Shown piece by piece: positions 1 through 64,000 of a DNA stretch of 64,000 nt; positions within the stretch are counted from its first letter, which is position 1, and each line of letters starts with the position of its first letter. The notes beneath the pieces were generated by a model. It had not been told where the DNA came from. It saw only the letters and a list, made by a program, of their open reading frames with translations, and did not search any database. The position numbers were made by a program, and so were the translations under genes. Source of the stretch: an uncultured bacterium (GTDB lineage Bacteria > Omnitrophota > Omnitrophia > Omnitrophales > Aquincolibacteriaceae). The DNA is taken from positions 1,310 to 65,309 of the forward strand of contig CAYZYT010000012.1 of assembly GCA_964482725.1 (NCBI GenBank), given 5' to 3'.

Positions 1-1428
1 GGAGAAGGATCATCTTCTCATCCTCAAGCGTGTAACCAAAAATACGCTGGCGGAGCGCGAGCGTCGCTTGATCGACCTCCACGGGACCGGGCACCTGAAG
101 CAATCCCTTGAGTTCAATGCGATTTTCTTCAAGCCAACGGCGGTAGGGTTTATGCCGGGCGATCCCGGATTTGATCTCATTATCTTTGATTACCCGCTTC
201 GTCGCCGTATCCACCAAAAGCATTTTCCCGGGCGCCAGCATGCCCTTTTCGAGAATGTCCGGAGGATTTAGATCAAGCACTCCGACCTCAGACGCCATAA
301 CCACAAGTCCGCTTTTCGTGATGACGTAACGGGCGGGACGAAGACCGTTCCGATCCAGAATCGCGCCCACCTTTGTTCCATCGGTAAAGGCAATGGCCGC
401 GGGTCCGTCCCACGGCTCCATGATCGCGGCGTGATACTCAAAAAATGCCCGTTTCGCCTCGCTGATATGGTATTTAACGCCGAAGGCCTCAGGGACCATC
501 ATCATCATCGCGTGCTCCATGGAACGTCCGCCCAGGGTCAAGAGCTCAAAAACATTATCAAAGGTACCCGAATCGCTCAGGGATGGATTGATGATCGGCA
601 GAAGTTTTTTGACCGCGGGCCCCAAAAGATCCGAAGAGATCCTCCCCTCACGAGCGACCATCTTGTTGATATTGCCACGAAGCGTGTTGATCTCTCCGTT
701 ATGCGCCACAAAATGGAAGGGATGCGCCAACGCCCAGGACGGGAACGTGTTCGTGGAATAGCGTTGATGCACGACCGCGAGAGCGCTAACAAGATCAGCG
801 TCCATCAGATCGATAAAGAAGTGGTCAAACTGCGGGGCGGCAAACATGCCTTTATAGACGACCGTGCGTGAAGAAAAAGACGGAATATAGAAATCCTCTA
901 ACGCCCAGCCCAACTTCACAGCCTCGTTCTCAAGAACTTTCCGAAGGATGTAAAGCCGGCGCTCCAAAGAGAGGCCTTCTAGACCGTCCAAGGTGACAAA
1001 AACCTGCCAAATGGACGGCATCACTTCCCGGGCCATTTCGCCAAGACAGTCCGGATGGACCGGAACTTCCCGCCATCCAAGAATTTTTCCACCCTCCCGG
1101 GCGGTTTGCTCGGCGATCATCTTCCGCGCACGTTCGGAATCTTTTTCCTGCCTGGGGAGAAAAAGCATCCCCACGCCATACTTCCCTTCCGCCGGCAAGG
1201 GGAAGTTTAAAACCCTGGAAAAGAACTTGTGGGGCACCTGAAGGATCATCCCGGCGCCGTCCCCGGTCTTCAGATCCCCGCCCACCGCGCCGCGGTGGAC
1301 GAGATTTTTCAGGATCTGAACTCCGTCACGAACGACCTGATGCGTCCGGGTTCCGTCGATCTTAACGACAAAACCGACGCCGCACGCATCATGCTCCATG
1401 CTGGGATGATATAAACCCTGCTCTTTCA
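1..1428 (-). CDS. gltB: Glutamate synthase large subunit, N-terminal part (class-II glutamine amidotransferase domain); gene runs off the window start
   Basis: Minus-strand translation from the ATG at 1428-1426 reads MKEQGLYHPSMEHDACGVGFVVKIDG...HRGAVGGDLKTGDGAGMILQVPHKFF. This is the canonical GltB N-terminus with the catalytic Cys motif. The frame stays open to the window edge; the ORF track misses it because there is no in-window stop. Confidence 0.8.
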
Positions 1429-1543
1429 TTAAGATCTTCCCTTCAGACTCATTTAAATGCTGTCCTTATGGACACAAAGACACCCCGAGCTCTATGCGAG
1501 TAATTTTTACTATAAGCTAGGGCAAAGGCAGGCGGGTCGTATT

Positions 1544-2083
1544 CTACCGATTTTTAGGCTTTTTCAAATAAAAAAATCCGATCAGAGTCTTCCCATCGAC
1601 GATCTCTCCGCGACGGATCATCCGGCCGATCTCCGGAAGGCTGAACGTTCCCAGCTCAAAGTCTTCGTCTTCGTCCTTGGGCGCGACAGCCGGCTTCAGA
1701 CGCGAGGCCAGAAAAACATGCATTTTCTCGCCCGAAACACCCGGCGTCGGGTAGAACTCCAAAAGTTTTACAAGCTTCCCCGGCCTCATTCCGATCTCCT
1801 CCATAAGCTCGCGCTTTGCAGCCTGAGGAAACGTTTCTCCGGGTTCTTTCCCGCCTGCGGGAAATTCCCAAAGGTGCTTTTCAAGCGGAAATCGGTATTG
1901 CCGCACAAGGATATACTTCCCTGCGTCCGTCCGGGGAATAATGACCACGCAACCCGGATGTTCCAGCACCTGACGCGAGAGCACTTTCCCATGAGGGGTC
2001 CGAACCTTGCAATCGATAAGACGTATCGGTCCCTTGGAAAAAATCACTTTTTTTTCGAAGACTTTGTATTTTTTTTTCGCCAT
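1544..2083 (-). CDS. NUDIX hydrolase (ADP-ribose pyrophosphatase-like)
   Basis: 179 aa with the Nudix box GGKEPGETFPQAAKRELMEEIG (GX5EX7REUXEEXGU). Confidence 0.8.
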   Translation of the reverse strand: MAKKKYKVFEKKVIFSKGPIRLIDCKVRTPHGKVLSRQVLEHPGCVVIIPRTDAGKYILVRQYRFPLEKHLWEFPAGGKEPGETFPQAAKRELMEEIGMRPGKLVKLLEFYPTPGVSGEKMHVFLASRLKPAVAPKDEDEDFELGTFSLPEIGRMIRRGEIVDGKTLIGFFYLKKPKNR

Positions 2084-2139
2084 ATAGAAAAAGGGCCCAT
2101 CTTTTACGACGGGCCTCGTTGTTTTTTCCTTAATAAAAA

Positions 2140-2336
2140 TGGAGCGGGATACGGGAATCGGCGCCTTACATTCGCTCCGCTCACTTCAGGTCGGCCACCC
2201 GCCCTACAGATATGACATTTGTCATATCTGACATCAGGGCTCCCTTCGATTCCCGAATCGAACACCGTAGACGGCTGACCTTGAGCCGCCACGGTGCCGC
2301 ATTATTTCAATCAGAAAAAAGCGGGATACGGGATTC
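2140..2336. repeat. tRNA-Gly 3'-end-derived direct repeats flanking a conserved structured element (copy A of a two-member family)
   Basis: tggagcgggatacgggaatcg at 2140-2160 is identical to the 3' end of tRNA-Gly at 8615-8635. A second partial copy, gcgggatacgggattc, lies at 2321-2336. Between them is the core cttcaggtcggccacccgccc + perfect hairpin gatatgacatttgtcatatc + gggctcc.ttcgattccc, shared with 36541-36666. Confidence 0.45.
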
Positions 2337-2489
2337 TACAATGACATTTCCATAACATCATCAATAACAATGCGTTGGAACGATCTCGAAGATTTCAGCA
2401 GCATTTGTCTATCGCATCAATTATTTACATCCAGAATTTTTAAAGCGAAAATTTCTACGCCCCTAAAAAAAATGAATATCGATAGTTTT

Positions 2490-5432
2490 TTAAAAATCGT
2501 AGCGAACAGTGCCGTAATAGGTGTTCGACATGAACTGATCTCGCAGTTCTAGGTCCCAGTTCCCTGTCAATGTGACGTTCCCTTTGTTTAAAAACCCGAG
2601 CTCCGCACCAAAGAGCATCCCGTTCTTCGCGGGTTTGGCGCCGATCGTATCAAAAGACGGGCCGCCGCCGGCAAAAGTCGCCGTCGTCTGGAAACGATCC
2701 CCGATATAATCATAGAGCCAGGCTGCCTTCGCTGAAGGAATGAATGTCCCGAGTTTCTTCGCCACCATCGGATACGCCAATTTCATGCCCAGGGACTGCT
2801 CCAATTGATGGTAGCCTTCCCCCTGCACAGAAAGGTTCAGGGCATTAGCACCCTTTTCCTTATACTTGTTCATATAAAGATAGTTATACCCCAAACCCGC
2901 AAAGGGCGTCACTTCCAGTTTCTTCGTCTCTTCGAAAGTGAAAGTGTAACCCGTTTCGAAGTTCGTTGAATACTGCTGCCCGTAATGATCCGCTTTCGCG
3001 ACGCGCTTATTCGTAGGAGTGAGCCAGATCTCACGGCGACTGTCATAATTATTTTGTGTGAAAGCGAACATCCCGTCCACATACCAGGAGTTCTCGACCT
3101 GGCTACGCACAGCCTCGTAGGATTTCTTGCCACCTTGACGCGCTTTGTTAAGATCGAGAGAATCGTAACTTCCGTAGATCGTCCCCTGGAAACTATTGAT
3201 ATCATCCGAAGGACTGCCCGGCTGTTTGGAATGCACGCCCGCCCAGCCGTAACTGCCGGCGAAGCCCGCGCGGAAATGTTTATCGATCACTTTATCCGCA
3301 CCGATCGTGGTCCCGAAGGTGTTCGCCGAAAATCCCTGGATTCCCTTGCGCTCGTCTTGTTTCATGTTGCTCCCGAGCCCTTGCATCCAGACGCCGACAC
3401 CGTTTAGCATTTCTCCGGCCGAAACACCTGTCCCCACAAACCCGCTCCGCGCGCCGCCCAACCGATTGGCGATCATCGTAATTCCCTGACTCGTCAGAGC
3501 GCGACTGCCCTCCGCCGTCCCGGAACTCACATCCGGAGTCATCGTATCAAGAGCGTTCCCGACATTTTTAGAGGATTCCCCGTCAAGCGTATTTAATACA
3601 TTGAGCATATCCCCTGTCGCGCCGGCCGCGCCTACAGCTTCAAGGACAGAGCCCGCGGCGGCTTCGTTTGAGTTTGCAGCAATGGTGTTGTAGGGGTTTG
3701 CGCGGGTAGCGGTAACCACAAAGTCGTTGCCGGAGGATGCGCCGGCAAAAGCAAGAACAGCGCTATTATCTGTGATAGTGACGCCCGTGTAAGTTCCGGC
3801 GGCGGCGGCGTCTATGATCGTGTAAGGGGTATTGTTGGGGACATAGTTAGAAATGGTAAGATCGAGTATCCCGCCGGTTATATTCGGCGCGGCGGTTGCA
3901 GTGATCGACCCGTTATTTACACCATCTATAGCGACTTTAAGGGTAGATGCGGCCAGTGACTGCGTATATATACCGACTACATTCAATGCGTAGGAACCGA
4001 TGTCGAGGGTTGCGTTATTCGTGACGGCCCCTGTGCCGAGAGCGTTCACGTTCCCGGCGGCAAGCGTGCCCGCGGTGATCGTATTAAGCCCTGTGTGGGT
4101 GTTGGCTCCGGTAAGGATGGTTTTTCCGGTACCGGTCTGGTTAACTCTTAAACTACCGGTAAGTTGAGGCGAGAATGTATATGATGCGTCGGTTTCTTTA
4201 AAATTGAGATTTGCTGTACCCGAGCCTCCGGCAATGATCGGGGTATTAATGGTCCCTGCTAAGCTATTGTTTCCTATGTTAAGCGTGCCTGAGGAGCCGA
4301 CTAATGAGGCCAATAAACACAAGCCATTCTCTGCATTCACTAAGCCGCCATTGGAAATGGTCAGTGTGCCGGTAGCCGCCGCATTTGGGCTTCCAATGTA
4401 CAAAGCTTTACCGGCAGCGTCGGCGGATGAAATGGTCCATGTGGAATTAGCACCATCCACGGTGACGGTGCCTGAGGAGGTTGCATCACGGCTCATTTTT
4501 GCGTAGGTAGTAGTCACTAAGCCACCATTGGTAATATTCAAGGTGGCGTTGCCAGAGAAGCCAACGGCAAGATTAGCAATATTCGTCCACGTGGAATTAG
4601 CACCATCCACAGTAACGGTACCTGTGGAGCCTGAAAATCGGCCTATGATTCCGGTAGCAGAATTACTTACTGCGCCTCCATTAGTAATATTCAGGACTCC
4701 GGTGCCGTAGTAGCCGGCACAAAAATTGCCAGCCGTAGTTACATATGAAGAATTAGCACCATCCACAGTCATAGTGCCTGTGGAGAGTGCATTTCCACCG
4801 ATATTTACTCCATTAAGGCTATTATTCACTACAGCGCCATTGGAAATATTCAGCGTGCCGATGCCGGAGACACCGACGGTCAGCTGATTGCTATTCGTCC
4901 ATGATGAGGTCCCGCCATCCACAGTCATAGTGCCGGTGGAGCCTGCACTAGAACCGATATTTGTGACGGTATTGCTCAGCGTTGCGCCGTTTTTTACATT
5001 CAGCGTTGCTGTACCCGTGTTTCCAACCGTTAATGTGCTTGAATCGGTCATACTAGCACCTGTGTTAAGCTCTAAAGTGCCTCCGCCGTTAAAGATAACG
5101 GCGGGGGTGGAATTCATGGTGCCGCCTTTAACCATAACTATGCCGGTAGCCCCTGATACGTCGAATGTGGGTGTACAGGTTATGGTATCCAGATTACTTA
5201 AAAGGGTGATCGGGTTATCTGCGCCGAATGTTCCGGAGAAAGAGATGGTCTGTGCGCCGCCTAATCCATTAGCATCAATGATAGCCTGGCGAAGAGACCC
5301 CGCGCCGCTGTCGTTATTGTTTGTTACCGTCGCCGCATGAACAGGCACGGCGCATACACATAATACCATCATGCCGATAGTCATTAATAAAGCCAACGCC
5401 GCAGGTACTGCCGATGTTATTCTTTTTTCCAT
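2490..5432 (-). CDS. Classical (type Va) autotransporter outer-membrane protein with repetitive beta-strand passenger
   Basis: 980 aa. Signal peptide MEKRITSAVPAALALLMTIGMMVLCVCAVPVHA. Many repeats of the G.GTLNI.NGG.V.N...TGTMTVDGANS.WT type (autotransporter-associated beta-strand repeats). The roughly 270-aa C-terminal beta-barrel ends ...GTVRYDF with an aromatic residue. Confidence 0.75.
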   Translation of the reverse strand: MEKRITSAVPAALALLMTIGMMVLCVCAVPVHAATVTNNNDSGAGSLRQAIIDANGLGGAQTISFSGTFGADNPITLLSNLDTITCTPTFDVSGATGIVMVKGGTMNSTPAVIFNGGGTLELNTGASMTDSSTLTVGNTGTATLNVKNGATLSNTVTNIGSSAGSTGTMTVDGGTSSWTNSNQLTVGVSGIGTLNISNGAVVNNSLNGVNIGGNALSTGTMTVDGANSSYVTTAGNFCAGYYGTGVLNITNGGAVSNSATGIIGRFSGSTGTVTVDGANSTWTNIANLAVGFSGNATLNITNGGLVTTTYAKMSRDATSSGTVTVDGANSTWTISSADAAGKALYIGSPNAAATGTLTISNGGLVNAENGLCLLASLVGSSGTLNIGNNSLAGTINTPIIAGGSGTANLNFKETDASYTFSPQLTGSLRVNQTGTGKTILTGANTHTGLNTITAGTLAAGNVNALGTGAVTNNATLDIGSYALNVVGIYTQSLAASTLKVAIDGVNNGSITATAAPNITGGILDLTISNYVPNNTPYTIIDAAAAGTYTGVTITDNSAVLAFAGASSGNDFVVTATRANPYNTIAANSNEAAAGSVLEAVGAAGATGDMLNVLNTLDGESSKNVGNALDTMTPDVSSGTAEGSRALTSQGITMIANRLGGARSGFVGTGVSAGEMLNGVGVWMQGLGSNMKQDERKGIQGFSANTFGTTIGADKVIDKHFRAGFAGSYGWAGVHSKQPGSPSDDINSFQGTIYGSYDSLDLNKARQGGKKSYEAVRSQVENSWYVDGMFAFTQNNYDSRREIWLTPTNKRVAKADHYGQQYSTNFETGYTFTFEETKKLEVTPFAGLGYNYLYMNKYKEKGANALNLSVQGEGYHQLEQSLGMKLAYPMVAKKLGTFIPSAKAAWLYDYIGDRFQTTATFAGGGPSFDTIGAKPAKNGMLFGAELGFLNKGNVTLTGNWDLELRDQFMSNTYYGTVRYDF

Positions 5433-5453
5433 GTCATCCTACTATTTATCCGG

Positions 5454-7850
5454 TTAGTTCGGGTCGGAGCTTAACTGATTCGTATGGTCTATGGTGCCCG
5501 GGGATTCAATAAACTGGGCGGGCAGCGGATTCGCGACGCCCCACCAGTTATACTGGGCTGTTACGGAATAAGCTGTTATATTTTTCACATCATATGCGGT
5601 ATTGCCGTATATGGAATTGTGTCCGGCCGACCCCTGAGTGCCTCCGCCGAAATCCGCGTTGCTAAGCGGTTGGTTATATCCAGCCCTGCCGATTATCACG
5701 CCATAAGCATTATCTTTGATAGTGTTGTTGTAGAAAGAACCGGTGAAGGTCGATGTTGACTGCGAGCCCAATTCGATGCCTTCGTATGTTTGGTCCGATA
5801 TCACGTTATCATAAACTGTCGCATTAACCGAGCTTGAACTTTGCAAATGGAAATTCACGCCATACACGTTACCCGTAAAAGTATTTCTCGCAAGAGTTAC
5901 TGTAATAGAGTTGGTTCCGTAAGGCTTAACAGCAATTCCGGTTTCCCCGTTGTCTGTAACGACATTGTCAGCCACCAGCACGCCATTCATAGACCCTGTG
6001 CTGCCTGGATTGAAAGCCAGCTGAAGACCCCGATTAAGGTTTTGATAAACGTTATTTCCGGAAATGGTAACGCTCAAAAAAGATGAAGCGTTATTACCTG
6101 TCAGCGCTATAGCAACAGAATCATTACCGCTCACTATATTGTTTTTCATCTCGCAAGTGTTAATAATGGAGCTGTTATATCCATACGTATATATTCCGGC
6201 CCAGGCGTTGCTTTGCACGGTATTTCCCGAGATCCTGACATCCCCTTGTGAATTTGTATAAAAATCGGCTCTTATTCCTCGGCCTGAGGTTGTGGGCGGG
6301 GCAACGGGCAAGGTATTATAAGCGGGCGCGCCCGTGTTCCTATTGTTTGAAGAGGTGTTGTTGTTAATGTGAAACATCGGGGTCGCCGTGCCCTGCGCGA
6401 CAGCGAAAATCCCGGCATAGCCGGAATTATCCGTAACGATATTGTTTGAGATGGTGTAAGTACCTGTAGTAGAGCCACCGATATCAAGAAGTATGCCTTC
6501 CTGGCTGTTGCCTGATACGGTATTGTGATCTATCGTCGTATTCCGTATGTTCTGGCCGTAGATGCCTCTTAAGCCGTTCTGCACTTTAAAGCCCATGATG
6601 GTGTTATTATTGGCAAGAGTAATACCGATACCAGCAACGCTAATGACTGGATTCCCCGGAGCTGATATGCCGGCAAAGCCTCCGTTGTATCCCGACCCCC
6701 ACAGCGTAACGCTATCGGTGAGTATTATATTTTCGGCATAATTGCCGCTTCCTTTATTCACATAGACCCACTTATCTCCTGTGGCGTTAGTAACGCCGTC
6801 AGCTATCGTGATATACGGATGCTCGAGTGAACCGTCGGAGATCCCCACGTAGGAGTTATCGACAAAGGTCATATCGTGCACTTTGGTCTTCAGCGTGGGC
6901 GCGGCGGCCGTCCTTGAAGTAACATCAATATCCCTTATGACCCTATCCACCATACGTTCCCTCAAGGGCCTGAGACCTTTCTGATAACCGAAAAATTTTC
7001 CAAATTCACCGAAAAGCGCGCTCATCTTGAATACATTGACCGTTTCAAGAGGAATGGTCATAAAAGCTCCCACAAAACAGTCCGTCCCGTTGTAACCATC
7101 GTGTTTGATCTCGACTTCAAAAGTGAGCGCGCGGATCGGCCGGATCTCGATCCGCCCTTTGATGCCGTTCATGCTCTTGTTGCAGTCCGGAAAGTAGCTG
7201 TAGCCCCCGAGAAATGCCCGGGTTTCCACATATTCCGAAATGAGCGGCAGAAGCACGCCGCCCTCATAATCGAATCCCATGAGCGCCTCTTCATAGGTCG
7301 GTGTCGTCATCTTCACGAGGCTTGTGGACCCGAACACGTAGGTGGTCTCTTCCGAGATGAGCTTTTTATCGGTAAGGGGAAAATAAAAATTGGTCCTCAT
7401 GTCGAACCATTTGGAAAGACCCTCCATGCCAAACCCGAACTGGTGATTCCGGACGTCATTCTCAGTGTGCTTAGTATCATAGAAAAAGTTGCCCCCGGCG
7501 AGGAACGATTCATCAAACAAAAGCGCACGCGCTCCCACGCCGACATTCTGCTCATTGGAGTTATGGGGTCCAATCACGGTCTTCGAATCCGCGAACAACA
7601 TGCTGTTACGGGTGCCCGCCACGGGAATCAGGTTATCGAAGTAAGTCTGAAGTTTTCCGGATCCGCCCCTAACGCCCGGCATGACCTGGGCGGGCCACTC
7701 TTTCGGAGCATCAAGGAACCAAAGTTCTTTTGTTTCGGTAGAGCGTTCCACAAGAGGAGCCTGCTGGGCTTGAGCGGCCGAAAAGCCAGTAGTGGGAACC
7801 ATAAAAATCAAAGGAAGAATTGCGATTAAGAAAAAAAGCTTCCCCCTCAT
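5454..7850 (-). CDS. Outer-membrane/secreted protein with N-terminal beta-barrel-like region and C-terminal right-handed parallel beta-helix (PbH1/pectate-lyase-like) repeats; possible inverse (type Ve) autotransporter
   Basis: The ORF runs to 7952, but the likely start is the internal Met of the signal peptide MRGKLFFLIAILPLIFMVPTTGFSAAQA. The N-terminal ~330 aa have alternating beta-strand character. The C-terminal repeats (NNIVTDNSGYAGIFA, GNTVQSNAWAGIYTYG) are typical of beta-helix proteins. There is no C-terminal barrel. Confidence 0.5.
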   Translation of the reverse strand: MRGKLFFLIAILPLIFMVPTTGFSAAQAQQAPLVERSTETKELWFLDAPKEWPAQVMPGVRGGSGKLQTYFDNLIPVAGTRNSMLFADSKTVIGPHNSNEQNVGVGARALLFDESFLAGGNFFYDTKHTENDVRNHQFGFGMEGLSKWFDMRTNFYFPLTDKKLISEETTYVFGSTSLVKMTTPTYEEALMGFDYEGGVLLPLISEYVETRAFLGGYSYFPDCNKSMNGIKGRIEIRPIRALTFEVEIKHDGYNGTDCFVGAFMTIPLETVNVFKMSALFGEFGKFFGYQKGLRPLRERMVDRVIRDIDVTSRTAAAPTLKTKVHDMTFVDNSYVGISDGSLEHPYITIADGVTNATGDKWVYVNKGSGNYAENIILTDSVTLWGSGYNGGFAGISAPGNPVISVAGIGITLANNNTIMGFKVQNGLRGIYGQNIRNTTIDHNTVSGNSQEGILLDIGGSTTGTYTISNNIVTDNSGYAGIFAVAQGTATPMFHINNNTSSNNRNTGAPAYNTLPVAPPTTSGRGIRADFYTNSQGDVRISGNTVQSNAWAGIYTYGYNSSIINTCEMKNNIVSGNDSVAIALTGNNASSFLSVTISGNNVYQNLNRGLQLAFNPGSTGSMNGVLVADNVVTDNGETGIAVKPYGTNSITVTLARNTFTGNVYGVNFHLQSSSSVNATVYDNVISDQTYEGIELGSQSTSTFTGSFYNNTIKDNAYGVIIGRAGYNQPLSNADFGGGTQGSAGHNSIYGNTAYDVKNITAYSVTAQYNWWGVANPLPAQFIESPGTIDHTNQLSSDPN

Positions 7851-8131
7851 CACTGCGAAGGTAAGGCTTTTTTTTACAAGAGAGGGAGCATGCGGCACAC
7901 CTTTGACATTTTTCATAATCGGCCTTAAAGTGGACGGCATTGCGCAGATCAATTTCTTGAAGAATAAAAGCTAGAACCAGCCACAGTAGTTTCTCTTTCT
8001 TTTTCTGCTACTCTTTTTCTTTCTCTTTGTGGATTCTGTGAATTTGTGGATGGGGCAAGGCAATCTCATCTAAATTCTGCGCAGAGTTTTCTCCGTGCAT
8101 TTAAGGCTCCACCGTGCCTTGACCGTCTTGC

Positions 8132-8497
8132 TTAAATTCCTACTTTTTCGGTTTTTTCATGTTTCAGCAGACTCAAAACGATACGACGTAGATGCGTAAA
8201 ATTTTGAGCTACGTGTCCCTCTGTGGCGGACACAGCACTCGTCCTCTCGGAAAGCAATATCCAAAGTCCGGTGAAAGCCATTCTCAACACCCCAACCCCA
8301 CGCACGACTTTGGCGAACTCCCTCGCCAAGAAACTTATATCATCGGTGCGACTTTTTGTATAGAAAAACTCTATCGTGCTGGCAATCTTTCCGCAAATTA
8401 CGCCATTCGGATTTTGTTCAACATACATGTCCTGCAACATATAAACGAAAAACAGCAGCATTTCAGCAGCATCACGGTTTAAAAAATGAACTTTCAC
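8132..8497 (-). CDS. Hypothetical 121-aa protein in an AT-rich island next to tRNA-Gly; possibly a degraded transposase/integrase fragment
   Basis: ORF in a locally AT-rich stretch (7975-8615) that differs in composition from its flanks. It shows weak resemblance to transposase C-terminal motifs (..IEFFYTKSR..) only, with no confident homology. Confidence 0.25.
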   Translation of the reverse strand: MKVHFLNRDAAEMLLFFVYMLQDMYVEQNPNGVICGKIASTIEFFYTKSRTDDISFLAREFAKVVRGVGVLRMAFTGLWILLSERTSAVSATEGHVAQNFTHLRRIVLSLLKHEKTEKVGI

Positions 8498-8614
8498 AAC
8501 TTGGAATGACTTGGGATAGCTTGGAGTGGCTTGGAATACAACATAAGATAATAAAAAGGGTTACGCCGCTTTTGACGTAACCCGTTGACTGGCTTGGGAC
8601 TTCAGAAAAAGAGA

Positions 8615-8688
8615 TGGAGCGGGATACGGGAATCGAACCCGTCTCAACAGCTTGGGAAGCTGCCACATTACCACTATGCTAATCCCGC
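8615..8688 (-). tRNA. tRNA-Gly (anticodon CCC), CCA encoded
   Basis: The reverse complement folds as a cloverleaf: acceptor GCGGGAT/ATCCCGC, D-stem GCAT/ATGT, anticodon stem GCAGC/GCTGT with loop TTCCCAA, T-arm ACGGG-TTCGATT-CCCGT, discriminator T, then CCA. Confidence 0.85.
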
Positions 8689-8777
8689 ATTTCAAACTTC
8701 TACAAACTTACGCCTTCGACACCAGCGCTCATGCGCTGGTGCTGCAAACAGAACGAAACCTGAAGTTTCGTTCTGCC

Positions 8778-8830
8778 GACCCGTCTCAACAGCTTGGGAA
8801 GCTGCCACATTACCACTATGCTAATCCCGC
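8778..8830 (-). pseudogene. Partial duplicate of tRNA-Gly (5' two-thirds only: acceptor 5' strand, D-arm, anticodon arm)
   Basis: gacccgtctcaacagcttgggaagctgccacattaccactatgctaatcccgc is identical to the corresponding part of the tRNA at 8636-8688. The T-arm and 3' acceptor are replaced by unrelated sequence. A third copy of ctaatcccgc lies at 8903-8912. Confidence 0.55.
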
Positions 8831-8966
8831 TTGTCATCTATTAAAAATCTATCGGTAAACGGGATAGTCCCGCCAACCGTTATTATTTATTAGGGCGGGG
8901 CTAATCCCGCAAAAATACTTTAGGGGGACAGTCCCCCTAGATCTTAAAGGGACTGTCCCCTTGAAG

Positions 8967-9881
8967 CTAAATTTTACAGATTTTCTTCAAAACTTCCAGG
9001 CGTTTGTCAAAATGCTCGCGCTTCACCTCTCGAAGGCGCTCAAGCCCGAACTTTTCGACCGTAAAAGAAGCCACGATCGTTCCGTAACCGATCGCGGTCT
9101 TCATCGTCTTCAAATTTACGTTCCTCGCCGCCGCGAGATACCCCATCACACCCCCCGCAAAACTATCCCCAGCCCCAGTAGGATCGTACACATTTTCGAG
9201 GGGATACGCAGGATAAATAAAAACACCTTCATGACTGTAAAGAAGCGCTCCGTGTTCTCCCTTTTTTATGATCACGTATTCGGGCCCCATGTTGTGGATC
9301 ATTTGTGCCGCCCGGATCAGGTTGACCTCGCCGGTGAGCTGACGCGCCTCGCCATCGTTCATAAAAACCGCGTGAACGCGGCGAAGCACTTTTTCCACAG
9401 AATCACGCTTATTCTGGATCCAGAAATTCATCGTATCGCAAGCCACGAACTTGAGCGAAGATCCGTGCACTTGATCAAGCACTTTGAGCTGCAGGTCCGG
9501 ATCCACGTTCGCCAAAAACACAAATTCCGGCAGGGTCGCATATTGAAGTTCCGGTTTAAAATCTAAAAGAACATTGAGATCCGTTTGAAGCGTGATCGCC
9601 GAATTCATATCCGCCTCATACTTGCCCTTCCAATGGAATGTCTTGCCCGGGAGCGTCACCAAATGGCTCAGGTCGATCTCCTTTTCCGCGAGAATGCTTC
9701 GATACTCTTCCGGAAAATCCTGGCCCACCACCGCCACAACTCCCACCTTGGTGAAAAAGCTCGCGGCGTACGAGAAATAGGAAGCCGATCCCCCAAAAAC
9801 AGTTTGCAGAGCTCCGAAGGGCGTCGAGAGCTCGTCAATGGCGACAGTGCCGACGACGATTAGATAAGGAGGTTTTGACAT
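8967..9881 (-). CDS. PfkB-family carbohydrate/nucleoside kinase (ribokinase-like)
   Basis: 304 aa with a ribokinase-like fold and the C-terminal DPTGAGDSFAGG anion-hole motif. Confidence 0.7.
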   Translation of the reverse strand: MSKPPYLIVVGTVAIDELSTPFGALQTVFGGSASYFSYAASFFTKVGVVAVVGQDFPEEYRSILAEKEIDLSHLVTLPGKTFHWKGKYEADMNSAITLQTDLNVLLDFKPELQYATLPEFVFLANVDPDLQLKVLDQVHGSSLKFVACDTMNFWIQNKRDSVEKVLRRVHAVFMNDGEARQLTGEVNLIRAAQMIHNMGPEYVIIKKGEHGALLYSHEGVFIYPAYPLENVYDPTGAGDSFAGGVMGYLAAARNVNLKTMKTAIGYGTIVASFTVEKFGLERLREVKREHFDKRLEVLKKICKI

Positions 9882-9882
9882 T

Positions 9883-10575
9883 TCATATTCCTTTGAGTTG
9901 ATGTTTCAGTTTCGATGCCGCGCACTGTGAGTCCTTTGCCGCAAAGATCGCCCGCACCACCGCCACCCTTGTCGCCCCGGCCCTGACCACGTCCTCGATA
10001 TTCCCGAGGTCAATACCGCCGATCGCAACCCAGGGAATCCGGATCTTCTCGGCCGCTTGCTGAACAAATCGTAATCCCACGGATTTCACGCGGGGTTTCG
10101 TCGGGGTGGTAAACACAGGCCCGACTCCGACATAATCCGCCCCTTCACGTACCGCCGCCAACGCCTGTTTCAAACTATGCGTCGACTTCCCGATCCAGAT
10201 CTTCCGCCCCGCCTGCTTCGCTAGGTTGCACGCCATACGAACCGGCATATCCTCTTGACCCAAATGGACTCCATCCGCGCCGGTTGCAAGCGCCAGATCC
10301 ATCCGGTCATTGATAAAAAAAAGCTTTCGCGTCTTTTCCGCGATCCTTTTGATCTTAAGTCCGAGTCTGATCAGCGCAGCATCCGAAAGCACTTTCGAGC
10401 GAAGCTGAACGATATCGGCGCCGCCTCGGTAAGCCGCTTCGATCTTTTCGAGGATCCCCGGATTTTCGGTTCGGAGATCCGTCACAGCGTAAAGACGGAA
10501 ACCCTCAAAAACTTTTTTTTTCCAATCCATAAACTTATGACACCGGGTTAACGGCTTCGTCATCCTGAGCCCCAA
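9883..10575 (-). CDS. thiE: Thiamine-phosphate synthase
   Basis: TMP-TENI fold (RLYAVTD...GADIVQLR...). The true start is probably the internal MDWKKK Met near 10530. Confidence 0.8.
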   Translation of the reverse strand: MGLRMTKPLTRCHKFMDWKKKVFEGFRLYAVTDLRTENPGILEKIEAAYRGGADIVQLRSKVLSDAALIRLGLKIKRIAEKTRKLFFINDRMDLALATGADGVHLGQEDMPVRMACNLAKQAGRKIWIGKSTHSLKQALAAVREGADYVGVGPVFTTPTKPRVKSVGLRFVQQAAEKIRIPWVAIGGIDLGNIEDVVRAGATRVAVVRAIFAAKDSQCAASKLKHQLKGI

Positions 10576-10623
10576 AGAGGGCGAAGGATCTCAACCGAGA
10601 TGCTTCGCTACGCTCAGCATGAC
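10558..10623. mobile_element. MITE/REP-like nested inverted-repeat element, copy 1
   Basis: Termini cgtcatcctgagc ... gctcagcatgacg enclose an inner palindrome gaaggatctcaaccgagatgcttc. Intergenic between thiE and rfaE. Confidence 0.6.
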
Positions 10624-10648
10624 GGGACTGCTGCGCGACCATATCCTC

Positions 10649-11122
10649 TCACGCCAACTTGAGGATCTTGATGACCCGCGTCGAGGAACGCCCTTGGACG
10701 AGTGGAATGCGTTTCACTTTTCCGCCCCAGGAAAGCACTTCCCGAGCCCCCACAATATCCTTGATCGCCCAGTCCGCGCCCTTCACAAGGACCTCCGGCT
10801 TGATCGTTTCGATCAGTTTGAGAGGCGTCGGATCATTAAAGAGAATGGCGTAGTCGACACAGGAAAGAGCGGTAAGAACTTTGATGCGATCTTGCTCGGG
10901 ATTCACGGGCCGGTTCGGATCTTTATAGGTCTTGACGGAACGATCCGTGTTCACACCCACGATCAGCACATCCGCAAACATGCGAGCCTTTTGCAGATAA
11001 GTCACATGGCCCAAATGGAGAATATCAAAAGTCCCGTTCGTAAAGGCCACGCGCTTGCCCTGGGCCTTGAGGCGACGGACTGTCGCAGACAACTTGTTTT
11101 TCGTCAGGATTTTAGAGGCCAT
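10649..11122 (-). CDS. rfaE: D-glycero-beta-D-manno-heptose 1-phosphate adenylyltransferase (RfaE/HldE domain II)
   Basis: Cytidylyltransferase-like FTNGTFDILHLGHVTYL motif, 157 aa. Confidence 0.8.
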   Translation of the reverse strand: MASKILTKNKLSATVRRLKAQGKRVAFTNGTFDILHLGHVTYLQKARMFADVLIVGVNTDRSVKTYKDPNRPVNPEQDRIKVLTALSCVDYAILFNDPTPLKLIETIKPEVLVKGADWAIKDIVGAREVLSWGGKVKRIPLVQGRSSTRVIKILKLA

Positions 11123-11219
11123 GATAAGAAAAAAACTTCCGGGTTATGACCGTTCTTCATTTATTTTTACGGGTAAACGGTACCATACCGCATACCTTTG
11201 AATTTTAATGCATGCGGTA

Positions 11220-11792
11220 TTAGCCGAAAAGGATCGTTTCGACAACCTCACAAATCCCGTGAAGCGCCGTCATATAGGCTTCCTGGATATGAGAAGTCTT
11301 ATTGGATTTAGCGATAAAGCAGAGATCCACGGCATCCTTCAAAATGCCCCCGTCTTTCCCGGTAAAACCGAGCGTTAGGATGCCCTGCTGTTTGGCTTGC
11401 GTGATCACATCCAGGATATTGGGAGAACGACCGCTTGTGGAAAGAACGACGAGAACATCCCCTTTTTGACCGAGCCCTTCGACCTGGCGGGAAAAGACCT
11501 TTTCAAAACCAAAGTCATTCCCGATCGCGGTAAGCGCCGCGATGTCCGCCGTAAGCGCGATGGCCGGAAGACTCCGCCGATCTTTCTCAAACCGACCGAC
11601 AAATTCGGCGGCAATATGCTGCGCGTCCGAGGCCGAGCCTCCATTCCCGCACAAAAGCAGTTTGTGTCCCGCGTTCAGGGCCTGGATGATGGCATGCGCC
11701 ATCTTGTCCAGCACTTCATACTGGGCGGGGACGAAAGTTTTCTGAAATGCTTCCTGATGTCCTTGAACAATGGTCTCGAAATTGTTTTTCAT
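11220..11792 (-). CDS. gmhA: Phosphoheptose isomerase (SIS domain)
   Basis: 190 aa with the GmhA signatures LLCGNGGSASDAQH and VLSTSGRSPN. Confidence 0.85.
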   Translation of the reverse strand: MKNNFETIVQGHQEAFQKTFVPAQYEVLDKMAHAIIQALNAGHKLLLCGNGGSASDAQHIAAEFVGRFEKDRRSLPAIALTADIAALTAIGNDFGFEKVFSRQVEGLGQKGDVLVVLSTSGRSPNILDVITQAKQQGILTLGFTGKDGGILKDAVDLCFIAKSNKTSHIQEAYMTALHGICEVVETILFG

Positions 11793-11795
11793 GGG

Positions 11796-12824
11796 TTAAC
11801 CAAAGAATATCTTGGCCAGCTCGTACATATCCGCCGGCACAGTTTTGAGTTCCCCCACCGCTTCCTGGAGTGGTACGGCCACGATATCGCGGCCACAAAG
11901 GCTGACCATGTGGCCAAACTTGCCCTCTTTGACCAGCTGAACCGCCTTCACACCGAACCGTGTCCCGAGCACACGGTCAAAAGCCGTCGGTGTACCGCCG
12001 CGCTGAATATGACCGAGCACGGTCGAACGGGTCTCGTAGCCCGTTTTCTTCTCTATGAGTTTCGCGAGACGGTCTCCCACCCCACCGAGAAGGACATGCC
12101 CGAATGCGTCGAGCTCTTTATTCGTTGTGACAAGCTCCTCCCCCTTGATCGAAAATCCTTCGGACACCGCGACCACGCTGAAGTTCTTACCGCGCGCGCG
12201 CTGTTTCGTGATATACCCGCAAACCTCATCGATCGTCAAAGAAACTTCCGGGATGAGGACGACGTCCGCACCGCCGGCGATCCCGGATTCCAGCGCGATC
12301 CAGCCGGCATGCCGGCCCATGATCTCGACCACCATCACGCGATCATGCGATTCCGCGGTTGTCCGAATACGGTCAAGACACTCGGTCGCAATATTGAGCG
12401 CCGTATCATAACCAAAGGTGTAATCCGTCGCATTGAGATCATTGTCGATCGTTTTGGGAACCCCGATGATCGGCATTCCGTCCTTGGAAAGTTTGTTCCC
12501 AGCGCCGAGGGTGTCCTCGCCCCCGATCGCGATCACGGCATCCAATTTGTTTTTTTTGATTGTCTCCCGAACTTTCTCCGCGTCACCTTCTTTTTTATAA
12601 GGGTTTGTGCGGGAAGTCCCCAGGATGGTCCCGCCACGAGGAAGGATTTCCGCAACCGACTTCTCGTCCAGTTCCACAAAATTGTTATTGATGATACCTT
12701 TCCAGCCCTGCTTGAATCCTATCACCTGCCAGCCTTCCGCTTTCGCCGTCTGCACAACGCCGCGGATCACCGCGTTAAGACCTGGGCAATCCCCGCCCCC
12801 CGTAAGCATTCCAATTCGTTTCAT
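11796..12824 (-). CDS. pfkA: 6-phosphofructokinase, probably pyrophosphate-dependent type
   Basis: MLTGGGDCPGLNAVIRGVV... The diagnostic positions read GGED (Asp at the site that is Gly-104 in E. coli) and PKTIDND (Lys at the site that is Gly-124 in E. coli). This D/K pattern is characteristic of PPi-PFK. Confidence 0.85.
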   Translation of the reverse strand: MKRIGMLTGGGDCPGLNAVIRGVVQTAKAEGWQVIGFKQGWKGIINNNFVELDEKSVAEILPRGGTILGTSRTNPYKKEGDAEKVRETIKKNKLDAVIAIGGEDTLGAGNKLSKDGMPIIGVPKTIDNDLNATDYTFGYDTALNIATECLDRIRTTAESHDRVMVVEIMGRHAGWIALESGIAGGADVVLIPEVSLTIDEVCGYITKQRARGKNFSVVAVSEGFSIKGEELVTTNKELDAFGHVLLGGVGDRLAKLIEKKTGYETRSTVLGHIQRGGTPTAFDRVLGTRFGVKAVQLVKEGKFGHMVSLCGRDIVAVPLQEAVGELKTVPADMYELAKIFFG

Positions 12825-12894
12825 CGATTGACTCCTTTAATGTTTTTGATGGGGCGCCCAACCCAAGGCCGAGGCCCACTTGAAAAAGTTCCGA

Positions 12895-13461
12895 TTAATT
12901 CCTTGAAGCTCCCGGGGCCTGAAGAACCGACCCGGCATCCTCGATCCCCCTCACGTCGCAGATCACGACAAGCGGGTTCTCAGGTCCCAGCAACCGCTTC
13001 ACCCGTTGCTGGACCTCCTGCTGCAATTCCGACAAAACCGCGGGCACATGCCCGCCCGTCCAAAGCACCAGCCGGAGCTTGATCTCGACATTTTTACCGG
13101 TGATGTTTACTTTTGCCTTCACACTTTTAACGAGCGGAAAACGCTTCACCGCTTTCACGGCCGTATTCCCTAACGTGTTGGCCGAAACCACCATCGGGCC
13201 GATCTCGCTTTGAAAAAAGATCGCTTCGTTCGGACGTCCCGCTTTCACAAGCATCTTTGTAAATGCCAGGCCGAGCACTATAAAGACAAGACCGACCACC
13301 CCGACTTGAACGGAACGCCAGGAACTTTGATAGATCTCCTGGACCTTGAGGATCGCGTCATCAAAAGCTAAAAGATGTAGCGAAACGATGATCATCAAAC
13401 TGCCCAGCGTCAGGAAGGCGAAGATAGCAAACAGCTGGGCAAAGGCGTTAGTGACCTTCAT
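12895..13461 (-). CDS. Membrane-anchored Asp23/Gls24-like (DUF322-like) protein downstream of accBC
   Basis: 188 aa with an N-terminal TM segment. Its position after accC mirrors the accB-accC-yqhY arrangement of Firmicutes. The similarity itself is weak. Confidence 0.4.
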
Positions 13462-14843
13462 TTCTTTTCTTTGTTCGCTTCCAACTCTTCAGTCTTCCCC
13501 GTGCCAAAGATCGTCGATTCAATGAATTTCGTATTCACGGAACCCTGACGAAACCTCGGATGGCTCAAAATGCGCACATGGAGCGGCGCGGTGGTCTTGA
13601 TCGGCTTCACTTCGATCTCACGAAGCGCCCGAAGCATGACCGTGATCGCGTCCTGGCGATTCTTGCCATAGGCGATCAACTTCCCGATCATGGAATCATA
13701 AAAAGGCGGGATCGAATAACCTGTATAAACATGGCTATCCAAACGCACGCCCGGACCGCCCGGCATCCGCCAAACCTCGATCTTCCCGGGAGACGGCATA
13801 AAATTATTGTCCGGATCTTCGGCGTTAATGCGGCATTCGATCGCATGCCCGCGGATCTCCACCTGCTCCTGAGTAAAACTCAGTTTTTCTCCGGCAGCGA
13901 TGCGCAGCTGCTCCTTCACGATATCGATTCCCGTCACCATTTCCGTAACGGGATGTTCGACCTGAAGACGGGTGTTCATCTCCATGAAATAAAAATCATC
14001 ATTTTTGTCGAGAAGGAATTCGATCGTTCCGGCATTCTCATACTTGAAAGTTTTCGCCGCCCGGATAGCCGTGTCGCCGATCCTCTTGCGAAGTTTTGCG
14101 CTCATACCGGGCGCGGGAGATTCCTCGATGAGTTTTTGGTGGCGCCGTTGAACCGAGCAGTCGCGCTCGCCCAGGTGCACCACATTGCCGAAACTGTCGG
14201 CAATGATCTGCACCTCGATATGACGCGGCTCTTCAATGAATTTCTCTATATATACTTCACCATTGCCGAAGGCGGCTTCCGCTTCGGTTTGAGCTGTCAG
14301 GAACGCACTGATAAGCTTTCCGTCATTGTGCGCGATCTTGATGCCTTTCCCTCCGCCGCCCGCAGAAGCTTTGACGATCACGGGATAACCCAGTTTTTTC
14401 GCAAGACGCAGGGCCTCTTCCTGATCCTTCACCGTCCCCTTACTCCCCGGGATGATCGGAACCCCGGCTTTTTTCATCTCTATTCTCGCATTCGATTTGT
14501 CGCCGGCCAGACGGATGGTTTCTGGTTTTGGTCCAATAAACTTGATCTGGCAAGACTCGCAGATCTCCGCAAAGTGCGCGTTCTCGGCAAGAAACCCGTA
14601 GCCCGGATGAATGGCTTCAACGTCCGCGATCTCAGCCGCGGAGATGAGGGCCGGAATATTGAGATAGCTTTCAGAACTGGGGGCCTCGCCGATGCAGATG
14701 GCGTCATCGGCCAGTTTTACGTGCAAGGATTCCCGATCCGCCTTGGAAAACACCGCCACGGTTTGAATGCCCATTTCACGGCACGCGCGAATCACACGCA
14801 CTGCGATCTCACCACGATTTGCTATTAGGATCTTTGAGAACAT
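13458..14843 (-). CDS. accC: Acetyl-CoA carboxylase biotin carboxylase subunit
   Basis: 461 aa. Reads [26 protein letters not shown]... and carries the ATP-grasp motifs. Confidence 0.9.
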
Positions 14844-14890
14844 GATTTTTCCCCGTATGAAGGGTTACTGTTGTGAAGAAGGTTTCGGGA

Positions 14891-15358
14891 TCAACCCTTT
14901 TTGATCTTCAGGATCGGCTGGTCGTACTCCACGGTCTGGCCATTCTGCACAAGGATCTCGATCACGGTTCCGCCCAATTCCGACTTGATCTCGTTCATGA
15001 GCTTCATAGCTTCGATGATACAAAGCACATCCCCGTCTTTAATCACTTTACCGACACTTACATAGGCGGGCTGGTCCGGAGCGGGAGAAGCATAAAAGGT
15101 TCCCACCATGGGCGAGCGCACGATCGTCACGCCTTCTTCAGCCACAGGTTGCACGGCCGCCGCAGGAGCCTGGCCCTGGACTGGGGCATGCATCCCCGTT
15201 TGCATCGGCGCCATCATCTGCGGGGCGCTGTGCATCACGATCCCACCGTTCGCCATCTTACGGAGTTTGATCTTCGCGTTGTCCTTCTCGATCTCGATCT
15301 CACCGACATTGTGCTCGGCCATCAACTCTAAAAGTTCTTTGATCTCCTTGATATTCAT
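14891..15358 (-). CDS. accB: Acetyl-CoA carboxylase biotin carboxyl carrier protein
   Basis: Biotinyl-lysine motif [11 protein letters not shown]. The stop overlaps accC upstream. Confidence 0.9.
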
Positions 15359-15855
15359 TTTCTTTTCCTCGCAACAAGTGCTTTTTTCACGGTTTTTTTG
15401 GAAGAATGAACGGAATTCGCTTGGGCGGCATAGGCCACAAGACCCCGCAGGCCCAGAAGATAACTGTTTTTACCAAACCCCGTCACCTGGGCAACGCATG
15501 CCGGGGCGGTCATAGAATGCTGCCTGAAATCCTCACGCTTAAAGATATGGCTTAAATGCACCTCGACCGCCGGAAGACCGCACGCGGCCAACGCATCGCG
15601 GATCGCGACACTCGTGTGGGTATAAGCTGCGGGATTGATCAAAATCCCTGCAAATTCCCGGCGCGCTCCCCCAATACGGTCCACGATCGCGCCTTCGTGA
15701 TTGCTCTGGAGGATCTCCAACTCGACGCCAAGCGCCTGGGCTTCACGTTCAAGTGCTTCGTTGATCTGTTTCAACGTCACTTTTCCATAGACCGTCACCT
15801 CCCGTTCCCCCAGGAGTTGCAAATTCGGGCCATGGACTACAAGAATTTTTTTCAT
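15355..15855 (-). CDS. aroQ: 3-dehydroquinate dehydratase, type II
   Basis: [24 protein letters not shown]...[15 protein letters not shown]. Forms the aroQ-accB-accC operon with 4-bp overlaps. Confidence 0.9.
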
Positions 15856-15968
15856 AAGAACGATCCTCTTTACCCGTCATTCCCGCATGCTGCTAGCCGG
15901 AATCTATTGGGTCTGGGTCCCCGGCAAAAACATTCGGGGACGACCTTAAAAAACAGGTCGATTCTAAA

Positions 15969-16949
15969 CTATTCCTTCGGCGATTGCATCATTTCCATGC
16001 TATCAATGTTTTTCTCCTTCAGCCCCCCGCGGAACGCGTACCAGATCCCGGAGCCGATGCTGAACGAATAAATCACGATATCCATCAAAAGCGTCAGTGC
16101 AAGCGCACGTTCCGCCGGAAGATAGCGGCTAAAAAGATACAGGACGCTGGCTTCCCTCACACCCAACCCGCCGATCGAAGGCGCCATACTAACGATGGAA
16201 ATAACGGGTATCAAGATAAAAAACTTCCAAAAATTGATATCGGCACCGATGGAAAGAGAGATCCAATAATTCGTACAAATAAAAACAGCCTGCCCGCAAA
16301 AAGAAAGCATCACGGCGATCAGGACGGGACCCCGATGATGCCGGTAACCGTAGATCGCATGATAAATTTCGGCAAGCTGCAACCTCCATTTTTCTTTAGG
16401 AATAAGACGCGCAAGTCCCTTAAAAAGGCGGGCGAAACGCCGGCTTGCAAAAAAAGCCCCGAAAAACACGATCACGCCAAGCGCGCCAAAGACCGCATAG
16501 TCAATGTAAGAGCTCTGAACTTCCTTGCTGAAACACATCAGCCCGATCGTCGCCATAAGAATGGTCGCGAGAAATCCAAGCATTCGATCGAGCATAATCG
16601 AAGTCGCGGATTCGATCTTTTTGCCCGAATGCTTGTAAGCATAAACAGCCTTGGCCACGTCCCCGCCCACGGCGGAAGGCAGCATCAGATTATAAAACAG
16701 CCCCACAAAACCGAGGTGATAACACTCGCGGAAGGTCATGCGGATATCCTGGACACGAAAAACCCACTGGAGCCGGACGGCAATGATGGCAAGGCCGAGA
16801 AAATAACCGGCGATCGCCGCAGCAAACCAGCCCCACACAACTTCATGGCGCAAAATGGCCATGGATTCATGCAGTTTGCCGCGCATGAAAAAAACAATGA
16901 GCCCTATCGCGGCAAAGCTGATGGCAAAACGGAGGATCTTGCCTTTCAT
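15969..16949 (-). CDS. UPF0104 / lysylphosphatidylglycerol-synthase-TM-like integral membrane protein
   Basis: 326 aa, polytopic, with a GGDVAKAV-type motif. Confidence 0.5.
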   Translation of the reverse strand: MKGKILRFAISFAAIGLIVFFMRGKLHESMAILRHEVVWGWFAAAIAGYFLGLAIIAVRLQWVFRVQDIRMTFRECYHLGFVGLFYNLMLPSAVGGDVAKAVYAYKHSGKKIESATSIMLDRMLGFLATILMATIGLMCFSKEVQSSYIDYAVFGALGVIVFFGAFFASRRFARLFKGLARLIPKEKWRLQLAEIYHAIYGYRHHRGPVLIAVMLSFCGQAVFICTNYWISLSIGADINFWKFFILIPVISIVSMAPSIGGLGVREASVLYLFSRYLPAERALALTLLMDIVIYSFSIGSGIWYAFRGGLKEKNIDSMEMMQSPKE

Positions 16950-17338
16950 ACGGTCTGCGAGAACTTGATCTGAAGTTGGGTAATAAGCGTTTCGAGCATT
17001 TTCTTTTCCTCCTCGCTCAAATTCCCCTGGGTCTTATCACGGAGCGCGATCAAAAGATCGATCGCCTCTTTGGCGCCTTCGGGATTGAGCTCCGTCTGCT
17101 GGGTCATAGGATTGGGGATATCGCCGAGGTTCATGAGAGCCTGATAGCCGAGCGATTGGACAAGGCTCAGAAAAGTCTTGGAGGTTTCAACGGGTTTGGT
17201 CTTAGCGGCCGGTGGGACAGCCGCGGCTTTGAGCTTAACGCTTTCGGCCTGCTCCTTCCAGCTTTCATCCACCTTCTTCTCAGTGAAGCGTATATCTTTG
17301 TCCGGTTCCATAAACCATTCTCCCATACTAAAATTCAA
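16946..17338 (-). CDS. DUF1844-family protein
   Basis: FLSLVQSLGYQALMNLGDIPNPMTQQTELNPEGAKEAIDLLIALRDKTQGNL matches the DUF1844 core. Overlaps the downstream gene by 4 bp. Confidence 0.55.
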   Translation of the reverse strand: MNFSMGEWFMEPDKDIRFTEKKVDESWKEQAESVKLKAAAVPPAAKTKPVETSKTFLSLVQSLGYQALMNLGDIPNPMTQQTELNPEGAKEAIDLLIALRDKTQGNLSEEEKKMLETLITQLQIKFSQTV

Positions 17339-17654
17339 AAATCACATCTTTCACTTATCGCAATAATATACCACTTCTGCGAATCCGCCAAACCACTCGG
17401 CCTATCCGCCATACATCACGTCGGATCAGTCCGTTCGCTGAAAACCGCTCACGGCTGAAAAAAAAGAGGTTCGTGACCGAGTGGGGATCTGGTGGCCACG
17501 AACCTCTGCAGGTGAGTCGAGACCCGTAAGTCTCGCATGCCGATATTATACTCCCGAGCTTTCCCCTGTCAACGCTCCGTCCAAGTCTTTTTTTTATTTA
17601 CATGCCTGGTGACCCGGGCAGCCCCGATCAATGACCTAGCGTTATGCTCTCAAA

Positions 17655-17700
17655 CTGCGGATAAAAGAAAAGCCCGGCTTCGAACAACCGAAACCGGGCT
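17655..17700 (-). terminator. Rho-independent terminator downstream of the giant gene
   Basis: Hairpin agcccggcttcgaacaaccgaaaccgggct, preceded on the plus strand by aaaagaaaa (a U-run in minus-strand sense). Confidence 0.6.
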
Positions 17701-17725
17701 TCGAAAAGATTCTCTTCTGTCAGGC

Positions 17726-20700
17726 TTACGCCGACACGGAGGTGGCTTTCTGGGTCAGCATATCCGACCACAGCTTGGTCAGGCCTTCCAGCAAGATTTC
17801 ATTAATGTCGTAGAGACCATCCCCCTTCTTTTCAAGGACATTATCCCCTACTTGCTGACGCAACAGAGCATTGGTTTGATCCACACCATTCTGCGCCACG
17901 TTTCCGGCCAAGAGGCTTCGGATCGCAGCATTTCGTTTCTGGGCCTGTTTCTGAGCCCGGAGAACGGTTCCCACAAATTGCCCCGAAAGATCCAGCCCTT
18001 CTTCAATAAGGATCGTCAAATTAGCCCGGGTAATGGCAGCATTCCCGCGCATGAGAGCTGCCGCGGCACTATTGGCGAGCGCCGATTTCGAAGACCTCAT
18101 TTTAAACTCGATCTGGACGCGCGGACCGATCTTTGCCCCCTTATGATCAAACGAATTTTGGACATTTTGAATCGCGCCCTTGAGAACCGCTTGTGCCGCC
18201 GCGTCTTGGAAAAGCGCGTCATTGGCAATGACAAAACGCTCGACCAGTTGGGTCTTCGTGCCAAGCCGCAAGCTCATATTCTTAAAATCTTCGTCGCTCG
18301 GCGCATCCGCCTTGACCGTCACCATGCCCCCGGACTTGTCAGAAACGGCCATGATGGGATTCTCCAGAATATTTTTTGCAAGACTAAGAAATTTTTGCCA
18401 GTTGAGATCACCCGCCTTCAGCGCTACAAGCGTCGTCAACATCGCCGCCACATCTTCAGCGTTAAGCATTTCGAGTTGAACCGGCACAATGATCTGCCCC
18501 AAAACATCCGCCAGAGAATCCACGCCACGTTGAAAATGCGTACTGATCAACTTCCGTCGAACCTCCGGGGTCTTACCGAGAAGAACCCAAACCTCTTCGG
18601 CCAACACTCGGCGCTGTTGCTCCACAACCGGCCGTCCTTCTGGTTTATAAATATCCACAACACCGGGGGTGAAACGACCTTCCGAGCGCGGCAACAAAGC
18701 GAGAATCTGCGGGATAATCCGGACTTCCAGGGTCGCGTAACCTGAAGCGTCCAAAGCGACATCGGATCTCTGGACCTTATAGGCATTACTTTGCAAGGCC
18801 TTGGCCACAGTATCTAGGTAATTTTTTATCGACTCCAAAGCTTGGCTTCGATCCACACCATCATTCCGGCGGAGCGCAAAGCGAACAAGAATCCCCGGGC
18901 GATTTCCTTTAGAAGGTGTGATCGATTCCAGGTCCAGCCGGCCCGCGTTAGCGATCCTCGACTCCAAATCGAAAATACCATAGACCGGCGTCAAAGGATA
19001 AGCGGCCCGCCTTTCTGTCAGAGCATTGACGACCGCGGCATCCAATTTAAACTCCTTGGCCAAGTCCCTCACCTCGGCGCGAGGCGCGGTGCTGATCTGC
19101 GGATTAAACGAATCCAGTGCCGCCTTAATCCCCTCAACGGTCGGAGAGAACGATTTGCCTCTGGCCGAGAGAGTTCTTACGTTCCGGGGATACCGGTACA
19201 CGACACCGTCCTCTGCAACAAAATCATATTGGCCTGCGGCGGGGAATTTCCGGTAGTGCGTCTTCATGGGGCCATTTAAAAACTTTTGGAGATCAAGCGC
19301 CGCATTCTGCGGATCCCTCGGATCCACACTTAAAACCAGCGCTTCTCTCTGTTTGATGACCTGTTTAACGATAATCCGTGTATTCTTTTCGGAACCCTCT
19401 TGAGTTACGCGGAACTCCCCTTTCCGCGTCTCGGAGCGAGCGGCTTCAATCCAGCGAGCAGCCTCGACAACAAATGCGGACTGAGCGTTCCAGTTTTGAC
19501 CTATCGGCACCTCGGCATTCCAGCGCACCACAGCGTCCAAAACACCTTTCAAATCATTCATTTGCCCAAAATAAAGGCTGAGCGCTCTTGCATACAAACT
19601 CGGATCTTTTTCAATCGCCTGCAAAAACTCAGGAGCTAGCAGTTCCTGACCAAGCTGCTGCGCGATCAAATCGCGCCGTTCAGGCTTCTCATGGCTAAGC
19701 AATAACTCCCGAAAAGACTGCTCGATCTCCTGGGTAATCGCCCCACGATTCGGGATGTTGCCACTCTTTGAATACCGCAGGGCTAATGAAGCTAGCTTGC
19801 TATCGGCCATCCGGCCCAACCCCCGGTTGAGCGGCGTCGCGTTATCATAAATGGAATTTTCGATTTTTCTGACAGCTTGCTCGACCGTCGCAAAGATATT
19901 CTCCCCTGGAGCGCGCGGGGCTTTCAGCATCTCAACGGCTTTTATCGCAGACTTTGCCATGACGACCCGGTCAAAGACTTTGAACTTAATGGGATGCTGC
20001 CCTTGAAGCGTCTGCACCACAAGCACCGGTCCGACCCAACTATCCGGCGCATCAGAAACCTGAATAGCAGATGTGATTTTCTCACCGTCTTTCGCAGCTA
20101 ACAATTGGACCGCATCTACCGTGCCCCGGCGAAAACCGAATAATGACTGTTCTAGCCCGGCAGGATTCATCGCAACGGCATCCACCACTTCCATCCTCCC
20201 CTCGGAGCGAGCGGTTAATTCAAACACGACCTGGATATCCCCCAACAAAATATTTTTTTCTGATTCCTGGGCATTGGTCCATCCGTCCACTCCCCGACTC
20301 AAAACCCTGACCTTCGCGGTCCCGTTCATATTTTCAGAGGAAATATCGCTTTCAAGAACAATGTAGACCTTGCCATGGTCGGGATGATCGGAACGATTGT
20401 GGAAAACGACCTGACCGGGATTGATACGCCACCCGGCCTGGGGCTGCACATTCACAAACCCGCGGGACTGCAACTCCGGGACCAAGTTTTGTTCCACCGT
20501 ATTTCCTGCCAGCGTGGACAAAAGGGCTTCCTTGATCCGAGCCAATCGCGCAGCATCCAACCTCGTCTCGGAGCGAGAGACAAACACTTGCCGGCCTCCG
20601 CCTCCATCTGTGACCTTGGCTTTTCCGGTCGCTATCAAGCGATACATGTCGACCACCGACATTATTTGATTCTTGTCAAAAAGTGAAACTGTTGTAGTCC

Positions 20701-23700
20701 CTGCTATTTCCTGGCTCTGTAAATACTGCAGCGCCGGGACTGCGACTGGATCATTTACCGAATAATCAACAACATTAGCGCCATTGCGCCGATCCGGTTT
20801 TGCAGATATCAGGCCCGCACGAATGCCTTCCTTAGCAATCTCGACCGACAAGCCCACATTCTCCGTTTCACTGATCTCAACACTCACCGCTGTATCAGGA
20901 GAATTCTTTGACCTAAGCTTCTTTTGAGCCAGATCAGTTCGCACAAAATCCGGGATATCCATGTCCGCGGGCAGGAAAAAATAAAATCCATCATTACCTA
21001 TCTGGCGGTAGCCAATCGTAGGATTGCGATCACGAAGGTCCGTATCCAGGGCGCTGGCTTTTAATCTCTGAGGTTGCGTCTTCGGCTTCTCAGAAATGGC
21101 GAGGAGAGAATAATCGCTACCATTGGGTATGCCAAAAACATCATAAAATTTCGGAGCAGCGTATTCTCGTCCAAGTGCTGACTCCGTGGTGATATCTCCC
21201 CCTCTCGCCTTTTGAGCCGCCTTGATAAGCTCTTCTTTGGGACCCGTCAACCTCACCTCGGAGCGGCCAAGCTCAGCCTGGATCTGGGCGCGGCGTTCAT
21301 TCACATTCGTGAGCACATCCTGAGGCGCTGCCGGATTGTCGACCAACCACCGGTCGATCTCGGCAAGAGACGCCGCCAATTGAGCATTTGCCAAAACAGG
21401 AGCGAGTGCGCCATTTGCTGCTCGGCCCGCCTTCTCAAAACTCATATCCCGGTCGTCTGTCAGTTTAAGCCCGGGGCGACCGAGCACGTCTCTTAGCCAG
21501 GCATTCTGCTTAACCAAAGCCTTGATCTCCTTAACCAAAGCCATGATCTGTAACTTCAAGTAGCCCAGGTGCAAAAGACTTCCCACTCTCGTATCACCAA
21601 GGCGCGCGATCTGTGCGTTCCTCTGCGCGGCCGGCACGAACACCAACCAATGAAAGATGGAGGAAACTGCCGTGAATGCGAAAAGGCCGATGGAAAAAGA
21701 CAGGAGCTTTTGATATCCGACAAAGCTCATTCCGAACGAGCCTTGCCCGACACCGCCAACATACGGAAGAACCTGATCCGTTGTCATTGTTCCCGTCCAG
21801 GCAAATGCAACAAGCCCTGCGGAAATCCCCGTCGCCCATAACAGCCCTTCCATGATCTTCTCGCTCACCGCCCTCGCCTCGGCGCGAGGGATAGAACCGG
21901 ATATGACGGCATATAATCCGCCTGTTTGATCGGCGGTATTGAATGCACGCTCTCGGTCAACGCCTCCCTTTTTGGAGCTGGCTATGATTTCGTCAGCTCT
22001 TGGAAGCCTCCTCACCAGATCCAAAACCATGCCGCGGTCGGCTTCAGAGAGCATAAAATTGGCCGCGAGGGCGTCCTGAAAAACGTCACCTTCATAAACC
22101 GGCAGTTTTGAAGCGACATAGCCAACGTCTTTGAATGGCGCCCGCAGCAACTCTTCTGTCTGACGGAACAATTCTGCAAGATATCCGGCGTACTGAGCGA
22201 CAAAGACCGGATCATTCCATTTTTCCTCCGGAAGCATCCGGAGAAGCTGTTCGGTGGGTTCCTGCAACATCGGCATGCGATCAAACCACGCTGGCAGCCC
22301 CGCAGCCCCCTGTCCCCTCGCCTCGGAGCGGGGAACAAAGACATCATTCGGAGTCCATTTTTTGGGCCCAACCCAGGCATCAAATAATTTCTGAAGGTCA
22401 CTAACCTCTTTTCTGGGCGCAGGTTGGGTTGCTTCGATCCGATCAGCTAATGACCTGAGTCCCGCTATAATTTTGGTGCGTTCACCCTCCGCGACGGCAG
22501 CCGTTTGGATCTTTTTAAGTACCGTCCCCAGGTCCTGAAGACCGGTAACCAGCTGAAATCTTGTTTTATCGACTTCCCCTGACTTCGTCAGGAGCCCAGC
22601 TTTAGCTAGTAAGAGCACCCCACCAAGCATCTCTGCTTTAGTTGCCGAAGCCCCGCCGAAATTCATGATAGAAGCCGAAACCGCTCCTTGCCTGAGCGCC
22701 ATGCCACGCAAAACCTCTACCAACTCAGGCGCAGTGAAAGACAAATCGGCGAATTTCTGATCTCCCCGCGAGTGGACTTCTTCAGCTTGATTCTCCAACA
22801 TAAAGCTATACAGTCCGATCGCGACGGCTCCCCCCCTCGACTCGGCGCGGGCGGGCGTTGCGGTTAATCCGGGGAACTGCCCAATCGACAAAAGGTATTG
22901 GTTAAACGCCAGCATTACGCTAATAGCCTTTTCTGATCCAGCCGGCGCCGGACGCAACTCGGCATTTTGCCCAAACATAGGACTTACAGCTGTCGCTAAT
23001 TTCAATAGTTCAGCCTGGATATCCACTTCGTCTGTGTTCAGGCCTTTAACATACTCAATAGCGGCGAGCCACATCGGACGCTGGGACGGAATTCGCATCC
23101 CCGATTCACGCCGTTCTCCGGGTTGATCCGCCAGCCTCTGGAAGTGCGCTACAAGATCTGCGGCTTTAACCCTTACCTCGGAGCGGGCTGGAGATGCGGT
23201 GGATCCTGGAAATTGGCCGATCGAAAAAAGGTATTGGTTAAACGCCAGCATTACGCTAATAGCCTTTTCTGATCCAGCCGGCGCCGGACGCAACTCGGCA
23301 TTTTGCCCAAACATAGGACTTACAGCTGTCGCTAATTTCAATAGTTCAGCCTGGATATCCACTTCGTCTGTGTTCAGGCCTTTAACATACTCAATAGCGG
23401 CGAGCCACATCGGACGCTGGGACGGAATTCGCATCCCCGATTCACGCCGTTCTCCGGGTTGATCCGCCAGCCTCTGGAAGTGCGCTACAAGATCTGCGGC
23501 TTTAACCCTTATCTCGGCGCGGGCCACGGAAACTTCTGGCTTCCCAACATTGAGCAAGATCGTCTTAATGGGCGAAAAGGGGTCCGGCAGACGCGTCCCT
23601 GCGGAAGTTCTCGCGAAATCATAGGCAGGCAACCGCGTGTTCAGGGACTGTAGCACTTCAACCAACTTCTCATCCGGCATACTAGACATTTCTTTTAAGA

Positions 23701-26700
23701 GCGTACCCGCCGCGGATCTTACCCTTTCATCAAGTTCCAGTTGATTAGAAACACCCTCCAACGCCATCCGAATGATTTCTCGATCCCTCTCGGTCAATCT
23801 CACTTCGGCGCGGGCCACGGAAACTTCTGGCTTCCCAACATTGAGCAAGATCGTCTTAATGGGCGAAAAGGGGTCCGGCAGACGCGTCCCTGCGGAAGTT
23901 CTCGCGAAATCATAGGCAGGCAACCGCGTGTTCAGGGACTGTAGCACTTCAACCAACTTCTCATCCGGCATACTAGACATTTCTTTTAAGAGCGTACCCG
24001 CCGCGGATCTTACCCTTTCATCAAGTTCCAGTTGATTAGAAACACCCTCCAACGCCATCCGAATGATTTCTCGATCCCTCTCGGTCAATCTCACTTCGGC
24101 GCGGGCTTGTATAAATTGTTTTTCCGTGGCGCGGGCCCGTATAAATTCCTCTTCCGTGATTTCCCAGCCAGCCGGGATCTCTCTCGAATTAAAATCGACT
24201 GTCTTATTCGTGGCATTAAAAGGGATGCGCGCATATTGTCTCTCCCACACACCGTCAGCCCCAAGAACCTGATGCATCACAAAAATAGCGTCCTTTGAAA
24301 CAAAGCGCTCAAGAAGATTGGTAACATCCACGAATCCTTGATCTTTAAAGTGGACCGTAAAAACAGGGTTCGTCACCGTAGGCTCAACGATCTCGATATT
24401 GGCCGGCACCCCAGTCGCCGCAAGCGCCCCTGTAGCTTCCGGTACGGCGCTCGGAGCAACTTTAAGGCCCACGTCCATCACATCATTGGTTGTATACGCG
24501 TCGCGAAGATTCATCGCAAAGAATCCAGCCGCAGCAGCGTTTGTCAGCGGAAAAGATCTGTACCCGAAGTAGTTCGTACCGGGTTCAAACACGCCCTCGA
24601 TACCGGTCCCTTCGTTGTTCCAGCCAGTAAGCAAATTGGTACTGGAAATATAATCCGCAACCGCGTAAACCGGATTTGTTCCCGGGACCACGATGATAGG
24701 GGTCAAAACCATTTGCGCAGGCATGTTCGTCGTCGCCGGGACGAATTCCGGCTGGATCGAAATCTCCACTAAATTGGCGGAGAACGCCACACTCCCCATG
24801 ATCGAAAAGGCTACCGCCGTTGTCGCCAACTTCCCGGCCTTCGCCTTGCCTGGCTTGCGAATGGGTCTGATTAAATCTCCCGCATAGGGAAGAACCGCAG
24901 GGACAGAAGCCGGCGACATGGAGTATTTCCCGAACTGTGGCGCGGGCTCTTTCGGACGGAGATCACGCTCATTTTCCAAAATGGGTGCCAGAGCTTTCTG
25001 TGCCGCAATACCCGTAGTACCAAAGATCGTCCCGGATTCGACAAGAACGCCGCCCGGCAAAGCCATCTTTTCCGAGACCGTCGCAGCAACGGTCCCGTTG
25101 ATGGTCACGGATTGGGCCTCCGGCGAACTCGAACGGACCTTATAACTATCCTTGACGGGCTTTCCTTGAGCGTCCACTTCTTGAATGAGGGTGATGCCTT
25201 TTTTAACGGCGAGTTCCGACTGATTAAAAATCTCAACAACACCTGCAATGTTCTTATCCCCAACCCTGCTCATCGCTCCAAGAATCACAGCATATACTTC
25301 TTCGGGCCGGATACCCTGGGCTGCCAGAACGCCATCGCTCATAAGCTTTGACGCCATTTCAAGGTACGAGATCGAAAAAAGGTGCTCCCGATCCTGGAGC
25401 ATGGCGACACGGTATAAATTCTCATCGGACTTTTCGGAAAGACGCGGGGTGACGATGCCGTAGCTAATGGCGTTCTCCCTGAAAAGATCGCTCATGCCGT
25501 CGGTGTGGAAACCGCCGGTGATCAGAATGGCTTTGGTGATCTTCTTCTCTGCCATCTGGGACTGCATCTCTTTATAGAAGACGGCTTCACGCTTGTGAGC
25601 AAAATCATAGAACTCGAGGCCGGCAGTGAAAAGCTCATCCATCTTGGCGGCGAACTTAGGGGGCATCACATCACTAACAGACTGGCGACTAGAGACTGGA
25701 GACTGGAGGCTGGAAACCTTTTGACTTTGGTCTCTGGTCTCTGGTCTCTGGTCTGTGGTCCGTACGGCGCTTACCAGCCGTGCAGCAAGACTCGGAATCG
25801 CAACCTGGTCTTTATTCGAAAGCAGCTGCTGCCACTGTGTGCGATTGAGCTCAAGATGAAGAAGTTTACGCAAAAGCTCACCATCCCTATAAAGGGCGAG
25901 GAGTGCCTTCTGCTGAGGCTCCTGCGCTAAGGTATCGAGCATCTGCGTAAAAAGATATTCGATCTCCTCAAAAAGGACCTTGGGGTCCAGTTCCGATCGG
26001 AGAGTCACATAACCAGCAAAAAGACTGAACGCGGGATAATCGCTGAATTTAAAACCTTTGGGGCCGGCTTCCTGGGCCAGGCGTTCCAGCACTTCGCGCG
26101 GCGAAACTTCCGTAGCCGACTTCCCTACGGCAATACTTCCTTCATTGAAATTTTCAAGTGTCGCGAGAAGTTCTTTGGAAACTCCCTGGGTGCGAAGCAC
26201 CTTGATAAGCTTGGCCTGCTCTTCCTGCCCCTTCGTTTTATTCATATCTTTTTCCAGCTGCTGGATGACGAGAAGGCGTGAGATCTGCGGCCAGCCAACC
26301 TGAGCAAAAAGACTTTCAAGGTCAACGTTCAGGATCTTCTTGGATTTCACGGTAAGACTTTTGACGAAGGGCATGAAATCGCGGCGGCCCTGCTCGAAAC
26401 GCTTCCAGTCGGCGATCAGTTCCCGGGTCTCGGGTGAAAATGTTTGAGAAGCAACCTTGTCGAGTTTTCCGTCGAATCCTTTAAAGAAGTGCGACACATC
26501 GGCTTCAGCACCGAACACTTTTTTCAGAGCGTCATAGTTGGCCTTATATAAGGAAGCTTCTTCAATACCAAGAGCCTCGATATTCTTGTCAGCCTCCATC
26601 ATGTAGAGTTCGGCGCCGGTAAGCTCACCCTGCTTGGCAAGCTCATCACACAGCTTGAGATTGCGTTCCTGGTCCGGGAAGAGACGCAGGTAATCCGCGT

Positions 26701-27028
26701 CCAGTTTCTCAGAGGCTCCTTCGACGAAGATGGTCTTGAAACCATACTTCTTATTCATATGACCCAAAAGCTGCTTGATCTTCATCTGGGCCTGGTAATT
26801 GGCATGGGCATTCTGGATATGAAGAATGAATTGCGTATTAGCTCCGGCGGGCGCTTCATAGAGCGCATCCACAGTACCGAGTTCCGGAGGAATATCAATG
26901 CTCAGATAGGAAGGAAGCTCGCGCTGGCCGGCCATTTCGATTCCGGCGCCTGGGGCGGCTGAGACGCATTGCGTCGTCAGAAAGCAAAATAAGGTGCCCG
27001 TCGCAACCACCTTAAGCATGTTTTTCAC
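17726..27028 (-). CDS. Giant (3100 aa) secreted, membrane-spanning modular protein with a TraB/GumN/Tiki-like N-terminal domain and about 14 modules delimited by a recurring [AP]R[AS]E[VI]R motif
   Basis: Uninterrupted 9.3-kb ORF. Signal peptide MKNMLKVVATGTLFCFLTTQCVSA. The N-terminal domain carries FILHIQNAH...TIFVEGA and the GumN-like C-terminal motif ILITGGFHTDGMSDLFRENAISYGIV. A central hydrophobic block (GLLWATGISAGLVAFAW...FVPAAQ) predicts TM helices. Two in-frame tandem repeats are present, of 112 aa and 97 aa. Confidence 0.85.
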   Translation of the reverse strand: MKNMLKVVATGTLFCFLTTQCVSAAPGAGIEMAGQRELPSYLSIDIPPELGTVDALYEAPAGANTQFILHIQNAHANYQAQMKIKQLLGHMNKKYGFKTIFVEGASEKLDADYLRLFPDQERNLKLCDELAKQGELTGAELYMMEADKNIEALGIEEASLYKANYDALKKVFGAEADVSHFFKGFDGKLDKVASQTFSPETRELIADWKRFEQGRRDFMPFVKSLTVKSKKILNVDLESLFAQVGWPQISRLLVIQQLEKDMNKTKGQEEQAKLIKVLRTQGVSKELLATLENFNEGSIAVGKSATEVSPREVLERLAQEAGPKGFKFSDYPAFSLFAGYVTLRSELDPKVLFEEIEYLFTQMLDTLAQEPQQKALLALYRDGELLRKLLHLELNRTQWQQLLSNKDQVAIPSLAARLVSAVRTTDQRPETRDQSQKVSSLQSPVSSRQSVSDVMPPKFAAKMDELFTAGLEFYDFAHKREAVFYKEMQSQMAEKKITKAILITGGFHTDGMSDLFRENAISYGIVTPRLSEKSDENLYRVAMLQDREHLFSISYLEMASKLMSDGVLAAQGIRPEEVYAVILGAMSRVGDKNIAGVVEIFNQSELAVKKGITLIQEVDAQGKPVKDSYKVRSSSPEAQSVTINGTVAATVSEKMALPGGVLVESGTIFGTTGIAAQKALAPILENERDLRPKEPAPQFGKYSMSPASVPAVLPYAGDLIRPIRKPGKAKAGKLATTAVAFSIMGSVAFSANLVEISIQPEFVPATTNMPAQMVLTPIIVVPGTNPVYAVADYISSTNLLTGWNNEGTGIEGVFEPGTNYFGYRSFPLTNAAAAGFFAMNLRDAYTTNDVMDVGLKVAPSAVPEATGALAATGVPANIEIVEPTVTNPVFTVHFKDQGFVDVTNLLERFVSKDAIFVMHQVLGADGVWERQYARIPFNATNKTVDFNSREIPAGWEITEEEFIRARATEKQFIQARAEVRLTERDREIIRMALEGVSNQLELDERVRSAAGTLLKEMSSMPDEKLVEVLQSLNTRLPAYDFARTSAGTRLPDPFSPIKTILLNVGKPEVSVARAEVRLTERDREIIRMALEGVSNQLELDERVRSAAGTLLKEMSSMPDEKLVEVLQSLNTRLPAYDFARTSAGTRLPDPFSPIKTILLNVGKPEVSVARAEIRVKAADLVAHFQRLADQPGERRESGMRIPSQRPMWLAAIEYVKGLNTDEVDIQAELLKLATAVSPMFGQNAELRPAPAGSEKAISVMLAFNQYLFSIGQFPGSTASPARSEVRVKAADLVAHFQRLADQPGERRESGMRIPSQRPMWLAAIEYVKGLNTDEVDIQAELLKLATAVSPMFGQNAELRPAPAGSEKAISVMLAFNQYLLSIGQFPGLTATPARAESRGGAVAIGLYSFMLENQAEEVHSRGDQKFADLSFTAPELVEVLRGMALRQGAVSASIMNFGGASATKAEMLGGVLLLAKAGLLTKSGEVDKTRFQLVTGLQDLGTVLKKIQTAAVAEGERTKIIAGLRSLADRIEATQPAPRKEVSDLQKLFDAWVGPKKWTPNDVFVPRSEARGQGAAGLPAWFDRMPMLQEPTEQLLRMLPEEKWNDPVFVAQYAGYLAELFRQTEELLRAPFKDVGYVASKLPVYEGDVFQDALAANFMLSEADRGMVLDLVRRLPRADEIIASSKKGGVDRERAFNTADQTGGLYAVISGSIPRAEARAVSEKIMEGLLWATGISAGLVAFAWTGTMTTDQVLPYVGGVGQGSFGMSFVGYQKLLSFSIGLFAFTAVSSIFHWLVFVPAAQRNAQIARLGDTRVGSLLHLGYLKLQIMALVKEIKALVKQNAWLRDVLGRPGLKLTDDRDMSFEKAGRAANGALAPVLANAQLAASLAEIDRWLVDNPAAPQDVLTNVNERRAQIQAELGRSEVRLTGPKEELIKAAQKARGGDITTESALGREYAAPKFYDVFGIPNGSDYSLLAISEKPKTQPQRLKASALDTDLRDRNPTIGYRQIGNDGFYFFLPADMDIPDFVRTDLAQKKLRSKNSPDTAVSVEISETENVGLSVEIAKEGIRAGLISAKPDRRNGANVVDYSVNDPVAVPALQYLQSQEIAGTTTVSLFDKNQIMSVVDMYRLIATGKAKVTDGGGGRQVFVSRSETRLDAARLARIKEALLSTLAGNTVEQNLVPELQSRGFVNVQPQAGWRINPGQVVFHNRSDHPDHGKVYIVLESDISSENMNGTAKVRVLSRGVDGWTNAQESEKNILLGDIQVVFELTARSEGRMEVVDAVAMNPAGLEQSLFGFRRGTVDAVQLLAAKDGEKITSAIQVSDAPDSWVGPVLVVQTLQGQHPIKFKVFDRVVMAKSAIKAVEMLKAPRAPGENIFATVEQAVRKIENSIYDNATPLNRGLGRMADSKLASLALRYSKSGNIPNRGAITQEIEQSFRELLLSHEKPERRDLIAQQLGQELLAPEFLQAIEKDPSLYARALSLYFGQMNDLKGVLDAVVRWNAEVPIGQNWNAQSAFVVEAARWIEAARSETRKGEFRVTQEGSEKNTRIIVKQVIKQREALVLSVDPRDPQNAALDLQKFLNGPMKTHYRKFPAAGQYDFVAEDGVVYRYPRNVRTLSARGKSFSPTVEGIKAALDSFNPQISTAPRAEVRDLAKEFKLDAAVVNALTERRAAYPLTPVYGIFDLESRIANAGRLDLESITPSKGNRPGILVRFALRRNDGVDRSQALESIKNYLDTVAKALQSNAYKVQRSDVALDASGYATLEVRIIPQILALLPRSEGRFTPGVVDIYKPEGRPVVEQQRRVLAEEVWVLLGKTPEVRRKLISTHFQRGVDSLADVLGQIIVPVQLEMLNAEDVAAMLTTLVALKAGDLNWQKFLSLAKNILENPIMAVSDKSGGMVTVKADAPSDEDFKNMSLRLGTKTQLVERFVIANDALFQDAAAQAVLKGAIQNVQNSFDHKGAKIGPRVQIEFKMRSSKSALANSAAAALMRGNAAITRANLTILIEEGLDLSGQFVGTVLRAQKQAQKRNAAIRSLLAGNVAQNGVDQTNALLRQQVGDNVLEKKGDGLYDINEILLEGLTKLWSDMLTQKATSVSA
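22890..23526 (-). repeat. Intragenic tandem duplication, 336-bp unit x2, near-identical at the DNA level
   Basis: About 300 bp at 22890-23190 are repeated at 23226-23526, with short divergent junctions. The unit encodes the 112-aa unit AEIRVKAADLVAHFQRLADQPGERRES...GQFPGSTASPAR. Confidence 0.85.
23509..24099 (-). repeat. Intragenic tandem duplication, 291-bp unit x2, near-identical at the DNA level
   Basis: Anchor cggaaacttctggcttcccaac occurs at 23527 and 23818 (period 291 bp). The unit encodes AEVRLTERDREIIRMALEGVSNQLELDE...NVGKPEVSVAR (97 aa). The plus-strand small ORFs at 23459/23741 are duplicated artefacts of this repeat. Confidence 0.85.
25690..25752 (-). repeat. Heptanucleotide microsatellites inside the giant ORF: (AGACTGG)x3 and (GGTCTCT)x4
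   Basis: gagactggagactggaggctgg ... ggtctctggtctctggtctctggtctgtgg. The 7-nt unit is not a multiple of 3. The tracts encode the low-complexity stretch RPETRDQSQKVSSLQSPVSSRQS. Confidence 0.7.
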
Positions 27029-27207
27029 GACTACCCCCTTAGAAATCGAATTTATTAACGCTTTTTAAAGCTATAAGAAAACTCAACCAAATGTAACACA
27101 TAGAACGAAAATTTCAAGGGTCAAACGGACGATTTTATTAAAATAATTTTATTTTGCAAAAACAACACAACCCATTCTACCGTAATAAGATAAGCTGTCT
27201 TCATAGA

Positions 27208-27945
27208 TTAAACCTGTCGATTTTCCTGAAATTCAATGCCAAAACCAAGCTGTTCCTTCCGGATCTCCTTGCGGCGGACCTTCCCCGCAACATGATATTC
27301 CTCCGGAAAATTAGCGCTTGGGAATATATGGATCTCCACAGGAAGATTCTCTATAGGCTCAATGGCAATAATCTTCGCCGCCGTTTCAAGATTCAAATAT
27401 TCGACAAAGATCCCCCCCTGGCTGATATTCGTGACGATAGCTTTCGTGATGACTATCTCATTATCAGCGCTCGTGATCCGAAGCTCCACGGGGATAGCAA
27501 CATGCATACGATGGTTTCTCCGGCCATCCAGTTGAAAACCGAGTGACTCCTTGGGGGTTTTTGCCCCCGGATCCAAATACCGCTTATCGGGATCCTTATC
27601 ATAGAGAAACGGCCCAAAACTCTCTGCCACCTCTTTCTCATCCGCACAGATATCCACCTTTCCTGAGAAGCAATTATCCTCGAGAAAATTGGCCATATCG
27701 GGTGAGGCTCCGTAGAGCGCACTGTGTTTGGGTCGAATACAAACGGTCAGGAGCCGCCTAAGCCCTATAGTGTCCAAGGGGCCCGCCGCCTTAAAATTCA
27801 GAATGATCTGGTGAAAGTGGTGACGCCGGATACTCTTCTGGATCTTCCAGGCCACTTCCTGCACCGACTCAAAGGTCGGCTCACCCTTAAGGTCGAAAAC
27901 AGCAACCCCTCCGATCTCTCGTGTCGAATAATGAAATTTGCTCAT
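27208..27945 (-). CDS. STAS-domain (anti-sigma-antagonist-like) plus PilZ-domain fusion protein; predicted c-di-GMP effector
   Basis: N-terminal STAS pattern (IGGVAVFDLKGEP...IILNFKAAGPLDTIGLRRLL). C-terminal PilZ motifs RRNHR and NISQGGIFV. Confidence 0.65.
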   Translation of the reverse strand: MSKFHYSTREIGGVAVFDLKGEPTFESVQEVAWKIQKSIRRHHFHQIILNFKAAGPLDTIGLRRLLTVCIRPKHSALYGASPDMANFLEDNCFSGKVDICADEKEVAESFGPFLYDKDPDKRYLDPGAKTPKESLGFQLDGRRNHRMHVAIPVELRITSADNEIVITKAIVTNISQGGIFVEYLNLETAAKIIAIEPIENLPVEIHIFPSANFPEEYHVAGKVRRKEIRKEQLGFGIEFQENRQV

Positions 27946-28100
27946 AGCATTCTCCGCTTTCTGGAGCGCTCAGTGCGACGAAGTTCCCGGTGAAGCTTCG
28001 GGGACATGTAGCCCGAAAGGATATCGCCCTGATGAATAACACAAAACGTGAGAGGCCCGCCCCGGACATTCATTTTTGCGTCTCGAATCCCGTAGAGATC
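27943..28100 (-). CDS. Micro-ORF (52 aa) translationally coupled to the STAS-PilZ gene
   Basis: ATG at 28100. Product MTHDLYGIRDAKMNVRGGPLTFCVIHQGDILSGYMSPKLHRELRRTERSRKRR. Its TGA stop overlaps the downstream ATG (ATGA). Below the 60-aa cutoff of the ORF track. Confidence 0.3.
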
Positions 28101-28419
28101 GTGGGTCATTTTTTTCTCCTTTACTTCAGTATTTACATCATTTCAAAAACTACTTTTATTACTTCCTAATAAAAACATAGCCTAACTATATTCTTTTGTC
28201 AATGCTACCAATCAAAATATCCACAGCAAAGCTCATTTATAGCAATGCATAGCAGAATTATTGATTTTTGAGCCATTTTTACACACAAAGATCATTTAGC
28301 GAGAGGATCACATGGCTATTGCTATCTCTTCAAAGCTTAAAACACAGCACAAGACACGGAAATAATCGCCTCAATAAACAACCCCTTTCCACCGCCTCGA
28401 AGATACAAAGAAATTATAC

Positions 28420-28446
28420 CAATTATTGACTATTAGTCAATAATTG
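28420..28446. promoter_or_regulatory. Perfect 13-1-13 palindrome (putative operator) in the AT-rich promoter region upstream of the micro-ORF/STAS-PilZ/giant-gene block
   Basis: caattattgacta-t-tagtcaataattg: the reverse complement of the left arm equals the right arm exactly. It lies in a roughly 400-bp AT-rich non-coding region. Confidence 0.5.
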
Positions 28447-28559
28447 CTTCACCTATTACCATTTTTATAAACCCAGCAACGCTCTAAACAAAATGAATGG
28501 AGGATTACGCAGGGGCTCGGGACAGAAGCGCTCCCGAAAAAGCCTATCGCTCGTTTGAG

Positions 28560-29897
28560 CTAAGGCTGGTAATACTGGGCGGGCTTGGAAAGATATTCCT
28601 GGTCGAGTTTTTTTCCAGGGTGATCATGAGGGTAGATGTAGCCCTTGCCGTGGCCGAGGTCTTTGGCGCCCGAATAGGCTGAGGACCGGAGATGCTGGGG
28701 CACCTGCTCGGTTTTCTGGTTCTGGACATCTTCCGTCGCACTCTCAATGGCCTTATAGCTGGCATTGCTCTTGGGGGCAAGCGCGAGGTAAGACACAACC
28801 TGCGCGAGAATGATGCGCGCTTCGGGCATACCGACAAACTCCACGGCCGTAAACCCGCTCGTCGCAAGGATCAATGCCTGGGGGTCCGCATTCCCAATGT
28901 CTTCGCTCGCGAAGATCACAAGACGCCGCACAATGAATCTCGGGTCCTCCCCCGCGTAAAGCATCTTGGCGAGCCAATAGATCGCGGCATTCACATCCGA
29001 ACCACGCAAACTCTTAATGAATGCGCTGATCGTATCGTAATGAAAATCCTCATCCCAGTCATATTGAACGATCTTTTTCTGGCATGATTCCTCAGCGACG
29101 GACGCCGTAAAATAAATAACACCCTTCTCATCCGGAGGCGTTGTCATCGCGCCCACGTCGAGCGCGTTCAGAGCTCTCCGCGCGTCGCCCGAGGCCTGCC
29201 TTGCGATGTGGTCAAGCGCCGCAGGATCAACCTCGATCTTGAGATTTCCAAGACCGCGCGCTTTATCTCCCAAGGCCCGATTCATAATGCGGATCAAATG
29301 AGATTCGTCATGCGGCTTTAGCTCGCAAACGATCGAGCGGGAAAGAAGCGGCCCTCGGATCGCGAAGGACGGATTCTGCGTTGTGGCGCCGATAAGAATG
29401 ATAACGCCGGACTCCACATCCGGCATCAGAATGTCCTGCTGGGCTTTGTTGAAACGATGGATCTCGTCAATAAAAAGAACGGTCTTGCGCTTAGAGCGCC
29501 TCAGAAGCTTCCGGGCCTCATCCTGGATCTTACGTATCTCCGCAACATTGGAGAGCACCGCATTGATCGAGACATAGCGAGCCGAGGTCGTGCGCGCAAT
29601 GACAAGCGCCAACGTGGTTTTACCGGTACCCGGAGGACCATAGAGAATAAGTGAGGAGAGACGGTCGGATTCCAAAGTTCTGCGGAGCAACTTTCCAGCG
29701 CCCAGAAGATGCTCCTGCCCCACGATATCGTCCAACGTGGCGGGCCGCATCCTGACCGCGAGCGGCGCATCCGGGGGGACTTGCAGGGAATCCTCCACCT
29801 CGGAGGAACCGAATAATTCGTCAGAAAACTCGGGAGAAGAATGGCGGAGGGCGGAGGGCGTCAAACCTTTTTCCTTTTGTTTTTCACCATCCTCCAT
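28560..29897 (-). CDS. rarA: Replication-associated recombination protein A (AAA+ ATPase)
   Basis: [11 protein letters not shown] Walker [17 protein letters not shown], and a MgsA C-terminal domain. Confidence 0.9.
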
Positions 29898-29915
29898 CCA
29901 CCATCCTCCATCCGG

Positions 29916-31973
29916 TCAAGATTGAAAAGAGGCTTTGTGCTTTTCGACGAGCGTCTCCGCGATCTTCTCATGGATCTTCTGGACCTCGTCGGAGACAAGC
30001 GTTCGCTCGGGAGATTGATACACGACGCGGAACGCGAGATTCTTAAAACCTTCGGGGACACGCTTTCCTCGAAAAAGATCAAAAAGAGACACTTCCCGGA
30101 TCAGCCCTTGCCCCAACCCGCGGATCTCCCCCAATAAGTCCCCGCTTTTCACGGAATCCTTGACCACGATCGACAGGTCGCGTTCAATCGCCGGATATTT
30201 CGGCCACTCTTTGAACGCGCGGATCTTCTGCGCCTGCGGGAGAATTTTCTCGAGCGAGATCTCGGCATAGTAGACCGGTTCCTTCAGATCCCATTTCTCG
30301 AGAAGCTCATCAGAAACCTGTCCCATAAAAGCCAACGGCGTCTGCCACGTCCGAAGCTCCTCCGCAGTCCCTTCCAAGAAATAACTTTTTTGAAACTTTG
30401 CGACACAAAGGTCCTCGCATCCCGCATTTTTGAGGATCGCCTCGACGTAGCCCTTGAGATCAAAGAACGTAACGCTACGGGCCGCATCCAGCCACGTCTG
30501 CGTCGCCTTTTTCCCGTAAAGAGCGATCGCGCAAACACGTTCTTCCACGGGGTGCCTATGAACATCGGGCATGGAATAAACGTTCGCGATCTCGAACACC
30601 GGAATGGAGTCCGCGCCCGCATTCACGTTCTTCTGGATCACATTCAAAAGACTCGTAACGAGGGTCGGCCGCATCCAATGCAATCCGTGCTGGAGGGGGT
30701 TCACGATCTGAACGGCCTGCTTGAGGTCCTTCGCAGCATCGAGTCCTTCCCCGGAAATAAGGCTGAATGTGACGGTCTCGCAAAGCCCGGCCCCGCTCAA
30801 ATATTGTCGAACCTTACGCTCCAGGGAAAGCCGAGGGTTCTCGGCAAGCGAAACCGGCGGCCGCGCGGGAAGCGTTTCGGGGATATTGTCAAAACCGTAG
30901 ATCCGTGCGATCTCTTCGATGAGATCGATAGAACGCGTAAGATCCGCTCGAAATGACGGGATCCCCACTTTCAACACCCCTTCCGAATGAGGCTTTGCAT
31001 CAAGCCCAAGTCGGGTCAGGATCGATACGATCTGGCTGGGTTTGATCTCAACGCCGAGAACCTGCCTGACCTCATCAATTCGAAAATGAATCGTCTTCAC
31101 ATCCAGCTGAGGCTTCTCTCCGGCCTTGATCACCGCGCTGATATGGCGCGGCTTCGCATATTTCTGGATCAGCGCGAGGGCACGGCTCCGGCCCAAATCG
31201 ACGCCTTCCGGGTCCACACGACGCTCGAAGCGGTACGAGGAATCCGACGAGATCTGATGCGCATGCGAGGTCTTCCGAACGCGGCCGGGACTAAAGAAGG
31301 CCGATTCAAGAAAAACATTGCGCGTTTTATCACTGATCTCAGAATCTTTCCCCCCCATGACACCGGCCAAAGCCACAGCGCGATCGCTATCCGCGATCAA
31401 AAGGTCCTCGGTCTTGAGCTCGATCTCGGCGCCGTTAATGAGCGTGAATTTCTCGCCCTGCTTGGGCTTCCGAACCACGATCTCTTTCCCCCGGATCAGG
31501 TCCGCGTCAAAAGCATGGAGCGGCTGCCCGACTTCCATAAGCACATAATTCGTGATATCGACTATAAGATTAATGCTCCGGATCCCGCAGGCGAGGAGAC
31601 GGTTCACGATGAAATCCGGTGTTTTGGTCTCAGAGATCCCTTCGATCAACACGCCCGTATAATACGGACACCCGGCCGCGTCCTTGATCAGGATCTTCCA
31701 CCCTGGAGGGGGCATCCGACCGGCTTCCGGATCGACCCCGGGATTTTTTAAGGAAATATTCTCGACGGCTGCGATCTCTCGCGCCACGCCCCAATGAGAA
31801 AGCCAGTCCGGGCGGTTCGATGTAATCTCGATCTCAAAAAGAGTGTCCGAAGGATGGGCCAAGGCTTCACACTTCTTGACCTCGAGGCCGGCTAGAGTGA
31901 GCCGTTCCGCGATCCGCCCCACGGGAGGCGCAAGCTCCACAAAATCCTTCAACCAATTCGTACTGACTTTCAT
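29916..31973 (-). CDS. pheT: Phenylalanine--tRNA ligase beta subunit (short form, 685 aa)
   Basis: MKVSTNWLKDFVEL... N-terminus; B3/B4 and B5 core; C-terminal FDX-ACB-like end. Confidence 0.9.
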   Translation of the reverse strand: MKVSTNWLKDFVELAPPVGRIAERLTLAGLEVKKCEALAHPSDTLFEIEITSNRPDWLSHWGVAREIAAVENISLKNPGVDPEAGRMPPPGWKILIKDAAGCPYYTGVLIEGISETKTPDFIVNRLLACGIRSINLIVDITNYVLMEVGQPLHAFDADLIRGKEIVVRKPKQGEKFTLINGAEIELKTEDLLIADSDRAVALAGVMGGKDSEISDKTRNVFLESAFFSPGRVRKTSHAHQISSDSSYRFERRVDPEGVDLGRSRALALIQKYAKPRHISAVIKAGEKPQLDVKTIHFRIDEVRQVLGVEIKPSQIVSILTRLGLDAKPHSEGVLKVGIPSFRADLTRSIDLIEEIARIYGFDNIPETLPARPPVSLAENPRLSLERKVRQYLSGAGLCETVTFSLISGEGLDAAKDLKQAVQIVNPLQHGLHWMRPTLVTSLLNVIQKNVNAGADSIPVFEIANVYSMPDVHRHPVEERVCAIALYGKKATQTWLDAARSVTFFDLKGYVEAILKNAGCEDLCVAKFQKSYFLEGTAEELRTWQTPLAFMGQVSDELLEKWDLKEPVYYAEISLEKILPQAQKIRAFKEWPKYPAIERDLSIVVKDSVKSGDLLGEIRGLGQGLIREVSLFDLFRGKRVPEGFKNLAFRVVYQSPERTLVSDEVQKIHEKIAETLVEKHKASFQS

Positions 31974-32995
31974 GCGAATTGCCTCAAAAATCTCAGATCA
32001 TTCTCATAAAAATGACGTATATCGTTAATGCCATGTCGCAGCATCGCGATACGCTCCACGCCCAATCCGAACGCAAAGCCTTTCACAACATTCTTGTCAT
32101 AGCCGACTTCCTCAAAAACATTTGGATCGACGCTTCCTGCGCCTAAGATCTCAAGCCATCCCTTGCCCCACTGGATATCGATCTCGACACTAGGTTCCGT
32201 GAAAGGAAAAAAATGCGGGCGAAAACGTATCTTGGTCTGAGAGCCAAAGAGGTCCCTCAAGAAAAGATGGAGCACCCCTTTGAGATCGCTAAAGGTCACC
32301 CGATCATCGACCATCAAGCCTTCGATCTGGTGGAACATGAACGAATGGCTCGCATCGACGGTGTCGGGGCGATACACACGGCCCGGGGCAATGATCTGAA
32401 GCGGCGGCTTCCGTTCTTTCATCACCCGGATCTGAACCGTAGAAGTTTGGGAGCGCAGCAACTGGCCTTGCGTCGTGTAAAAAGTGTCGAAACCATCGCG
32501 CGAAGGATGATCGAGCGGTATATTAAGAGCTGTAAAATTATGAAATTCGGTCTCGATCTCCGGGCCTTCCACAGTCTCGAAGCCCATGCGGCTGAAGACG
32601 CTCGAGATCTCCTGGATCGTTTGTTGAAGAAGATGAATACTGCCCTGCGGGGGCCGGATACCGGGAAGCGTCTCGTCAAAGATCTCCAAGGATGCTTTTA
32701 CTTTGGGAGCCTTATGACGGAATTCTTCGACCGAGGACTCGAGCCACTGCTTGACGCGGTTGAGCTCAGCCCCTACTGATTTTTTTTCTTCCGGGGCAAC
32801 ATCCCCCAGCTTTTTGAAAAGCTCGGTCAGCTTGCCTTTTTTCCCGAGATAAGCCACACGGAAAAGCTCGACCTTTTCCATGGAATCGATATGGGAAAGG
32901 TCTTCACGAGCTTCCTTTTCAATGCGGCTGATCTGGTCTTTCATCGGGCATCCTCTAACAGCACAACACCCGGTGATGGCCCCAACGGCCGCCAC
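31970..32995 (-). CDS. pheS: Phenylalanine--tRNA ligase alpha subunit
   Basis: Class II aaRS motifs (FRPHFFPFTEPS..., GAGSVDPNV). 4-bp overlap with pheT. Confidence 0.9.
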   Translation of the reverse strand: MAAVGAITGCCAVRGCPMKDQISRIEKEAREDLSHIDSMEKVELFRVAYLGKKGKLTELFKKLGDVAPEEKKSVGAELNRVKQWLESSVEEFRHKAPKVKASLEIFDETLPGIRPPQGSIHLLQQTIQEISSVFSRMGFETVEGPEIETEFHNFTALNIPLDHPSRDGFDTFYTTQGQLLRSQTSTVQIRVMKERKPPLQIIAPGRVYRPDTVDASHSFMFHQIEGLMVDDRVTFSDLKGVLHLFLRDLFGSQTKIRFRPHFFPFTEPSVEIDIQWGKGWLEILGAGSVDPNVFEEVGYDKNVVKGFAFGLGVERIAMLRHGINDIRHFYENDLRFLRQFA

Positions 32996-33018
32996 CGGGT
33001 GTTTGCCAGAAAGGTTTC

Positions 33019-33378
33019 TTAGGAATTCTTGACGGTCTTGACGAGCTTCACGATCTCTTGAAAAGTCTTCTCGTCGCGCGCCGCGATTTCCGCGAGCGAT
33101 TTCCGGTTAAGACGGATCTTCGCCTTCAAGAGCGCGTTGATAAACCTGGAATACGACATCCCTCCGGCACGACACGCGGCGTTGATACGGGCGTTCCAGA
33201 GTGCGCGGAAATGACGCTTGCGCTGCTTGCGGTCACGGGTGGCGAAGGCCATCGCGCGAGCGACGGTTTCTTTCGCGGTCCGCAGCAAATTGCCGCGTCC
33301 CCCGACAAAGCCCTTGGCGCGCTTGAATATCTTCTTCTTCCGTTTTTTTGAAGCGACTGAGTTCGTTGCTCTTGGCAT
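33019..33378 (-). CDS. rplT: 50S ribosomal protein L20
   Basis: RAKGFVGGRGNLLRTAKETV...RFINALLKAKIRLNRKSLAEIA. Confidence 0.9.
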   Translation of the reverse strand: MPRATNSVASKKRKKKIFKRAKGFVGGRGNLLRTAKETVARAMAFATRDRKQRKRHFRALWNARINAACRAGGMSYSRFINALLKAKIRLNRKSLAEIAARDEKTFQEIVKLVKTVKNS

Positions 33379-33513
33379 AAAACACTCCCATTTTGACTAG
33401 CCCTTGTCCACCATCTTAAAAAATAAAATCGAGGATAAGGACAGTACTGTTAACCCATTCAATTTAATTAAAAACAGTGCTAGCTCAAACAGTTCAAACC
33501 GTTTCCAAGAAGA

Positions 33514-33714
33514 TCACTGGTTGTAAGGCATGGAAAACTTGATCGCGCGGACGTGCATCTTCTCAACCTGCAACTTGCCCCGGGACTGACGTTTTGATTT
33601 CGGGCTGCGATCGGTCATCATATGGCGGCGCTTGGTTCTGTTGGCCATGACCTTCCCGGTCTTTGTAATACGATAACGCTTTTGCATAGCTTTCTTCGTT
33701 TTAATCTTTGGCAT
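33514..33714 (-). CDS. rpmI: 50S ribosomal protein L35
   Basis: MPKIKTKKAMQKRYRITKTGKV... Confidence 0.9.
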   Translation of the reverse strand: MPKIKTKKAMQKRYRITKTGKVMANRTKRRHMMTDRSPKSKRQSRGKLQVEKMHVRAIKFSMPYNQ

Positions 33715-33732
33715 AACGGTTCCTTTATCCTG

Positions 33733-34329
33733 TTATTCTGTCTTCGCCGGCGGAGCACTGGGGTTCACCGGGACTGTTGATGAAGCGGGCACCACTTCTT
33801 TTTTCTTCACGGGCGCGATCTTGGCCAGATAGAGCATGATCGCCTTCCCTTCCAACCCGTCATTGCGTTCCACCATCGCGATATCCGCGAGGTCCTGAAC
33901 AAAACGGGCCACAAGCTTACGTCCCTTGTCCACATACACGATCTCGCGACCCCGAAAGAACACCACAAGCTTGACCTTGTCCCCGCGCTCAATGAACCGG
34001 CGCGCGTTACGGAGCTTGGTCTGGTAGTCGTTTTCGTCGATCTTCGTGGTCATCTTGACCTCTTTAATATCGATCGTCTTCTGCTTCTTGCGAGACTCCT
34101 TTTCCTTCCGTCCGAGCGTGTAAAGATATTTCCCGAGATCCATGATACGGCAAACAGGAGGGACGGTCGTTCCTGCGACTTCGACCAAATCCAATCCCGC
34201 TTCCTGCGCGCGTGCCAACCCATCCTGCGGCGTCACGATGCCGAACTGTTCCCCGGCAGCCCCGATCAACCGGATCTGCGCTGCACGGATGCGCTCATTA
34301 GCACGAACTTTTTGTGGACTGAGTGACAA
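33733..34329 (-). CDS. infC: Translation initiation factor IF-3
   Basis: IRAAQIRLIGAAGEQFGIV...VKLVVFFRGREIVY. The real start may be a non-ATG codon. Confidence 0.9.
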   Translation of the reverse strand: MSLSPQKVRANERIRAAQIRLIGAAGEQFGIVTPQDGLARAQEAGLDLVEVAGTTVPPVCRIMDLGKYLYTLGRKEKESRKKQKTIDIKEVKMTTKIDENDYQTKLRNARRFIERGDKVKLVVFFRGREIVYVDKGRKLVARFVQDLADIAMVERNDGLEGKAIMLYLAKIAPVKKKEVVPASSTVPVNPSAPPAKTE

Positions 34330-34353
34330 TGCTCCTCCTTGTGGGTTGAAAGA

Positions 34354-36081
34354 TTACTTCCTTTGCGAGATCTCTTGTTTGATCCGCTCGATCATCGCAT
34401 TCAGCTCCTGGGAACCCAGGTCCTGACGCCCGCGCATGCGGACCGCGATCTGTTGCGTTTCTATTTCTTTGTCCCCCAAAACAAAAACATAAGGGATCTT
34501 CATCATTTCCGCCTCGCGGATCTTATAGCCGATCTTTTCGGTCCGAAGATCCGATTCAACGCGAAGGCCTTCGTTCCTAAGCGTTTCAACCAGTTTCTGG
34601 GCATATTCGTTATGCCGTTCCGCGATCGTCATCACCCGGACTTGGACCGGGGAAAGCCAGAGTGGAAAAGCGCCGGCGTAATGCTCAATCAAAATGCCAA
34701 TAAAGCGTTCGAGACTTCCCAGGATCGCGCGGTGTAGCATGATCACGCGATGGTCTTGTCCATCCACGCCGGTATAATTCAGATCAAAACGCTCCGGCAT
34801 GCCCATATCGAGCTGGATCGTTCCGCACTGGAGCGTCCGCCCGATAGCATCCTTCAAATGAAAATCGATCTTCGGCCCATAAAAAGCGCCGTCACCCTCG
34901 TTAACCTTATAGGGGATTTTAAGCTCTTCCAGAGCATTCCGAAGCCCCGTCGTCGCTATCTCCCACTGTTCGTCCGTCCCGGTCGACTTGGCTGGCCGCG
35001 TTGAGAGCTCCACATGATAATCAAAATCAAAGGTTTTGTATACTTCATCCGTAAAGTGAATAGCCTCCACGACACTCGCCTGCAAGGCCTCGGGAGATGT
35101 AAAAATGTGCGCATCATCCTGCGTAAACCCACGCACACGAAAAAGCCCGGCCAACACGCCGGAACGTTCATACCGGTGCACCTTGCCAAACTCCGCCACC
35201 TTCAGAGGCAGCTCGCGATAGGAATGCTTCTCTTCTTTATACATCAACATCCCGCCCGGACAGTTCATGGGCTTTAAGGCATAAACTTCTTCATCTCGCT
35301 CCAGAAAGAACATGTTCTCCCGATAGTTGTCCCAGTGGCCTGAAGTCCGCCAGAGCTTATCCCTCAGAATCGTCGGGGTTTCAATCTCGGTATATCCGTA
35401 CGCCGAAAGTTTTTCGCGCATGAAAGCGATCAAAAGATTCTTGAGAACCAACCCCTTGGGCTTCCAGAACGGCAGGCCCGGACCTTCCTCATGAAAACTG
35501 AAAAGTCCAAGCTGTTTTCCTACTTTTCGGTGATCACGCTTCTGCGCCTCTTCGATCCGGGTGATATAAGCATCCAACTCTTTCTGGGACGGGAAAGCCG
35601 TTCCATAGATGCGCTGCAACATAGGATTCTTCTCATTCCCGCGCCAATAAGCCCCCGCCACAGAGAGAAGTTTGAACGCCTTGAGCTCGTCGGTATTCAT
35701 TACATGCCCGCCTTCGCAAAGGTCGGTAAACGGCCCATTCTGCACAAAGTTGACCGTATCCCCGGAGATCCCCTCGATGATCTCGAGCTTGTAATTCTCC
35801 TGCTTTTCCTTAAAGATCTTGCAAGCTTCGTCTTTCGTGACAGACCATTGTTTGAACGCCTGGCGCTCATTCACGATCTCACGCATCCTCTTTTCGATCT
35901 TCGGAAGATCCTCGTCCTGGAACGCCGTCTTCGAATCGAAGTCATAGTAAAACCCGTCATCGATCACAGGACCTATGGCAAGCTTGGTTCCGGGATAAAG
36001 GTCAAGGACAGCTTGGGCGAGAACGTGGGATGCGGAATGCCGCAGCCGATAGAGCGGCTCGTATTTCTTATCGTCTGACAT
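34354..36081 (-). CDS. thrS: Threonine--tRNA ligase (575 aa; appears to lack the N-terminal TGS domain)
   Basis: Class II core and anticodon-binding domain. The expected thrS-infC-rpmI-rplT-pheST operon order is conserved. Confidence 0.9.
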   Translation of the reverse strand: MSDDKKYEPLYRLRHSASHVLAQAVLDLYPGTKLAIGPVIDDGFYYDFDSKTAFQDEDLPKIEKRMREIVNERQAFKQWSVTKDEACKIFKEKQENYKLEIIEGISGDTVNFVQNGPFTDLCEGGHVMNTDELKAFKLLSVAGAYWRGNEKNPMLQRIYGTAFPSQKELDAYITRIEEAQKRDHRKVGKQLGLFSFHEEGPGLPFWKPKGLVLKNLLIAFMREKLSAYGYTEIETPTILRDKLWRTSGHWDNYRENMFFLERDEEVYALKPMNCPGGMLMYKEEKHSYRELPLKVAEFGKVHRYERSGVLAGLFRVRGFTQDDAHIFTSPEALQASVVEAIHFTDEVYKTFDFDYHVELSTRPAKSTGTDEQWEIATTGLRNALEELKIPYKVNEGDGAFYGPKIDFHLKDAIGRTLQCGTIQLDMGMPERFDLNYTGVDGQDHRVIMLHRAILGSLERFIGILIEHYAGAFPLWLSPVQVRVMTIAERHNEYAQKLVETLRNEGLRVESDLRTEKIGYKIREAEMMKIPYVFVLGDKEIETQQIAVRMRGRQDLGSQELNAMIERIKQEISQRK

Positions 36082-36149
36082 GCTGAGTCATGATTCTTTT
36101 TCTATCCTTGTTATTTATTCTTTTTCTAAATGGTTGACAAGGATTGCCC

Positions 36150-36175
36150 CATCCCGCCTATGTGGCGGCGGGATG
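36150..36175 (-). promoter_or_regulatory. 9-bp perfect stem hairpin in the thrS 5' leader
   Basis: catcccgcc-tatgtggc-ggcgggatg, 70-95 nt upstream of the thrS ATG and between tRNA-Asp and thrS. Confidence 0.3.
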
Positions 36176-36253
36176 ATAAGAACTGGGACTCAGTCCTTGC
36201 TGTCTCGTAAAATAAAACCTGATTTTCCTTCCGATGCCATTTCCACAAGGAAA

Positions 36254-36330
36254 TGGCGGGGCCGACGGGGCTCGAACCCGCAACCTCCGGATCGACAGTC
36301 CGGAGCTCTAACCAATTGAGCTACAGCCCC
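36254..36330 (-). tRNA. tRNA-Asp (anticodon GTC), CCA encoded
   Basis: Reverse complement GGGGCTGTAGCTCAATTGGTTAGAGCTCCGGACTGTCGATCCGGAGGTTGCGGGTTCGAGCCCCGTCGGCCCCGCCA. Anticodon loop CTGTCGA. Confidence 0.85.
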
Positions 36331-36522
36331 ACAAAGATGGGGGATAAAAAACAACGCTACGCAGAAACATGCGCCTCACGAAGAGCGGTATTCTATAAGG
36401 AGAAACGAACTATCTCAAGAGAAAATTCAAACAAAGATAGGGCCGACCCTGATTCTCGTTCATGAACAAAACAACGGATCATCAGGATCGTCCAGATCGC
36501 CATCCTAAAAAGAACATAACTC

Positions 36523-36666
36523 TGGGCGATGAGGGATTCGGCGCCTGCCGCTACGCTTCAGGTCGGCCACCCGCCCAACAAGCATGACATCAGGTCATAC
36601 TTGTCTGATGGGCTCCTTTCGAATCCCCTTTAGGCCAAATCACCTTTCAATAAAAGAAAATAGATT
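36523..36666. repeat. tRNA-Val 3'-end direct repeat plus conserved structured element (copy B), immediately 3' of tRNA-Val
   Basis: tgggcgatgagggattcg at 36523-36540 duplicates the tRNA-Val 3' end at 36667-36684. The intervening 126 bp carry the core cttcaggtcggccacccgccc + hairpin + gggctcctttcgaatcccc, homologous to 2162-2265. Confidence 0.45.
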
Positions 36667-36740
36667 TGGGCGATGAGGGATTCGAACCCCCGACCCTCTC
36701 CGTGTAAAGGAGATGCTCTAACCAACTGAGCTAATCGCCC
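36667..36740 (-). tRNA. tRNA-Val (anticodon TAC)
   Basis: Reverse complement GGGCGATTAGCTCAGTTGGTTAGAGCATCTCCTTTACACGGAGAGGGTCGGGGGTTCGAATCCCTCATCGCCCA. Acceptor GGGCGAT/ATCGCCC. No encoded CCA. Confidence 0.85.
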
Positions 36741-36859
36741 GCAAACATAAGATCCCCCAAAACTACTAACTATCTTTTTTATGCCACAGGATTCCCAGCC
36801 ACAAAGCGCTGGCGGGTCCGTCCGACAGCGCTTTGCGGACAGGTCCGCCGCGCTGTTTG

Positions 36860-36990
36860 GCGGAGAACCCCCGACCCTCTCCGTGTAAAGGACCTGCCTC
36901 GGGCAGGTAACCCACTGTCCGCCTTCGGCTCTGCCGAAGGACGGATCCGTCCTCGTCCACAGACGAGGCGGAAGCTAATCGCCCGCAAAG
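36860..36990 (-). pseudogene. Degenerate tRNA-Val copy interrupted by an ~80-nt hairpin-rich insertion
   Basis: The tRNA-Val segments gaacccccgaccctctccgtgtaaagga and gaagctaatcgcccgcaaa are present, but the D-arm/anticodon 5' half is replaced by cctgcctcgggcagg...gtcctcgtccacagacgaggc (three hairpins) and the 3' acceptor has diverged. Confidence 0.5.
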
Positions 36991-38033
36991 GTGTTGATCC
37001 TCTGGATCAGCTTGTTGAGATTAGCGAAAATGTCCTTTTTGAAAAAAAACGCGATCCTTGTGAGGTGAAACGTATAGGGAACATTGCGTTCCTCTTCATA
37101 AGGCTTCAGTGATTGGGTGAACTTCCCCTTTTTGAGAAGATGCTTGAATTCCTGATTCAGCTGATCCATTTGTTTGTCCGTCAGAGGCTTCTCGATGCGC
37201 AAAATCAAGAGGTCCCGGATATAGCGCATCGAATGATACATCTTATAAAAATCCGTGACGTACTTGACCGCATCGATCGGATCATGGGTCGGGTACATCA
37301 AACCCAGATCTTCTTCGTGGATCAGGCTCTGTTTCAGCAGCTGCTTCTTGAGGAAATCAAAGAAATCGATCCAATAGGTAGACCCCGGCGCGTCCAGACA
37401 TACGATGGGGCGAGGTTCCGTCTTCCCGGTCTGGATCAAGGTCAGGGACTCAAAACCTTCATCATGCGTCCCAAACCCGCCTGGGCACAAGACTGTCGCA
37501 TGAGATTCCCGGAGGAACATAAGCTTTCGTGTGAAGAAATACTTGAAGGTCATCAGCTTCGGATCCTGAAGCAGCACAGGATTGGCTTCCTGCTCAAACG
37601 GAAGCTGAATGTTCAACCCGAAACTTTTCTTACGCCCCGCGCCTTCATTGCCCGCCTGCATGATCCCCGAGGCGGCGCCCGTAATGACCATCCAATTCTT
37701 TTTTACAATCTCCCTCGCAAATTTTTCAGCTATTTGAAAATCAGGAGAACTTCGCGGGGTACGCGCGGATCCAAAAAGCGCCACCTTACGGACAGAGCGA
37801 AACGGCTCAAAGACCTTGAAACTTTGCCGAAGTTCTTTCATCGCGGTATTCAGCATCTTCATATCCCCGCGATCAAGTTTGTCCATATGGGCCTTGAGGG
37901 CGGTCACGATGAGTTCTTCGGCAAGATCCGCATTCACCCCGGGTCCCGCCTGGTGGATCAGCTCATGAATGAGCTGGTCCATTTTTAGATTTCCGGTCTG
38001 ATAGATTTCATGCTTCTTGAAAAAATCTTCCAT
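36975..38033 (-). CDS. LOG-family (Rossmann-fold nucleotide-binding, cytokinin-riboside-5'-monophosphate phosphoribohydrolase-like) protein, long form
   Basis: LFGSARTP...ITGAASGIMQAGNEGA...PGGFGTHDEGFE motifs. Confidence 0.65.
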   Translation of the reverse strand: MEDFFKKHEIYQTGNLKMDQLIHELIHQAGPGVNADLAEELIVTALKAHMDKLDRGDMKMLNTAMKELRQSFKVFEPFRSVRKVALFGSARTPRSSPDFQIAEKFAREIVKKNWMVITGAASGIMQAGNEGAGRKKSFGLNIQLPFEQEANPVLLQDPKLMTFKYFFTRKLMFLRESHATVLCPGGFGTHDEGFESLTLIQTGKTEPRPIVCLDAPGSTYWIDFFDFLKKQLLKQSLIHEEDLGLMYPTHDPIDAVKYVTDFYKMYHSMRYIRDLLILRIEKPLTDKQMDQLNQEFKHLLKKGKFTQSLKPYEEERNVPYTFHLTRIAFFFKKDIFANLNKLIQRINTFAGD

Positions 38034-38194
38034 CAGGACTTGTTCTCCATTGAATTCTAAGGGTTAACCGTACGGCCCAAGTCTTTGTTCCATTTTACTA
38101 AGGCTGACTTGGACGGCACTGATTTCCGATAATTTATTTAGCAAAAATCAAGGGCTGTACCGCCGACCCCTATCATTTTAAATGTTATGCGGTA

Positions 38195-38890
38195 CTAGTC
38201 ACCGATCCGGATCTGAAGGATCAAATCTCCGGGATGATGACAGGTGGGACAATCCCTCCCCTGGCGCGCCAAACGGAGTTTCTGGCCTTCATGCGTATTC
38301 ACCGGGATCTTCACCGAGATCGTCTGACCTTCGGGCGTCTTGAACATCACGCTCCCGCCCTCCTTGGCTTTTTTCTTTGAGATCTTCAGATTCACAACGA
38401 CATCCGCGGACTCCTGAGCGGTGGGTCGCGGCATCTGTCCGTAGGCATCCTCATCCTCATAAGGATCCTGCCGCGGCACTCCGGAAGAATAAACACGGAA
38501 TGGCCCGGCCCCACCCCCTCCGCCTCCTGAAAAAAGATCACCAAAAATATCTGAAAACGCGGAATAGCGCCCGCCTCCGCGAGCCCGTCCTCCGGAAGAA
38601 TATTGTCGCAGAAGATCCTCGAAATTGAACCCCTGGGACCCCGCAAAATTCCCGGGATTCCCTCCCCCAAACTTACGCATCTGGTCATATTGCGCGCGCC
38701 GCTTCTCATCGCTTAAGACATAATAGGCTTCCGAGATCTCCTTAAATTTCGCCTCCGCTTGCTTGGCATTTCCAGGATTCTTGTCCGGATGATACTTCAC
38801 GGCAAGCTTACGATAAACCTTCTTAAGCTCGTCCGAGGCAATAGACTCTGGCACTCCGAGCGCTTTATAGTAATCTTTCTGAGCAGGCAT
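38195..38890 (-). CDS. DnaJ-domain protein (J-domain plus Gly-rich plus C-terminal domain)
   Basis: DYYKALGV...[16 protein letters not shown] with the HPD tripeptide. The likely start is MPAQKDYY; the ORF extends 10 codons further upstream. Confidence 0.85.
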
Positions 38891-39021
38891 ACGTTTTATC
38901 CTTATAAAAGATACCCACAAAAAAGCCCTCGAACCGGGCGGAGGGCTCTTTTTTATTTTATAAAAAAACGACGGATCAAGCTGCTAAAGAATTTTTATTC
39001 TTTACTCTCAAACACACTTTA

Positions 39022-39519
39022 TCACTTTTTTCCGAAAGGTCGTGGAAAAAGATCCGTTTTCAGGCAAGTCACATGATCGATAAAAAGCACGCCGCTCAAA
39101 TGATCGACTTCGTGTTCCACACAAACAGCTTCGATCCCGACACTGACCTTTTCAAAGAATTCGCCGTGCTCATCCTGCCAGCGAAAACGTACCCACCGGT
39201 GACGCTTCAGATAAGCCGTGTAATCCGGCAGACTCATGCACCCTTCCTTGCGCGCTTCAGGCTCTCGCTTTTCAAGGATTACAGGATTGATAAGGATAAG
39301 ACGCTTCGCGCTGGGATCGCGTTTCGAAATATCCACGATCGCCACGGCCTTGGCCACTCCGATCTGCGGCGCGGCGATACCGATCCCATGCGGCTGGCTT
39401 TTCATCACACGGACCAAAGCAGCCACAAGCTTCAGGAGTGAACGATCGAACGCTGTGACCTCTTGCGCTTTTTTCCTGAGGATAGGATCAGGGAACGTCC
39501 GGATCGAGGAGGGCTTCAT
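39022..39519 (-). CDS. def: Peptide deformylase
   Basis: GIGIAAPQIG, EGCMSLPD and HEVDHLSG motifs. Confidence 0.9.
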   Translation of the reverse strand: MKPSSIRTFPDPILRKKAQEVTAFDRSLLKLVAALVRVMKSQPHGIGIAAPQIGVAKAVAIVDISKRDPSAKRLILINPVILEKREPEARKEGCMSLPDYTAYLKRHRWVRFRWQDEHGEFFEKVSVGIEAVCVEHEVDHLSGVLFIDHVTCLKTDLFPRPFGKK

Positions 39520-39525
39520 CAGAGA

Positions 39526-40077
39526 TTATAAGGAAACACGTTCCAGAGGTTTGATCTGGATCTCGATCTTTAACCGCTTCGAGACCTTCCCCAAAAGAGT
39601 TTTGAGCTTCGCGAGAGTGACCTTGTCCGGCACATCCACTTCCAGAAGCATCGCATAGGTGGTCTTGGTTCCCTTGCCCAGGATCCGACTGTCGAGGTCT
39701 GTAATATTGACGCGCATCCCCGCCAAAGCGCGGCTTACTTCATAAACGATCCCAGTCCGGTCTTTACCGAACGCGGTGATCATTGAGGGAAAAGAACCCT
39801 TCGCATGTTTTTTCCCATGAGAGGCCGTCCCTTTCAGTTCTGTCATGTGACAATCCATGGACCAGGGGGCTTCCGTAAGCAGCTCCAGACCTTGCAGCAC
39901 ACGCACCCTAGTCGTCGACGCTGGAAGGCAGGCGGTCAGCATCATGGCGAACTGACCTTCCAGGAGGGTCATACTGATATCCTCAAGATTGCATCCCCGC
40001 GCGAACAAAAGGCCGCTAACCTTGGCAATAATGCCGGGTTTATCTTTACCGCTAACCGTGATCAGTATCTTTTTCAT
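39526..40077 (-). CDS. Tandem ACT-domain regulatory protein (GcvR/UPF0237-like)
   Basis: Two ACT repeats: ITVSGKDKPGIIAKVSGLL and AFGKDRTGIVYEVSRAL. Confidence 0.65.
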   Translation of the reverse strand: MKKILITVSGKDKPGIIAKVSGLLFARGCNLEDISMTLLEGQFAMMLTACLPASTTRVRVLQGLELLTEAPWSMDCHMTELKGTASHGKKHAKGSFPSMITAFGKDRTGIVYEVSRALAGMRVNITDLDSRILGKGTKTTYAMLLEVDVPDKVTLAKLKTLLGKVSKRLKIEIQIKPLERVSL

Positions 40078-41696
40078 TCTCTCTTACCCCCAAGGATTTT
40101 AGAAAGCGCGCCTAGCCCCTGCTGGATCATTTGATCCTGCTCCGAAAGAGCCCCCTGCGATTGCGTGGTACCACCGAAGTTTACAAGCTTCCCGGCTTTC
40201 TTCCCCCCCAAAAGCCGCCCCACCCCGTTGCTTAAAAGTTGATTCGCCCCAGTTTGAAGCAGCCGTGATCCTAGATAGGAAAGATCCGGCTGGACCGTGG
40301 CGTCTGGAAAAACACCGCTGTAACGGAAAGGGATCAACACTTGACCATTCCGGTCCGCGATCAATTCCATTTCACGGATCTTTTTCATTAGGAAAGCTGA
40401 GATGGCCCGCGATAACAACAAATGGAGGGAACCGTCGACACGTTTGTCCGAGATCCTGTAGGTCCCCTGCCCAGACAATTGATAGTTGGGGTGCATCAGC
40501 CCGAATTCGCTGATCTTCACGATTCCCCCCTGCACCCCAAACGCCACTTGCAGGGACTGGAAGGGCGTGTCACGGTCCTTCAACATCTCACTCAATTCCG
40601 GAGGGAGTTCCGCATTCGTGATCGCGAGCACCGGAGAAAGACGGTCAAAAACTTCCTTAATGAGATTCCTGTTCCGGAGCGCCCCATCCCGAATCTCGAG
40701 CGTCCCCTGGCCCTTGAGCGATTGCTGGATCATCGCCGGGTTCGCGCCATCAAACGCAAGCTGCGCCTTGGCACTAAGACGACCGGTCACATAATCGCCT
40801 TTTTTATAAACTTCCGGGATCACCGATTCCATGTCCAGATCACGGACCTCTAGCGTCCCCTCAAAATGCGGGAGCGTGTTGATCACCTTGAGGAGGCCTT
40901 TGAACAACGCCTTGTCAGGACCGTAGCGAAGCTGAAGATCCAGCGATCGCGACCCAAGGTCCAAGTCCCCCTCCGCCTCCAGATTTCTATTGGCGGAGTT
41001 AAAAACAGAGGCCCCCGCGGAAAAATGGAACGGCTGCTGGGCGGAAGGCTGACGAACATCCGCTTCCAAGTTTTCTATTTTTAGTTTGAAGGCCGGCTCA
41101 ACCGTCTCATCGGCGAAGTGGATCGTCGCACCCCGCACGAGAATCTTCCCGATACCGAATTTCCACCCCTCAGAAACACTTCCCAGATTCTTCAACGAAA
41201 TACTCTCGGCTCCTTCCGCCGCCTCTGCCTCGGGGATAAGACTCACCTGGGAGAGCATGGGAACAGCCGCAGGAATGGGGGTTGCAGGTTTTTTATCGGT
41301 TTGCCAATTCCAAGTCCCTTCCCGGTTGCGCGTAAGAAATATCTCGGGACTCTGAATTATGACTTCGGACATGATGAAGTGCTTACGCCAAATCGAGGTC
41401 AGATCGGCTTCGATCCTGACCTGATCGCTTTGCAGGATCTTTTCGAGGCTTTGAGGATGATAAAATTTGAGGCCATCGACCCGAAGCTGCGGCTGAGGGC
41501 GCCACTGGAGCTTGATCGCGCCAAGCTCCACGCGAAAACCTGTCTGTCGGGTAAGATATTTTTCGAATTCCGCCCGGAACATATTGGGATCAAAATTCCG
41601 AAGAGCGAAGTAGCCCATTCCCCCGAGAATCACTCCGAGGATCAAGAGCACAACAAGAAATCCTCCCAGGAATTTCAGGAAACCTCGTACGACCAT
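40074..41696 (-). CDS. AsmA-family outer-membrane assembly protein
   Basis: N-terminal TM anchor followed by a long beta-rich AsmA-like region, 540 aa. Confidence 0.6.
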   Translation of the reverse strand: MVVRGFLKFLGGFLVVLLILGVILGGMGYFALRNFDPNMFRAEFEKYLTRQTGFRVELGAIKLQWRPQPQLRVDGLKFYHPQSLEKILQSDQVRIEADLTSIWRKHFIMSEVIIQSPEIFLTRNREGTWNWQTDKKPATPIPAAVPMLSQVSLIPEAEAAEGAESISLKNLGSVSEGWKFGIGKILVRGATIHFADETVEPAFKLKIENLEADVRQPSAQQPFHFSAGASVFNSANRNLEAEGDLDLGSRSLDLQLRYGPDKALFKGLLKVINTLPHFEGTLEVRDLDMESVIPEVYKKGDYVTGRLSAKAQLAFDGANPAMIQQSLKGQGTLEIRDGALRNRNLIKEVFDRLSPVLAITNAELPPELSEMLKDRDTPFQSLQVAFGVQGGIVKISEFGLMHPNYQLSGQGTYRISDKRVDGSLHLLLSRAISAFLMKKIREMELIADRNGQVLIPFRYSGVFPDATVQPDLSYLGSRLLQTGANQLLSNGVGRLLGGKKAGKLVNFGGTTQSQGALSEQDQMIQQGLGALSKILGGKRE

Positions 41697-42139
41697 ACAC
41701 CCTCACCTTTTTTTTTGGCTTCCTCCTGGACTTTCAGAAACTTGGCCTTGCGACTGAAGTCCTGGGCTTCCGCGACTTTGGCAGCACCGATCTTTACCAG
41801 AAATTCATTAATAAGAACTTCCTGCTCATCAGGGATCTCGTTCAACTTCGCCGGAAATTTCAAATATTTCGCCTGAAGATAAGCGTAGGCGAACTCCTTG
41901 GCCCCCGGAGTGGAGTCGGCGATCAATTGGAACTTCAGGTCTTGCTTCTGAGCAAGCACCCGGAGGACCGAAATTCCCTCCGTGTCCATCTGGATCCCGA
42001 CCAGCACCACCTGCTTGCCGCTTTCAAGCGTCAGCGTTCCGTCCGGCCCGACCTCCGTCACGATCTCCGCGAAAAGAACCGAAGAAAAGACGCAAAGTCC
42101 CGGTAGGAGCAAAAAAAGCCACTTCATCCCTGATGTCAC
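41675..42139 (-). CDS. Secreted staphylococcal-nuclease (SNase/thermonuclease)-like protein
   Basis: Signal peptide. DGTLTL..VVLVGIQMDTEG resembles the SNase DGDT...GIDTPE pattern. The C-terminus ...KKKGEGVWS is of SNase type. Confidence 0.5.
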   Translation of the reverse strand: MTSGMKWLFLLLPGLCVFSSVLFAEIVTEVGPDGTLTLESGKQVVLVGIQMDTEGISVLRVLAQKQDLKFQLIADSTPGAKEFAYAYLQAKYLKFPAKLNEIPDEQEVLINEFLVKIGAAKVAEAQDFSRKAKFLKVQEEAKKKGEGVWSYEVS

Positions 42140-42591
42140 GACGCCCTGATCCTGCCATCGCTATAGTCAATCTCGGTTAATCCCAATTTCACGGTCCTGT
42201 ACTTTGTCCTAAGAGCCTTGAGCTGTTCTTGACCCGCAGGGTTGTATTGGTAAAAACGAACCTGTTCCTTTTTATTCAAAACCCCCGCGTCGCTATAAGC
42301 GCCGGGAATACCCCAAAACCACGACAGCGGATAGGTGAAGAGGTTAAAAAAAGCCATTCCCCAAAGCTGTTTTTCTTCAGACCCGGAAGCAAGGTAGAAA
42401 TGTCCCACACCGGGCAATACGTTCAGCCAGGCTGCCACCGACGGATCCTTGATCTGCACACGGCACGTGCTGACCTTATAAGACTTCAGCTCATACACCG
42501 CATTTTTCTCAGCGGGCGAAAGCGACATGCAACCGGAGAGCATCACAACCGTTATGAACATTCCGCTTAATTTCAAAAAATTCTTCGCCAT
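42136..42591 (-). CDS. Hypothetical lipoprotein
   Basis: Lipobox VVMLSGC after the signal peptide. 151 aa. Confidence 0.5.
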   Translation of the reverse strand: MAKNFLKLSGMFITVVMLSGCMSLSPAEKNAVYELKSYKVSTCRVQIKDPSVAAWLNVLPGVGHFYLASGSEEKQLWGMAFFNLFTYPLSWFWGIPGAYSDAGVLNKKEQVRFYQYNPAGQEQLKALRTKYRTVKLGLTEIDYSDGRIRAS

Positions 42592-42691
42592 TCGATCCTC
42601 CTGACGGGGTCTCGACTTCTCACGGGCTCTCCCCGAACCTTGTGAAAAATCTTTTTGTGAAACGTTTATCGATAAGAACCTAAAAAAAACA

Positions 42692-43096
42692 TTATGCCGA
42701 AAAGCGACGGTAGCGGATCATTTCACCACGGGCACCGATACGACCCTCCGGAAATGCGTTGGCTGAAAGTTCCGGCCAGTATTTAACATTGATCACTTCT
42801 TCAGCCTTGTAACGCTCTTTCGCTACTCCTCGTATTTTCTCATTCAAAAGCCCTTGAAGGTATTCTTCCTGAGACGGATTCTTTATAAAACCAAAAGAGA
42901 CCCATTCCCCAAGCTGCCCCGCAACACGCTTGTATTGAACCGGAGGCGCCTTGAGATCCACTTGGATCCATCCCAGCGATTCATACGGGATGGTCAGGCT
43001 TTTGCTGTCCTGTGTCACGACCATTTTCTCGACACGCGAACACCCGGCTAAAACAACAAGAACGGCCAAACTAAAAATTATTTTCCTTTGACGATC
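42692..43096 (-). CDS. Hypothetical lipoprotein
   Basis: The likely start MDRQRKIIFSLAVLVVLAGC gives a lipobox. The longer ORF to 43222 would overlap the upstream gene. Confidence 0.45.
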   Translation of the reverse strand, partial: DRQRKIIFSLAVLVVLAGCSRVEKMVVTQDSKSLTIPYESLGWIQVDLKAPPVQYKRVAGQLGEWVSFGFIKNPSQEEYLQGLLNEKIRGVAKERYKAEEVINVKYWPELSANAFPEGRIGARGEMIRYRRFSA

Positions 43097-43145
43097 CATG
43101 CGCTCTCCACTTTTTGATACTTTATTATACCTATTTTCGAGGGCT

Positions 43146-44483
43146 TTACTTACCGATCTTTTTCCGAAGCCAGGAAAGGGCCTCTTCCCTTGTCTTATGC
43201 GTTCCTTCCAGCTGAAGAACATAAAGCTCTTCCAGGATCGGCTTCATCTCCCGGCCGGGTTTCATGCCAAGCGCCATAAGGTCATGACCGCTCACGAGCG
43301 GCTTGGGTTTTAACTCCTCATGTTCGTATTCCTTAAGCTTGTCCCGTAGAAACGTGAGATTATCCAGCATCCCATGGCTGGCGGTGCAATCCACTCGATG
43401 AAGCTCCATTTCCTCTTCGAAACGCGGACGACTGATGAATTGCTTGAGCTTCCCAGCGCGCATCTTCTGCACATCCATGAATTTCATATGATTGGCCACG
43501 AATGCTGAAACCCCGTCGATCTCCTCGTTCGAAAAACGCAACCGCCGCATGATCGCGGAAGCGATCTTCACACCCTCTTCGGAATGCTCATAAAAAGTCA
43601 GACGGCCCTTGCGGATCGCGGAGGTCTTGGGCTTCCCGATGTCATGGAAAAGTGCCGAAAAAGCTAGAATGGTTGAGACCGGAGGATGAAGGTGCTCGAG
43701 GAGAAGTCGCGTGTGCTCATAGACATCCCCTTCCGGATGAAAATTCTCGGGCTGCTCCACGCCGCGCATCGTTTCCACCTCCGGAAGGATCTCTTTCATG
43801 AGCCCGGATTTCGAAAGGAGCACGAAGCCGCGTGCCGCTCCGAAGCGCGTGAAGATCTTCACAAGTTCCTCACGAATCCTCTCCGGACTCACTTCGTGGA
43901 TCTTGGAGGCGTGCTTACAAAGAGCCTCCCAAGTTTTCGTTTCGATCTCAAAACCAAGCGTCGAAGCAAAACGGACCGCCCGGAGAAGCCGCAGCTTGTC
44001 TTCTTCAAAACGGGCTGCAGGATCACCGATCGCGCGTATCACCTTTCGGGGCAGATCCTTCAGCCCTTCCACAAAGTCAATCACCTTCTCCTCGAAGGGA
44101 TCATAGAACATGCCGTTCACGGTGAAATCACGCCGCCTGGCATCTTCCTCAGGCTGGGTAAATGCAACATGGGTGGGATGCCGGCCGTCCTGGTATCCCC
44201 CTTCGCAACGGAAGGTCGCGACTTCAAAGGGAGTCTCTTCTTCGACCACGATCATCACGCCAAATTGCTTGCCGACGGGAATCGTCCGGCGGAAGATCTT
44301 TTCAACCTCTTCAGGCGTCGCGGTCGTGGCGATATCAAAATCCTGGGGTTTCTGGCCTCGCAAATAGTCCCGGACACACCCCCCCGCAAAATACGCGGTG
44401 AATCCTTTATCTTTCAAGGTCTGAGCGATCGCGCGTGCCAGCCGCCCTTTCGGCTCACTTAAATCCATCGGTCCCGATTCCAT
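43146..44483 (-). CDS. CCA-adding enzyme / poly(A) polymerase family tRNA nucleotidyltransferase with HD domain
   Basis: FAGGCVRDYLRGQKPQDFDIATTA head domain and a C-terminal HD motif LFHDIGKP. Confidence 0.85.
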   Translation of the reverse strand: MESGPMDLSEPKGRLARAIAQTLKDKGFTAYFAGGCVRDYLRGQKPQDFDIATTATPEEVEKIFRRTIPVGKQFGVMIVVEEETPFEVATFRCEGGYQDGRHPTHVAFTQPEEDARRRDFTVNGMFYDPFEEKVIDFVEGLKDLPRKVIRAIGDPAARFEEDKLRLLRAVRFASTLGFEIETKTWEALCKHASKIHEVSPERIREELVKIFTRFGAARGFVLLSKSGLMKEILPEVETMRGVEQPENFHPEGDVYEHTRLLLEHLHPPVSTILAFSALFHDIGKPKTSAIRKGRLTFYEHSEEGVKIASAIMRRLRFSNEEIDGVSAFVANHMKFMDVQKMRAGKLKQFISRPRFEEEMELHRVDCTASHGMLDNLTFLRDKLKEYEHEELKPKPLVSGHDLMALGMKPGREMKPILEELYVLQLEGTHKTREEALSWLRKKIGK

Positions 44484-44534
44484 GTCTCTCCGTTTGGGTA
44501 GTAGAGTAATATGGTCTTTTTAGTTTTCCAGATC

Positions 44535-44619
44535 CGTCATGCTGAGCTTGCCCCGTTTTACGGGGCGCGCGAAGCATCACGAACGAGATCCTTCGCCCTC
44601 TTCGGGACTCAGGATGACG
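44535..44619. mobile_element. MITE/REP-like nested inverted-repeat element, copy 2
   Basis: cgtcatgctgagc ... actcaggatgacg, with an internal gccccgttttacggggc hairpin and the inner palindrome gaagcatcacgaacgagatccttc. Confidence 0.6.
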
Positions 44620-44646
44620 AAATATTCAAAAACAGGTACTCGCTAT

Positions 44647-44997
44647 TTAGACGCTAAAAAAATCGCGGGCAGCTTTGTCTCCTGCGGCTTTTTGATAATC
44701 CAGATAATCGATCAAGAGAAGATCAGGCCGCTTCTCGGCCAACCTCCTGGCGAGTTGGAACCGCTCTGAGGGATGCGTCTCAAGACGCCGGCTTGCGATA
44801 TACTTGAACACCGTCCCACATTGGGGGCAGGCCTTCGTATCGTAAGCGTTAATCCCAAGCTCATTGCAGGAAGCACAATTCCCCGAAAGATCCCCGATGA
44901 TCAAAAGACTTTTTTTGACCTCTTCAAGAATGAACGCCTTGTAGGTACGCAGATAATGCTGGGCCATGGATTCCTCACTCATTAATAAACCCGTCAT
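44647..44997 (-). CDS. Hypothetical zinc-ribbon protein
   Basis: CASC...CPQC. The annotated ATG lies inside the terminal repeat of MITE copy 3, so the real start is probably a downstream Met (MSEE.. or MAQHY..). Confidence 0.4.
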   Translation of the reverse strand: MTGLLMSEESMAQHYLRTYKAFILEEVKKSLLIIGDLSGNCASCNELGINAYDTKACPQCGTVFKYIASRRLETHPSERFQLARRLAEKRPDLLLIDYLDYQKAAGDKAARDFFSV

Positions 44998-45066
44998 TCT
45001 GAGCCCAAATGGCGAAGAATCTCACAACGAGATCCCTCTCCCGCTCCCGGCGGGATCAGGATGACG
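44992..45066. mobile_element. MITE/REP-like element, copy 3
   Basis: cgtcattctgagc ... gatcaggatgacg, inner gaagaatctcacaacgagatccctc. Confidence 0.6.
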
Positions 45067-45074
45067 CTAACGCA

Positions 45075-45572
45075 TCACTTCTTAAAAACAAGATCGCCGG
45101 CACGGACTCGAGACTTCACTTCAACGCCAAAATCATCGCCTTTTTTTGCGATCAGAACCGGCTGATGATCGATCTGCATGGAAATAACCTTTTGCTTAAA
45201 ATCCGTGGTATGGCCCTTAAACAGCAACTCATCCCCGATCCGGATCTCCCCGGTCTTGATCTTGAGCACGGCAGCATTCACATGCGAAAAAAAATGCGTC
45301 ACCTCGGCCGTCGGCAGGGCCGCCAGCGCAACCCGGACCATTCTCGGCTGCTTCTTCGCCGGTTTTTTCTTCTTCGCGGATTTCGTCTTGGCTTTCGCTG
45401 AAACTTTTTTAACAGCCTTCTTTTTAGTCGGTTTGGCTACTTTCCTCTTGGCGGGCTTGGCCACTTTTTTCCTAGCGGCTTTCCCTTTGGCTTTTGCGAC
45501 CTTCTTGGACTTGGGCGAACCGAAAAGCGCTTTTCCGATCTTCTTGAGAAATTTCATGGTTTTTCCTCCCAA
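45075..45572 (-). CDS. Lys/Ala-rich histone-H1-like protein with C-terminal small beta-domain
   Basis: AKAKGKAARKKVAKPAKRKVAKPTKKKAVKK repeats, followed by a structured roughly 90-aa tail. Confidence 0.4.
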   Translation of the reverse strand: MGGKTMKFLKKIGKALFGSPKSKKVAKAKGKAARKKVAKPAKRKVAKPTKKKAVKKVSAKAKTKSAKKKKPAKKQPRMVRVALAALPTAEVTHFFSHVNAAVLKIKTGEIRIGDELLFKGHTTDFKQKVISMQIDHQPVLIAKKGDDFGVEVKSRVRAGDLVFKK

Positions 45573-45595
45573 TATTGAGAAACCCTAACACAATG

Positions 45596-45658
45596 CCGTC
45601 ATCCTGAGCCAAGCGAGGAATCTTGTTGAGATTCTTTGGCCTACGGCCTCAGAATGAC
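45596..45658. mobile_element. MITE/REP-like element, copy 4
   Basis: ccgtcatcctgagc ... cctcagaatgacg, inner gaggaatcttgttgagattcttt. Confidence 0.6.
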
Positions 45659-45685
45659 GCGTTTCGAGTGAGCCTCTAAAAATGT

Positions 45686-46810
45686 TTACGTATCTTTTCC
45701 CAACGCGATCTCTTTAGGCGCCGGAGCCACAACCTGGCCCTGATGTTGTTCCAGGACATTCAGCCGGTTCCGTAATTTTTGGAACCGCTGCTCCGTTTTT
45801 TCATACGCCGTACGGGCATGCGCCAGATGCCCACCGATCTTTTCAAAATCCGTCAGGCACTGCTCCAGGTCAACTTCCAACTGGCCCAAGTTCTCCAAGA
45901 TGATCTGAGCCGAGCGCTCGATCCTCATCCCTTTGAGTCCGCGTACGATCGACTGGAGATACACATAAAAACTGTTCGGCGAGACGGGGATGACCTTGCG
46001 TTTCATGGCATACGCTGAAAGGCTTTCATTCTGAGCATCGTCCTTGATGATCGTTTCATAATAAATACTCTCGGAAGGAATGTACATAAGCGCGAACTCG
46101 AAGGTGCCTTCTTCGGGCAAAATATATTTCGAACCGATGTCATCAATGTGTTTTTTGACGTCCCGCCAGAATCCCTTGCGCGCTTCCCCTTGTTTTTCGT
46201 CGCTCCCCGCTTCCAGAATTCGCTTGAAATTCTCAAGCGGGAATTTCGCATCCACCGGGATCAATCCTTCGCCGAGCCGGATGATGGCGTCCACCTGGGA
46301 GCCGTTCGCAAAGCGGTACTGAAGAGCAAAATGGTCTTCCGGCAGGATCTGGCGCAAAAGTTCCGCGAGGAGTAGCTCCCCCATGCCTCCGCGAAGCTTC
46401 GGAGCCCGGAGAATATCATGCAGCGAAGAGATGTCCTTCCCAATATCCATCATGGACTGCGTGGCGTGCTGCAGAACACCCAACCGATGCTGGACATCGC
46501 CCATGACCTGACGGTAATTCTGCTGATTTTCCTGAAGGAACTGGGTGTTCTGCTTCATCTGATCGTTCATCTGGCGCGCGAGAGTCTGGATCTGGTCCTG
46601 CAGCGTCGTATTGAGATTATGGAGTTCCTGCTGGAGCTGGAGGAATGGCTGGAAGGTCTTGTCGTCTGCGGAGGTTCGTTTCGACAGATGCTGAAAAAAC
46701 CAAAAGACCGCAATAAAAGCGCAAAGGGAAGCTGCCACCGTGATGAGCACTAAAAGGGACGCGTTCATGAGCGGATTATAGCTTAAAGAAGGACTCCAGA
46801 CCAGAGACAA
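45686..46810 (-). CDS. rmuC: DNA recombination protein RmuC
   Basis: N-terminal TM segment plus coiled-coil, then the RmuC core ...RGGMGELLLAELL...IPVDAKFPLE. Confidence 0.85.
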   Translation of the reverse strand: MSLVWSPSLSYNPLMNASLLVLITVAASLCAFIAVFWFFQHLSKRTSADDKTFQPFLQLQQELHNLNTTLQDQIQTLARQMNDQMKQNTQFLQENQQNYRQVMGDVQHRLGVLQHATQSMMDIGKDISSLHDILRAPKLRGGMGELLLAELLRQILPEDHFALQYRFANGSQVDAIIRLGEGLIPVDAKFPLENFKRILEAGSDEKQGEARKGFWRDVKKHIDDIGSKYILPEEGTFEFALMYIPSESIYYETIIKDDAQNESLSAYAMKRKVIPVSPNSFYVYLQSIVRGLKGMRIERSAQIILENLGQLEVDLEQCLTDFEKIGGHLAHARTAYEKTEQRFQKLRNRLNVLEQHQGQVVAPAPKEIALGKDT

Positions 46811-46879
46811 GAGACTGTAGACAAAAAAGCAATAGCCGCTGGCCTTTAGTCTGTAGTCTCCAGTCTCAAGTCTCTCGTC

Positions 46880-48625
46880 TTATTTAATGAACGTAATATT
46901 AATGTCCTCACGATGCGCCGTCGGCTCGGAGTAGATCGAAATGCGACTGCCGGTGTTCTTCTCCAGAAAACGCAGCGCCTTTTTTTCCTGCAGAAGCAAA
47001 CGTTCCGAGACATCCGGATGCACATACGCGTTCACAATACGGTCCCGGGAATCCTTCAGAGATTTACGCAGTTCCCGGATCACCTGGATCGCCATCGTAG
47101 CGGTCGATTTGATATTGCCCTTGCCCTCACAATACGGGCAGGTGTCATAGACCGCGCTTTCAAGCGACGGACGCATCCTCTGGCGCGTCATCTGGATCAA
47201 CCCGAGCTCGGAAACCTGCACCAGATGGGTCTTGGCGCGATCCTTGCTCACCGCCTCTTTAAAGATATTAAAGAGATTGCGACGGTGCTGTCCCTGCTCC
47301 ATATCGATAAAATCGATCACGATAATACCGCCAACGTCACGAAGCCGGAGCTGGCGCGCGATCTCCTGTGCGGCCTCAACGTTGTTCTTATACACCGTTT
47401 CCTCAAGCCCCTTGTTGTTCCCGGTAAATTTTCCGGTATTCACGTCGATCGCCACGAGGCTTTCGGTCTGCTCGATCACGACCGATCCTCCCGACTTCAG
47501 GTGGACATTCTTCTGAAACGTCCGCTCGATCTCTTTTTCGATGCCGTGACGTTCAAAGAGACTTCCCTTTTCCTTCGCGAACTCGATATTCAGGTCCTGC
47601 CCCGGCATATACACGGAAGTGAACCTCTTGAGTTTCTTGAAGATCTCGGGATGATCCACCACGATCTTGGTGGTTTCCTCGTTCACGTAATCGCGGACCA
47701 CGCGCTCCACCAGACCGAGCTCCTGGTGGATCATGACCGGGGCTTTCTTGGCGGAAATCATGCCGTGGATCTTTTTCCAAAGTCGTATGAGATAGCGGAT
47801 ATCACGCGTAAAATCCGCGTCACTTTTCCCTTCGGCATTCGTACGCACAATGAAGCCCACGCCTTTGGGGATCTCCAAGCTGCGAAAAATTCCACGGATA
47901 CGGTCGCGCTCCGAACGGCTCTCCACGCGTCGCGAAATACCGATCTTTGACTCGCCCGGCATCATCACAAGATAACGGGCCGGGATCGAGAATTGCGTCG
48001 TAAGGCGCGGCCCCTTGTTCCCAAGCGACTCTTTCACAACCTGCACAATAACTTTTTGACCCACTTTCAGGACCTCTTCGATCCTGGGTTTGCGCTGATG
48101 AGGCGTATGTTGATGCGAGGGCTGATTCCGACCGCCTTGGCGGCCACCTTGATGATGCCGTCCGCCGCGGCCTCGATCCCGCCCATGCCGTCCCTGACCT
48201 CGTCCTTGCCCATGAGGCTGCCCATGAACGGGCACGGCGGCTTGCGCATGTCCTGCGACCGGAGCGGCCACAGAGACCGAAGGCGGCGCTTGGATATTAC
48301 CTTCGATCACGACACCTTCGGGCGGCTTTACTTCCGTCACGGTTCCTTCTGTTTTCTTCTCCTCACCGTCATCGAATTCCGCGTCAAGATCCAGCGGTGA
48401 ACGGAGGGCGTCGCCGACATAAAGAAAACCATCTTTCCCGGTCCCGATATCCACGAATGCGGCATCGATCCCCGGGATCACGGTCTTCACGATCCCTTCG
48501 TAGATATTCCCAAAAAGCTTCTTCGAATCCCCTCGTTCGATATAGAATTCTTCCAGCCGGCCGTCTTCAAGAATGGCGACTTGTTTTTCGTTAGCGTCTT
48601 GTGAAATTAATATTTGTCTTTCCAT
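46880..48625 (-). CDS. rng: Ribonuclease E/G family endoribonuclease
   Basis: S1 domain (LFGNIYEGIVKTVIPGIDAAFVDIG) and DNase I-like catalytic core. Contains an Arg/Gly/His-rich insertion. Confidence 0.85.
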   Translation of the reverse strand: MERQILISQDANEKQVAILEDGRLEEFYIERGDSKKLFGNIYEGIVKTVIPGIDAAFVDIGTGKDGFLYVGDALRSPLDLDAEFDDGEEKKTEGTVTEVKPPEGVVIEGNIQAPPSVSVAAPVAGHAQAAVPVHGQPHGQGRGQGRHGRDRGRGGRHHQGGRQGGRNQPSHQHTPHQRKPRIEEVLKVGQKVIVQVVKESLGNKGPRLTTQFSIPARYLVMMPGESKIGISRRVESRSERDRIRGIFRSLEIPKGVGFIVRTNAEGKSDADFTRDIRYLIRLWKKIHGMISAKKAPVMIHQELGLVERVVRDYVNEETTKIVVDHPEIFKKLKRFTSVYMPGQDLNIEFAKEKGSLFERHGIEKEIERTFQKNVHLKSGGSVVIEQTESLVAIDVNTGKFTGNNKGLEETVYKNNVEAAQEIARQLRLRDVGGIIVIDFIDMEQGQHRRNLFNIFKEAVSKDRAKTHLVQVSELGLIQMTRQRMRPSLESAVYDTCPYCEGKGNIKSTATMAIQVIRELRKSLKDSRDRIVNAYVHPDVSERLLLQEKKALRFLEKNTGSRISIYSEPTAHREDINITFIK

Positions 48626-48662
48626 GACCTTCTCGATCCTTTCGTTTATTCCATTTAAATGC

Positions 48663-48772
48663 CGTCATTCTGAGTCTGCTGTCCCGCCGCTGGCGGGACA
48701 AGCATCAGGCGAAGAATCTCAAAGCGAGATCCTTCTTCCGCCCTCGGCGGAATCAGGATGACGCGGCTTTAT
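48663..48772. mobile_element. MITE/REP-like element, copy 5 (longest)
   Basis: ccgtcattctgagtc ... gaatcaggatgacgcgg, with an extra hairpin gtcccgccgctggcgggac and the inner palindrome gaagaatctcaaagcgagatccttc. Confidence 0.6.
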
Positions 48773-48941
48773 GTTAAGGCCCTCAATGAGAGCGTGTTTA
48801 TTTGCGGCGGAAACTGGGGAAGCGAGGCAGGCGTCAAGCTTGGGGAAAGAAAAAACATCACTTATTCCGAGGCGGAACTCTAACGAACTCTAAAGGCCTG
48901 TCGAGAGCCTTCCCAAAGAACCTAAAAAACCGAACTTCCTA

Positions 48942-50597
48942 TTAGGCCGGTTTGTCCTTGTTCGCGTTTTCCAAAACTACCGTCTTCTCAGAACCTTTCA
49001 GACCCGGAGCGGCATCCGCTGCAGCCGTTTTTTTCTGGGGCTGATCGTCTTGTGACTGATCTTTCTTCCCGTCAACTTTGGCACCCACAGGCTGTCCCTG
49101 CGTGTCCACCGTAGTAACTGTTACAAAAAAGAGCGTCTCAACTTTGGCGTTTTCTGGCGCCGTCTGTCGTTTGGAACGGAATAATTTCCCCACCAAGGGA
49201 ATATCCCCCAAATAAGGCACTTTGTTTTCGGTCGAACCCGATTTGTCGGTCAAGAGCCCGCCGATGGCGATCGTTTGTCCGCTTTCGATCAACACTTGTG
49301 TTTTTGCTTTGGTCGAAACAAAAGTAGGCGCTTCAATCTGATTCGTGCCGAAACTTTGGTTAGGTCCGACGTCACTCACTTCAGGAGTAAGATCCACCAG
49401 GATCTCATCCGCAGAATTGATATGCGGCGTCACATTCAAAACCACTCCGGTATCCCGATATTTAAAACCTGTAACCTCCATACTCCCCGTCTGTTCGTTC
49501 CTCTCAAAACTAGGAACGGGTATTTCCTTACCCACCTGAATCGTCGCCGTCTGATTATTCAAGACAACAATCCGGGGATTGGAAACCACCTTCGCATCGG
49601 TCCGGGTTTCCAAAAGTTGCAACATCGCCCTGAAACTTGAGAAATCCAGCGTCCCGTAGGAGAATCCTCCACCCGATACTTCTGCCGGCGGCAACGGAAA
49701 GCCTCGAGTGTCCCCGGGATTCGGATCCGTCGTACTCACCGTCGTTGAGGAGACTCCCTCTATGACCTCGGCCCCCGCACCCAGAACAGGGAAAAAGTTC
49801 CGATAACTGTTCCCCGAACCCTGCATAAACGGAAAGGATGTCGGCCTCGAGGCCCCTTTGGTAAGCCCCCCGGCAACATTCCAATCAATGCCAAGATTTT
49901 CCAAACTGGAAAGGTCTGTCCTGACGATCTTGGAATCGATAAAAGCTTGAGTTGTCTCTTTGTCGAGCTTTTTGATCACTTCTCCGATCCGATAAAGATT
50001 GGTCGGAATGTCGGTCACGACAAGCATATTGGTTCGCTCCGAAGATTTCACCTTGCCGCGCTCACTCATCATATCCATGATCGAGGCCTGGATCTCTTTG
50101 GCCTTGGAATAATTCAGGATAAAGGTCTTGGTCTCGACCGGCTCAAGTTTCATCTGGTCACGCGATGTCACACGAATGATGTTCCCATCACGTTCGAAAA
50201 CATAGTTGTAGGTTCTCAAGATCACATCGAGCGCTTTTTCCCAGGGGACATTATCCAAGCGCACGGTCACAAGGCCATTCACTTCCGGACCGGTCACGAT
50301 GTTGACATTACTTTTCATGCTCAGCACGCGGAGCACGCTCGTGATCTCCGCGTCCTTAAAATCCAAGCTGATCGTGTCATCCCCGGCCCCTGGCGCAGAC
50401 GGTACGACCCCAGTCACCGCAGGACTAGTCTGGGCAACCGCCGCCAAAGACTCTGGAGTGGGTTCAGAGCTGGAAGTCTTCTGTGCTGATGCGGACGTGA
50501 CGGGGTCTGCGGCAGAGACAACACCCGTCCCGCTCAAAAGACACAGCGTGACCACCCAGAGAATAAACTTGCAGGAGGATCGTTTCATAAAGTCCAT
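48942..50597 (-). CDS. pilQ: Type IV pilus secretin
   Basis: Signal peptide, N0/AMIN-like region and C-terminal secretin domain (...VPYLGDIPLVGKLFRS...). Confidence 0.85.
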   Translation of the reverse strand: MDFMKRSSCKFILWVVTLCLLSGTGVVSAADPVTSASAQKTSSSEPTPESLAAVAQTSPAVTGVVPSAPGAGDDTISLDFKDAEITSVLRVLSMKSNVNIVTGPEVNGLVTVRLDNVPWEKALDVILRTYNYVFERDGNIIRVTSRDQMKLEPVETKTFILNYSKAKEIQASIMDMMSERGKVKSSERTNMLVVTDIPTNLYRIGEVIKKLDKETTQAFIDSKIVRTDLSSLENLGIDWNVAGGLTKGASRPTSFPFMQGSGNSYRNFFPVLGAGAEVIEGVSSTTVSTTDPNPGDTRGFPLPPAEVSGGGFSYGTLDFSSFRAMLQLLETRTDAKVVSNPRIVVLNNQTATIQVGKEIPVPSFERNEQTGSMEVTGFKYRDTGVVLNVTPHINSADEILVDLTPEVSDVGPNQSFGTNQIEAPTFVSTKAKTQVLIESGQTIAIGGLLTDKSGSTENKVPYLGDIPLVGKLFRSKRQTAPENAKVETLFFVTVTTVDTQGQPVGAKVDGKKDQSQDDQPQKKTAAADAAPGLKGSEKTVVLENANKDKPA

Positions 50598-50612
50598 TGG
50601 AGCCGTATCATA

Positions 50613-50978
50613 TCACAAAACCTTTATTTTTTCCTCTTCCCTTATCCAAAGCGTCTTTTCTTCTCCAGCCACCGAGATCACGACATGATCTTTAAGGATC
50701 TTCACAACCGTCGCATCCCCCACGGCCTCACCCTTCAGATAAGTTTTTCCGTTGAGAATGGCCATCGATCTCTCTCCGGGGTCATAGATGATCCCCTCGA
50801 GCTTGACCCCCGAGGACCCCCCCGACATAGAAACATTTTCCTCCCCGGTAAGCGGCACAAAGGGATCCCGCCTTTTCCCGGAATCATAGACGATCTCTGA
50901 CGCGGCGAACGAACTCGACACTAAGATCAGCAACAGCACCCCGACGACCACGGGCTGGAACTTTTTATTTCTTAGCAT
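50613..50978 (-). CDS. pilP: Type IV pilus assembly protein PilP
   Basis: Small lipoprotein-like protein with an RDPFVPL motif. Sits between pilO and pilQ. Confidence 0.7.
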   Translation of the reverse strand: MLRNKKFQPVVVGVLLLILVSSSFAASEIVYDSGKRRDPFVPLTGEENVSMSGGSSGVKLEGIIYDPGERSMAILNGKTYLKGEAVGDATVVKILKDHVVISVAGEEKTLWIREEEKIKVL

Positions 50979-51633
50979 TTTTCGCCTTTGCTTTCTTCGC
51001 GGGCGCCGCAGCCTGCGGCGGAGCCTTCAAAATCGCCCAAAGCTTCAGCTCTGCAACTTCCCGGGCTGACGCTATTTCCGCGGGAACGATCGACAAACTT
51101 TGTATCCTCAAAAGCTTCCCGTGACCTTCAATGCGGCTCGCCAGAAGGCCCAAATCATGATACTCCCCCTGCACGGTAAATTCATAGCCACTCGGCTGAT
51201 ACTTCAAATTGTAGGGCGCTGGAAAAACGGCCTTTTCGGTCAGGGGCTTCGAGGCCAACATATCCACGCGCGACTCACTCGCCATCTTTGAAATCTGCCC
51301 CAGCAAAAGGCCCATACTCTCTTCTGTAAAAACGCGCTTCTCGGCGTCCTCGATCAGCGCACCAAAAATTTTTTGTTTTTCTTCCCAGCCCTGTCGCTTC
51401 TGACTCAGGGCCTTGACCTGGCGGATCTGGGCTTCCATGCTCTGGATATCACGCCGCAGTAAAGGGCGTTCGATCCACGCCGGAATGACCAGGAAAATAA
51501 CAACCCCCAGAAAACCCACCCCCGCGAACAGGAGAGTCACCCAGGTTTTTTTATCGACACTTTTCGCGAATGCTATAACATCGGCGAAAGTCCATTGTTT
51601 GAGTGGTTTCATGGCTTGGGGGTCACTCCCCAT
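50965..51633 (-). CDS. pilO: Type IV pilus assembly protein PilO
   Basis: Single TM segment plus coiled-coil plus periplasmic domain. Position in the pilMNOPQ operon. Confidence 0.7.
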   Translation of the reverse strand: MGSDPQAMKPLKQWTFADVIAFAKSVDKKTWVTLLFAGVGFLGVVIFLVIPAWIERPLLRRDIQSMEAQIRQVKALSQKRQGWEEKQKIFGALIEDAEKRVFTEESMGLLLGQISKMASESRVDMLASKPLTEKAVFPAPYNLKYQPSGYEFTVQGEYHDLGLLASRIEGHGKLLRIQSLSIVPAEIASAREVAELKLWAILKAPPQAAAPAKKAKAKNAKK

Positions 51634-52187
51634 TCAAGCTGGGCGACAAAAGCGGTCCCCCCTGTCTTTCCTTTGACTTCCTTGGAAGTGGTCAGCGCCA
51701 CCGAAGTTTGAGACGGCAGGGTTGCTTTCATTTTCTGAAAATATTCCTCGATCTGCTCAATGCCGGTCTGCGTGCGGGACGCCAACACCACCCCCTTCAA
51801 GATCAAACGGCATCCGGCTCCTTCCCTCTCGGCTTTGAGTTCCGTGAGCCATCCCTTCGGCGGCAGGAATTCACTCACCCTGTAAAGTATCTGAGTCATC
51901 GATTCTGTATTGAGCACGTTCTTTTCCAAAAAATCCTTTTCGCCCGTCATTTCAACTTCGATCTTGGTCTCCAGGGCCTTCAGCTGTGCCATGGAAGGAT
52001 TCAAATTCGACCATTCCTTCTGCACTCGCGTGTAAGCGGAACGGGCTCTAAGGTAGTCCCCATAGAAAAAAAACGTCATCAGAAGGAAAAGGACCCCGGC
52101 CAGAATCGCCAGGGGAATATACGGAATGCGCATCGCATTCGCTTTTTCTTTTCGGAGTTCCGGGGGCAAGAGATTGATCTTGATCAT
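51609..52187 (-). CDS. pilN: Type IV pilus assembly protein PilN
   Basis: MIKINLLP N-terminus, TM segment and coiled-coil. Confidence 0.8.
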   Translation of the reverse strand: MIKINLLPPELRKEKANAMRIPYIPLAILAGVLFLLMTFFFYGDYLRARSAYTRVQKEWSNLNPSMAQLKALETKIEVEMTGEKDFLEKNVLNTESMTQILYRVSEFLPPKGWLTELKAEREGAGCRLILKGVVLASRTQTGIEQIEEYFQKMKATLPSQTSVALTTSKEVKGKTGGTAFVAQLEWGVTPKP

Positions 52188-53281
52188 TCTTCGCGAAGCC
52201 CCAAACCCATCGCCACGGGCAAGAGCGCCCCATTATTCCCAAGAAGCTCAGGATCCACGCCAGGGGCCCATTTTAACTTCGGCAGGATGTCCATGGTCAA
52301 CACAGGGATCTGTAATCCTTCGCTCAGCGCCTTCAGGACCACGGGGTGAGACACCCCGCCGCTCAAGAAAAGCTTGTTGATCGGCTTCGATTGTCCCGAT
52401 TGATCATGGTAGTAGTCAAAGGAAACGCGAAGATCCCCAACCAATCCTTCAAGGCTTTCGGTGATCGCTTGCGTCTCCTCAGGCGTCGGAATTTCATTCT
52501 TTTCGAAAATTTTTTCGATCTTTTCATCGAGAAGGTTGGAACGGGTCTTCAGCCTTTTGCGAAGATCGATAGTCCCGTAAGAAATATCACGCACAAAACG
52601 AGGCTTGCCCTCGCGCACGATCCCCAGGGTCGAGATCTCGGTCCCGAGGTCTAAAAGACCCGCATGCCCCGAAAAATCTTCGGGATGGAAATATTCCAAC
52701 GCGGCCATCGCTGAAAGGATGCTGACATCCACCACCGCCACACGGCATTCCAGATTACGAAAGATCTCAAGCATGGGCTCCAGTTCCTGGCGCTTGATGA
52801 CGGTAAGCATCACTTCCATCTTTTCGCCATCCTCGGTCTTAAGGCTTTCCTCCACCACTCCGAAATCGAGCACCACGTCGCTCAGTTCAAACGGGATGTA
52901 TTGTTCGGCCTCGTATTTCATGGCACTCCTAAGATCTTCGATCTGCATCTTGGGAAAACGGACGAAACGGATCACAACCCCGTGTCCTTTGAGAGCCACG
53001 CGAACCCCGTCCTTCTGGAACTTTTTTCCATCCAGGAACGGTTTTAAAACCAAGGAAGGCTTCTGATCCGGGGAAGCATTCGTGATGATATCCAGATGAT
53101 GGATATAAAGATGGTCGGAACGCTTTTCAAGCTCCAGAAGCACCGTCCGCGAGAGGCCAAGATCACACACGGTGACTTTGGAAGCGACTGTTTTTTTCGG
53201 CAAGATCCCCGATAAAAAATTGCCCCAAAGACGGGAGAACGGCTCAATGATCGAAAAAGGCTTGCCAGGATCGTTATTCAT
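52184..53281 (-). CDS. pilM: Type IV pilus assembly ATPase-like protein PilM
   Basis: Actin-like/FtsA-fold protein, 365 aa. Confidence 0.85.
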   Translation of the reverse strand: MNNDPGKPFSIIEPFSRLWGNFLSGILPKKTVASKVTVCDLGLSRTVLLELEKRSDHLYIHHLDIITNASPDQKPSLVLKPFLDGKKFQKDGVRVALKGHGVVIRFVRFPKMQIEDLRSAMKYEAEQYIPFELSDVVLDFGVVEESLKTEDGEKMEVMLTVIKRQELEPMLEIFRNLECRVAVVDVSILSAMAALEYFHPEDFSGHAGLLDLGTEISTLGIVREGKPRFVRDISYGTIDLRKRLKTRSNLLDEKIEKIFEKNEIPTPEETQAITESLEGLVGDLRVSFDYYHDQSGQSKPINKLFLSGGVSHPVVLKALSEGLQIPVLTMDILPKLKWAPGVDPELLGNNGALLPVAMGLGLREE

Positions 53282-53366
53282 AAGTGAGACATTAGCAGAA
53301 AATCTTTAAGAAAAACAGTCCGAATTCCTCAATGCCTATCAATTTCAACAAGTTTAAAATTGGGCG

Positions 53367-53494
53367 GTCCCAATTCCTTTCAATCGAAGCAAAGCTGAGA
53401 TTGGGGCTGCCCTGGCTACCATTCAAAAAAAGAAGGGTAAAGTCAGGGCTGTCCCAATTCCTTTCAATCGAAGCAAAGCTGAGATTGGGGCTGC
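53367..53494. repeat. Two 45-bp direct repeats (period 83 bp) in the pilA-pilM intergenic / pilM promoter region
   Basis: g(g/t)cccaattcctttcaatcgaagcaaagctgagattggggctgcc at 53367-53411 and 53450-53494. Confidence 0.7.
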
Positions 53495-53498
53495 CAAA

Positions 53499-53537
53499 AA
53501 AAAACCCACCCTGCCTTTTACGGCAGGGTGGGCGAGA
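53499..53537 (-). terminator. Rho-independent terminator of pilA
   Basis: Minus-sense ctcgcccaccctgccgtaaaaggcagggtgggttttttttt. Confidence 0.8.
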
Positions 53538-53563
53538 AAACACAACTTCTCGTTCCTTATCGA

Positions 53564-54055
53564 TCAACCACCAATGGCCGCGCCACCCGTGCAACCGGCA
53601 CCGAGCGCTTGAGCCGTCGGCATCGACCCGTCAGTAGCTTTCCCATAAACGACACCCGCCTGGTCAATACAATAGTCGTTTTCAGAAGCTGACGTATGGG
53701 TCGCTAGCAAGGAATACGTACTCCGGTCAGCAGCAGCCGCTGGCGCAAGGTATTCCATGGTGAACCCATGCTTGATTCCGCCCTCTACCCACGAAGAGTC
53801 AAGATACGAGGGAGCATTCGCAGTCGCGGTCAACACAGCTATGGTCGCCGGATAAGCCGGAGGATTCTGTGCTGCGCGATAACTCTCAGCAGCTGAACTG
53901 AACGTCCTCAGATCCGACTTGACAGCACCTTCATTGGCGTTAATACGCGCACGCAGCAGATTGGGAATGGCGATAGCAGCCAAGAGCCCGATGATCGCAA
54001 CAACGATCATGATCTCCACAAGCGTGAAACCTTTTTTATTCAATTTGATAAACAT
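53564..54055 (-). CDS. pilA: Type IV major pilin
   Basis: Prepilin leader/cleavage and N-methylation site KKGFTLVEIMIVVAIIGLLAAIAIP. Confidence 0.9.
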   Translation of the reverse strand: MFIKLNKKGFTLVEIMIVVAIIGLLAAIAIPNLLRARINANEGAVKSDLRTFSSAAESYRAAQNPPAYPATIAVLTATANAPSYLDSSWVEGGIKHGFTMEYLAPAAAADRSTYSLLATHTSASENDYCIDQAGVVYGKATDGSMPTAQALGAGCTGGAAIGG

Positions 54056-54246
54056 GTTATTCCTCCTGTTTCTATGTTCGCCACTGCCTACTATCAGTTT
54101 AAACTACTTCCAATGATACGACAATACCCTTGATAACTAAACTAGTTTTTTTGTTATTCGAGCTATATATCTCATAACTTTAACAAACATTGGTGAGAAG
54201 CAGGATGTCGATTCCATGAGATTCTCTCTGAAAAAAGGCCGCTTTT

Positions 54247-55485
54247 CTATTTGATGGCCTGCGTCAGGGTCAGAATGGGGAGAAACAGAGCGATCACAAT
54301 TCCACCGATCACGATCCCCAAAAAACCAACAATAAGAGGCTCGATAAGGGAGGTAAGTCCGGAAACAGCCGTGTCCACCTGTGTGTCATAAAAATCCGCG
54401 ATCTTTGTGAGCATCGCTTCCAGCTCCCCGGTCTGCTCCCCGATCGCGATCATGCGAACCACCATGGAGGGAAAAACACCGCTCCTCTCGAGCGGACTGG
54501 AGAGACTTTCCCCACGCGTCACGGACACCATAAGGTCCGTGATGACTTTCTCGATGCGGGCATTGCCGGAGGTTTTTGAAACGATCTCCAACGCGGCGAG
54601 GATCGCCACGCCGCTACGCACGAGAGTCGAAAGCGTGCGCGCAAACTTACTGACCGCTACTTTCAAAATGATCGGACCAAAGATAGGCATGCGGAGCGTG
54701 AAGGTATCCCAAGGCAACCGCCCCACCGGAGTGCTGATAAATTTCCGAAAAACAAAGATACTCCCGCCCAGGACGGCGAGGATCCACCACCAGTGCGCCG
54801 CAAGATAATTGCTGACAGCGATCAGGATCCGGGTCGGCGCAGGCAGCTCCGCCCCCAGGCCTTGAAAGATCGTCGCGAATTGCGGAATCACGAAGGCAAG
54901 CATAAAGAATGTGATCCCGAAAGCCATGATCGACACGGCCATCGGATACATCACCGCGGCCTTCACCTTTTTTTGAAGCGCGCTGGACTTTTCAAAATAA
55001 TGGGCCACGCGGTCCAGGATCTCCTGCAACTTCCCGCTCATCTCCCCCGCGCGAACCATGTGAATAAAAAGCGCAGAAAAAACCTTGGGGTGCACCTGCA
55101 TGGCCTCAGAGAAACTCTTGCCGGTTTGCACGTCGCTATGCATCTGCCGGAGGGTCTGCCGGAATTTTTCTTTTTCCATTTGATCGGCCAAAATATCTAG
55201 GGCTTGGATTAAAGGGATCCCCGCCGCGACCAGCGTGGCCATCTGTCGTGAAAAAATCACGAGATCGTCCAGTTTGATCCTCCCGGATTTCCCGGGCTTG
55301 CCAGTCGCGGACGCTTTCTGAACGCTGAGCATGGAAGGGTTTTTCTTTTTCACTTCCTCCACGCGAACAACAAGATAGCCCTTCGTCTTCAGCTGGCGAA
55401 CAAGCTCCTGCGCGTCTTTGGCATCCTGAACGCCTTTGAGATCTTTCCCGGCTTTGTCTTTAACCCAGTATTCGAATGATGCCAT
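54247..55485 (-). CDS. pilC: Type IV pilus inner-membrane platform protein PilC
   Basis: Two T2SS-F domains, 412 aa. Confidence 0.9.
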   Translation of the reverse strand: MASFEYWVKDKAGKDLKGVQDAKDAQELVRQLKTKGYLVVRVEEVKKKNPSMLSVQKASATGKPGKSGRIKLDDLVIFSRQMATLVAAGIPLIQALDILADQMEKEKFRQTLRQMHSDVQTGKSFSEAMQVHPKVFSALFIHMVRAGEMSGKLQEILDRVAHYFEKSSALQKKVKAAVMYPMAVSIMAFGITFFMLAFVIPQFATIFQGLGAELPAPTRILIAVSNYLAAHWWWILAVLGGSIFVFRKFISTPVGRLPWDTFTLRMPIFGPIILKVAVSKFARTLSTLVRSGVAILAALEIVSKTSGNARIEKVITDLMVSVTRGESLSSPLERSGVFPSMVVRMIAIGEQTGELEAMLTKIADFYDTQVDTAVSGLTSLIEPLIVGFLGIVIGGIVIALFLPILTLTQAIK

Positions 55486-55488
55486 AGC

Positions 55489-57183
55489 TCAATCCTCACT
55501 TGAAACGCGAAGCACTTCCTCAAGCGTGGTCACCCCGGATTTAAAAAGACCCAGGGCGTTCACAAAAAGCGTTTCCATTCCTTTTTCAACGGCAATCCGA
55601 TGAATAACATTACTCGCTTTTTTTTGGATCACAAGCTCCCGGATATCCGGATCAACGAGCAACACCTCACTGGCACCGGTCCTGCCGAAATAGCCCGTCA
55701 TATTGCATTTGCTGCAACCCCTCCCGCGGAACGGCGTGAACTTATCAAGCTCGGACTTTGAAAGCTTACAGCGGATGAGCACTTCCGGGGGAATGACGGT
55801 CGCCTCCCTGCAGTTCGGACATATCTTCCGGAGCAAACGCTGAGCCCCGACGCACACGACCGACGAGGCGATCAAAAAGGGCTCGACGCCCATGTCCATC
55901 AGACGCGTCATGGCGCCCGCGGCGCTGTTTGTATGCAGCGTGCTGAACACCAGATGGCCCGTCAGAGCCGCTTTTACGGCGATATCCGCGGTCTCTGAGT
56001 CGCGGATCTCTCCCACTAAAACAATATCCGGACTTTGGCGCAGAAGCGCACGCAGACCGCTCGCGAAGGTAAGTCCGATCTCCGGTTGGACCTGCGTCTG
56101 CGTGATCCCTTCGACCTGATATTCGACAGGATCTTCCACGGTCATCAGATTTTTTTGCGGCGTGTTGAGCGAGTTCAGGATCGAGTAAAGGGTCGTGGAT
56201 TTTCCACTGCCCGTCGGCCCGGTCACGAGAATCAGACCGTAGGGCTTCTTGATCGCCTCAGCAAGAGCGCGGGTCGGTTTTTCCGTGAAGCCAAGTTTGT
56301 CGAGCCCCGCCTTGATCCCGCTCCGGTCCAGAACGCGCAACACGATCTTCTCACCAAAGTAGGTCGGAAGCACGGAAACACGGAAATCGATCTGCCGGTC
56401 TTTCAACGATAAACGGAAGCGCCCGTCCTGAGGCAACCGCCTTTCGGTAATATCCAGAAGCGAAATGATCTTGGTGCGTGCCACAAGAGCCGGGTAAAGC
56501 TCCAGCGAGTGAGAAAAAGATTCCGATAAGGCTCCGTCAACGCGATACCGGATCCGGAACTCTTTTTCATAGGGTTCGAAATGAATATCGGAGGCACGTG
56601 ATTTAAGCGCCTTCTCGAGAATAAAATTGACCATTTTGATGACCGGAGCGGTATCCGCCACGACCTGCGCCCCGGACGGCGAGCCCCCGTCATTCCATCC
56701 CTCCACCTCCAGGCCGGGGGTATCTTTTCCCGCGAGAAACTCAGCGAAGTTCCTGGTTTCCGCGTAATGATCGCCCACGGCAGCGGTAATCCGGCTGGGA
56801 GACACCAGCACCAGATTGACCCCGCATCCTGTCATATTCTTGATCTCATCGAGAATCCTCAGCTTGAACGGATCGCTCGTCGCCACCGTCAGAAGCTTCC
56901 CGATGCGCCCCACCGGGAAAACCTGATGCTGCTCGATGAATTTCCTCGGGAACATCTTCAGGATTTCATCCTCAAACTGCATCGCCTGAAGATTCAGGAT
57001 GGGGATCTCAAGCTGGACGCTTAAAAAATCCACAACCTCTTCTTCCGGCAAAAGTTTTTCTTCCAAGATCAGCTTAAAAACACTTTCGTTGCGCCGTTGC
57101 GCGGCCATTTCCAGACGGTCGCACTCTCCGGGGACAAGCCCCATTTTCCTCATCCACTCCTGAGCGATCTTCGTGTCGATCAT
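55489..57183 (-). CDS. pilB: Type IV pilus assembly ATPase PilB
   Basis: GspE_N domain and the secretion NTPase core (VTGPTGSGKSTTL). The likely start MIDTKIAQEW overlaps the upstream stop (ATGA). Confidence 0.85.
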   Translation of the reverse strand: MIDTKIAQEWMRKMGLVPGECDRLEMAAQRRNESVFKLILEEKLLPEEEVVDFLSVQLEIPILNLQAMQFEDEILKMFPRKFIEQHQVFPVGRIGKLLTVATSDPFKLRILDEIKNMTGCGVNLVLVSPSRITAAVGDHYAETRNFAEFLAGKDTPGLEVEGWNDGGSPSGAQVVADTAPVIKMVNFILEKALKSRASDIHFEPYEKEFRIRYRVDGALSESFSHSLELYPALVARTKIISLLDITERRLPQDGRFRLSLKDRQIDFRVSVLPTYFGEKIVLRVLDRSGIKAGLDKLGFTEKPTRALAEAIKKPYGLILVTGPTGSGKSTTLYSILNSLNTPQKNLMTVEDPVEYQVEGITQTQVQPEIGLTFASGLRALLRQSPDIVLVGEIRDSETADIAVKAALTGHLVFSTLHTNSAAGAMTRLMDMGVEPFLIASSVVCVGAQRLLRKICPNCREATVIPPEVLIRCKLSKSELDKFTPFRGRGCSKCNMTGYFGRTGASEVLLVDPDIRELVIQKKASNVIHRIAVEKGMETLFVNALGLFKSGVTTLEEVLRVSSED

Positions 57184-58949
57184 GGACCACCCCCCGAGGA
57201 CTTCGCCCGGGCATCCGCCACCGTGACGCGGAAAACTTCCTCGATTGAAGTTTCGCCCGCAAGGGCCTTCTGGATCGCTGATTCGCGGAGTGTGTTCATT
57301 CCATGCTTGCGGGCACTTTCTTTGATCAGGTCCGGAGACACGCCCTGCATGATCATATCCAGAATGTCCGGTTTCATTTCCAGGATCTCGGTGATCACGC
57401 TCCGCCCTTGATAGCCCATCTGACGGCACTGCGAGCAGCCCTTGGCTTTCCAAAGCTGTACCTTTTTTTGCGGATCAAAATCCAGTAATTGATACAAACT
57501 CGGCTCAGGATCGTAGGCCACGCGACAACGCGTGCAGAGCCGGCGCACCAGGCGCTGGGCCGAGATCATCAACACGGTCGACGCGATCAAAAAAGGCTCA
57601 AGCCCAAGATTCGCCATCCGGGTGACAGAACTCACCGCATCGTTCGTGTGAAGCGTACTGAGAACGAGATGCCCCGTCAGCGCCGCCTTCACGGCGATAT
57701 CGAGCGTCTCCGCGTCGCGGATCTCCCCGATCAGGACAATGTCAGGGTCTTGGCGCAGGATCGAACGAAGCGCCGCGGGAAATGTCAAGCCTATGGACTC
57801 GCGGACATTGACCTGATTGATCCCGGCAATCTGGTATTCCACGGGATCCTCGACGGTCGTGATATTCACCTTCGGCGAATCCAGGTATTTGAGGATCGAA
57901 TACAGCGTGGTCGTTTTTCCGCTCCCGGTCGGCCCGGTCACAAGGATCATCCCGTGCGGTTTCTTGGCACAAGCACGGATCACATTCTGCTCGGAAGTCG
58001 TGAATCCGAGTCTTTGAATATCATGGGACTGCGCCCCGGTATCCAAAATGCGCAAACAAACTTTCTCACCGAAACTGGACGGCAAGATGGAAACGCGCAC
58101 ATCCACTTCGCGTCCCTGAGTCTTCACCTTGAAACGGCCGTCCTGGGGAACGCGGTGTTCCGCGATATTGAGCTGACTCATGATTTTGATACGTGAAACA
58201 ATGGCAGCGCCGAAACTCTTCTGCGGCTTGACGAGCTCCTCCAGGATTCCGTCGAGACGCATTCGGATCCGAACAAAACCTTCCCAGGGTTCAATAAAGA
58301 TGTCACTGGCATGACGGCGTACTCCCTCGACGAGCACCATATTCACAAGCTTCACGACCGGGGCCTGATTGGCCTGCTCCATGAGGTCCGCGGCCTGCTG
58401 CGGCCTAACAAGGGTTGCTTCGCTGTCCACAAGATTGGCAAGATTGACAAGGTCGTCGGAGCCCTCTTCTGAAGCAAATTCGGGCGGGGTCCCGGCATCT
58501 CCCTGATAGGATTTCTGAATACATGCCTTGATCTCGGAATATTCCGCCACCAAAACATCGAGGCGCTTCCCGGTGAACGACTTAAGTTCGTCCTGGGCCT
58601 TGAGATTGACGGGATTTGCGAAAGCGATCGTTAAAGTATTTTCGAGCAAGGAGAGCGGAAGACACCCATGGAGTTCCGCGATCTTCTGGGGGACGAGCTT
58701 CAGAACGTTTTTGTCAATGAGGATCGTTTTAGGACTGCCACGTCGGTAGGCGTATTCCTCGCAGAGGACCGTCACAAGTTTTTTTTCATCGCACTTTCCG
58801 GCCTGAAGAAGCCTATCCAAAAAATGAAGTTTCTTCGGGCCCTTGTCCTGCTCCTGGAGCGCCTGCCGGAGGTCCTCCGGGCTGACAGCTCCGGCACGGA
58901 GAAGCGAGTCCTTCAGATCCGTCGATGAACTTGACTTGGGCTCGGTCAT
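57180..58949 (-). CDS. Second PilB/GspE-family secretion ATPase paralogue
   Basis: GspE_N domain plus NTPase core (VTGPTGSGKTTTL). C-terminal CxxC...CxxC zinc motif. Confidence 0.8.
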   Translation of the reverse strand: MTEPKSSSSTDLKDSLLRAGAVSPEDLRQALQEQDKGPKKLHFLDRLLQAGKCDEKKLVTVLCEEYAYRRGSPKTILIDKNVLKLVPQKIAELHGCLPLSLLENTLTIAFANPVNLKAQDELKSFTGKRLDVLVAEYSEIKACIQKSYQGDAGTPPEFASEEGSDDLVNLANLVDSEATLVRPQQAADLMEQANQAPVVKLVNMVLVEGVRRHASDIFIEPWEGFVRIRMRLDGILEELVKPQKSFGAAIVSRIKIMSQLNIAEHRVPQDGRFKVKTQGREVDVRVSILPSSFGEKVCLRILDTGAQSHDIQRLGFTTSEQNVIRACAKKPHGMILVTGPTGSGKTTTLYSILKYLDSPKVNITTVEDPVEYQIAGINQVNVRESIGLTFPAALRSILRQDPDIVLIGEIRDAETLDIAVKAALTGHLVLSTLHTNDAVSSVTRMANLGLEPFLIASTVLMISAQRLVRRLCTRCRVAYDPEPSLYQLLDFDPQKKVQLWKAKGCSQCRQMGYQGRSVITEILEMKPDILDMIMQGVSPDLIKESARKHGMNTLRESAIQKALAGETSIEEVFRVTVADARAKSSGGGP

Positions 58950-59404
58950 GACACGCTGTCTTCCTTGCCATCGTGGTAGATAAAAAAGATGGCATTCAAT
59001 ATCTCAGAGAGCCGGGCGAGGAAAACCTGAGGAATGCGGCCCGTCATTTTCCGGACGTCATCAAGGACGGGGCTACTCATAGGATCCGCCATAGCCACAT
59101 AAACCCTCTTGGAGTCACAATCAAAGGCGACCACGGAATTTTTATGGCAAAAATCAGCAGTGAGCATCGCGGCCATATCGGGATTGATGGAGTAATTCTT
59201 GAGAGGAAGATAAGGAATTTTAAATTGCTTGCCTAAAGCACCAATGAGGGACTCCTCATCCACGAATTTTTTTTCAATAAGAATCTGCCCGATCAAGCCG
59301 CCTTTTTCCTCCTGATAGGCAAGAGCCTCCTCCAGATGGACTTTGGACAAAAGCCCATCCTCGATCAAGATCTCCCCGATCTTTCTCTTTATTTTTAGAT
59401 CCAT
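58946..59404 (-). CDS. Stand-alone GspE/MshE N-terminal-domain (T2SSE_N) protein
   Basis: 152 aa: ...LEEALAYQEEKGGLIGQILIEKKFVDEESL...KIPYLPL. 4-bp overlap with the downstream ATPase. Confidence 0.65.
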   Translation of the reverse strand: MDLKIKRKIGEILIEDGLLSKVHLEEALAYQEEKGGLIGQILIEKKFVDEESLIGALGKQFKIPYLPLKNYSINPDMAAMLTADFCHKNSVVAFDCDSKRVYVAMADPMSSPVLDDVRKMTGRIPQVFLARLSEILNAIFFIYHDGKEDSVS

Positions 59405-59503
59405 TTCGCCCCTTGTTTCTTTCGCTTATCTATAAGTAACGGCACAAGTTGCAAAGAATTTTGCATTTTTTCAGGCACATGGCAACAGCCCCAGAACGGT
59501 GGG

Positions 59504-60187
59504 TCAAAAAAAATCCCGGAGAGGACACCCCTCGCACCGGGGAACTTTCCGGCAATGATCCTTCCCCGTCCGGACGATCTGAGCATGGAAATCATTATAA
59601 AGATCCCGGTTTTCCGGCAAGGCCCTTGTAAAGAGCTCCCGCCAGCGCTCATAAGGCTCAAAGTCCTTCGCCAATCCGTGTCTTGAAAAGATCCTCTTCG
59701 TGTAGGCATCGATCACAAACGACGTCTTGTCCAGCGCGTAGAGCAGGATAGAATCTGCCGTCTCAGGACCCACCCCTTTCACGGCGAGAAGTTTTTCCCG
59801 AAGCGCGGGCATCGCTTCCCGTTTCAATTTCGAAAGATCGCCCCCACACTCCCGCTCCAGAAATTCCATGAAGCATTTTAACCGGTCCGCCTTGACATTA
59901 AAATAGCCCGCGGGCCGGATCAGCCTCGCCAGATCCTTTTTCGGAATTCTTCGGAGGCCCTCAAACGAAAGCTTCTTGGCCTTTTTCAGATTCAAGATCG
60001 CTTTCTCAACATTCGTCCAGGCCGTATTCTGCGTAAGGATCGCCCCGACCATGATCTCAAAAGGCGTATCCCCCGGCCACCATTGCTGATGTCCGAAAGT
60101 TTTCCGCAGCACCGCATAAATCCGTGGAAGTTGCGAGGCTTTGAGTTTACGCTTTTTTTGACAACGGATAGGTTTTAAGGATCTCAT
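59504..60187 (-). CDS. HhH-GPD superfamily DNA glycosylase (endonuclease III-like)
   Basis: LLAVKGVGPETADSILLYAL helix-hairpin-helix/GPD. C-terminal Cys cluster CRKVPRCEGC. Confidence 0.7.
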   Translation of the reverse strand: MRSLKPIRCQKKRKLKASQLPRIYAVLRKTFGHQQWWPGDTPFEIMVGAILTQNTAWTNVEKAILNLKKAKKLSFEGLRRIPKKDLARLIRPAGYFNVKADRLKCFMEFLERECGGDLSKLKREAMPALREKLLAVKGVGPETADSILLYALDKTSFVIDAYTKRIFSRHGLAKDFEPYERWRELFTRALPENRDLYNDFHAQIVRTGKDHCRKVPRCEGCPLRDFF

Positions 60188-60740
60188 AACGAACGCCTTC
60201 CGGAAGATTGTAACTTTGGTAGAGCGCGAAATGATCGGCGGTTTTTTCCGGAGTCGGCCCTGGGAACGAGACCTTGCCCAAAAGCGGCCCCAGATCCTGG
60301 CTCTTCCACTTCACACGACCGATCGTCAGATGCGGCAGGAACGGCCTTGCCTCAGACTTAAACCCAAGCGTCCGGATCTCCCCCTGGATCGCCTTCTGCA
60401 AAGAGAGCAGCCGGCCGGTAGGCTCCTCGACCCCGATCCAAACAATATCCGGCCTTTGAAGACTTGGGAATCCGCCGATCTTGTTCAGACTTAGTTTGAG
60501 CGGCGAAAAAAGCGAGGCTATTTTTTTTGAAGAAAGATGGATTGGCTCGATCTCTTTTTTGGGAACGGGCCCGAAAAAGTGGAGCGTTAGATGGACTTGC
60601 CGGGGCTCGACCCACCGGACACCGGGGATCTCTCGGCGAAGCGGGCACAGAACATTTTCTATTTCTTGCTGGAAGATCTCATGGAGCGGGATCGCGAGAA
60701 ATACCCGCGAGGGAGCCAGTTTTAACGGATCTTCCGCCAT
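60147..60740 (-). CDS. thpR: RNA 2',3'-cyclic phosphodiesterase (2H phosphoesterase, LigT/ThpR)
   Basis: Two H-x-T/S-x motifs (HLTLHFFG, HLTIGRV). Confidence 0.85.
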   Translation of the reverse strand: MAEDPLKLAPSRVFLAIPLHEIFQQEIENVLCPLRREIPGVRWVEPRQVHLTLHFFGPVPKKEIEPIHLSSKKIASLFSPLKLSLNKIGGFPSLQRPDIVWIGVEEPTGRLLSLQKAIQGEIRTLGFKSEARPFLPHLTIGRVKWKSQDLGPLLGKVSFPGPTPEKTADHFALYQSYNLPEGVRYEILKTYPLSKKA

Positions 60741-61942
60741 AGATATTCAAGCGCTTTCGTCGCGGCCTTGTCCTGGACCTGATGACGCTCTCCCCAGAAA
60801 ATATGTTTCCAGGTCCGGACCGTTCCGTCGGGAGACGCGAGGCCGATATAAACAAGACCGACCGGTTTCTTGGAATTACCGCCGCCAGGCCCGGCGATCC
60901 CGGTGAGACCGATCCCATAGTCGGACTCCATCCGGCTGCGAACCGACTTCGCGAGCTGGAGGGCGACCGGGGCTGAAACTTCCCCATGCTCCTTGAGGGT
61001 CTTTTCAGAAACGCCGAGTTTCTTTTTGACGGACGCGTGATAAGCCACCGTGGCCCCTGTAAAAAAATCACTTGCTCCGGAATGCGCTGTAAGGCGTGAA
61101 GCCAAAAGCCCTCCGGTGCAACTTTCCGCGACCGCAAGCGTTTGCTTTTTTTTCGCCAGGATCTTTCCGATCACAACGGTCAGAGGCGTTTCATCCCAAC
61201 CGTAGATCCGGTCGCTAAGACGGGTCGTGATCTTTTTTTTAAGCCGAGCGAGCACATCGGCTTTATCCGCAAGAAGGCGGATCGCGATCTCGCCGGCTGA
61301 AGGATAGATCCCGAAATCGAACGAGTCGTCAAAAAAATCTTTCCCGAGCCTTTTCATCACCTCCGGCTCCGAAATGCCCGCCATTCTCACGATCAGCTTC
61401 CTGCTCTTGAAAAGATTCCCATATTTTTTTTTCAGAAGCGGCAGGACCACATCAAAATACATGTTCGTAAGCTCCGAAGGAACACCCGGAAGCGCGATCA
61501 CGATCTTTTGCCCCGTTTCGATCGAAAATCCGAGCGCGATCCCAAAACGGTTGATAAGGGGTTTCGCGTTCTCGGGATAAAAGGCTTCGCGCTTCACGAG
61601 GGCTGGCACGCGTTGGCCGAAACGTCTGTAAACCTTCTCGAGACGGCGGTACTGCTGGGGTGAAAAAACAAGCGGGACCTTAAAGTGCGCGGCAATGCCT
61701 TCGCGGGTAACATCATCGGGGGTCGGACCCAGCCCCCCCATCATAATGACCAGATCGACGCGCCGGAGCACTTCGCCAAGCCGGAAACGGATTGCTTCCT
61801 GCGAATCCGCGCAAACACCGTGAGAGATGACCTCGAACCCAAGCCCCGAAAGCTCACGGCCGAGGAACGCGGCGTTCGTGTTGACCACGCTTCCGCGCAA
61901 AACTTCATTACCGACCGAAAGAATAGCCGCGGTAAGCTTCAT
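60722..61942 (-). CDS. cinA: CinA-family competence/damage-inducible protein (MoCF-biosynthesis-like N-domain plus CinA C-domain)
   Basis: MKLTAAILSVGNEVLRGSVVNTNAAFL and the C-terminal CinA domain. Confidence 0.85.
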   Translation of the reverse strand: MKLTAAILSVGNEVLRGSVVNTNAAFLGRELSGLGFEVISHGVCADSQEAIRFRLGEVLRRVDLVIMMGGLGPTPDDVTREGIAAHFKVPLVFSPQQYRRLEKVYRRFGQRVPALVKREAFYPENAKPLINRFGIALGFSIETGQKIVIALPGVPSELTNMYFDVVLPLLKKKYGNLFKSRKLIVRMAGISEPEVMKRLGKDFFDDSFDFGIYPSAGEIAIRLLADKADVLARLKKKITTRLSDRIYGWDETPLTVVIGKILAKKKQTLAVAESCTGGLLASRLTAHSGASDFFTGATVAYHASVKKKLGVSEKTLKEHGEVSAPVALQLAKSVRSRMESDYGIGLTGIAGPGGGNSKKPVGLVYIGLASPDGTVRTWKHIFWGERHQVQDKAATKALEYLWRKIR

Positions 61943-62952
61943 TTAAAGATCACAAACAAAATGATCCAGGCATAAAGCCCGGCACCCAGATCGTCGGCCA
62001 TGATGCCCCAATAGCGAGGAATACGCTCAAACGACCGCAACGGGAACGGTTTGAAAACGTCAAAAGCGCGGAAAAGCACAAAACCCAGGATCGCGGAAGA
62101 CCAGGTCAACGGGATCAGCATAAATGTCACAAAAATGCCGCAGACCTCATCGATCACGATATATTGCGGGTCCGGATCCGGATCCGTGATCCGCCCATAA
62201 GCCAAAGCTCCCCACACGAGCAAAAACACAAAAACCGCCCCGTAAAGCCCATCGCTCCACCGGGTCAGGAAAACCAGCAAAACACCCAGCAAACTTCCCC
62301 ACGTTCCGGGAGCTTTTGGCAGTAGGCCCACGCCCACGGCGAGAATAAATCGATTGAATTCTTCAGAGGCAAAATGAGCCCGTTGATTCCAGAGGAATAG
62401 GCCTCCGGAGACAAGCGTCAGCGCAACCGTCGTGATCAAAAGGACCGGAAGAAGATAGTGGAGGATAGCCGTCACCGCATCAAAAGAAGGATAAGGATTC
62501 AACAGCAAATAGGCAAAGGCGATCCACACCGTGACCGTCTGAAAACCAAATTTCAGTTTTCCCATCATCTCCGCCCCCAAAGACTTCCCGCCGAGAAGCC
62601 AGCCCGTCCGGCAGAATGTCACCAGGATCTCACGGATAAAGATCGGAACCACCCACCAGATAGAATAAAAGTGGATGTACGCGAAGGCGGCCATCGGGGC
62701 CAGGATCAGGATCTTGTCATTAAAAGGATCGATCCAGCGGCCAAAAGCAGATTCCATTTTGTACTGCCGTGCGATCCAGCCATCGAAATAATCCGTGATC
62801 GCGCCCACCATGAACAGAATAAAAGCCCAGAGATGGCCCGAGTGACTTGGCCGCAGGATCAGGAACGGCAGGGAAAGTCCGATCAGACCCCGCGCGATGC
62901 TCAGCACGTTCGGATTCAGAAGGGAATATTTATATTTGGCCCACGAGGTCAT
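61939..62952 (-). CDS. Fusion of CDP-alcohol phosphatidyltransferase (PgsA-like) with phosphatidylglycerophosphatase A (PgpA)
   Basis: DYFDGWIARQYKMESAFGRWIDPFNDK (the D-x2-DG-x2-AR...G-x3-D-x3-D motif) in the N-terminal half. A PgpA-like polytopic C-terminal half. Confidence 0.75.
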   Translation of the reverse strand: MTSWAKYKYSLLNPNVLSIARGLIGLSLPFLILRPSHSGHLWAFILFMVGAITDYFDGWIARQYKMESAFGRWIDPFNDKILILAPMAAFAYIHFYSIWWVVPIFIREILVTFCRTGWLLGGKSLGAEMMGKLKFGFQTVTVWIAFAYLLLNPYPSFDAVTAILHYLLPVLLITTVALTLVSGGLFLWNQRAHFASEEFNRFILAVGVGLLPKAPGTWGSLLGVLLVFLTRWSDGLYGAVFVFLLVWGALAYGRITDPDPDPQYIVIDEVCGIFVTFMLIPLTWSSAILGFVLFRAFDVFKPFPLRSFERIPRYWGIMADDLGAGLYAWIILFVIFK

Positions 62953-64000
62953 AGTCTTGAGTATCCGTGATCTTAACCGTGTAAAACTTCCCGGCCGTTA
63001 TTTCTTTTTTCGTTCGAATAAGAACACTGCCATCCACTTCCGGCGCGTCCATGGCGGAACGTCCGGTCCACAGGCTCGGATCTTTCTCATCTTGCGTTTC
63101 AACCAACACCCGGAGCTCCTTGCCAAGGTAACGCCGATTGACTTCCCGAGCGATCTCCTGTTGCACCTGCATGGCCCGGTGGAACCGCTCCTCTTTGATC
63201 TTTTCGGGGACCTGATCGGGGAACTCGGCTGACGCGGAACCCTCTTCCTGGGAATAGCGGAAGATCCCGAGACGTTCGAATTTCATCTCGCGCATGAACG
63301 TCAGAAGCTCTTCGAAATCCTGGTCCGTCTCGCCCGGAAAACCCACGATAAAAGTCGTCCGGATCACTACCTCGGGGATCATGGCCCGTAATTTTTGGAT
63401 GAGCTCCACGATCTCTTCCTTCGTAGTCCCCCGCCGCATCGCTTTCAGTATTTTATCACTAATATGCTGAAGCGGTAAGTCTATGTAGCGGCAGATCTTT
63501 CGGGACGCGCCCATCGCCCGGATCATTTCTTCCGTCAGCGTCGAGGGATATGTATAAAGAAGCCGTATCCATTTGAGGTCCCGGACGGCGCCGAGCCCCT
63601 CCAGAAGTTGCGGCAGAAGCGACTTACCGGCGTAATCCCATCCGAATCGCGTGATGTCCTGACCGATCACGACGATTTCCTTCGCGCCCTCCTCGACCAA
63701 TTGCTTCGCTTCCTGGACGAGATCCGCGATATGACGGGAACGGTAGCGGCCGCGAAGCTTGGGGATCACACAAAAGGAACACGCATGATCGCATCCCTCC
63801 GAGATCTTAAGATAGCGGGAATGTTTGGGCGTCAAGGCGATGCGCGTTTCGTCCGCCCCGGCCAGATAACCAGCCTTATGGACACTCACAAATTTCTGCC
63901 TGTCCGTTACCTTCTTCAGGACCTCCGCGATCCGCATATAATCCCCGGAACCGATGAATGCGTCGACTTCGGGGAATTCCTTCTGCAGTTCTTCCGCGTA
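62930..64000 (-). CDS. Radical-SAM methylthiotransferase (RimO/MiaB family), C-terminal ~two-thirds; gene continues past the window end
   Basis: CDHACSFC radical-SAM motif and TRAM domain (PEVDGSVLIRT...). There is no upstream stop before the window end. Confidence 0.85.
   Translation of the reverse strand, partial: YAEELQKEFPEVDAFIGSGDYMRIAEVLKKVTDRQKFVSVHKAGYLAGADETRIALTPKHSRYLKISEGCDHACSFCVIPKLRGRYRSRHIADLVQEAKQLVEEGAKEIVVIGQDITRFGWDYAGKSLLPQLLEGLGAVRDLKWIRLLYTYPSTLTEEMIRAMGASRKICRYIDLPLQHISDKILKAMRRGTTKEEIVELIQKLRAMIPEVVIRTTFIVGFPGETDQDFEELLTFMREMKFERLGIFRYSQEEGSASAEFPDQVPEKIKEERFHRAMQVQQEIAREVNRRYLGKELRVLVETQDEKDPSLWTGRSAMDAPEVDGSVLIRTKKEITAGKFYTVKITDTQDYDLVGQI

Follow-up and report, generated by a model that had tools for sequence, protein, structure and literature searches.

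Two tRNA loci with small inserts

The window, a stretch of 64,000 nucleotides from an uncultured bacterium of the Omnitrophota (contig CAYZYT010000012.1), contains genes for tRNA-Gly, tRNA-Asp and tRNA-Val, all on the minus strand. Two small inserts, copy A (2140-2336) and copy B (36523-36666), are also read on the minus strand, that is, in the tRNA sense, and their parts are collected in Table 1. The sequence claims made for both copies in the preliminary description all hold. Read in the tRNA sense, the shared layout consists of a tRNA 3' part (from C56 to the discriminator), a spacer, a segment complementary to the tRNA from T54 to about C65 (IR-L) and a core, followed by a second copy of the tRNA 3' end (D) and the ancestral flank. 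The core, of about 85 nt and without similarity to tRNA, carries two hairpins and has the order GAARGGA; P2, closed by GCCC/GGGC; GGGU; and P3, GGCCGACCU...AGGCGC. The tRNA 3'-end copy said to precede the core is indeed exact, but in the tRNA sense it follows the core.

Table 1. Features of the tRNA-Gly and tRNA-Val loci, with window positions
Feature	Position	Strand	Basis
Copy A, native terminator of the tRNA-Gly locus, now behind D	2094..2115	-	L062 has an equivalent hairpin and T run after tRNA-Gly
Copy A, D, displaced ancestral tRNA-Gly 3' end (C56 to CCA)	2140..2160	-	21/21 identical to 8615-8635
Copy A, P3, conserved helix GGCCGACCU...AGGCGC, GCGGAGC tip	2161..2196	-	folding
Copy A, P2, variable hairpin, GCCC/GGGC closure	2201..2240	-	folding, compensatory changes
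Copy A, IR-L cgggaatcgaa, 5' strand of P1	2245..2255	-	reverse-complements tRNA-Gly T54-G64
Copy A, lineage-specific spacer with own hairpin caccgtggcggc...gccgtctacggtg	2256..2320	-	sequence comparison
Copy A, U, remnant of the upstream tRNA-Gly 3' end, gaatcccgtatcccgc, without CCA	2321..2336	-	15/16 identical to 8619-8634
6.3-kb island between tRNA-Gly and copy A	2337..8614	-	Pfam scan, relatives
Intact tRNA-Gly(ccc) with encoded CCA, original gene of copy A	8615..8688	-	tRNA call and synteny
tRNA-Asp	36254-36330	-	tRNA scan
Copy B, D, 18-nt tRNA-Val 3'-end copy (C56-A73)	36523..36540	-	18/18 identical to 36667-36684
Copy B, P3 GGCCGACCUGAAGCGUAGCGGCAGGCGC, GCGTAGC tip	36541..36568	-	folding
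Copy B, P2 caagtatgac-ctgat-gtcatgcttg, GCCC/GGGC closure	36573..36613	-	folding
Copy B, IR-L aggggattcgaa	36618..36629	-	complements tRNA-Val T54-C63
Copy B, spacer	36630..36666	-	about 70% like the L065 orthologue spacer by eye; missing at the L063 empty site
Copy B, intact tRNA-Val(tac)	36667..36740	-	72.9 bits

The gene order PfkB - tRNA-Gly - Nudix is common to the comparison loci L058, L059 and L062, and at L062 the site is empty, tRNA-Gly being followed by about 70 nt of flank with the terminator and then by Nudix. D of copy A, which provides the 3' strand of P1 and an unpaired tail, is together with its flank orthologous to the tRNA end and flank of this empty site, and to D of L058. 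The spacer of copy A is 84-92% identical to those of the tRNA-Gly-type copies L018 and L020, and its first 19 nt or so resemble the native post-tRNA-Gly flank at L062. The second repeat of the tRNA-Gly end, on the other side of the insert, is confirmed with one mismatch; the upstream tRNA of copy A is merely this 16-nt remnant, and the intact gene lies 6.3 kb away. The island in between encodes an autotransporter (2490-5432) and an inverse-autotransporter/beta-helix protein (5454-7952), and no integrase was found in it by the Pfam scan. L054 and L060 share its right-end junction, '...attgta|gaatcccgtatcccgc', which in both abuts the Nudix flank. In L054, L056 and L060 the island alone occupies the tRNA-Gly - Nudix site; a beta-helix-protein island is in the same place in L056 and L057, and the island is missing at the L058 and L062 sites. 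At this place L058 and L059 have an insert of another type, with two hairpins, a target-complementary segment of its own and a D copy that includes CCA; this type has the same architecture and a perfect three-way junction fold (z = -6.9). The window holds a stack composed of tRNA-Gly with CCA, the 6.3-kb island, the shared island junction, copy A, D with CCA and the native terminator. These nested layers are the pattern left by successive integrations into one tRNA, and nested partial tRNAs of that origin are established for tRNA-targeting elements (10.1101/2020.12.28.424599; PMC9897764).

Smaller repeats surround the same gene. The left end of the island, shortly after tRNA-Gly, contains four tandem 10-nt units (8500-8539; cttggaatga cttgggatag cttggagtgg cttggaatac). 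Directly upstream of the intact gene (8689-8830, minus strand), the tRNA-Gly 5' part is repeated as a 52-nt copy, after which comes a two-hairpin module, P2-UUUGCAG-P3; modules of this type are also placed in the T loop of a 5' pseudo-tRNA (L056, 4053-4280) and downstream of a tRNA with a D copy (L058, 9775-9916). An extra 12-nt fragment of the tRNA-Gly 5' end, gcgggattagcc, is located upstream of the 52-nt copy (8899-8910, minus strand).

At the tRNA-Val locus, the direct repeat of the tRNA end reported around copy B matches without exception. The flank of its D, gagttatgttc..., resembles the tRNA-Val flank at the L063 empty site. The interval between tRNA-Val and tRNA-Asp is empty in L063 and L064, whose LOG protein is 90% identical, and filled in L065-L067, where it is 80% identical. 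Behind D of copy B, some 70 nt (36436-36506) contain an inverted repeat, cctgat...atcagg; the stretch is common to L065 and absent at the L063 empty site, and may be a separate small insertion.

A family of inserts with a common fold

The word CTTCAGGTCGGCCACCCGCCC is present exactly twice in the window, where shuffled sequences give an expectation of 0 even at 3 mismatches. A covariance model built from 12 copies (R1), run over the whole window with filters off, retrieves copies A and B only, with 103 and 100 bits and a runner-up at 12 bits; its E-values are only rough. Scanning a genome collection with a 21-mer yielded 5 true loci, in Candidatus Omnitrophota MAGs and in MAGs labelled uncultured Planctomycetales, and 2 chance matches in coding DNA, and a metagenome scan with a 20-mer added about a dozen distinct copies. 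On the syntenic loci R1 produced three further matches, comprising the orthologue of copy B, identical in L065-L067, and a diverged copy in L065; the core word of the orthologue carries one mismatch. Exact-word scans hence undercount, since R1 recovers copies beyond the exact core word, and the set collected through that word leans to intact, young-looking members. By exact-word scans and R1 together, 16 distinct copies were obtained at 12 tRNA species on Omnitrophota-type contigs, with diverged variants in addition. The two loci of the window, proposed as members of one family to be sought genome-wide through its core, are thus no chance look-alikes.

The host tRNAs are Gly-ccc, Val-tac, Arg-acg, Pro-cgg, Leu-tag, Leu-gag, Leu-taa, Leu-cag, Asn-gtt, Gln-ttg, Ser-tga and Ser-gga. 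Every copy is downstream of a tRNA gene and always in its orientation, the inserts being of about 110-200 bp, devoid of ORFs and directly behind the tRNA. Measured from the T loop of the tRNA up to where D ends, the elements span about 130-200 bp. Among the variants, L029 and L037 bear the core after position 37 of a 5' tRNA-Pro copy, closed by the anticodon stem, with an intact tRNA-Pro downstream of that copy. In the high-GC variants L009, L011 and L038 the pairing segments match non-tRNA sequence. L003 is a 640-bp version with a small ORF and a core reduced to its 3' half, and L004 is a truncated stub.

The family is previously undescribed and known from Omnitrophota-type contigs. A literature search did not find a described equivalent. 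Rfam 15, whose families include tRNA, tmRNA, ribozymes, SRP and the IS605-orfB and HEARO motifs, gave at gathering threshold over the whole window the tRNAs as sole matches and none on the element; at E<=10 over 36450-37050, the element drew only chance miRNA-type matches, which cover its spacer/IR-L edge along with the tRNA. The element is, as first suspected, unlike any described RNA family in these scans. An all-against-all comparison of 359 ORFs around 18 copies revealed no recurrent protein that could be a partner, and Pfam scans of the 36 window ORFs detected no integrase, transposase or reverse transcriptase. One ORF (8132-8497) taken by eye for a transposase fragment has no Pfam match and was discarded as such. 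A viral origin was rejected, exact and gapped scans of IMG/VR returning only chance matches in high-GC coding DNA.

The single strand folds as a three-way junction in which P1, of 9-12 bp, is made by the pairing of IR-L with D (RNAalifold and single-sequence folds). In the alignment of 16 copies, which was fitted to the model and so leans to it, although a 12-copy MAFFT alignment agrees, 93% of the cells are paired and 16 of the 33 pairs changed on both sides. None of 500 shuffles matches the covariation observed in the 16 copies, and sliding the partners by 1-3 columns lowers the pairing to 32-50%. Pairing is therefore supported by covariation in 16 copies, beyond the two sequences in which it was first noticed. 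Covariation is seen in P1 and P2. At its base P3 hardly varies, apart from the diverged tRNA-Leu member of L065, which departs at two pairs, and this part therefore gives next to no evidence for or against pairing. Covariation of P1 is partly forced by the logic of the repeat, and P2 is the cleaner evidence; within the Gly lineage, CAG...CUG in copy A stands against CAA...UUG in L018 and L020, a compensatory change from G-C to A-U. The preliminary description had seen that the central hairpin differs in sequence between copies A and B while compensatory changes keep its pairing, and this is the case. It had also seen a long-range helix; its covariation with the identity of the tRNA is real (gggaatcg/cgattccc against gggattcg/cgaatccc), but its length is 9-12 bp and not 8.

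The motif GCGNAGC occurs in 10 of the 16 copies on the tRNA-sense strand and in none on the opposite strand; it is positioned at the tip of P3 in nine copies and in the P2 loop in L019. GCGNAGC is the sequence of a very stable DNA mini-hairpin (PMC13037366). This bias is a hint, though not proof, that a DNA strand folds. Wobble pairs are uninformative on the strand (8 G-U against 6 A-C).

IR-L complements the T loop from T54 on, which is unpaired in the tRNA, and continues into the 3' strand of the stem. As read from the sequence, this is the layout of a toehold for strand invasion. A view of IR-L as the leftover of the natural 5' strand of the T stem was rejected for L007 and L022, which have an A opposite the U where the tRNA has G-U; copy B is ambiguous in this respect.

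Filled and empty sites and the origin of the repeat

Empty sites are available at three orthologous loci, L062 (Gly), L063/L064 (Val) and L066 (Leu-cag), and the flank there matches the flank of D and not that of the upstream copy. D and its flank are then the ancestral tRNA end, and the copies are therefore insertions and not decayed duplicates. Comparison with relatives, proposed from the outset, in this way bears out the reading of the flanking tRNA-end repeats as marks of insertion. Older insertions have been pushed outward by later ones.

In the case of tRNA-Leu(cag), L065 is filled and L066 empty, with an identical LOG protein in both. The two tRNA-Leu(cag) alleles (L065, 231-316; L066, 402-488) are clearly different, their stems differing throughout, which suggests that the tRNA region itself was exchanged. 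Since the whole allele differs, block replacement by homologous recombination could mimic an insertion at this pair of loci.

Of 13 intact copies, 11 have C56 as the first base of D, and the repeat measures 17-28 nt. D ends in CCA only where a gene encodes CCA, and at several loci it has CCA while U has none; moreover, the repeat continues past the tRNA end by 7 nt in L022 and by about 85 nt in L003. D thus derives from genes at the DNA level and not from mature tRNA. An origin from a primer-binding site or mature tRNA, as in retroelements, is ruled out by the absence of CCA from D at genes that do not encode it and by repeats that can overrun the tRNA end.

The identity of D with the tRNA end extends to positions where it is unpaired, with two exceptions, both conservative: a G replaces A57 in one, and in the other a T replaces C66 across from a G. 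In the orthologous B copies D follows the allele of its own tRNA, with C69 in the window and T69 in L065, although by eye no more than about 70% of the spacer sequence agrees and compensatory changes have occurred in P2. That D tracks the tRNA allele despite diverged spacers requires gene conversion, re-integration or function.

Integration model and competing explanations

Taking into account that: (i) the inserts lie at a fixed place behind tRNA genes; (ii) a tRNA-matched segment pairs with D at the base of a covarying fold, and (iii) empty sites exist in relatives, we propose that the copies are non-autonomous mini-elements with the T loop as insertion site, that each supplies a tRNA 3' end of its own and that the folded junction acts in cis, an explanation with about an even chance of being correct. 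In the model, the mobile unit would be a small molecule with one tRNA 3' segment, which would integrate Campbell-style into a matching tRNA, the insertion point lying in the T loop between T55 and C56. Integration of this type would leave the tRNA intact and displace its old end, and in copy B the 3' part of tRNA-Val from C56 on would have been supplied by the element. The folded junction would be a cis-acting site, with both junctions at the base of one structure, in which IR-L would recognise the T loop and the 3' T stem through base pairing; this could enable one core to serve 12 tRNA species. The recombinase would be supplied in trans, and the active strand could be DNA or RNA. Three options were offered when the loci were first described, and a miniature tRNA-targeting element fits best. 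A plain att-site relic of a larger island fits poorly with the same core and architecture behind 12 tRNA species, and a tRNA-derived ncRNA is not supported for the core, which is without similarity to tRNA, just the two flanking pairing segments being tRNA-derived. Against the mini-element reading, neither a recombinase nor an excised circle nor a tandem copy has been seen, and no integrase system is known to combine a single conserved arm with core sites in 12 different tRNAs. The identity of the 20-mer core and of D could also reflect host-level selection on an RNA.

That RNA would be a structured part of the tRNA transcript: a sequence intervening in the T loop that is removed or bypassed in the RNA, a small ribozyme, or an RNA with a processing or regulatory task in tRNA operons. 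Here, the T loop would be the toehold by which IR-L invades the T arm, and the 5' half of the tRNA would then pair with D. At 9 of 9 loci the predicted lowest-energy fold does pair acceptor nucleotides 1-7 with D, and in the same folds IR-L pairs with the tRNA's own T loop and stem; the joint fold is computed to be 3-12 kcal/mol better than the tRNA and the element folded separately. D is under tRNA-like constraint: its identity includes the unpaired acceptor strand, and the changes tolerated are the A57-to-G, the C66-to-T that still pairs with G and the acceptor-allele co-change in L065. The copies are often placed between co-oriented tRNA genes, copy A being ahead of the native terminator, and the conserved unpaired junction bases, with strand lengths of 7, 3-4 and 0-1, are reminiscent of small ribozymes. 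However, Rfam, ribozymes included, has no match at E up to 10; the balance of G-U and A-C pairs gives no strand signal; and splicing is not needed as the upstream tRNA is already complete. Copies A and L018 are intact although no tRNA 5' half is nearby, and inspection of the P2 loops revealed no preference for GNRA or UNCG. The fold prediction is purely thermodynamic, whereas during transcription the tRNA would fold first. A role as RNA is a serious rival on account of the identity of D, the toehold layout of IR-L and the nine joint folds, but we judge it unlikely.

Related to both views, and rather unlikely, is the idea that the core is itself a nucleic-acid machine, which might serve base-pair-guided programmable insertion or constitute a new type of tRNA intervening sequence or small ribozyme. 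In its first version, IR-L would invade the T arm via the loop, which would retarget one family to any tRNA; in the second, the element would be looped out of the T loop and carry its own spare 3' exon.

The inserts could also be scars of larger islands left after deletion of the cargo, the spacer being an attL arm and the core an attR arm, both now inactive. Integrated islands are indeed present at these tRNAs, where partial tRNAs remain from them, and the 640-bp version with its ORF and 3' half core (L003) and the truncated stub (L004) are what such decay might leave. Nevertheless, deletions arising independently would not produce the same ends, with the three-way junction unbroken, at 12 tRNA species, and the compensatory changes of P2 and the tRNA-matched IR-L show selection on single-strand pairing. 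Furthermore, the right end of the island in the window has no such core, and neither IMG/VR nor the 39 loci of the genome and metagenome scans contained a full-length core-bearing parent, so that this origin seems quite unlikely.

Very unlikely is a derivative of IS200/IS605, of the PATE type, moving by 'peel and paste' and targeting the universal GTTC of the T loop on the lagging-strand template, with the adjacent tRNA 3' end captured through cleavage upstream of the left end. It would account for the junction fixed at T55|C56 in the T-loop copies, for the strictly fixed orientation relative to the tRNA and for small, gene-less, hairpin-rich elements. The flank of the upstream copy resembles the native flank of another lineage, as capture predicts, and the DNA mini-hairpin motif (PMC13037366) restricted to the tRNA-sense strand, at the P3 tip in 9 of 16 copies, agrees with it. 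On the other hand, the IS200/IS605 family makes no target duplication and has similar hairpins at both ends, whereas here a duplication is present and the end hairpins are dissimilar; neither tnpA nor tnpB was seen among neighbour ORFs or in Pfam scans of the window, and the anticodon-loop and non-tRNA variants have no target tetranucleotide in common. Finally, decayed tandem tRNA duplicates with chance similarity and no conserved structure, for which the plentiful partial tRNA copies around these genes might speak, are refuted by the core without tRNA similarity, the 20-mer and covarying helices conserved in 16 copies, the abrupt ends of the copies in place of scattered decay, and the empty sites at three loci.

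tRNA genes are classic landing sites of kilobase-sized islands that carry integrases. Williams, in 2002, is said to have named the T loop and the anticodon loop as the preferred sublocations of insertion. Tyrosine-integrase elements targeting tRNA genes are represented by Reiter 1989 and Williams 2002, as entries listed in PMC9897764, and by tycheposon arrays (10.1101/2020.12.28.424599). The copies share with such islands the insertion in the T loop, with variants in the anticodon loop, a restored tRNA 3' end with the old end left as a direct repeat, the nesting of successive insertions and the polymorphism of sites among relatives; the tRNA 3' part is repeated on both sides of the insert, one end of which has the intact tRNA, and the displaced fragment is on the ancestral flank. 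They differ in being of 110-200 bp or so with no integrase of their own or any other gene, in using one near-invariant core for at least 12 tRNA species, and in having an internal segment complementary to the target and a three-way-junction pairing under selection.

Like MITEs, PATEs, REPINs and cis-mobilisable elements, the copies are small and structured, occur many times without coding for anything, and presumably depend on mobilisation in trans. Unlike these, they have no element-borne terminal inverted repeats, the inverted segment being target-derived and varying with the tRNA; their direct repeat is defined by the tRNA and ends at its 3' end, with a variable length of 17-28 nt and of about 100 nt in L003, and their targets are strictly tRNA loops. 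With integron attC and CTX-phage attP(+) sites they have in common a function that would rest on intrastrand pairing and not on sequence, covarying helices and a stem that recreates a duplex version of the target. However, the R and L box consensus is missing (no RYYYAAC/GTTRRRY boxes, R''/R' and L''/L'), as is an integron or Xer/dif context, the neighbours being tRNA and housekeeping genes; the core is highly conserved, and the junction is at the inner and not the outer end of the closing helix.

As in tRNA intervening sequences, for which bacterial group I introns of anticodon loops and archaeal introns at non-canonical positions are the classes for comparison, the lowest-energy fold is predicted to be a compact insert in the T loop of a tRNA-like body, and variants are located after anticodon-loop position 37. 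In contrast to a group I intron, with a P1-P9 core of at least about 200 nt, the core is far too small at 85 nt or so, no Rfam intron match was obtained and the upstream tRNA is complete; in contrast to tRNA introns generally, the duplication is at the DNA level and provides an internal spare 3' exon, which makes splicing unnecessary. The arrangement recalls TnpB omega RNA and IS110 bridge RNA in its conserved scaffold followed by 17-21 nt that match the target and in the target-complementary segment inside the element. It departs from guide RNAs in that there is neither an associated nuclease or recombinase gene (no tnpB or iscB nearby) nor an Rfam match, and in that the would-be guide is half sequestered, its first 8-13 nt being paired in P1. 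A bridge-RNA-like reading was dropped after inspection of copy B by eye showed nothing complementary to the left target flank. Retron, integron attC and hammerhead motifs were likewise rejected as not fitting in order or consensus; in the last case, the junction strands are GAARGGA and GGGU and not CUGANGA/GAAA, and Rfam gives no hammerhead match.

In practice, the partial tRNA copies made by these elements break assemblies and confuse tRNA annotation. Here the insertion geometry of tRNA islands recurs in a unit of about 150 bp that holds no gene; a folded three-way junction forms its conserved part, and the part that reads the target varies with the tRNA. If mobile, the units would be the smallest tRNA-targeting elements described and would point to a trans-acting enzyme that recognises structure together with base pairing, which would make them interesting with regard to programmable insertion. 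Should they function as RNA, they would be an uncatalogued class of structured RNA tied to tRNA maturation in a poorly studied phylum.

Further rearranged tRNA sequence and one long ORF are present in the window. Upstream of tRNA-Val (36745-36990, minus strand) there is a mosaic pseudo-tRNA-Val, opening with tRNA nucleotides 1-12, in which an 80-nt stem-closed multi-hairpin insert replaces the D loop (36886-36965), followed by the anticodon arm up to T55, a palindromic element of about 70 nt and gaatcc. The latter element belongs to a second repeat family, an imperfect palindrome of about 70 nt that is inserted in a 5' tRNA copy behind the TT of its T loop; its instances at 36798-36863 and in L002 (5974-6038) are 95% identical and in opposite orientations relative to the tRNA. 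Two public short-read assemblies of the same locus (L051, L052) end about 260 nt past the LOG gene, inside the pseudo-tRNA-Val region, probably because of the repeated tRNA pieces. Giant proteins have been reported for the phylum Omnitrophota, and a single ORF of 3100 aa extends over 17726-27028 on the minus strand.

Follow-up and report, generated by a model that had tools for sequence, protein, structure and literature searches.

The five short palindromic elements in the window, by which we mean the whole 64-kb stretch of a Candidatus Omnitrophota contig analysed here, are likely head-to-head pairs of CGTC-tagged REP hairpins (Ssn-related motifs, SRMs) and, as such, gene-less miniatures of an ssn cassette. 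CGTC-tagged REPs and Ssn-related motifs are the same thing, and the elements form a new sequence family within this known kind of element, not a new kind. A survey of 2013 (PMC3733652) listed CGTC repeats as abundant palindromes for which the enzyme was not known, and in 2025 an ssDNA-specific GIY-YIG nuclease was shown to target the Neisseria NTS/dRS3 family (PMC11893778). The window adds a second, sequence-distinct family, which is missed by the published search pattern and is among the most widespread short repeats encountered in our analysis.

Identification of the copies

All five palindromic copies described in an earlier note on this DNA were found again (Table 1). Each of them is intergenic and each is a pair of units with the tags outside; the limits given here include the C/G that extends the termini. 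The size range proposed before, 63-110 bp, stands at its lower bound but becomes 63-101 bp, because the end previously assigned to copy 5 (48772) overshoots by 9 bp. Allowing at most one mismatch, the terminus GTCATYCTGAG has 12 matches in the window versus 2.0 expected, a number reached by none of 100 shuffles, and ten of the 12 belong to the termini of the five copies. A covariance model trained on 74 half-units, all from other genomes, recovers exactly ten half-units in the window (E 1e-9 to 3e-3), with the left unit of copy 4 scoring weakly (20.9 bits) and carrying a one-base insertion in its foot. Beyond these ten, the only next match in the window is 15874-15907 (E 0.23), which lies in a degenerate pair of a sister family that is absent from the earlier list. 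A strict scan of the window for CGTC units with perfect stems gave one chance match only, inside the RNase G gene.

Table 1. Paired hairpin elements of the window, with the units that compose them and the genes on either side.
Feature	Coordinates	Length	Strand	Units	Setting
Copy 1 (c1)	10558..10624	67 bp	strandless	left 10557-10593 (+), 45.5 bits; right 10596-10625 (-), 39.5 bits	between thiE (-) and a doubtful + ORF
Copy 2 (c2)	44535..44619	85 bp	strandless	44534-44581 (+); 44584-44620 (-)	between zinc-ribbon ORF stop and CCA-adding enzyme gene start
Copy 3 (c3)	44992..45066	75 bp	strandless	44991-45024 (+); 45028-45067 (-)	
Copy 4 (c4)	45597..45659	63 bp	strandless	45596-45625 (+); 45627-45660 (-)	between rmuC stop and start of 160-aa Lys-rich ORF
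Copy 5 (c5)	48663..48763	101 bp	strandless	48662-48721 (+); 48725-48764 (-)	between secretin (pilQ-like) stop and RNase E/G start
Degenerate sister-family (NTS/dRS3-like) pair	15874..15947		strandless	CGTCATTCCCGC..GCCGGAATC ... GGGTCCCCGG..CGGGGACGAC	intergenic, divergent genes either side

Each copy consists of two hairpins

Judged by covariation, what is conserved is the single hairpin, and a copy comprises two independent ones, because the variable base covaries inside the arms and is uncorrelated between them. The half-unit consists of (C/T)GTC, the stem AT-N-CT GA-tip-GA AG-N'-AT and a closing C, and two of these stand inverted in each copy with their tags outside. Its one freely varying base forms Watson-Crick pairs in ~97% of cases within an arm (N1:N2 in 151 of 157 copies, N3:N4 in 153 of 157) versus ~39% across arms (61/157 and 63/157). 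The N pair among the 74 aligned units is CG in 36, UA in 33 and GC in five, with none unpaired, and its covariation in this alignment was matched by 0 of 500 shuffles. In copy 1, where N/N' is C/G on the left and G/C on the right, cross-arm pairing would give C.C and G.G.

Around this base, hardly any variation is seen in the GTC, the AT foot or the 3' C. Each of the ten units in the window has CGTCAT, the base preceding GTC is T or C in most of 188 pairs, the first stem pair is A-T in 342 of 376 and the second is T-A in 368 of 376. The stem continues from its 5 bp through a tandem G.A into 2-8 more pairs. The shortest loops have 3 nt (GAA) and the longest exceed 9 nt, tips measure 3-30 nt, and the tail is CTC. 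Tag-outside pairs number 209, with 109 of 510 units unpaired, and the spacers within most pairs are tight (2-35 nt). The left arm of copy 2 is tipped by the hairpin CCCCG-TTTTA-CGGGG, and copy 5 has long GC hairpins at both arm tips; the extra GC hairpins reported before are real, but they are variable tips of the arm hairpins rather than insertions in one long palindrome.

Nearest-neighbour folding of the whole element favours a long cross-arm hairpin in 149 of 161 cases, and the argument for the arm-local fold consequently comes from covariation at about one foot position plus the tips. Such a long nested hairpin, previously described as a terminal inverted repeat with an inner nested palindrome, is what folding energy predicts, yet we dropped it as the conserved structure on the covariation evidence. 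Whole copies fold at -28 to -59 kcal/mol (z -4 to -6), and the element sequence is the same when read from either strand.

Distribution of the family

The 25-nt unit is present in at least 120 genome loci from at least 15 phyla, plus 27 viral contigs. Hosts include Omnitrophota, Bacteroidota, Acidobacteriota, Chloroflexota and CPR bacteria as well as cyanobacterial plasmids and phage contigs. Among close relatives, copies are variably present in every gap of one syntenic operon (25+ relatives), and in four relatives the NTS-like sister family occupies those gaps. One relative (L155) has a copy 2 orthologue without the left-tip hairpin, and another (L161) has a copy at the copy 5 site with other tips. 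With copies coming and going in this way, we agree with the earlier description of a REP-like, multi-copy, intergenic and polymorphic element. One-mismatch head counts in the relatives are too noisy to serve as densities. Across phyla, the gaps that hold copies are convergent or unidirectional in 75 cases versus divergent in 14, and four of the window copies lie inside a same-strand gene run. A literature text search for the repeat string returned unrelated primers only. We also considered a composite element in one locus (L019) and rejected it; two inverted copies 3.2 kb apart merely enclose duplicated phage tail genes.

GIY-YIG nuclease genes lie between such arms in other genomes

A GIY-YIG gene encoding a single-domain protein of 96-103 aa is associated with the units in all ten other gene contexts examined, which are a non-random sample since they were picked among close homologues. 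In L061, L185, L179-184, L186, L191-196 and L197, a left unit stands on one side of the gene and a right unit on the other, which puts it exactly at the place of the central loop of the gene-less copies. It is between ATTGC/ACTGC variant arms in L177/178 and L187/188, and has complete pairs or arrays on its flanks in L189/190 and L200. The L061 ORF matches GIY-YIG PF01541 (66 bits), and its product shares 52% identity (E 6e-22) with that of the N. gonorrhoeae gene flanked by CGTCATTCCCGCGCAGGCGGGAATC repeats (NTS). The units flank the gene as in the Ssn (cd10448) type, with the placing in that family made via PF01541 and the 52% identity. The closest nuclease genes also come from Ca. Omnitrophota.

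These genes were located with permissive stop-to-stop ORFs, following a literature lead. Among loci sampled via the repeat itself, only 1 of 175 has a nuclease gene, and when ORFs with a minimum of 90 aa around 147 loci bearing the repeat were clustered all-vs-all, no neighbour recurred, ABC ATPases, response regulators and a single phage lineage making up the top clusters. Nuclease relatives were also sought in viral contigs, with 0 confirmed. Neither the 64-kb window nor ~190 kb of close relatives' contigs holds an ssn/GIY-YIG gene, and we therefore assume, for what follows, that this genome has one.

In ssDNA, each arm would fold alone into a 5-bp foot (AT-N-CT/AG-N'-AT), a tandem G.A/A.G mismatch and a variable GC tip, with the invariant GTC 5' of the foot and the invariant C 3' of it presenting the positions that are key for SsnA. 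The likely partner is a single-domain Ssn-family GIY-YIG nuclease of 96-103 aa, which would be encoded elsewhere in the genome in a cassette ending in the same two arms. An Ssn of this genome would bind the hairpin in ssDNA only and cut 5' of GTC, at a distance of a few bases; given the inverted arms, a nick is predicted on either strand immediately outside the element. The copies of 63-101 bp would be miniatures without the gene, scattered over intergenic gaps, and could affect the recombination of incoming ssDNA, or mRNA. A GIY-YIG nuclease alone does not explain insertion, because to our knowledge such an enzyme has no means of rejoining DNA. As a route of spread, we tentatively raise the possibility, which we hold to be rather less probable than its contrary, that the cassette (unit, ssn, inverted unit) is a mobile element of a new mechanistic class, mobilised via GIY-YIG nicks in ssDNA outside both ends, with the window pairs as its non-autonomous miniatures. 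If true, this would explain the 'orphan' CGTC REPs found across at least 15 phyla and phages. The family offers a testable autonomous/non-autonomous pairing for repeats of unexplained spread and, going by the sequences, may provide ready natural substrate/enzyme pairs for ssDNA tools.

Relationship to Ssn-related motifs and CGTC REPs

SsnA binds NTS only as ssDNA and cuts upstream, the ssn genes are flanked by such hairpins, and the GTC and 3' C positions are the most important for cleavage and binding by the Neisseria enzyme (Chenal 2025, PMC11893778). The window family shares with SRM/NTS the 5' (C/T)GTC, a stem opening with AT and closing with AT before a C, a multi-copy intergenic distribution, and units on both sides of a ~95-aa single-domain GIY-YIG gene. 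Unlike the SRM, with its 8-bp perfect ATTCCCGC stem and CYRG tail, it has a 5-bp foot, a tandem G.A, a variable tip and the tail CTC, and most copies are tight pairs. The published SRM search pattern, HGTCWYN(0-2)YYVSBRHN(0-5)WNVSBRGN(0-2)RNCYNB (Chenal 2025, PMC11893778), fits 0 of the 510 units of this family, whereas NTS, NTSvar and the sister-family unit of the degenerate pair in the window all fit.

Di Nocera 2013 (PMC3733652) describes CGTC REPs as dimers of head-to-head units that have an AT foot, without a known transposase, and with stems of 8-9 bp, loops of 4-5 nt and a tail that is mostly CCA, others being allowed; the families CGTC-1 to -4 include Neisseria dRS3 and Rickettsia RPE-4/-6. 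The likeness to the window family extends to the CGTC/TGTC tag, the two A-T first pairs, the tag-outside dimers, the frequent heterodimers, the position downstream of genes and the lack of a known transposase. The interrupted stem, the tips of 3-30 nt and the CTC tail differ from the 4-5-nt loops and CCA tail given there, and the family falls outside that loop and tail definition. The 2013 survey has CGTC REPs in 5 phyla, versus at least 15 plus phage contigs for this family alone. Back-translation of RHSELVSGS, a peptide from Sulfurovum CGTC-2, gives with some ambiguity CGTCATTCTGAG... and so suggests that Sulfurovum CGTC-2 and the window family share a head.

Alternative explanations

Bacterial MITEs have target-site duplications and descend from DDE insertion sequences. 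The earlier note saw the elements as MITEs with terminal inverted repeats (12-13 bp), which would make them deletion derivatives of such an insertion sequence, and they do resemble Correia/NEMIS, RUP, ERIC and Nezha in being small, non-coding, intergenic, foldable as RNA and bounded by inverted ends, as well as polymorphic among relatives. However, the flanks, which the note had proposed to check, show no target-site duplication, whether around the five window copies or where filled and empty sites of relatives are compared. A single case, GGCAG on both flanks in L150/L151, is most simply chance given that all five window copies lack a duplication. The variable base of the supposed repeat is uncorrelated between the two ends, no transposase recurs around the 147 loci and no DDE transposase bears these ends, the full-length relatives holding a GIY-YIG gene instead. 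We therefore consider a MITE origin very improbable. Slightly better placed, though still quite improbable, are REPINs, REP doublets that a RAYT (an IS200/IS605-type Y1 HUH transposase) mobilises in trans. The general plan is shared: two inverted short hairpins, a conserved 5' tetranucleotide tag, no target duplication, an intergenic position mostly downstream of genes, and a gene in single copy that has the same units on its flanks. RAYTs likewise act on ssDNA hairpins, and recognition of the window units as ssDNA may by analogy be similar. On the other hand, the tag is (C/T)GTC and not GTAG, REPINs are mostly lineage-restricted unlike this family, and the gene between the arms encodes a GIY-YIG nuclease rather than an HUH tyrosine transposase in 10/10 contexts. 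Di Nocera et al. (PMC3733652) report no RAYT with CGTC repeats on its flanks, and the ORF clustering points the same way, since no recurrent gene family, and thus no transposase family, was found near the repeats at the sampled loci.

Selection at the RNA level, with operon-internal hairpins serving as 3' exonuclease barriers, RNase targets, attenuators or sRNA sources, would fit the very stable folds, the four copies in a same-strand gene run and the excess of convergent and unidirectional over divergent gaps. It could also account for a match to an Aggregatibacter sRNA family, which is sub-threshold: Rfam gave no match in the window or in 16 loci at gathering thresholds, and RF02901 only at E-value thresholds (50.9 bits versus its cut-off of 97). 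The consensus of RF02901 (AaHKsRNA41, Aggregatibacter sRNA 41) holds ..TGCTGAGCnnnnCGAAGCATC...GATGnTTCGnnnnGCTCAGCA.., the same paired motif, but its outer tag differs and its annotation is that of an sRNA forming one long hairpin. Against this reading, the elements have no U-tract and are symmetric on both strands, copies are gained and lost among close relatives with the operon unchanged, conservation lies in the bases of the foot and tags and not in overall stability, and SsnA does not bind RNA (PMC11893778). An RNA-level role is unlikely to be the primary explanation; it may be a real side effect, but does not explain sequence conservation across phyla. A terminator role, as suggested before, finds no footing either: none of the five copies is terminator-like and no T-run follows any of them, the elements are strand-symmetric, and copy 1 lies between the apparently divergent thiE and a doubtful 176-aa ORF (without a Pfam match). 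Chance, or paralogous terminator hairpins without common origin, would account for the hairpin character and nothing more. With termini six-fold over shuffles, units spread over so many phyla and viral contigs, and a model trained elsewhere that finds all ten units, this idea has practically no probability left and is already refuted.

Effects on gene annotation

Apart from their likely identity as paired Ssn-related hairpins, the elements come with a practical warning for annotation, because their ATGAC ends give rise to false start codons and disrupt assemblies. ORF overlaps with copies arise only from spurious upstream starts at the ATG of the ...ATGAC terminus, namely 44997 for the zinc-ribbon ORF, 10619 for the 176-aa ORF and 10575/10563 for thiE. 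The suspicion that copy 3 supplies a wrong ATG for the zinc-ribbon ORF proved correct. In 20+ syntenic relatives without the element, this ORF begins at the ATG equivalent to 44967, the true start, with a GAGG Shine-Dalgarno sequence before it, and a gene prediction made independently on this DNA has 106 aa instead of 116. As a separate observation, the TTG taken as the RmuC start is wrong.

Five intergenic copies of one paired hairpin

Re-reading the five sites that an earlier note had grouped as one family (see table) shows a single layout throughout, (C)GTCATNCTGAG ... CGAAGNATCTC - short loop - GAGATNCTTCG ... CTCAGNATGAC(G), i.e. a left arm followed by an inverted right arm, and the terminus pattern has 12 matches in the window vs. 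2.0 expected. All five copies lie in gaps between genes, as had been proposed, and all five sites are real; only the end first assigned to copy 5 overshoots, by 9 bp. A model built from 74 units (single arm hairpins) from outside the window matches exactly the ten units of copies 1-5, the next match being a degenerate unit at 15874 of a distinct sister family of NTS/dRS3-like hairpin repeats (NTS, Neisseria Transformation Sequence). No T-run is present 3' of the element at any copy, and the target-site duplications that the flanks were to be inspected for are visible at none.

Positions of the hairpin elements in the window
Element	Position	Sequence	Location
Copy 1	10558-10624		gap thiE / doubtful ORF
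Copy 2	44535-44619		gap zinc-ribbon ORF / CCA-adding enzyme
Copy 3	44992-45066		gap 160-aa Lys-rich ORF / zinc-ribbon ORF
Copy 4	45597-45659		gap rmuC / 160-aa ORF
Copy 5	48663-48763		gap secretin / RNase E/G
Degenerate sister-family (NTS/dRS3-like) pair	15874-15947	CGTCATTCCCGC..GCCGGAATC ... GGGTCCCCGG..CGGGGACGAC	between divergent genes

Some ORF starts fall within copies. A 176-aa ORF without a Pfam hit (10619-11149, + strand) starts, as MTGLL, at the ATG of the ATGAC end of copy 1, and the zinc-ribbon ORF start at 44997 is a false start of the same type. For thiE (9883-10575, - strand), the upstream start candidates 10575 and 10563 both fall within copy 1, and a start at 10530 is more likely.

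Each arm forms its own hairpin

The canonical unit is GTCATTCTGAGCGAAGCGAAGAATCTC, in which N is the sole freely varying base of the conserved blocks. Among 157 complete copies, the outer-block N and the inner-block N of one and the same arm are Watson-Crick partners 151 times for left arms and 153 times for right arms; pairing with the opposite arm is seen only 61 and 63 times, approximately the expectation from base composition alone. Because N pairs within and not across arms, each arm is a separate hairpin, GTC / AT-N-CT / GA / tip / GA / AG-N'-AT / C. Copy 1 displays this pairing directly, its N pair being C/G in the left arm and G/C in the right arm. When 74 single units are aligned, the N pair is CG (36), UA (33) or GC (5) and never unpaired, and the tip pairs that follow covary too, with a score reached by 0 of 500 shuffles. 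Stem positions 6-7 are G.A and A.G in ~98% of units, and CTC/GAG, together with a further one or two pairs that covary, close the short spacer. Energy minimisation conflicts with this fold, favouring a long cross-arm hairpin in 149 of 161 elements; in choosing the arm-local fold we give covariation more weight. The GC hairpins earlier thought to be inserted in two copies are, in the arm-local structure, the tips of arm hairpins.

The family is widespread

Searches outside the window yield many further copies: the two-terminus pattern occurs at no fewer than 120 loci with one genome per species, and in 27 viral contigs, where every match has the inner GCGAAGNATCTC...GAGATNCTTCGC. Among the matches listed, hosts belong to the Bacteroidota, Acidobacteriota, Chloroflexota, Omnitrophota, Planctomycetota, Verrucomicrobiota, Bacillota, Cyanobacteriota, CPR groups, Nitrospinota, Nitrospirota, Gemmatimonadota, Synergistota, Armatimonadota and several proteobacterial classes. 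By crude gene calls, genes around copies across phyla are same-direction in 53 cases, convergent in 22 and divergent in 14. Rfam holds no family for the canonical unit; a copy at L009 3007-3132 scores 50.9 bits against RF02901 (Aggregatibacter sRNA 41), under the cut-off of 97. RF02901 contains a related motif, and this 'sRNA' family appears to rest on a related repeat. In two viral contigs (L011 8546-8969, L020 9003-9429), 4-5 complete pairs follow one another in tandem, separated by linkers of 12-90 nt; their arms are near-identical and their central loops vary between copies.

A putative nuclease gene between arms at other loci

A permissive search for GIY-YIG ORFs in all fetched loci gave one match, on an Omnitrophota contig (L061), encoding a 96-aa protein (PF01541, 66 bits). 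The left unit ends 13 nt 5' of the ATG, the right unit overlaps the stop codon, and 50 nt upstream there is also a miniature pair that is complete. With 52% identity (E 6e-22) to a gonococcal locus that is flanked by canonical NTS repeats, the protein qualifies as an SsnA homologue by the published criterion. Its relatives at E <= 1e-10 number more than 6,000, and many of them lie on ~1-kb contigs. Ten gene contexts were compared, L061 and nine more hand-picked from close homologues. The left unit - gene - right unit sandwich recurs in L185, L179-184, L186, L191-196 and L197, and also in L177/178 and L187/188, where the foot is a variant one (ATTGC/GCAAT or ACTGC/GCAGT) that again covaries within the arm; the genes of L189/190 and L200 have complete pairs or arrays on their flanks. 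One identical protein occurs in two distinct gene neighbourhoods. The 64-kb window itself contains no ssn gene, the gene for this nuclease type.

The ssn-like gene of L200 (Planktothrix agardhii plasmid p1, NZ_LR882964.1 18450-19513), with element arrays on both sides, sits in a defence island, with an MmeI-type restriction-modification gene to one side and DISARM drmA to the other. In L179-L184 the unit-ssn-unit cassette is part of an integrative element, where a primase/D5-helicase gene precedes or follows it on one side and a large serine recombinase on the other; six samples show this same layout. In the variant family (L177, L187/L188; Thermodesulfovibrio and another genome), half-site runs (..CTCGCAATGAC, every ~25 nt) adjoin the ssn gene.

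Relation to known repeats and possible function

CGTC-tagged REPs were defined by Di Nocera et al. 2013 (PMC3733652). Their tag is CGTC/TGTC and their stem starts with A-T pairs; they form head-to-head dimers, often heterodimers, with tags outside, and 'apparently lack a dedicated transposase'; Neisseria CGTC-1 is dRS3. The NTS (CGTCATTCCCGCGMAVGCGGGAATCYRG), a longer dRS3 form, is bound and nicked by SsnA, a 94-aa GIY-YIG protein active on ssDNA only, whose cut falls a few bases 5' of the motif (Chenal et al. 2025, PMC11893778). The three bases 5' of the palindrome are most critical for cutting and the C 3' of it for binding, and such hairpins typically flank ssn genes (PMC11893778). These two critical positions correspond to the invariant GTC and C of our units. 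The published degenerate pattern of the Ssn-related motif (SRM) fits NTS, NTSvar and the sister family but 0 of 510 units of the present one. Each of copies 1-5 is thus a pair of Ssn-type hairpins with the tags outside and no gene between them. Among CGTC-REP/SRM repeats they form a new sequence family, although this stem type could already be among those listed under CGTC-2.

If the units are cut as SsnA targets are, the unit at the 5' side would be the cleavable one on either strand of a copy, and nicks in incoming or replicative ssDNA would fall just outside the element. The host could benefit, e.g. by limited recombination of the repeat-flanked zinc-ribbon, 160-aa ORF and rmuC-RNase G segments, or the benefit might be to the element only. 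Such a nuclease would not by itself account for the insertion of copies, as GIY-YIG enzymes of this kind cannot rejoin DNA. Within the operon, side effects at the RNA level are plausible.

Turnover among relatives

The window lineage is Candidatus Omnitrophota, the name borne by RNase G relatives at 87-98% identity. In 28 metagenome loci (RmuC 57-96% identical, most 81-96%) the order secretin - RNase G - rmuC - 160-aa ORF - zinc-ribbon ORF - CCA enzyme is kept, and every intergenic gap is empty (~30-40 nt) in most relatives and occupied in a few. Copy 2 is shared with L155 and copy 5 with L161, both with different tips, and L150/L151 have an element in the RNase G-rmuC gap, where the window has no copy. 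The sister family (GTCATCCCCGA..TCGGGGATCCAG..CTGGATTCCCGC..GCGGGAATGAC) occupies the same gaps in L159, L163, L169 and L171. Given the degenerate pair in the window, two hairpin families are thus present in the lineage, a possible sign of two nuclease specificities.

The RNase G-rmuC gap (window 46811-46879; same gap in L149-L170) contains a palindrome, long but imperfect (GACGAGAGACTTGAGACTGGAGAC...GTCTCTTGTCTCTGGTCTGGAGTC), that is retained as a hairpin with changed sequence in nearly every relative; in L150/L151 a copy of the element stands instead. Where the window has copy 3, L155 and L157 have another, perfect palindrome, AAAGGGGTCAGTCACC...GGTGACTGACCCCTT. The 160-aa ORF (45075-45557, - strand) has no Pfam hit; its N-terminal half is rich in Lys/Ala (KKVAKAKGKAARKKVAKPAKRK...), its C-terminal domain is conserved, and its place beside a small four-Cys ORF is kept in all relatives. 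An independent assembly of the window DNA (L148, a Logan contig of 8828 bp) stops ~80 bp beyond the zinc-ribbon gene, at about the position of copy 2; this end, like the many ssn homologues on ~1-kb contigs, fits short-read assemblies being broken by such repeats.

Follow-up and report, generated by a model that had tools for sequence, protein, structure and literature searches.

Viral polyproteins, such as those of picornaviruses, potyviruses and flaviviruses, yield many unrelated mature proteins from one ORF, with a short and strict recognition motif between the units, unconserved flanks around this motif and a hydrolase domain in the chain. In flaviviruses, internal signal peptides also send some of the products to membranes. 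All these features have a counterpart in the giant gene analysed in this work. The differences are that the Omnitrophota family to which this gene belongs is made of cellular chromosomal genes with thousands of members, that its cargo is exchangeable and varies between orthologous loci, that its candidate enzyme has a TIKI/Ere fold instead of a chymotrypsin- or papain-like one, and that its cleavage is something we infer from sequence.

Among bacterial proteins, MARTX toxins are also giant and have conserved ends around variable shuffled modules, and the fold of the N-terminal domain (N-domain) described below is also that of RRSP, one of their effectors. Cuts at short linker sites set the MARTX modules free, and a similar release is proposed for the Omnitrophota protein. 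The MARTX sites are Leu-based, whereas the Omnitrophota motif is a strict pentapeptide. Furthermore, the Omnitrophota protein differs in having a Sec signal for export and modules that, in its family, comprise housekeeping-type enzymes among others and have Sec/Tat signals of their own; no glycine-rich RTX repeats, C80 cysteine-protease domain or type I secretion were detected when the protein and its neighbours were scanned with Pfam. Long precursors cut at recurring short sites, either after Arg/Lys or after the Phe of S/T-x-F-x-D/E, are known from Porphyromonas (gingipain/HagA) and from Mycoplasma hyopneumoniae (P97/P102 adhesins). These bacterial precursors likewise give rise to several functional pieces, but the pieces are a few related adhesin or protease domains processed extracellularly, with neither exchangeable enzyme cargo nor internal Tat/Sec signals.

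Giant genes have already been reported in the same phylum ('Archaeovorin', dockerin-type and multi-enzyme forms; West-Roberts et al., 2023, preprint; 2026 complete-genome preprint). [quoted passage not shown] Both preprints take up the question of whether such an ORF works as one protein or in pieces. The first of them suspected post-translational cleavage and stated that the cleavage points were unknown, and the second describes 'metabolic clusters' with up to 147 TM helices and mentions neither cleavage nor motifs. The pentapeptide, its clade variants, the TIKI-fold N-domain and the conserved C-terminal domain (C-domain) were not found when the text of the two preprints was searched for them.

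The giant ORF is located on the minus strand of the window (the whole stretch of 64,000 nucleotides that was analysed), at positions 17726-27028 with the stop codon at 17726-17728. It starts with GTG and encodes 3100 aa, exactly as originally predicted; in its database copy, P0001, the start is the ATG at 27019, 3 codons downstream of the GTG. The proposed signal peptide was also recognizable in the sequence. It is of Sec type (aa 1-24; 26957-27028, minus strand; MKNMLKVVATGTLFCFLTTQCVSA/AP, the slash marking the predicted cut) and consists, by eye, of the N-terminus MKNMLK, a hydrophobic core of 13-16 residues and VSA/AP. A leader of about 25 aa stands ahead of the N-domain in nearly all relatives. 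Searching the whole protein against Pfam and NCBIfam gave no match at E<=1. The family formed by its relatives is large, unannotated and almost entirely composed of Candidatus Omnitrophota members, with about 5,300 clusters at E<=1e-10. Throughout it, an exported N-domain and a C-terminal alpha/beta domain are conserved, and the cargo between them changes fast and differs completely between orthologous loci.

Structure prediction from an alignment of 33 sequences gave the N-domain (aa 25-570; 25319-26956, minus strand) an alpha/beta core of the TIKI/erythromycin-esterase/TraB fold with a large helical insertion, and this core has the parallel beta-sheet common to the solved members of the superfamily. 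The invariant residues are His75 (26804-26806), Glu103 (26720-26722), Arg480, Gly505-Gly506 and His508 (25505-25507), of which His75, Glu103 and His508, the last one within a GGFH motif, do not vary across 72 sequences. The invariant His-Glu pair, 28 residues apart, and the second His, in a GxxH-type motif, may correspond to the catalytic set of TIKI, TraB-PrgY, erythromycin esterase and ChaN, and the same spacing separates the His and Glu of Bcr135 (H85/E113) and RRSP (H3902/E3930) (PMC6254334). In addition, a signal peptide followed by an ectodomain is also found in TIKI and PrgY. The N-domain departs from the superfamily in its helical insertion of about 300 residues, in the first acidic position of the '2His/2Glu' set (Asn73 in the giant protein and Asp in distant relatives), in its fusion to a cargo array and a conserved C-domain, and in lacking any sequence-level match to Pfam TraB/GumN or to a PDB chain. 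Neither TraB/GumN, erythromycin-esterase nor related HMMs of Pfam and NCBIfam matched it at E<=1, sequence and profile searches of the PDB gave no match, and Foldseek against the PDB gave nothing significant, the helical insert dominating the matches. The TraB/GumN/Tiki-like domain of the original prediction is supported at the level of the predicted fold core, and not at that of HMMs or of PDB sequences and profiles.

At the other end, the last motif, RSEGR (18674-18688), is followed by a conserved alpha/beta (Rossmann-like) C-domain (aa 2786-3100), both of them covering 17729-18688 on the minus strand, and the protein ends in -SA. In at least 80 of the 224 family members this domain makes up the very end of the chain, and some of these are forms of about 1000 aa in which the N- and C-domains stand together with no cargo. 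The C-domain was considered as a protease and rejected because it has no conserved catalytic triad.

The pentapeptide R[AS]ExR appears 13 times in the giant ORF, always within aa 976-2785 and with a spacing of 97-257 aa, against a mean of 0.16 (maximum 3) in 2000 residue shuffles. These values are close to the approximately 14 copies at intervals of 100-250 aa noted at first, and far above what composition would produce by chance. The associated DNA pattern, CTCGG(A/C)GCG(G/A)G, was likewise recovered, with 9 matches, all in the giant gene, versus 0.38 expected. The pentapeptide was not found in the approximately 17,000 other ORF residues of the window, and was at background level in unrelated ORFs of 78 related loci. 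In 106 relatives, 981 copies were counted versus 21.6 expected. The median distance between motifs was 217 aa. Neither Lys in place of Arg nor Asp in place of Glu is tolerated (686 vs 13.6). The flanks of the motif showed no conservation in relatives and, for this reason, we read it as a short linear recognition site and not as an element of a fold. It marks module boundaries, in line with one half of the original alternative of domain boundary or processing site; between a repeated processing site and the start of a repeated domain, the former is favoured and the latter disfavoured, because the flanks are unconserved and the modules are mutually unrelated.

Other clades of the family use alternative motifs, namely [AG]xSLG (87 vs 3.4 expected) and [GA][STA]RL[SA] (25 vs 0.5 expected), also in the form G[ST]RL[SA], and RPExR, RSDxR and KSEGR are minor variants. 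The motif classes are mutually exclusive and track N-domain similarity, the nearest neighbours belonging to the same class in 26/36, 6/9 and 309/321 cases. About 50 of 224 relatives have no clear recurring motif, and a search for new motifs among the remotest of them (Endomicrobia, Chlamydiae and 'Eisenbacteria') gave nothing convincing. Motif-rich ORFs devoid of an N-domain and placed beside family genes were discarded as continuations of these genes across frameshifts or scaffold gaps. The one exception left is P0118, an apparently complete ORF that has 12 motifs but lacks an N-domain.

Between the N-domain and the first motif there is a non-conserved segment (aa 571-975; 24104-25318, minus strand), which holds a hydrophobic stretch resembling a signal peptide (aa 738-756; 24761-24817), preceded by Lys/Arg and with no motif ahead. 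From there, 12 cargo modules follow one another on the minus strand, each of them, as well as the C-domain, preceded by the pentapeptide. Module 1 (aa 976-1072, 97 aa; 23813-24103) begins with RAEVR at 24089-24103, and module 2 (aa 1073-1169; 23522-23812; RAEVR at 23798-23812) is a 100% identical tandem copy of it. Module 3 (aa 1170-1281, 112 aa; 23186-23521; RAEIR at 23507-23521) is in turn followed by a 95% tandem copy, module 4 (aa 1282-1393; 22850-23185; RSEVR at 23171-23185). Then come module 5 (aa 1394-1566, 173 aa; 22331-22849; RAESR at 22835-22849), module 6 (aa 1567-1714, 148 aa; 21887-22330; RSEAR at 22316-22330) and module 7 (aa 1715-1921, 207 aa; 21266-21886; RAEAR at 21872-21886). 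The last of these looks like a small membrane-protein module, with hydrophobic helices (aa 1725-1743 and about 1767-1793) that begin 5 residues past RAEAR; together with aa 738-756, they are the hydrophobic segments of the giant protein, and no other of its modules starts in a hydrophobic manner. The array is completed by module 8 (aa 1922-2151, 230 aa; 20576-21265; RSEVR at 21251-21265), module 9 (aa 2152-2273, 122 aa; 20210-20575; RSETR at 20561-20575), module 10 (aa 2274-2530, 257 aa; 19439-20209; RSEGR at 20195-20209), module 11 (aa 2531-2649, 119 aa; 19082-19438; RSETR at 19424-19438) and module 12 (aa 2650-2780, 131 aa; 18689-19081; RAEVR at 19067-19081).

Only the products of two recent tandem duplications (291 bp in two copies at 100%, 336 bp in two copies at 95%) aligned with each other among the modules. 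The original prediction had taken a failure of the modules to align, and also the lack of a TraB/GumN match, as evidence that would speak against it; both outcomes did occur, but the tests had been wrongly framed and the finding is not weakened by them. Among 5.8 billion proteins, no homologue of the cargo centre of 1810 aa was found except for module 1, which has one in P0118 (aa 1731-1828), the homology stopping exactly at the motifs on both sides. Similarly, P0038 and P0047 have in common shuffled modules of 64-87 aa, each beginning at the motif. The cargo of the relatives includes CMP kinase, HPr, hexokinase, phosphofructokinase, phosphoglucomutase and receiver domains, and 12 of the 12 Pfam domains checked were wholly inside one module (for instance, REC at 2222-2342 in module 2213-2350 and HPr at 1103-1182 in module 1086-1218). 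As in polyproteins, a recurring short site lies between autonomous units.

Signal peptides of several types were identified 0-20 aa past the motifs in relatives, as would be expected of separate polypeptides, the calls being made by eye and with simple hydropathy or regular-expression rules. Those of Sec type are exemplified by RSEVR-GKTAAFLLAIGLALANAVA/D in P0011 and the homologous RPESR-KTAAAFVLISLLSVWHAIA/D in L018, and those of Tat type by RSEAR-VLT-RRGFLK in P0005, RSEIR-N-RRGFL in P0065 and, in a protein of the SLG class, P0078, ASSLG-NSEESFS-RREFL. In P0022, a Tat signal is combined with a lipobox, ending in LTGC. Strict Tat-like signals were located no more than 30 aa past a motif in 5 of 9 cases, versus 9% under the null, and hydrophobic segments were found just after motifs in 11.8% versus just before them in 2.6%. 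To our knowledge, Tat and lipoprotein signal peptides function only near a free N-terminus. With cytoplasmic-type enzymes and internal Sec/Tat signal peptides in the relatives, the earlier description of a secreted/membrane protein turned out to be too simple.

The interpretation that we favour, at a probability of roughly 55%, is that the ORF encodes a polyprotein, the chain being cut at each motif before export, so that an operon would be written as one ORF. The motif between modules is probably the cutting site. According to this proposal, the frame would be formed by the exported N-terminal hydrolase domain of TIKI/Ere fold and the C-terminal alpha/beta domain, with 12 unrelated cargo modules inserted between them in this gene, and a site-specific endopeptidase would cut at or beside every pentapeptide in the cytoplasm. 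The freed modules would then act as ordinary proteins, some of them remaining cytoplasmic and others using the Sec, Tat or lipoprotein signal peptide right after their motif. We infer both the cleavage itself and its compartment.

As regards the enzyme, the N-domain, in cis or in trans, is the main candidate protease, being the sole universally associated hydrolase. TIKI/TraB/ChaN proteins are mostly extracytoplasmic. The N-domain may be in the wrong compartment, as the signal peptides of the modules imply cytoplasmic cutting, and since its own signal peptide predicts export, a different cytoplasmic protease is about equally likely. If P0118 is not a truncation product, cutting cannot depend on an N-domain in cis. 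In addition, L018 and L019, two different paralogues of the sole informative genome found, both use RPExR, which may likewise point to a factor that serves the whole genome in trans. A co-conserved neighbouring protease, which the original prediction proposed to look for, or a secretion gene was detected neither in the window nor around P0077 and P0078.

Several alternatives to a cleaved polyprotein were weighed. First of all, the ORF could produce an uncleaved giant multidomain membrane protein, in which the pentapeptide would link the units, dock a chaperone, a translocon component or a scaffold partner, or be modified at Arg/Ser. DeepTMHMM applied to whole Omnitrophota giants in the 2026 preprint returned single chains with SP+TM or TM only, and the N- and C-domains around the cargo could operate as one machine. 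However, this explanation is unlikely, given the Tat and lipoprotein signal peptides right behind motifs and a cargo that is unrelated, exchangeable and often composed of complete soluble enzymes. The first hydrophobic segment past the N-domain has, moreover, a Lys/Arg-rich N-terminal flank in 69 proteins versus 20, and the flank charges so predicted contradict a single-chain topology with an exported N-domain. Besides, a docking motif would need neither to be placed exclusively between domains nor to switch class with the N-domain clade.

A secreted multi-effector toxin similar to MARTX, the whole chain of which would be exported and its linkers cut by the N-domain outside the cytoplasm or in the prey or host, must also be taken into account. 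[quoted passage not shown] Nevertheless, once the chain had been exported, its internal signals of Sec, Tat and lipoprotein type would serve no purpose, the cargo of the relatives includes housekeeping-type enzymes, and neither the RTX repeats and C80 domain nor nearby type I secretion genes were detected. All these data make the toxin decidedly unlikely.

The motif might also be the translation of an element acting at the nucleic-acid level, either a recombination site or microhomology for in-frame cassettes or an RNA signal. Its codon bias does exceed the amino-acid requirement, both in the window, where 13/13 motifs have CGC at Arg1 and 9/13 have AGG at Arg5 (backgrounds of 23% and 12%, respectively), and in the 78 related loci, with CGY at Arg1 in 80% and TCN at Ser in 93% (backgrounds of 43% and 66%, respectively); the breakpoints of module duplication and exchange also fall at motifs. 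However, a recombinase site would require more than the 7-8 nucleotides that are semi-fixed here, and the Ser bias is explained by the interchange of Ser and Ala (TCN to GCN and back). Across relatives, Arg5 uses all six Arg codons, GAA is about as frequent as GAG at Glu and position 4 is free, whereas amino-acid identity is constrained, with no Lys for Arg and no Asp for Glu; the alternative motif classes are peptide-level as well. Such an element is consequently very improbable. The possibility that translation also starts inside the ORF, or that GAGGTGAGG contains a ribosome-binding site, was rejected too, as GAA is about as frequent as GAG and no Met/Val/Leu enrichment is seen past the motif, and the Shine-Dalgarno-like GAGG is lost wherever Glu is GAA. 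Ribosome skipping of the 2A type was considered unlikely, there being no conserved upstream context.

Finally, the original prediction had compared the protein with the adhesin LapA. LapG makes a single cut in its substrate, at a di-alanine site in the N-terminal part. Despite the size of the protein, its signal peptide and a STAS-PilZ gene that does lie directly upstream, as stated (27208-27945, minus strand), and keeps this position in 11 closely related loci, a giant adhesin released under c-di-GMP control through the PilZ protein and a LapG-type protease is hardly credible: adhesin/RTX repeats, a single LapG site, LapG, LapD and a type I secretion signal or genes were absent from the protein and neighbours scanned, the PilZ gene is a neighbour only within one sub-clade, in its syntenic pheST-mgsA surroundings, and is missing from this place in other family members, and the cargo of the relatives consists of enzymes and not of adhesin repeats.

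Cutting of a polyprotein at the motifs would explain the use of the puzzling giant genes of Omnitrophota, and a strict, clade-specific motif between modules, together with the signal peptides, provides a concrete and testable cleavage map. The giant-gene puzzle may be resolved in this way, with many proteins instead of one. A broader proposal, which we advance tentatively and with odds somewhat short of even, is that polyproteins are a general mode of expression in Omnitrophota, in which tens to hundreds of ordinary proteins per chain, among them cytoplasmic enzymes, substrates of Sec and Tat, lipoproteins and membrane proteins, would be freed by a dedicated cytoplasmic endopeptidase of lineage-diversified specificity (R-S-E-x-R, A-x-S-L-G or G-x-R-L-A), while cassettes would enter, leave and change places at the sites of cutting. 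Were this true, a residue-level cleavage map would be available for the unexplained ORFs of 10,000 to 147,000 aa in the phylum. Should cleavage be confirmed, polyprotein expression in the manner of viruses would be known for the first time from a large family of cellular proteins, one with thousands of members, and it would bring a new pair of sequence-specific protease and site, with variants of different specificity and a possible use as a tool. The annotation of such genes would then have to be made per module and not per ORF.

The giant ORF of the original prediction is real: it belongs to a Candidatus Omnitrophota genome and encodes a protein of 3100 aa (17726..27028, minus strand), for which Pfam and NCBIfam searches gave no match. 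It was said to contain about 14 copies of a recurrent motif. The recurrence was corroborated and the count was corrected to 13 R[AS]ExR motifs, all within aa 976-2785 and separated by 97-257 aa; residue shuffles averaged 0.16 and never exceeded 3. Elsewhere in the 64-kb window R[AS]ExR is absent from the ORFs, which together comprise about 17,000 residues, and the DNA form that had been proposed, CTCGGMGCGRG, gave 9 exact matches, every one inside the giant gene, against 0.38 expected. Twelve of the motifs open the 12 cargo modules located between the N-domain (aa 25-570) and the C-domain (aa 2786-3100), and the last precedes the C-domain. Modules 1 and 2 are a recent tandem duplication (two copies of 291 bp, 100% identity), as are modules 3 and 4 (two copies of 336 bp, 95% identity). 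Both duplications are adjoining and in-frame (22841-24106), with the copy boundaries at motif codons, and the other modules showed no mutual relationship.

A word-indexed search identified 117 relatives of 1800-5400 aa, whose named source organisms are almost always Omnitrophota. Exhaustive searching by phmmer, starting from the N-domain, gave 7318 clusters at E<=1e-3 and 5291 at E<=1e-10 (counted at 50% identity), with lengths from about 250 to 7500 aa among the 150 matches listed. In addition, at least 415 matches were confirmed in the GTDB representative genomes; the best 78 of these loci are all from Omnitrophota, and several genomes have multiple paralogues. Only the N-domain and the C-domain of the query are conserved. 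The former is always N-terminal in the relatives, preceded by a leader of about 25 aa, and an iterative search showed that at least 80 of the 224 relatives end with the latter; in long forms it usually starts directly at a motif. Many short forms of about 1000 aa (P0131-P0165) consist of signal peptide, N-domain and C-domain, with neither cargo nor motif, and may be the ancestral state of the family. Since both domains are conserved at the termini, also in these motif-free forms, the giant proteins look like a frame of N-domain and C-domain into which cargo has been inserted. In a search of 5.8 billion proteins, the only part of the query cargo region (1810 aa) with a homologue was module 1 (97 aa), which shares 62-65% identity with aa 1731-1828 of the protein P0118, the similarity ending exactly at the flanking motifs. 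The closest relatives occupy the same gene neighbourhood (pheS-pheT, mgsA and STAS-PilZ upstream) and have N-domains 68-81% identical to that of the query and entirely different cargo. The C-terminal residue is Ala in 174 of 224 family proteins and 165 of them end in -AA or -SA, as do the query (...TSVSA, 17729-17734) and P0118, which lacks the N-domain (...AKAA); this ending might serve in C-terminal recognition or as a degron.

The motif proved to be more general than the original prediction had realised. The 106 relatives of the RSExR class, that of the query, contain 981 motifs versus 21.6 expected, formed by R, S (78%) or A (22%), E, one of V/A/M/S/L/T/I, and R. Lys-for-Arg and Asp-for-Glu variants stayed at background level, and the exact motif was observed 686 times versus 13.6 expected. 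It is always downstream of the N-domain, with a median inter-motif distance of 217 aa, and occurs only at background frequency in the unrelated ORFs of the 78 loci. Motif-rich ORFs beside family genes proved to be continuations across frameshifts or scaffold gaps. The flanks of the motif are essentially unconserved on both sides, a hallmark of short linear recognition sites as opposed to repeated folds.

Recognition at the nucleic acid level was also considered, since codon usage within the motif is skewed more than its residues call for. The query motifs have CGC for the first Arg in 13/13 cases and AGG for the last in 9/13; in the related loci L001-L078 the first Arg is CGY in 80% (background 43%), with AGR almost excluded, and Ser is TCN in 93% (background 66%). 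Every synonymous codon nevertheless occurs in the relatives, GAA being about as frequent as GAG, and position 4 is free, so selection acts chiefly at the peptide level. The preference for TCN at Ser is attributable to Ser/Ala toggling (TCN<->GCN), and that of the first Arg may reflect motif descent by duplication or microhomology-mediated exchange.

Other clades have different motifs: [AG]-x-S-L-G (SLG class) in 12 proteins (87 observed, 3.4 expected) and [GA]-[STA]-R-L-[SA] (RL class) in three (25 observed, 0.5 expected) plus a fourth, P0100, with 3 copies. Minor variants are RPExR (P0028, which is locus L019, and P0037), RSDxR (P0014 and P0128) and KSEGR (P0159). No protein combines two of the three major classes, and nearest-neighbour N-domains had the same class in 26/36 (SLG), 6/9 (RL) and 309/321 (RSExR) comparisons. 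Motif class thus shows co-variation with N-domain lineage, which would be compatible with a cis-linked or a lineage-specific trans reader. The paralogues L018 and L019 from one MAG (CAYQTU01) have different N-domain subtypes and RPExR in both; L018 has RPESR where its orthologues have RSEVR, ahead of a homologous signal peptide. This single genome suggests that the motif variant may be set per genome.

The modules behave as autonomous units. In seven relatives 12 Pfam domains were checked, and each was wholly inside one module, such as a methyltransferase (988-1155 in module 942-1173), a receiver domain (2222-2342 in 2213-2350) and HPr (1103-1182 in 1086-1218), besides GT2, cupin, HTH_8, HATPase and others. 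Mini-module families of 64-87 aa are common to P0038 and P0047, where they are repeated in different order and each begins at a motif. The most telling evidence for autonomy is that many modules start with a predicted signal peptide directly after the motif, as judged by simple rules. Sec-type examples are RSEVR-GKTAAFLLAIGLALANAVA/D (P0011) and RSEVR-TPFARITKAIFFAAVMFMLMLPASVRA/Q (P0004). Tat-type examples are RSEAR-VLT-RRGFLKVMGAAGLVAAAA (P0005), RSEIR-N-RRGFLGQ (P0065), RRDFLK 18 aa downstream of a motif (P0021), RRDFV...LTGC with a lipobox (P0022) and, in the SLG class, ASSLG-NSEESFS-RREFLALIGVAAAFAFAG (P0078). Of nine strict Tat-like signals, five are no more than 30 aa after a motif, versus 9% in the positional null, and hydrophobic 15-mers follow 11.8% of motifs and precede 2.6%. 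In the query, module 7 (aa 1715-1921) opens with RAEAR and has hydrophobic helices from aa 1725. The hydrophobic segment nearest downstream of the N-domain has an N-terminal flank richer in Lys/Arg in 69 proteins and poorer in 20; the former is the signal-peptide orientation and misfits a single chain whose N-domain is already exported. Internal signal peptides make sense only if the modules separate before membrane targeting, so cutting would occur in the cytoplasm.

Unconserved flanks, autonomous modules and post-motif signal peptides all point to polyprotein proteolysis at the motif before export as the best-supported mechanism, with a probability of roughly 0.55, and thus favour the repeated processing site that had been one of the options proposed. 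The accompanying analogy with LapG cleavage of the adhesin LapA failed in every defining feature tested.

The protease could be either the N-domain or another enzyme. An AlphaFold2 model of the N-domain (33 sequences; pLDDT 84, pTM 0.80) has an alpha/beta core (strands 27-49, 75-78, 127-130 and 475-504, model residues) with a large helical insertion. Its comparison gave Bcr135 (2rad, 9.8), HopBA1 (5t09, 9.5), a TraB-family protein (8bqs_DQ, 9.4), EreC (6xcq, 9.0), ChaN (2g5g, 8.7), an Ere-like 'succinoglycan biosynthesis protein' (2qgm, 8.7) and the MARTX effector RRSP (5w6l, 8.1); Foldseek gave nothing significant. The modelled fold groups this domain with TIKI, TraB, Ere and ChaN. The TraB/GumN/Tiki-like N-terminus originally claimed therefore holds for the predicted fold and lacks a Pfam or NCBIfam match; PDB sequence and profile searches gave no sequence-level support either. 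His75, Gln81, Glu103, Arg480, Gly505, Gly506, His508 and Pro528 are invariant in 72 aligned N-domains, and the first acidic position of the '2His/2Glu' set is Asn73 in the query. The 28-residue spacing of His75 and Glu103 equals that of H85/E113 in Bcr135 and H3902/E3930 in RRSP, which are catalytic pairs (PMC6254334). As this superfamily includes the sequence-specific endopeptidases TIKI and RRSP (PMC6254334), the N-domain is a credible candidate processing enzyme. It has its own Sec-type leader and should therefore leave the cytoplasm. P0118 (L081, 263-9226) is a complete ORF of 2987 aa with 12 RSExR motifs, no N-domain or C-domain and one cargo module common with the query, with a stop codon in frame ahead of it and an intrinsic terminator behind; either it is a family member that was truncated, or it speaks for motif reading in trans. 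Two 7-bp tandem arrays (AGACTGG x5.1 and TGGTCTC x4.7, 25679-25760) map to an N-domain loop (about aa 423-450) that is of low complexity, was modelled with low confidence and varies in length among relatives.

The PilZ gene placed directly upstream is present and encodes a STAS-PilZ two-domain protein (27208-27945, minus strand). The order pheS-pheT, mgsA, STAS-PilZ and giant gene is kept in at least 11 close Omnitrophota loci and was not kept around the more distant family members examined. The window ORFs that were scanned yielded neither a protease nor a secretion system. Two adjoining large surface-protein genes (2493-5438 and 5457-7970, minus strand) have, one, a classical autotransporter beta-domain and, the other, an inverse-autotransporter beta-domain with right-handed beta-helix/NosD repeats. 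A 567-aa ORF on the strand opposite to almost all genes (11379-13079, plus strand) had no Pfam match. The rest of the window (listed at 36978-38063 and 40077-41702, minus strand) contains housekeeping or envelope-related genes; the window gene content includes LOG/lysine-decarboxylase-like, AsmA/YhdP-like, thrS, pheS/pheT, accB/accC, aroQ, CCA-adding/poly(A) polymerase and class-II glutamine amidotransferase genes.

No relevant publication came up in literature searches on an Omnitrophota polyprotein, on a bacterial polyprotein or on a TIKI link. As to organism, the Omnitrophota giant genes come closest. A 2026 preprint reports multi-enzyme giants in which TM helices number up to 147, leaves their interpretation open and says nothing of cleavage or motifs. 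The closest functional analogues of the family are viral polyproteins and MARTX toxins, and its motif punctuates the modular proteins of what is a very large family.

Follow-up and report, generated by a model that had tools for sequence, protein, structure and literature searches.

A micro-ORF and the STAS–PilZ fusion gene that follows it form a two-gene operon that, so far, is apparently found only in Omnitrophota. We identified this operon in a 64,000-nt stretch of DNA (the window), whose numbering is used for all coordinates (Table 1). The chromosomal position of the operon is fixed, and a giant gene is its neighbour in some lineages only. In the window, the giant gene lies directly downstream of the fusion gene and is co-directional with it, as an earlier reading made from the sequence alone had stated, with a 179-nt spacer between the STAS–PilZ stop codon and the giant open reading frame (ORF). 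We favour, at a probability of roughly 0.55, the reading that the fusion protein acts autonomously as a c-di-GMP receptor, its STAS domain serving as the output and the small micro-ORF product being a co-translated partner.

Table 1 Features of the STAS–PilZ locus, in window numbering
Feature	Position	Strand	Basis or remark
Promoter-like site of the micro-ORF/STAS–PilZ operon, TTGACA-17-TATGTT	28174..28202	(-)	scores 10 of 12
Shine–Dalgarno site AAGGAG of the micro-ORF	28116..28121	(-)	read from sequence
Micro-ORF	27942..28109	(-)	55 aa + stop; ORFs, alignment, dN/dS, homologues
ATGA stop/start overlap, micro-ORF/STAS–PilZ	27942..27945	(-)	read from sequence; same geometry in relatives
STAS–PilZ gene	27208..27945	(-)	245 aa + stop; Pfam, homologues, alignments, model, fold search
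STAS domain, residues 1–115	27601..27945	(-)	Pfam, SpoIIAA alignment, fold matches
T59 of the STAS domain, opposite SpoIIAA Ser58	27769-27771	(-)	SpoIIAA alignment
PilZ beta-barrel domain, residues 141–245	27211..27525	(-)	Pfam, model, Foldseek
RRNHR, RxxxR c-di-GMP motif, residues 142–146	27508..27522	(-)	read from sequence
NISQGG, [D/N]xSxxG c-di-GMP motif, residues 173–178	27412..27429	(-)	read from sequence
Separate promoter-like element of the giant gene, TTGAAA-16-TGT-TACATT	27090..27117	(-)	context, outside the module
Neighbouring giant gene, 3100 aa	17726..27028	(-)	context; lineage-specific occupant of a variable slot

The two domains that had been assigned to the fusion protein from its letters both pass their Pfam thresholds. 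PilZ (PF07238) reaches 31.6 bits over residues 142–242, where 22.5 are required, and STAS scores 23.1 bits over residues 7–73, which is marginal against its threshold of 22.6. The two predicted c-di-GMP-binding motifs are also present, with RxxxR located on the N-terminal linker of the PilZ domain and [D/N]xSxxG about 30 residues further on. In an alignment of 99 homologues, R142, R143, R146, N173 and G178 are each retained in all 99 sequences, and S175 and G177 in 97. On the basis of these sequence features, the protein is likely to be a c-di-GMP receptor. The pilus/secretion cluster of the window holds three MshEN-domain proteins, which makes c-di-GMP signalling plausible in this organism.

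An AlphaFold2 model of the fusion protein (pLDDT 90.0, pTM 0.87) predicts a defined two-domain arrangement, in which the PilZ half has one helix and, from residue 151 to residue 240, six strands. Foldseek matches this half to the PilZ domains of BcsA (5ej1, 4p00), VCA0042 (2rde) and MotI (5vx6) with E values of 5.6e-4 to 1.9e-3, and finds no PDB chain that spans both halves, the TM-score on the query reaching 0.39 at best. The family is small. There are 121 full-length homologues, and a family profile retrieves just 96 clusters (50% identity) from 1.84 billion representative proteins, which bears out the initial impression that the domain pairing is uncommon. Every member with a named source comes from Omnitrophota.

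The N-terminal half resembles SpoIIAA, RsbV, RsbS and TM1442 in Foldseek searches (TM-score on the target 0.66–0.76), the matches including chains 1til_B, 1th8_B, 1vc1_A and 6m36, and it aligns with SpoIIAA over the helix-2 switch region. The NCBIfam anti-sigma-antagonist models TIGR00377 (15.3 versus 53.45 bits) and TIGR02886 (14.8 versus 114.75 bits) remain far below their cut-offs. At the position equivalent to Ser58 of SpoIIAA, just 21 of the 99 homologues carry serine or threonine (A27, P26, E16, T15, S6), and a phosphorylatable residue is not conserved among them at the start of helix 2. Among those window ORFs that were scanned, there was neither an RsbW-type kinase (HATPase_c) nor a PP2C phosphatase.

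The protein shares features with two groups of known systems. The receptors YcgR, PlzD/VCA0042, MotI/DgrA and PlzA likewise have a C-terminal PilZ barrel, an RxxxR motif on the linker and a [D/N]xSxxG motif in the barrel, and in two-domain PilZ receptors an N-terminal partner domain is packed on PilZ, as in the STAS–PilZ model (Foldseek matches 2rde, 5vx6 and 7mie). However, the N-terminal domain of STAS–PilZ adopts a STAS fold rather than the YcgR-N/PilZN domain of YcgR/PlzD-like receptors, and there is no known target, flagellar or otherwise. SpoIIAA, RsbV and TM1442 have the STAS fold in common with the fusion protein (TM-score on the target 0.68–0.76), whereas here the domain is joined to PilZ, lacks a conserved phospho-acceptor serine and had no cognate kinase or phosphatase among the window ORFs scanned. 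Links between c-di-GMP and protein–protein switches of the STAS/anti-sigma type are known from HsbA/HsbD of Pseudomonas, BgrV/BgrW of Sinorhizobium and RsiG–WhiG of Streptomyces. There, the nucleotide sensor is one polypeptide and the STAS protein another, whereas STAS–PilZ is a fusion of the two.

The micro-ORF upstream of the fusion gene is a genuine gene, as had been proposed, but its extent is not the 52 codons at 28100-27943 originally given. It begins at an ATG preceded by GGAG six nucleotides upstream and encodes 55 amino acids. Both the start and the Shine–Dalgarno site are kept in relatives, where the sequence AAAGGAGA is conserved and is followed 6–8 nt on by ATGAC(A/C)CA(T/C). The dN/dS ratio is 0.064 in its own frame compared with 1.8 and 2.6 in the other two, and variable columns are distributed over the codon positions as 22/14/51; this is therefore not a chance ORF. 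The product is indeed basic (12 K/R versus 5 D/E, pI 10.9). It has a conserved core, LSGYMxPxLHRxLRRxERxRKR, in which P37 and H40 are invariant among 30 locus-derived sequences.

Conservation of the micro-ORF in relatives, which the sequence-only reading had left to be checked, is evident from 122 database homologues (49–99 aa, nearly all 49–60 aa) and from its presence in 33 of 56 assessable loci, each time abutting the STAS–PilZ start. It is missing from the other 23, apparently through several losses on the STAS–PilZ tree, and is therefore not indispensable. By sequence comparison, the protein defines a new small-protein family. The window's representative matches nothing in Pfam or NCBIfam, none of the 122 homologues carries a Pfam domain, and a PDB profile search returned nothing meaningful. 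Sub-threshold matches of 23 residues are all that was obtained with 45 members (Antitox_RHH in 7 and MatP in 6, best E 0.005), and a ribbon-helix-helix fold is a possible lead. Modelled alone, the protein gives a low-confidence structure (pLDDT 64) with a C-terminal helix at residues 37–54 and a low-confidence N terminus. Several longer database entries (P0020, P0120 and others) that looked like natural fusions of the micro-protein to STAS–PilZ are out-of-frame gene-calling extensions.

The stop codon of the micro-ORF overlaps the STAS–PilZ start codon in the tetranucleotide ATGA, as first described, and this junction is a constant feature of the pair. Wherever the micro-ORF occurs (34 of 34 cases), its stop lies within -5 to +8 nt of the STAS–PilZ ATG. 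The two genes share ATGA at 26 of these junctions and overlap by 8 nt at 5, and the other 3 have a gap of 1 nt. At loci with a second STAS–PilZ paralogue (SP2), the order is SP2–micro-ORF–SP1 and the genes are joined by 4-nt or 8-nt overlaps or by a 3-nt gap. This geometry is as expected for the coupled translation that had been suggested, and the two proteins would then be made in step.

Conservation of the overlap would also be compatible with a micro-ORF that is a mere upstream leader, setting the rate of STAS–PilZ translation and encoding a peptide without function. At the 3′ end of the micro-ORF, the codons for Arg/Lys also provide a Shine–Dalgarno-like GGAG for the STAS–PilZ ATG, and many lineages have lost the micro-ORF while retaining STAS–PilZ. 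We nevertheless consider a pure leader very unlikely, given the strong purifying selection on the peptide. A leader needs neither a particular sequence nor a particular length, whereas P37, H40, L43 and a length of 52–60 aa are kept across lineages whose STAS–PilZ proteins are only about 45% identical.

The ATG of the micro-ORF is preceded, at a distance of about 65 nt, by the promoter-like site of the operon, whose TTGACAA and TA.G.TT elements are invariant in 13 aligned relatives. The operon leader has no consensus structure, and a riboswitch in the leader or spacers was rejected after no Rfam match at E<=1 was found across 16900-28600. Further upstream, a 27-nt perfect palindrome at 28420-28446 sits on a strong promoter-like site; it occurs in none of the 65 loci searched and is therefore not treated as part of the module. 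A TGTG..GGCTCA block upstream was set aside as well, its conservation being loose. The giant gene has a promoter-like element of its own; among 11 relatives CTTG and TGTTA do not vary in it, nor does an AAAAAG downstream. This separate element indicates that STAS–PilZ and the giant gene are not obviously one operon in the window's clade. No terminator-like site is present on the minus strand within the spacer between them.

Comparison of 58 Omnitrophota loci reveals a common backbone, pheST-mgsA-[micro]-STAS-PilZ-[variable slot]-DUF1844-flippase-aroQ-accBC, which is the same with or without a giant gene. At 55 loci the slot content could be assessed: 19 hold a homologous giant gene, 4 hold unrelated large genes and 32 are empty, so that STAS–PilZ is followed directly by the genes for DUF1844 and a flippase-like protein. 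This last arrangement, the commonest, could mean that STAS–PilZ acts with DUF1844 and the flippase-like LPG_synthase_TM protein to convert c-di-GMP signals into membrane-lipid or envelope remodelling. In those 32 loci the pair is on the same strand, 130–700 nt past STAS–PilZ, and the window keeps it too, immediately past the giant gene. In 23 loci, however, the two units tolerate insertions of 2.4 to >9 kb between them, no overlap or coupling joins STAS–PilZ to DUF1844, and the whole pheS-to-pfkA block is syntenic across genomes, so that the adjacency is not specific. We judge a joint function of this kind to be highly improbable. For the micro-ORF and STAS–PilZ, a conserved place in a housekeeping block of such broad synteny reveals little of their function.

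The position of STAS–PilZ upstream of the giant gene had originally been taken to suggest that a second messenger controls how the giant protein is produced, exported or processed. As a rival to our own reading, this model would make STAS–PilZ, with the micro-protein, a c-di-GMP regulator dedicated to the giant protein beside it. The order of micro-ORF, STAS–PilZ and giant gene is conserved in part: beyond the window and the 19 loci, a giant gene adjoins STAS–PilZ at loci L059–L062 and on ENA contig ERZ1426829, but the order is limited to the window's clade and one other lineage and is absent from the 32 loci with an empty slot. Several observations favour a functional link. Two deep clades share the adjacency, the distant one comprising L054 and L059–L062, and at L059 a giant gene of 7044 aa begins only 33 nt past the STAS–PilZ stop. 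Pfam matches of this 7044-aa protein include sigma-70 domains and the sole HATPase_c match seen; anti-sigma kinases, the partners of STAS proteins, have domains of the HATPase_c class. The complete cassette is tandemly duplicated in the metagenome-assembled genome CAZDVO01 and on a 287-kb ENA contig, and other lineages fill the same slot with other large genes, including one for an inverse autotransporter and one whose product is weakly RHS-like.

A precedent for such neighbourhoods also exists, in that pilZ genes have been reported downstream of Omnitrophota giant genes that have a type II secretion locus in front of them, with no mention of a STAS domain (West-Roberts et al. 2023, bioRxiv 10.1101/2023.11.21.568195). 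Compared by description only, in both cases small PilZ-domain genes directly adjoin very large ones and the phylum is the same, and in the tandem arrays STAS–PilZ likewise lies downstream of a giant gene. STAS–PilZ differs in residing in a housekeeping block, upstream of a 3.1-kaa gene.

Against a dedicated regulator of the giant gene, 32 of the 55 assessable loci keep STAS–PilZ in place with no large gene downstream. In these genomes a homologue of about 1000 aa of the giant protein's N-terminal domain sits at another site, in some cases about 10 kb downstream and in others in a gcvP-uvrD context that lacks an adjoining STAS–PilZ. At L066, a contig encoding a protein identical to P0015 also lacks a giant gene downstream. 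In the window's clade, the giant gene's own promoter-like element likewise points away from dedicated control, as does the window's giant protein, which has no HATPase_c, sigma or other recognisable domain and no sequence match in Pfam, NCBIfam or PDB. A link between STAS–PilZ and the giant gene is only partly supported, and we regard control of the giant protein as a possible but rather unlikely function. The recurrent adjacency may nevertheless mean that the module is less autonomous than we propose.

The giant protein of the window is modular, with modules set apart by 13 copies of an R[SA]ExR motif. A role of this motif as a DNA- or RNA-level signal was rejected. Synonymous codons vary, including switches between TCN and AGY serine codons, which indicates mainly a peptide motif; CGC is enriched at the first arginine. 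The idea of a TraB/Tiki-like protease in the N-terminal domain received no support from Pfam, NCBIfam and PDB sequence searches. It is conceivable, if improbable, that the micro-protein and STAS–PilZ form a c-di-GMP-gated partner switch that governs modular giant genes, for example through HATPase_c/sigma-like docking or release at R[SA]ExR junctions, the cassette being ancestral and repeatedly lost or relocated.

In the autonomous-receptor model that we favour, the micro-ORF and STAS–PilZ would be expressed as a self-contained bicistronic operon from a sigma-70-type promoter. The fusion protein would reside in the cytoplasm, where the PilZ barrel and its RRxxR linker would bind c-di-GMP, and the fused STAS domain would provide the output surface. 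Because this anti-sigma-antagonist fold lacks a conserved phospho-serine switch, ligand binding probably replaces phosphorylation, such that c-di-GMP would determine whether the STAS domain holds or releases its partner. The basic 55-aa protein, whose synthesis stop/start coupling would tie to that of the receptor, is the likeliest candidate for that partner or for a co-factor. The module has its fixed place behind mgsA and, if this model is correct, has no dedicated tie to the giant gene.

Reading c-di-GMP is classically the task of PilZ receptors, and the way in which each one relays the signal depends on its fusion partner. If confirmed, the union of PilZ with a STAS domain that has no phosphorylation switch would represent a direct second-messenger version of anti-sigma-antagonist partner switching. 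Together with the new conserved 55-aa protein, STAS–PilZ makes a compact system that is expressible in E. coli. To our knowledge, Omnitrophota is a phylum without a cultured model, and the biology of its giant genes is largely unknown. Previous work on Omnitrophota giant proteins reportedly noted a lack of module or cleavage boundaries, and the R[SA]ExR junctions may supply them. The STAS–PilZ operon, for its part, offers a concrete handle on regulation around the giant genes of this phylum.

We put a probability of roughly 0.55 on the STAS–PilZ gene belonging to an autonomous, phylum-restricted receptor module, in which PilZ is the c-di-GMP sensor, STAS the output and a small protein encoded immediately upstream the partner. 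The sequence-only reading had proposed both domains, and profile searches bear this out. Specifically, the PilZ domain (residues 142–242 of 245) scores 31.6 bits against a Pfam threshold of 22.5 and the STAS domain (residues 7–73) passes narrowly, at 23.1 bits against 22.6, while the NCBIfam anti-sigma-antagonist models score far under their cut-offs. A confident AlphaFold2 model (pLDDT 90.0, pTM 0.87) has a complete STAS domain at residues 1–115, a linker, and then a six-stranded barrel with one helix at residues 141–240. In Foldseek searches of the PDB, the first half matches SpoIIAA, RsbV, RsbS and TM1442 (TM-score on target 0.66–0.76) and the second half the PilZ domains of BcsA, VCA0042/PlzD, MotI and PlzA; no PDB chain spanning both halves was retrieved.

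Both c-di-GMP motifs named earlier are indeed present and strongly constrained, because in an alignment of 99 sequences R142, R143 and R146 of RRxxR and N173 and G178 of NxSxxG never vary, with S175 and G177 each kept in 97. The phospho-acceptor Ser58 of SpoIIAA aligns with T59, a position that is serine or threonine in just 21 of 99 homologues, and the scanned window ORFs include no RsbW-type kinase or PP2C phosphatase. These observations argue against the STAS domain being a phospho-switch of the conventional kind. The pairing is also as uncommon as had been supposed. Among 5.8 billion proteins there are 121 matches, nearly all full-length (234–279 aa) and reaching down to 45% identity, and all named ones are from Candidatus Omnitrophota. 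A family profile finds only 96 clusters among 1.84 billion cluster representatives (E ≤ 0.001), about 60 of them two-domain proteins of 223–272 aa; the two named ones are from Omnitrophota. Full-text literature searches returned no published description of a STAS–PilZ fusion.

The micro-ORF upstream had been read as 52 codons from position 28100; its existence and its ATGA overlap with STAS–PilZ (four bases, 27945–27942) stand, whereas the true start is an ATG nine bases earlier, preceded by GGAG six nt upstream. Among 58 related loci from species-representative genomes, a homologue abuts the STAS–PilZ start in 33 of the 56 that are assessable, and one locus (L010) holds an additional copy. 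Stop and start are closely packed in every case (ATGA, n = 26 including the window; 8-nt overlap, n = 5; 1-nt gap, n = 3). The peptides span 52–60 aa; P37 and H40 do not vary at all and K12, L31, L43 and K51 almost never do, and this conservation persists across lineages whose STAS–PilZ proteins are only about 45% identical. With a pI of 10.9 the window product is strongly basic; neither Pfam nor NCBIfam has a family that it matches and, modelled alone, it has a low-confidence fold (pLDDT 64) with a C-terminal helix at residues 37–54. A profile search recovered 122 database proteins of 49–99 aa (nearly all 49–60 aa), none with a Pfam domain and the named ones labelled hypothetical. On the midpoint-rooted STAS–PilZ tree the micro-ORF occurs on both sides and is absent from scattered branches, which suggests that it is ancestral and was then lost several times.

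A promoter-like element precedes the micro-ORF by about 65 nt, and 13 relatives share TTGACAA, the −10 core and the Shine–Dalgarno site without change; the leader gave no Rfam match, and no consensus structure emerged for it. That the ORF has a leader role only is scarcely credible. In nine close relatives dN/dS is 0.064 in its frame versus 1.8 and 2.6 in the other two, and variable columns are distributed 22/14/51 over the three codon positions: the micro-ORF is a genuine gene. Some 300 nt before it, a separate near-consensus promoter-like site (TTGACT-16-TGgTATAAT, 11/12) overlaps a perfect 27-nt palindrome, CAATTATTGACTAATAGTCAATAATTG, whose core is absent from all 65 loci searched.

In 19 loci mgsA is separated from the micro-ORF or the first paralogue (SP1) by a second STAS–PilZ paralogue (SP2, about 250 aa) with both c-di-GMP motifs (ERRxFxRL and VVTNLSEGG). 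Loci with the full set of three genes (L049, L051–L054, L058 and L059) have the order SP2–micro–SP1, and the SP2/micro junctions read in L049, L051–L053 and L059 are 4-nt or 8-nt overlaps or a 3-nt gap. This arrangement ties the small protein to STAS–PilZ proteins above any other neighbour.

Coordinates of the features discussed (unprefixed positions are those of the window; L numbers denote loci of related genomes)
Feature	Position	Strand	Detail
mgsA/rarA	28560–29897		upstream neighbour, with pheT/pheS
Promoter-like site at palindrome	28413–28446	minus
Promoter-like TTGACA-17-TATGTT	28202–28174	minus	upstream of micro-ORF
Micro-ORF	28109..27942	minus	55 aa
STAS–PilZ ORF	27945..27208	minus	245 aa
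Promoter-like TTGAAA-16-TGT-TACATT	27117–27090	minus	in spacer before giant gene
Giant ORF	17726–27028	minus	3100 aa, downstream of STAS–PilZ
Conserved giant ends	N-terminal 25229–27028; C-terminal ~17729–18700	minus
R[SA]ExR sites, first base	24103, 23812, 23521, 23185, 22849, 22330, 21886, 21265, 20575, 20209, 19438, 19081, 18688	minus
Tandem duplications	23514–24106; 22841–23524	minus	291 nt; 336 nt
DUF1844/LPG_synthase_TM	15969–17338	minus
Autotransporter pair	2490–7952	minus	980 and 832 aa
Pilus/secretion cluster	48942–59404	minus
SP2	L022, L025, L027–L029, L032, L036, L038–L040, L043, L045, L049, L051–L055, L058, L059		directly upstream of micro-ORF or SP1
Slot, giant homologue	L001–L015, L017, L019, L054, L057
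Slot, inverse autotransporter	L020:11118–13541		807 aa
Slot, weak RHS-repeat match	L034:9743–19292		at least 3183 aa
Slot, no assigned family	L029:5767–9435		1222 aa
Slot, no assigned family	L043:9178–12991		at least 1271 aa
Duplicated cassette	L010:9837–17393 with L057:1–10422
7044-aa giant gene	L059/L062:10938 onward
ECF sigma factor	L062 segment, 782–1084 aa		r2 839–903, r4 1010–1056
Response-regulator receiver	L013 segment, 586–821 aa		692–805
SAM methyltransferase	L009 segment, 1734–2118 aa		1935–2026
Y1 transposase-like gene	L066:713–1357

Comparison of the window's proteins with the 58 loci by tblastn reveals a backbone of pheS, pheT, mgsA, [SP2], [micro-ORF], STAS–PilZ and a variable slot, followed by DUF1844, LPG_synthase_TM (flippase-like), aroQ, accB, accC, an Asp23-like gene and pfkA. 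The order micro-ORF, STAS–PilZ, giant gene is thus kept only in part: the slot holds a homologue of the window's giant gene in 19 loci and non-homologous large genes in four, is empty in 32 and is not assessable in three. It is a hotspot for insertions or else a site that large genes favour. Genomes with an empty slot carry a homologue (about 1000 aa) of the giant's N-terminal domain elsewhere, either about 10 kb downstream (L031, L040 and L055) or within a gcvP-lplA-uvrD neighbourhood that lacks an adjoining STAS–PilZ gene. The DUF1844/LPG_synthase_TM pair directly follows STAS–PilZ in 32 related loci, and large genes intervene in the occupied slots; a functional link of STAS–PilZ to this pair appears very improbable. 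In the window the DUF1844 gene (130 aa) overlaps the start of its flippase-like partner.

Second-messenger control of the giant protein, as first proposed, has more in its favour, and on balance we consider a dedicated role of this kind unlikely. In a distant lineage (L059–L062) the order is mgsA, SP2, micro-ORF, SP1 and a 7044-aa gene; 33 nt separate the SP1 stop from its start, and its N-terminus is homologous to the window giant (E = 4.8e-39). Pfam matches of its product include Sigma70 r2/r4, read within the first 3079 aa, and, from precomputed matches, HPr and HATPase_c, the domain class of anti-sigma kinases that partner STAS proteins. The whole micro/STAS–PilZ/giant cassette is tandemly duplicated in MAG CAZDVO01 (L010 and L057) and on one 287-kb ENA contig (ERZ1426829; micro, STAS–PilZ, 3744-aa giant, micro, STAS–PilZ, 5668-aa giant). 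The STAS–PilZ copies are 93–98% identical; giant lengths differ greatly (2016 versus at least 3275 aa, and 3744 versus 5668 aa), and the second L010 micro-ORF has ATT where ATG is expected, with no canonical start. Small pilZ homologues are reported next to most Omnitrophota giant genes, following them (West-Roberts et al. 2023, bioRxiv 10.1101/2023.11.21.568195).

Against dedicated control stand the 32 empty slots and a promoter-like element in the 179-nt STAS–PilZ/giant spacer. Across 11 relatives, L057 with its second copy of the cassette among them, the CTTG and TGTTA cores of this element do not vary, nor does an AAAAAG lying downstream. This invariance suggests that the giant gene in the window's clade has its own promoter, and transcription from the upstream operon may also run through into it; the minus strand of the spacer has no terminator-like site. 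Moreover, on contig L066 a protein identical to the database protein P0015 is followed by an M28 peptidase gene in the opposite orientation rather than by a giant gene, which suggests that this site varies between strains. In one lineage, on L066 and ERZ1426829, a Y1 transposase-like gene (faint Pfam match) is inserted after mgsA and ahead of the micro-ORF.

The giant ORF itself matches nothing in Pfam, NCBIfam or PDB sequences, nor does its N-terminal domain in Pfam or PDB sequences; the invariant residues of that domain (H75, Q81, E103 and GGFH505–508) are reminiscent of TraB/Tiki-type proteins. Conservation among giants is limited to the N-terminal 600 or so and C-terminal 300 or so residues. 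The stand-alone homologues (P0339–P0357; L063–L065), about 1000 aa long and in the gcvP-lplA-uvrD context, have the N-terminal part in common with the giants and finish with an identical ...SA tail, and one shows a weak alignment to the giant's C-terminal region as well. Giants therefore look like an ancestor of this type with motif-bounded modules inserted between both ends.

The motif in question, R[SA]ExR, occurs 13 times in the 3100-aa giant (shuffles: mean 0.14, maximum 2 in 1000 trials), at 135 sites over 17 homologous giants, in zero or one copy in stand-alone homologues, and nowhere in the four non-homologous large proteins of the slot. Its sites differ in synonymous codons, TCN/AGY serine switches among them; hence it acts mainly at the peptide level. 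Inter-motif segments (30–650 aa) contain, where recognizable, whole cytoplasmic-type domains; the 7044-aa giant includes an entire ECF sigma factor module. Within the window's giant gene, two tandem duplications (291 nt twice, 100% identity; 336 nt twice, 95%) both start and stop at a motif. Such an organization resembles that of a polyprotein or a MARTX-like array of modules and, if MARTX toxins are a guide, R[SA]ExR may mark processing sites of Omnitrophota giant proteins. Their cleavage points have been stated to be unknown (West-Roberts et al. 2023, bioRxiv 10.1101/2023.11.21.568195), and a 2026 preprint on a multi-enzyme class of these giants does not contain the words motif, cleavage or polyprotein.

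The window also encodes an adjoining pair of autotransporters, one classical and one inverse, with beta-helix passenger domains. Its type IV pilus/type II secretion cluster comprises a secretin, PilM, a pseudopilin, T2SS-F, two T2SS-E ATPases with MshEN and a stand-alone MshEN protein (152 aa). MshEN is a c-di-GMP-binding domain, which makes c-di-GMP signalling plausible in this organism and indicates that the genome probably has other c-di-GMP targets. For the receptor module we infer ligand binding, a switching mechanism, an interaction with the micro-protein and a target of STAS–PilZ: the PilZ domain would sense c-di-GMP, the fused STAS domain, unconserved as a phospho-switch, would serve as output, and the co-translated basic micro-protein would be the most plausible partner. 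What would be new here is the combination of a PilZ receptor, a STAS domain as its output and a previously undescribed small-protein companion.
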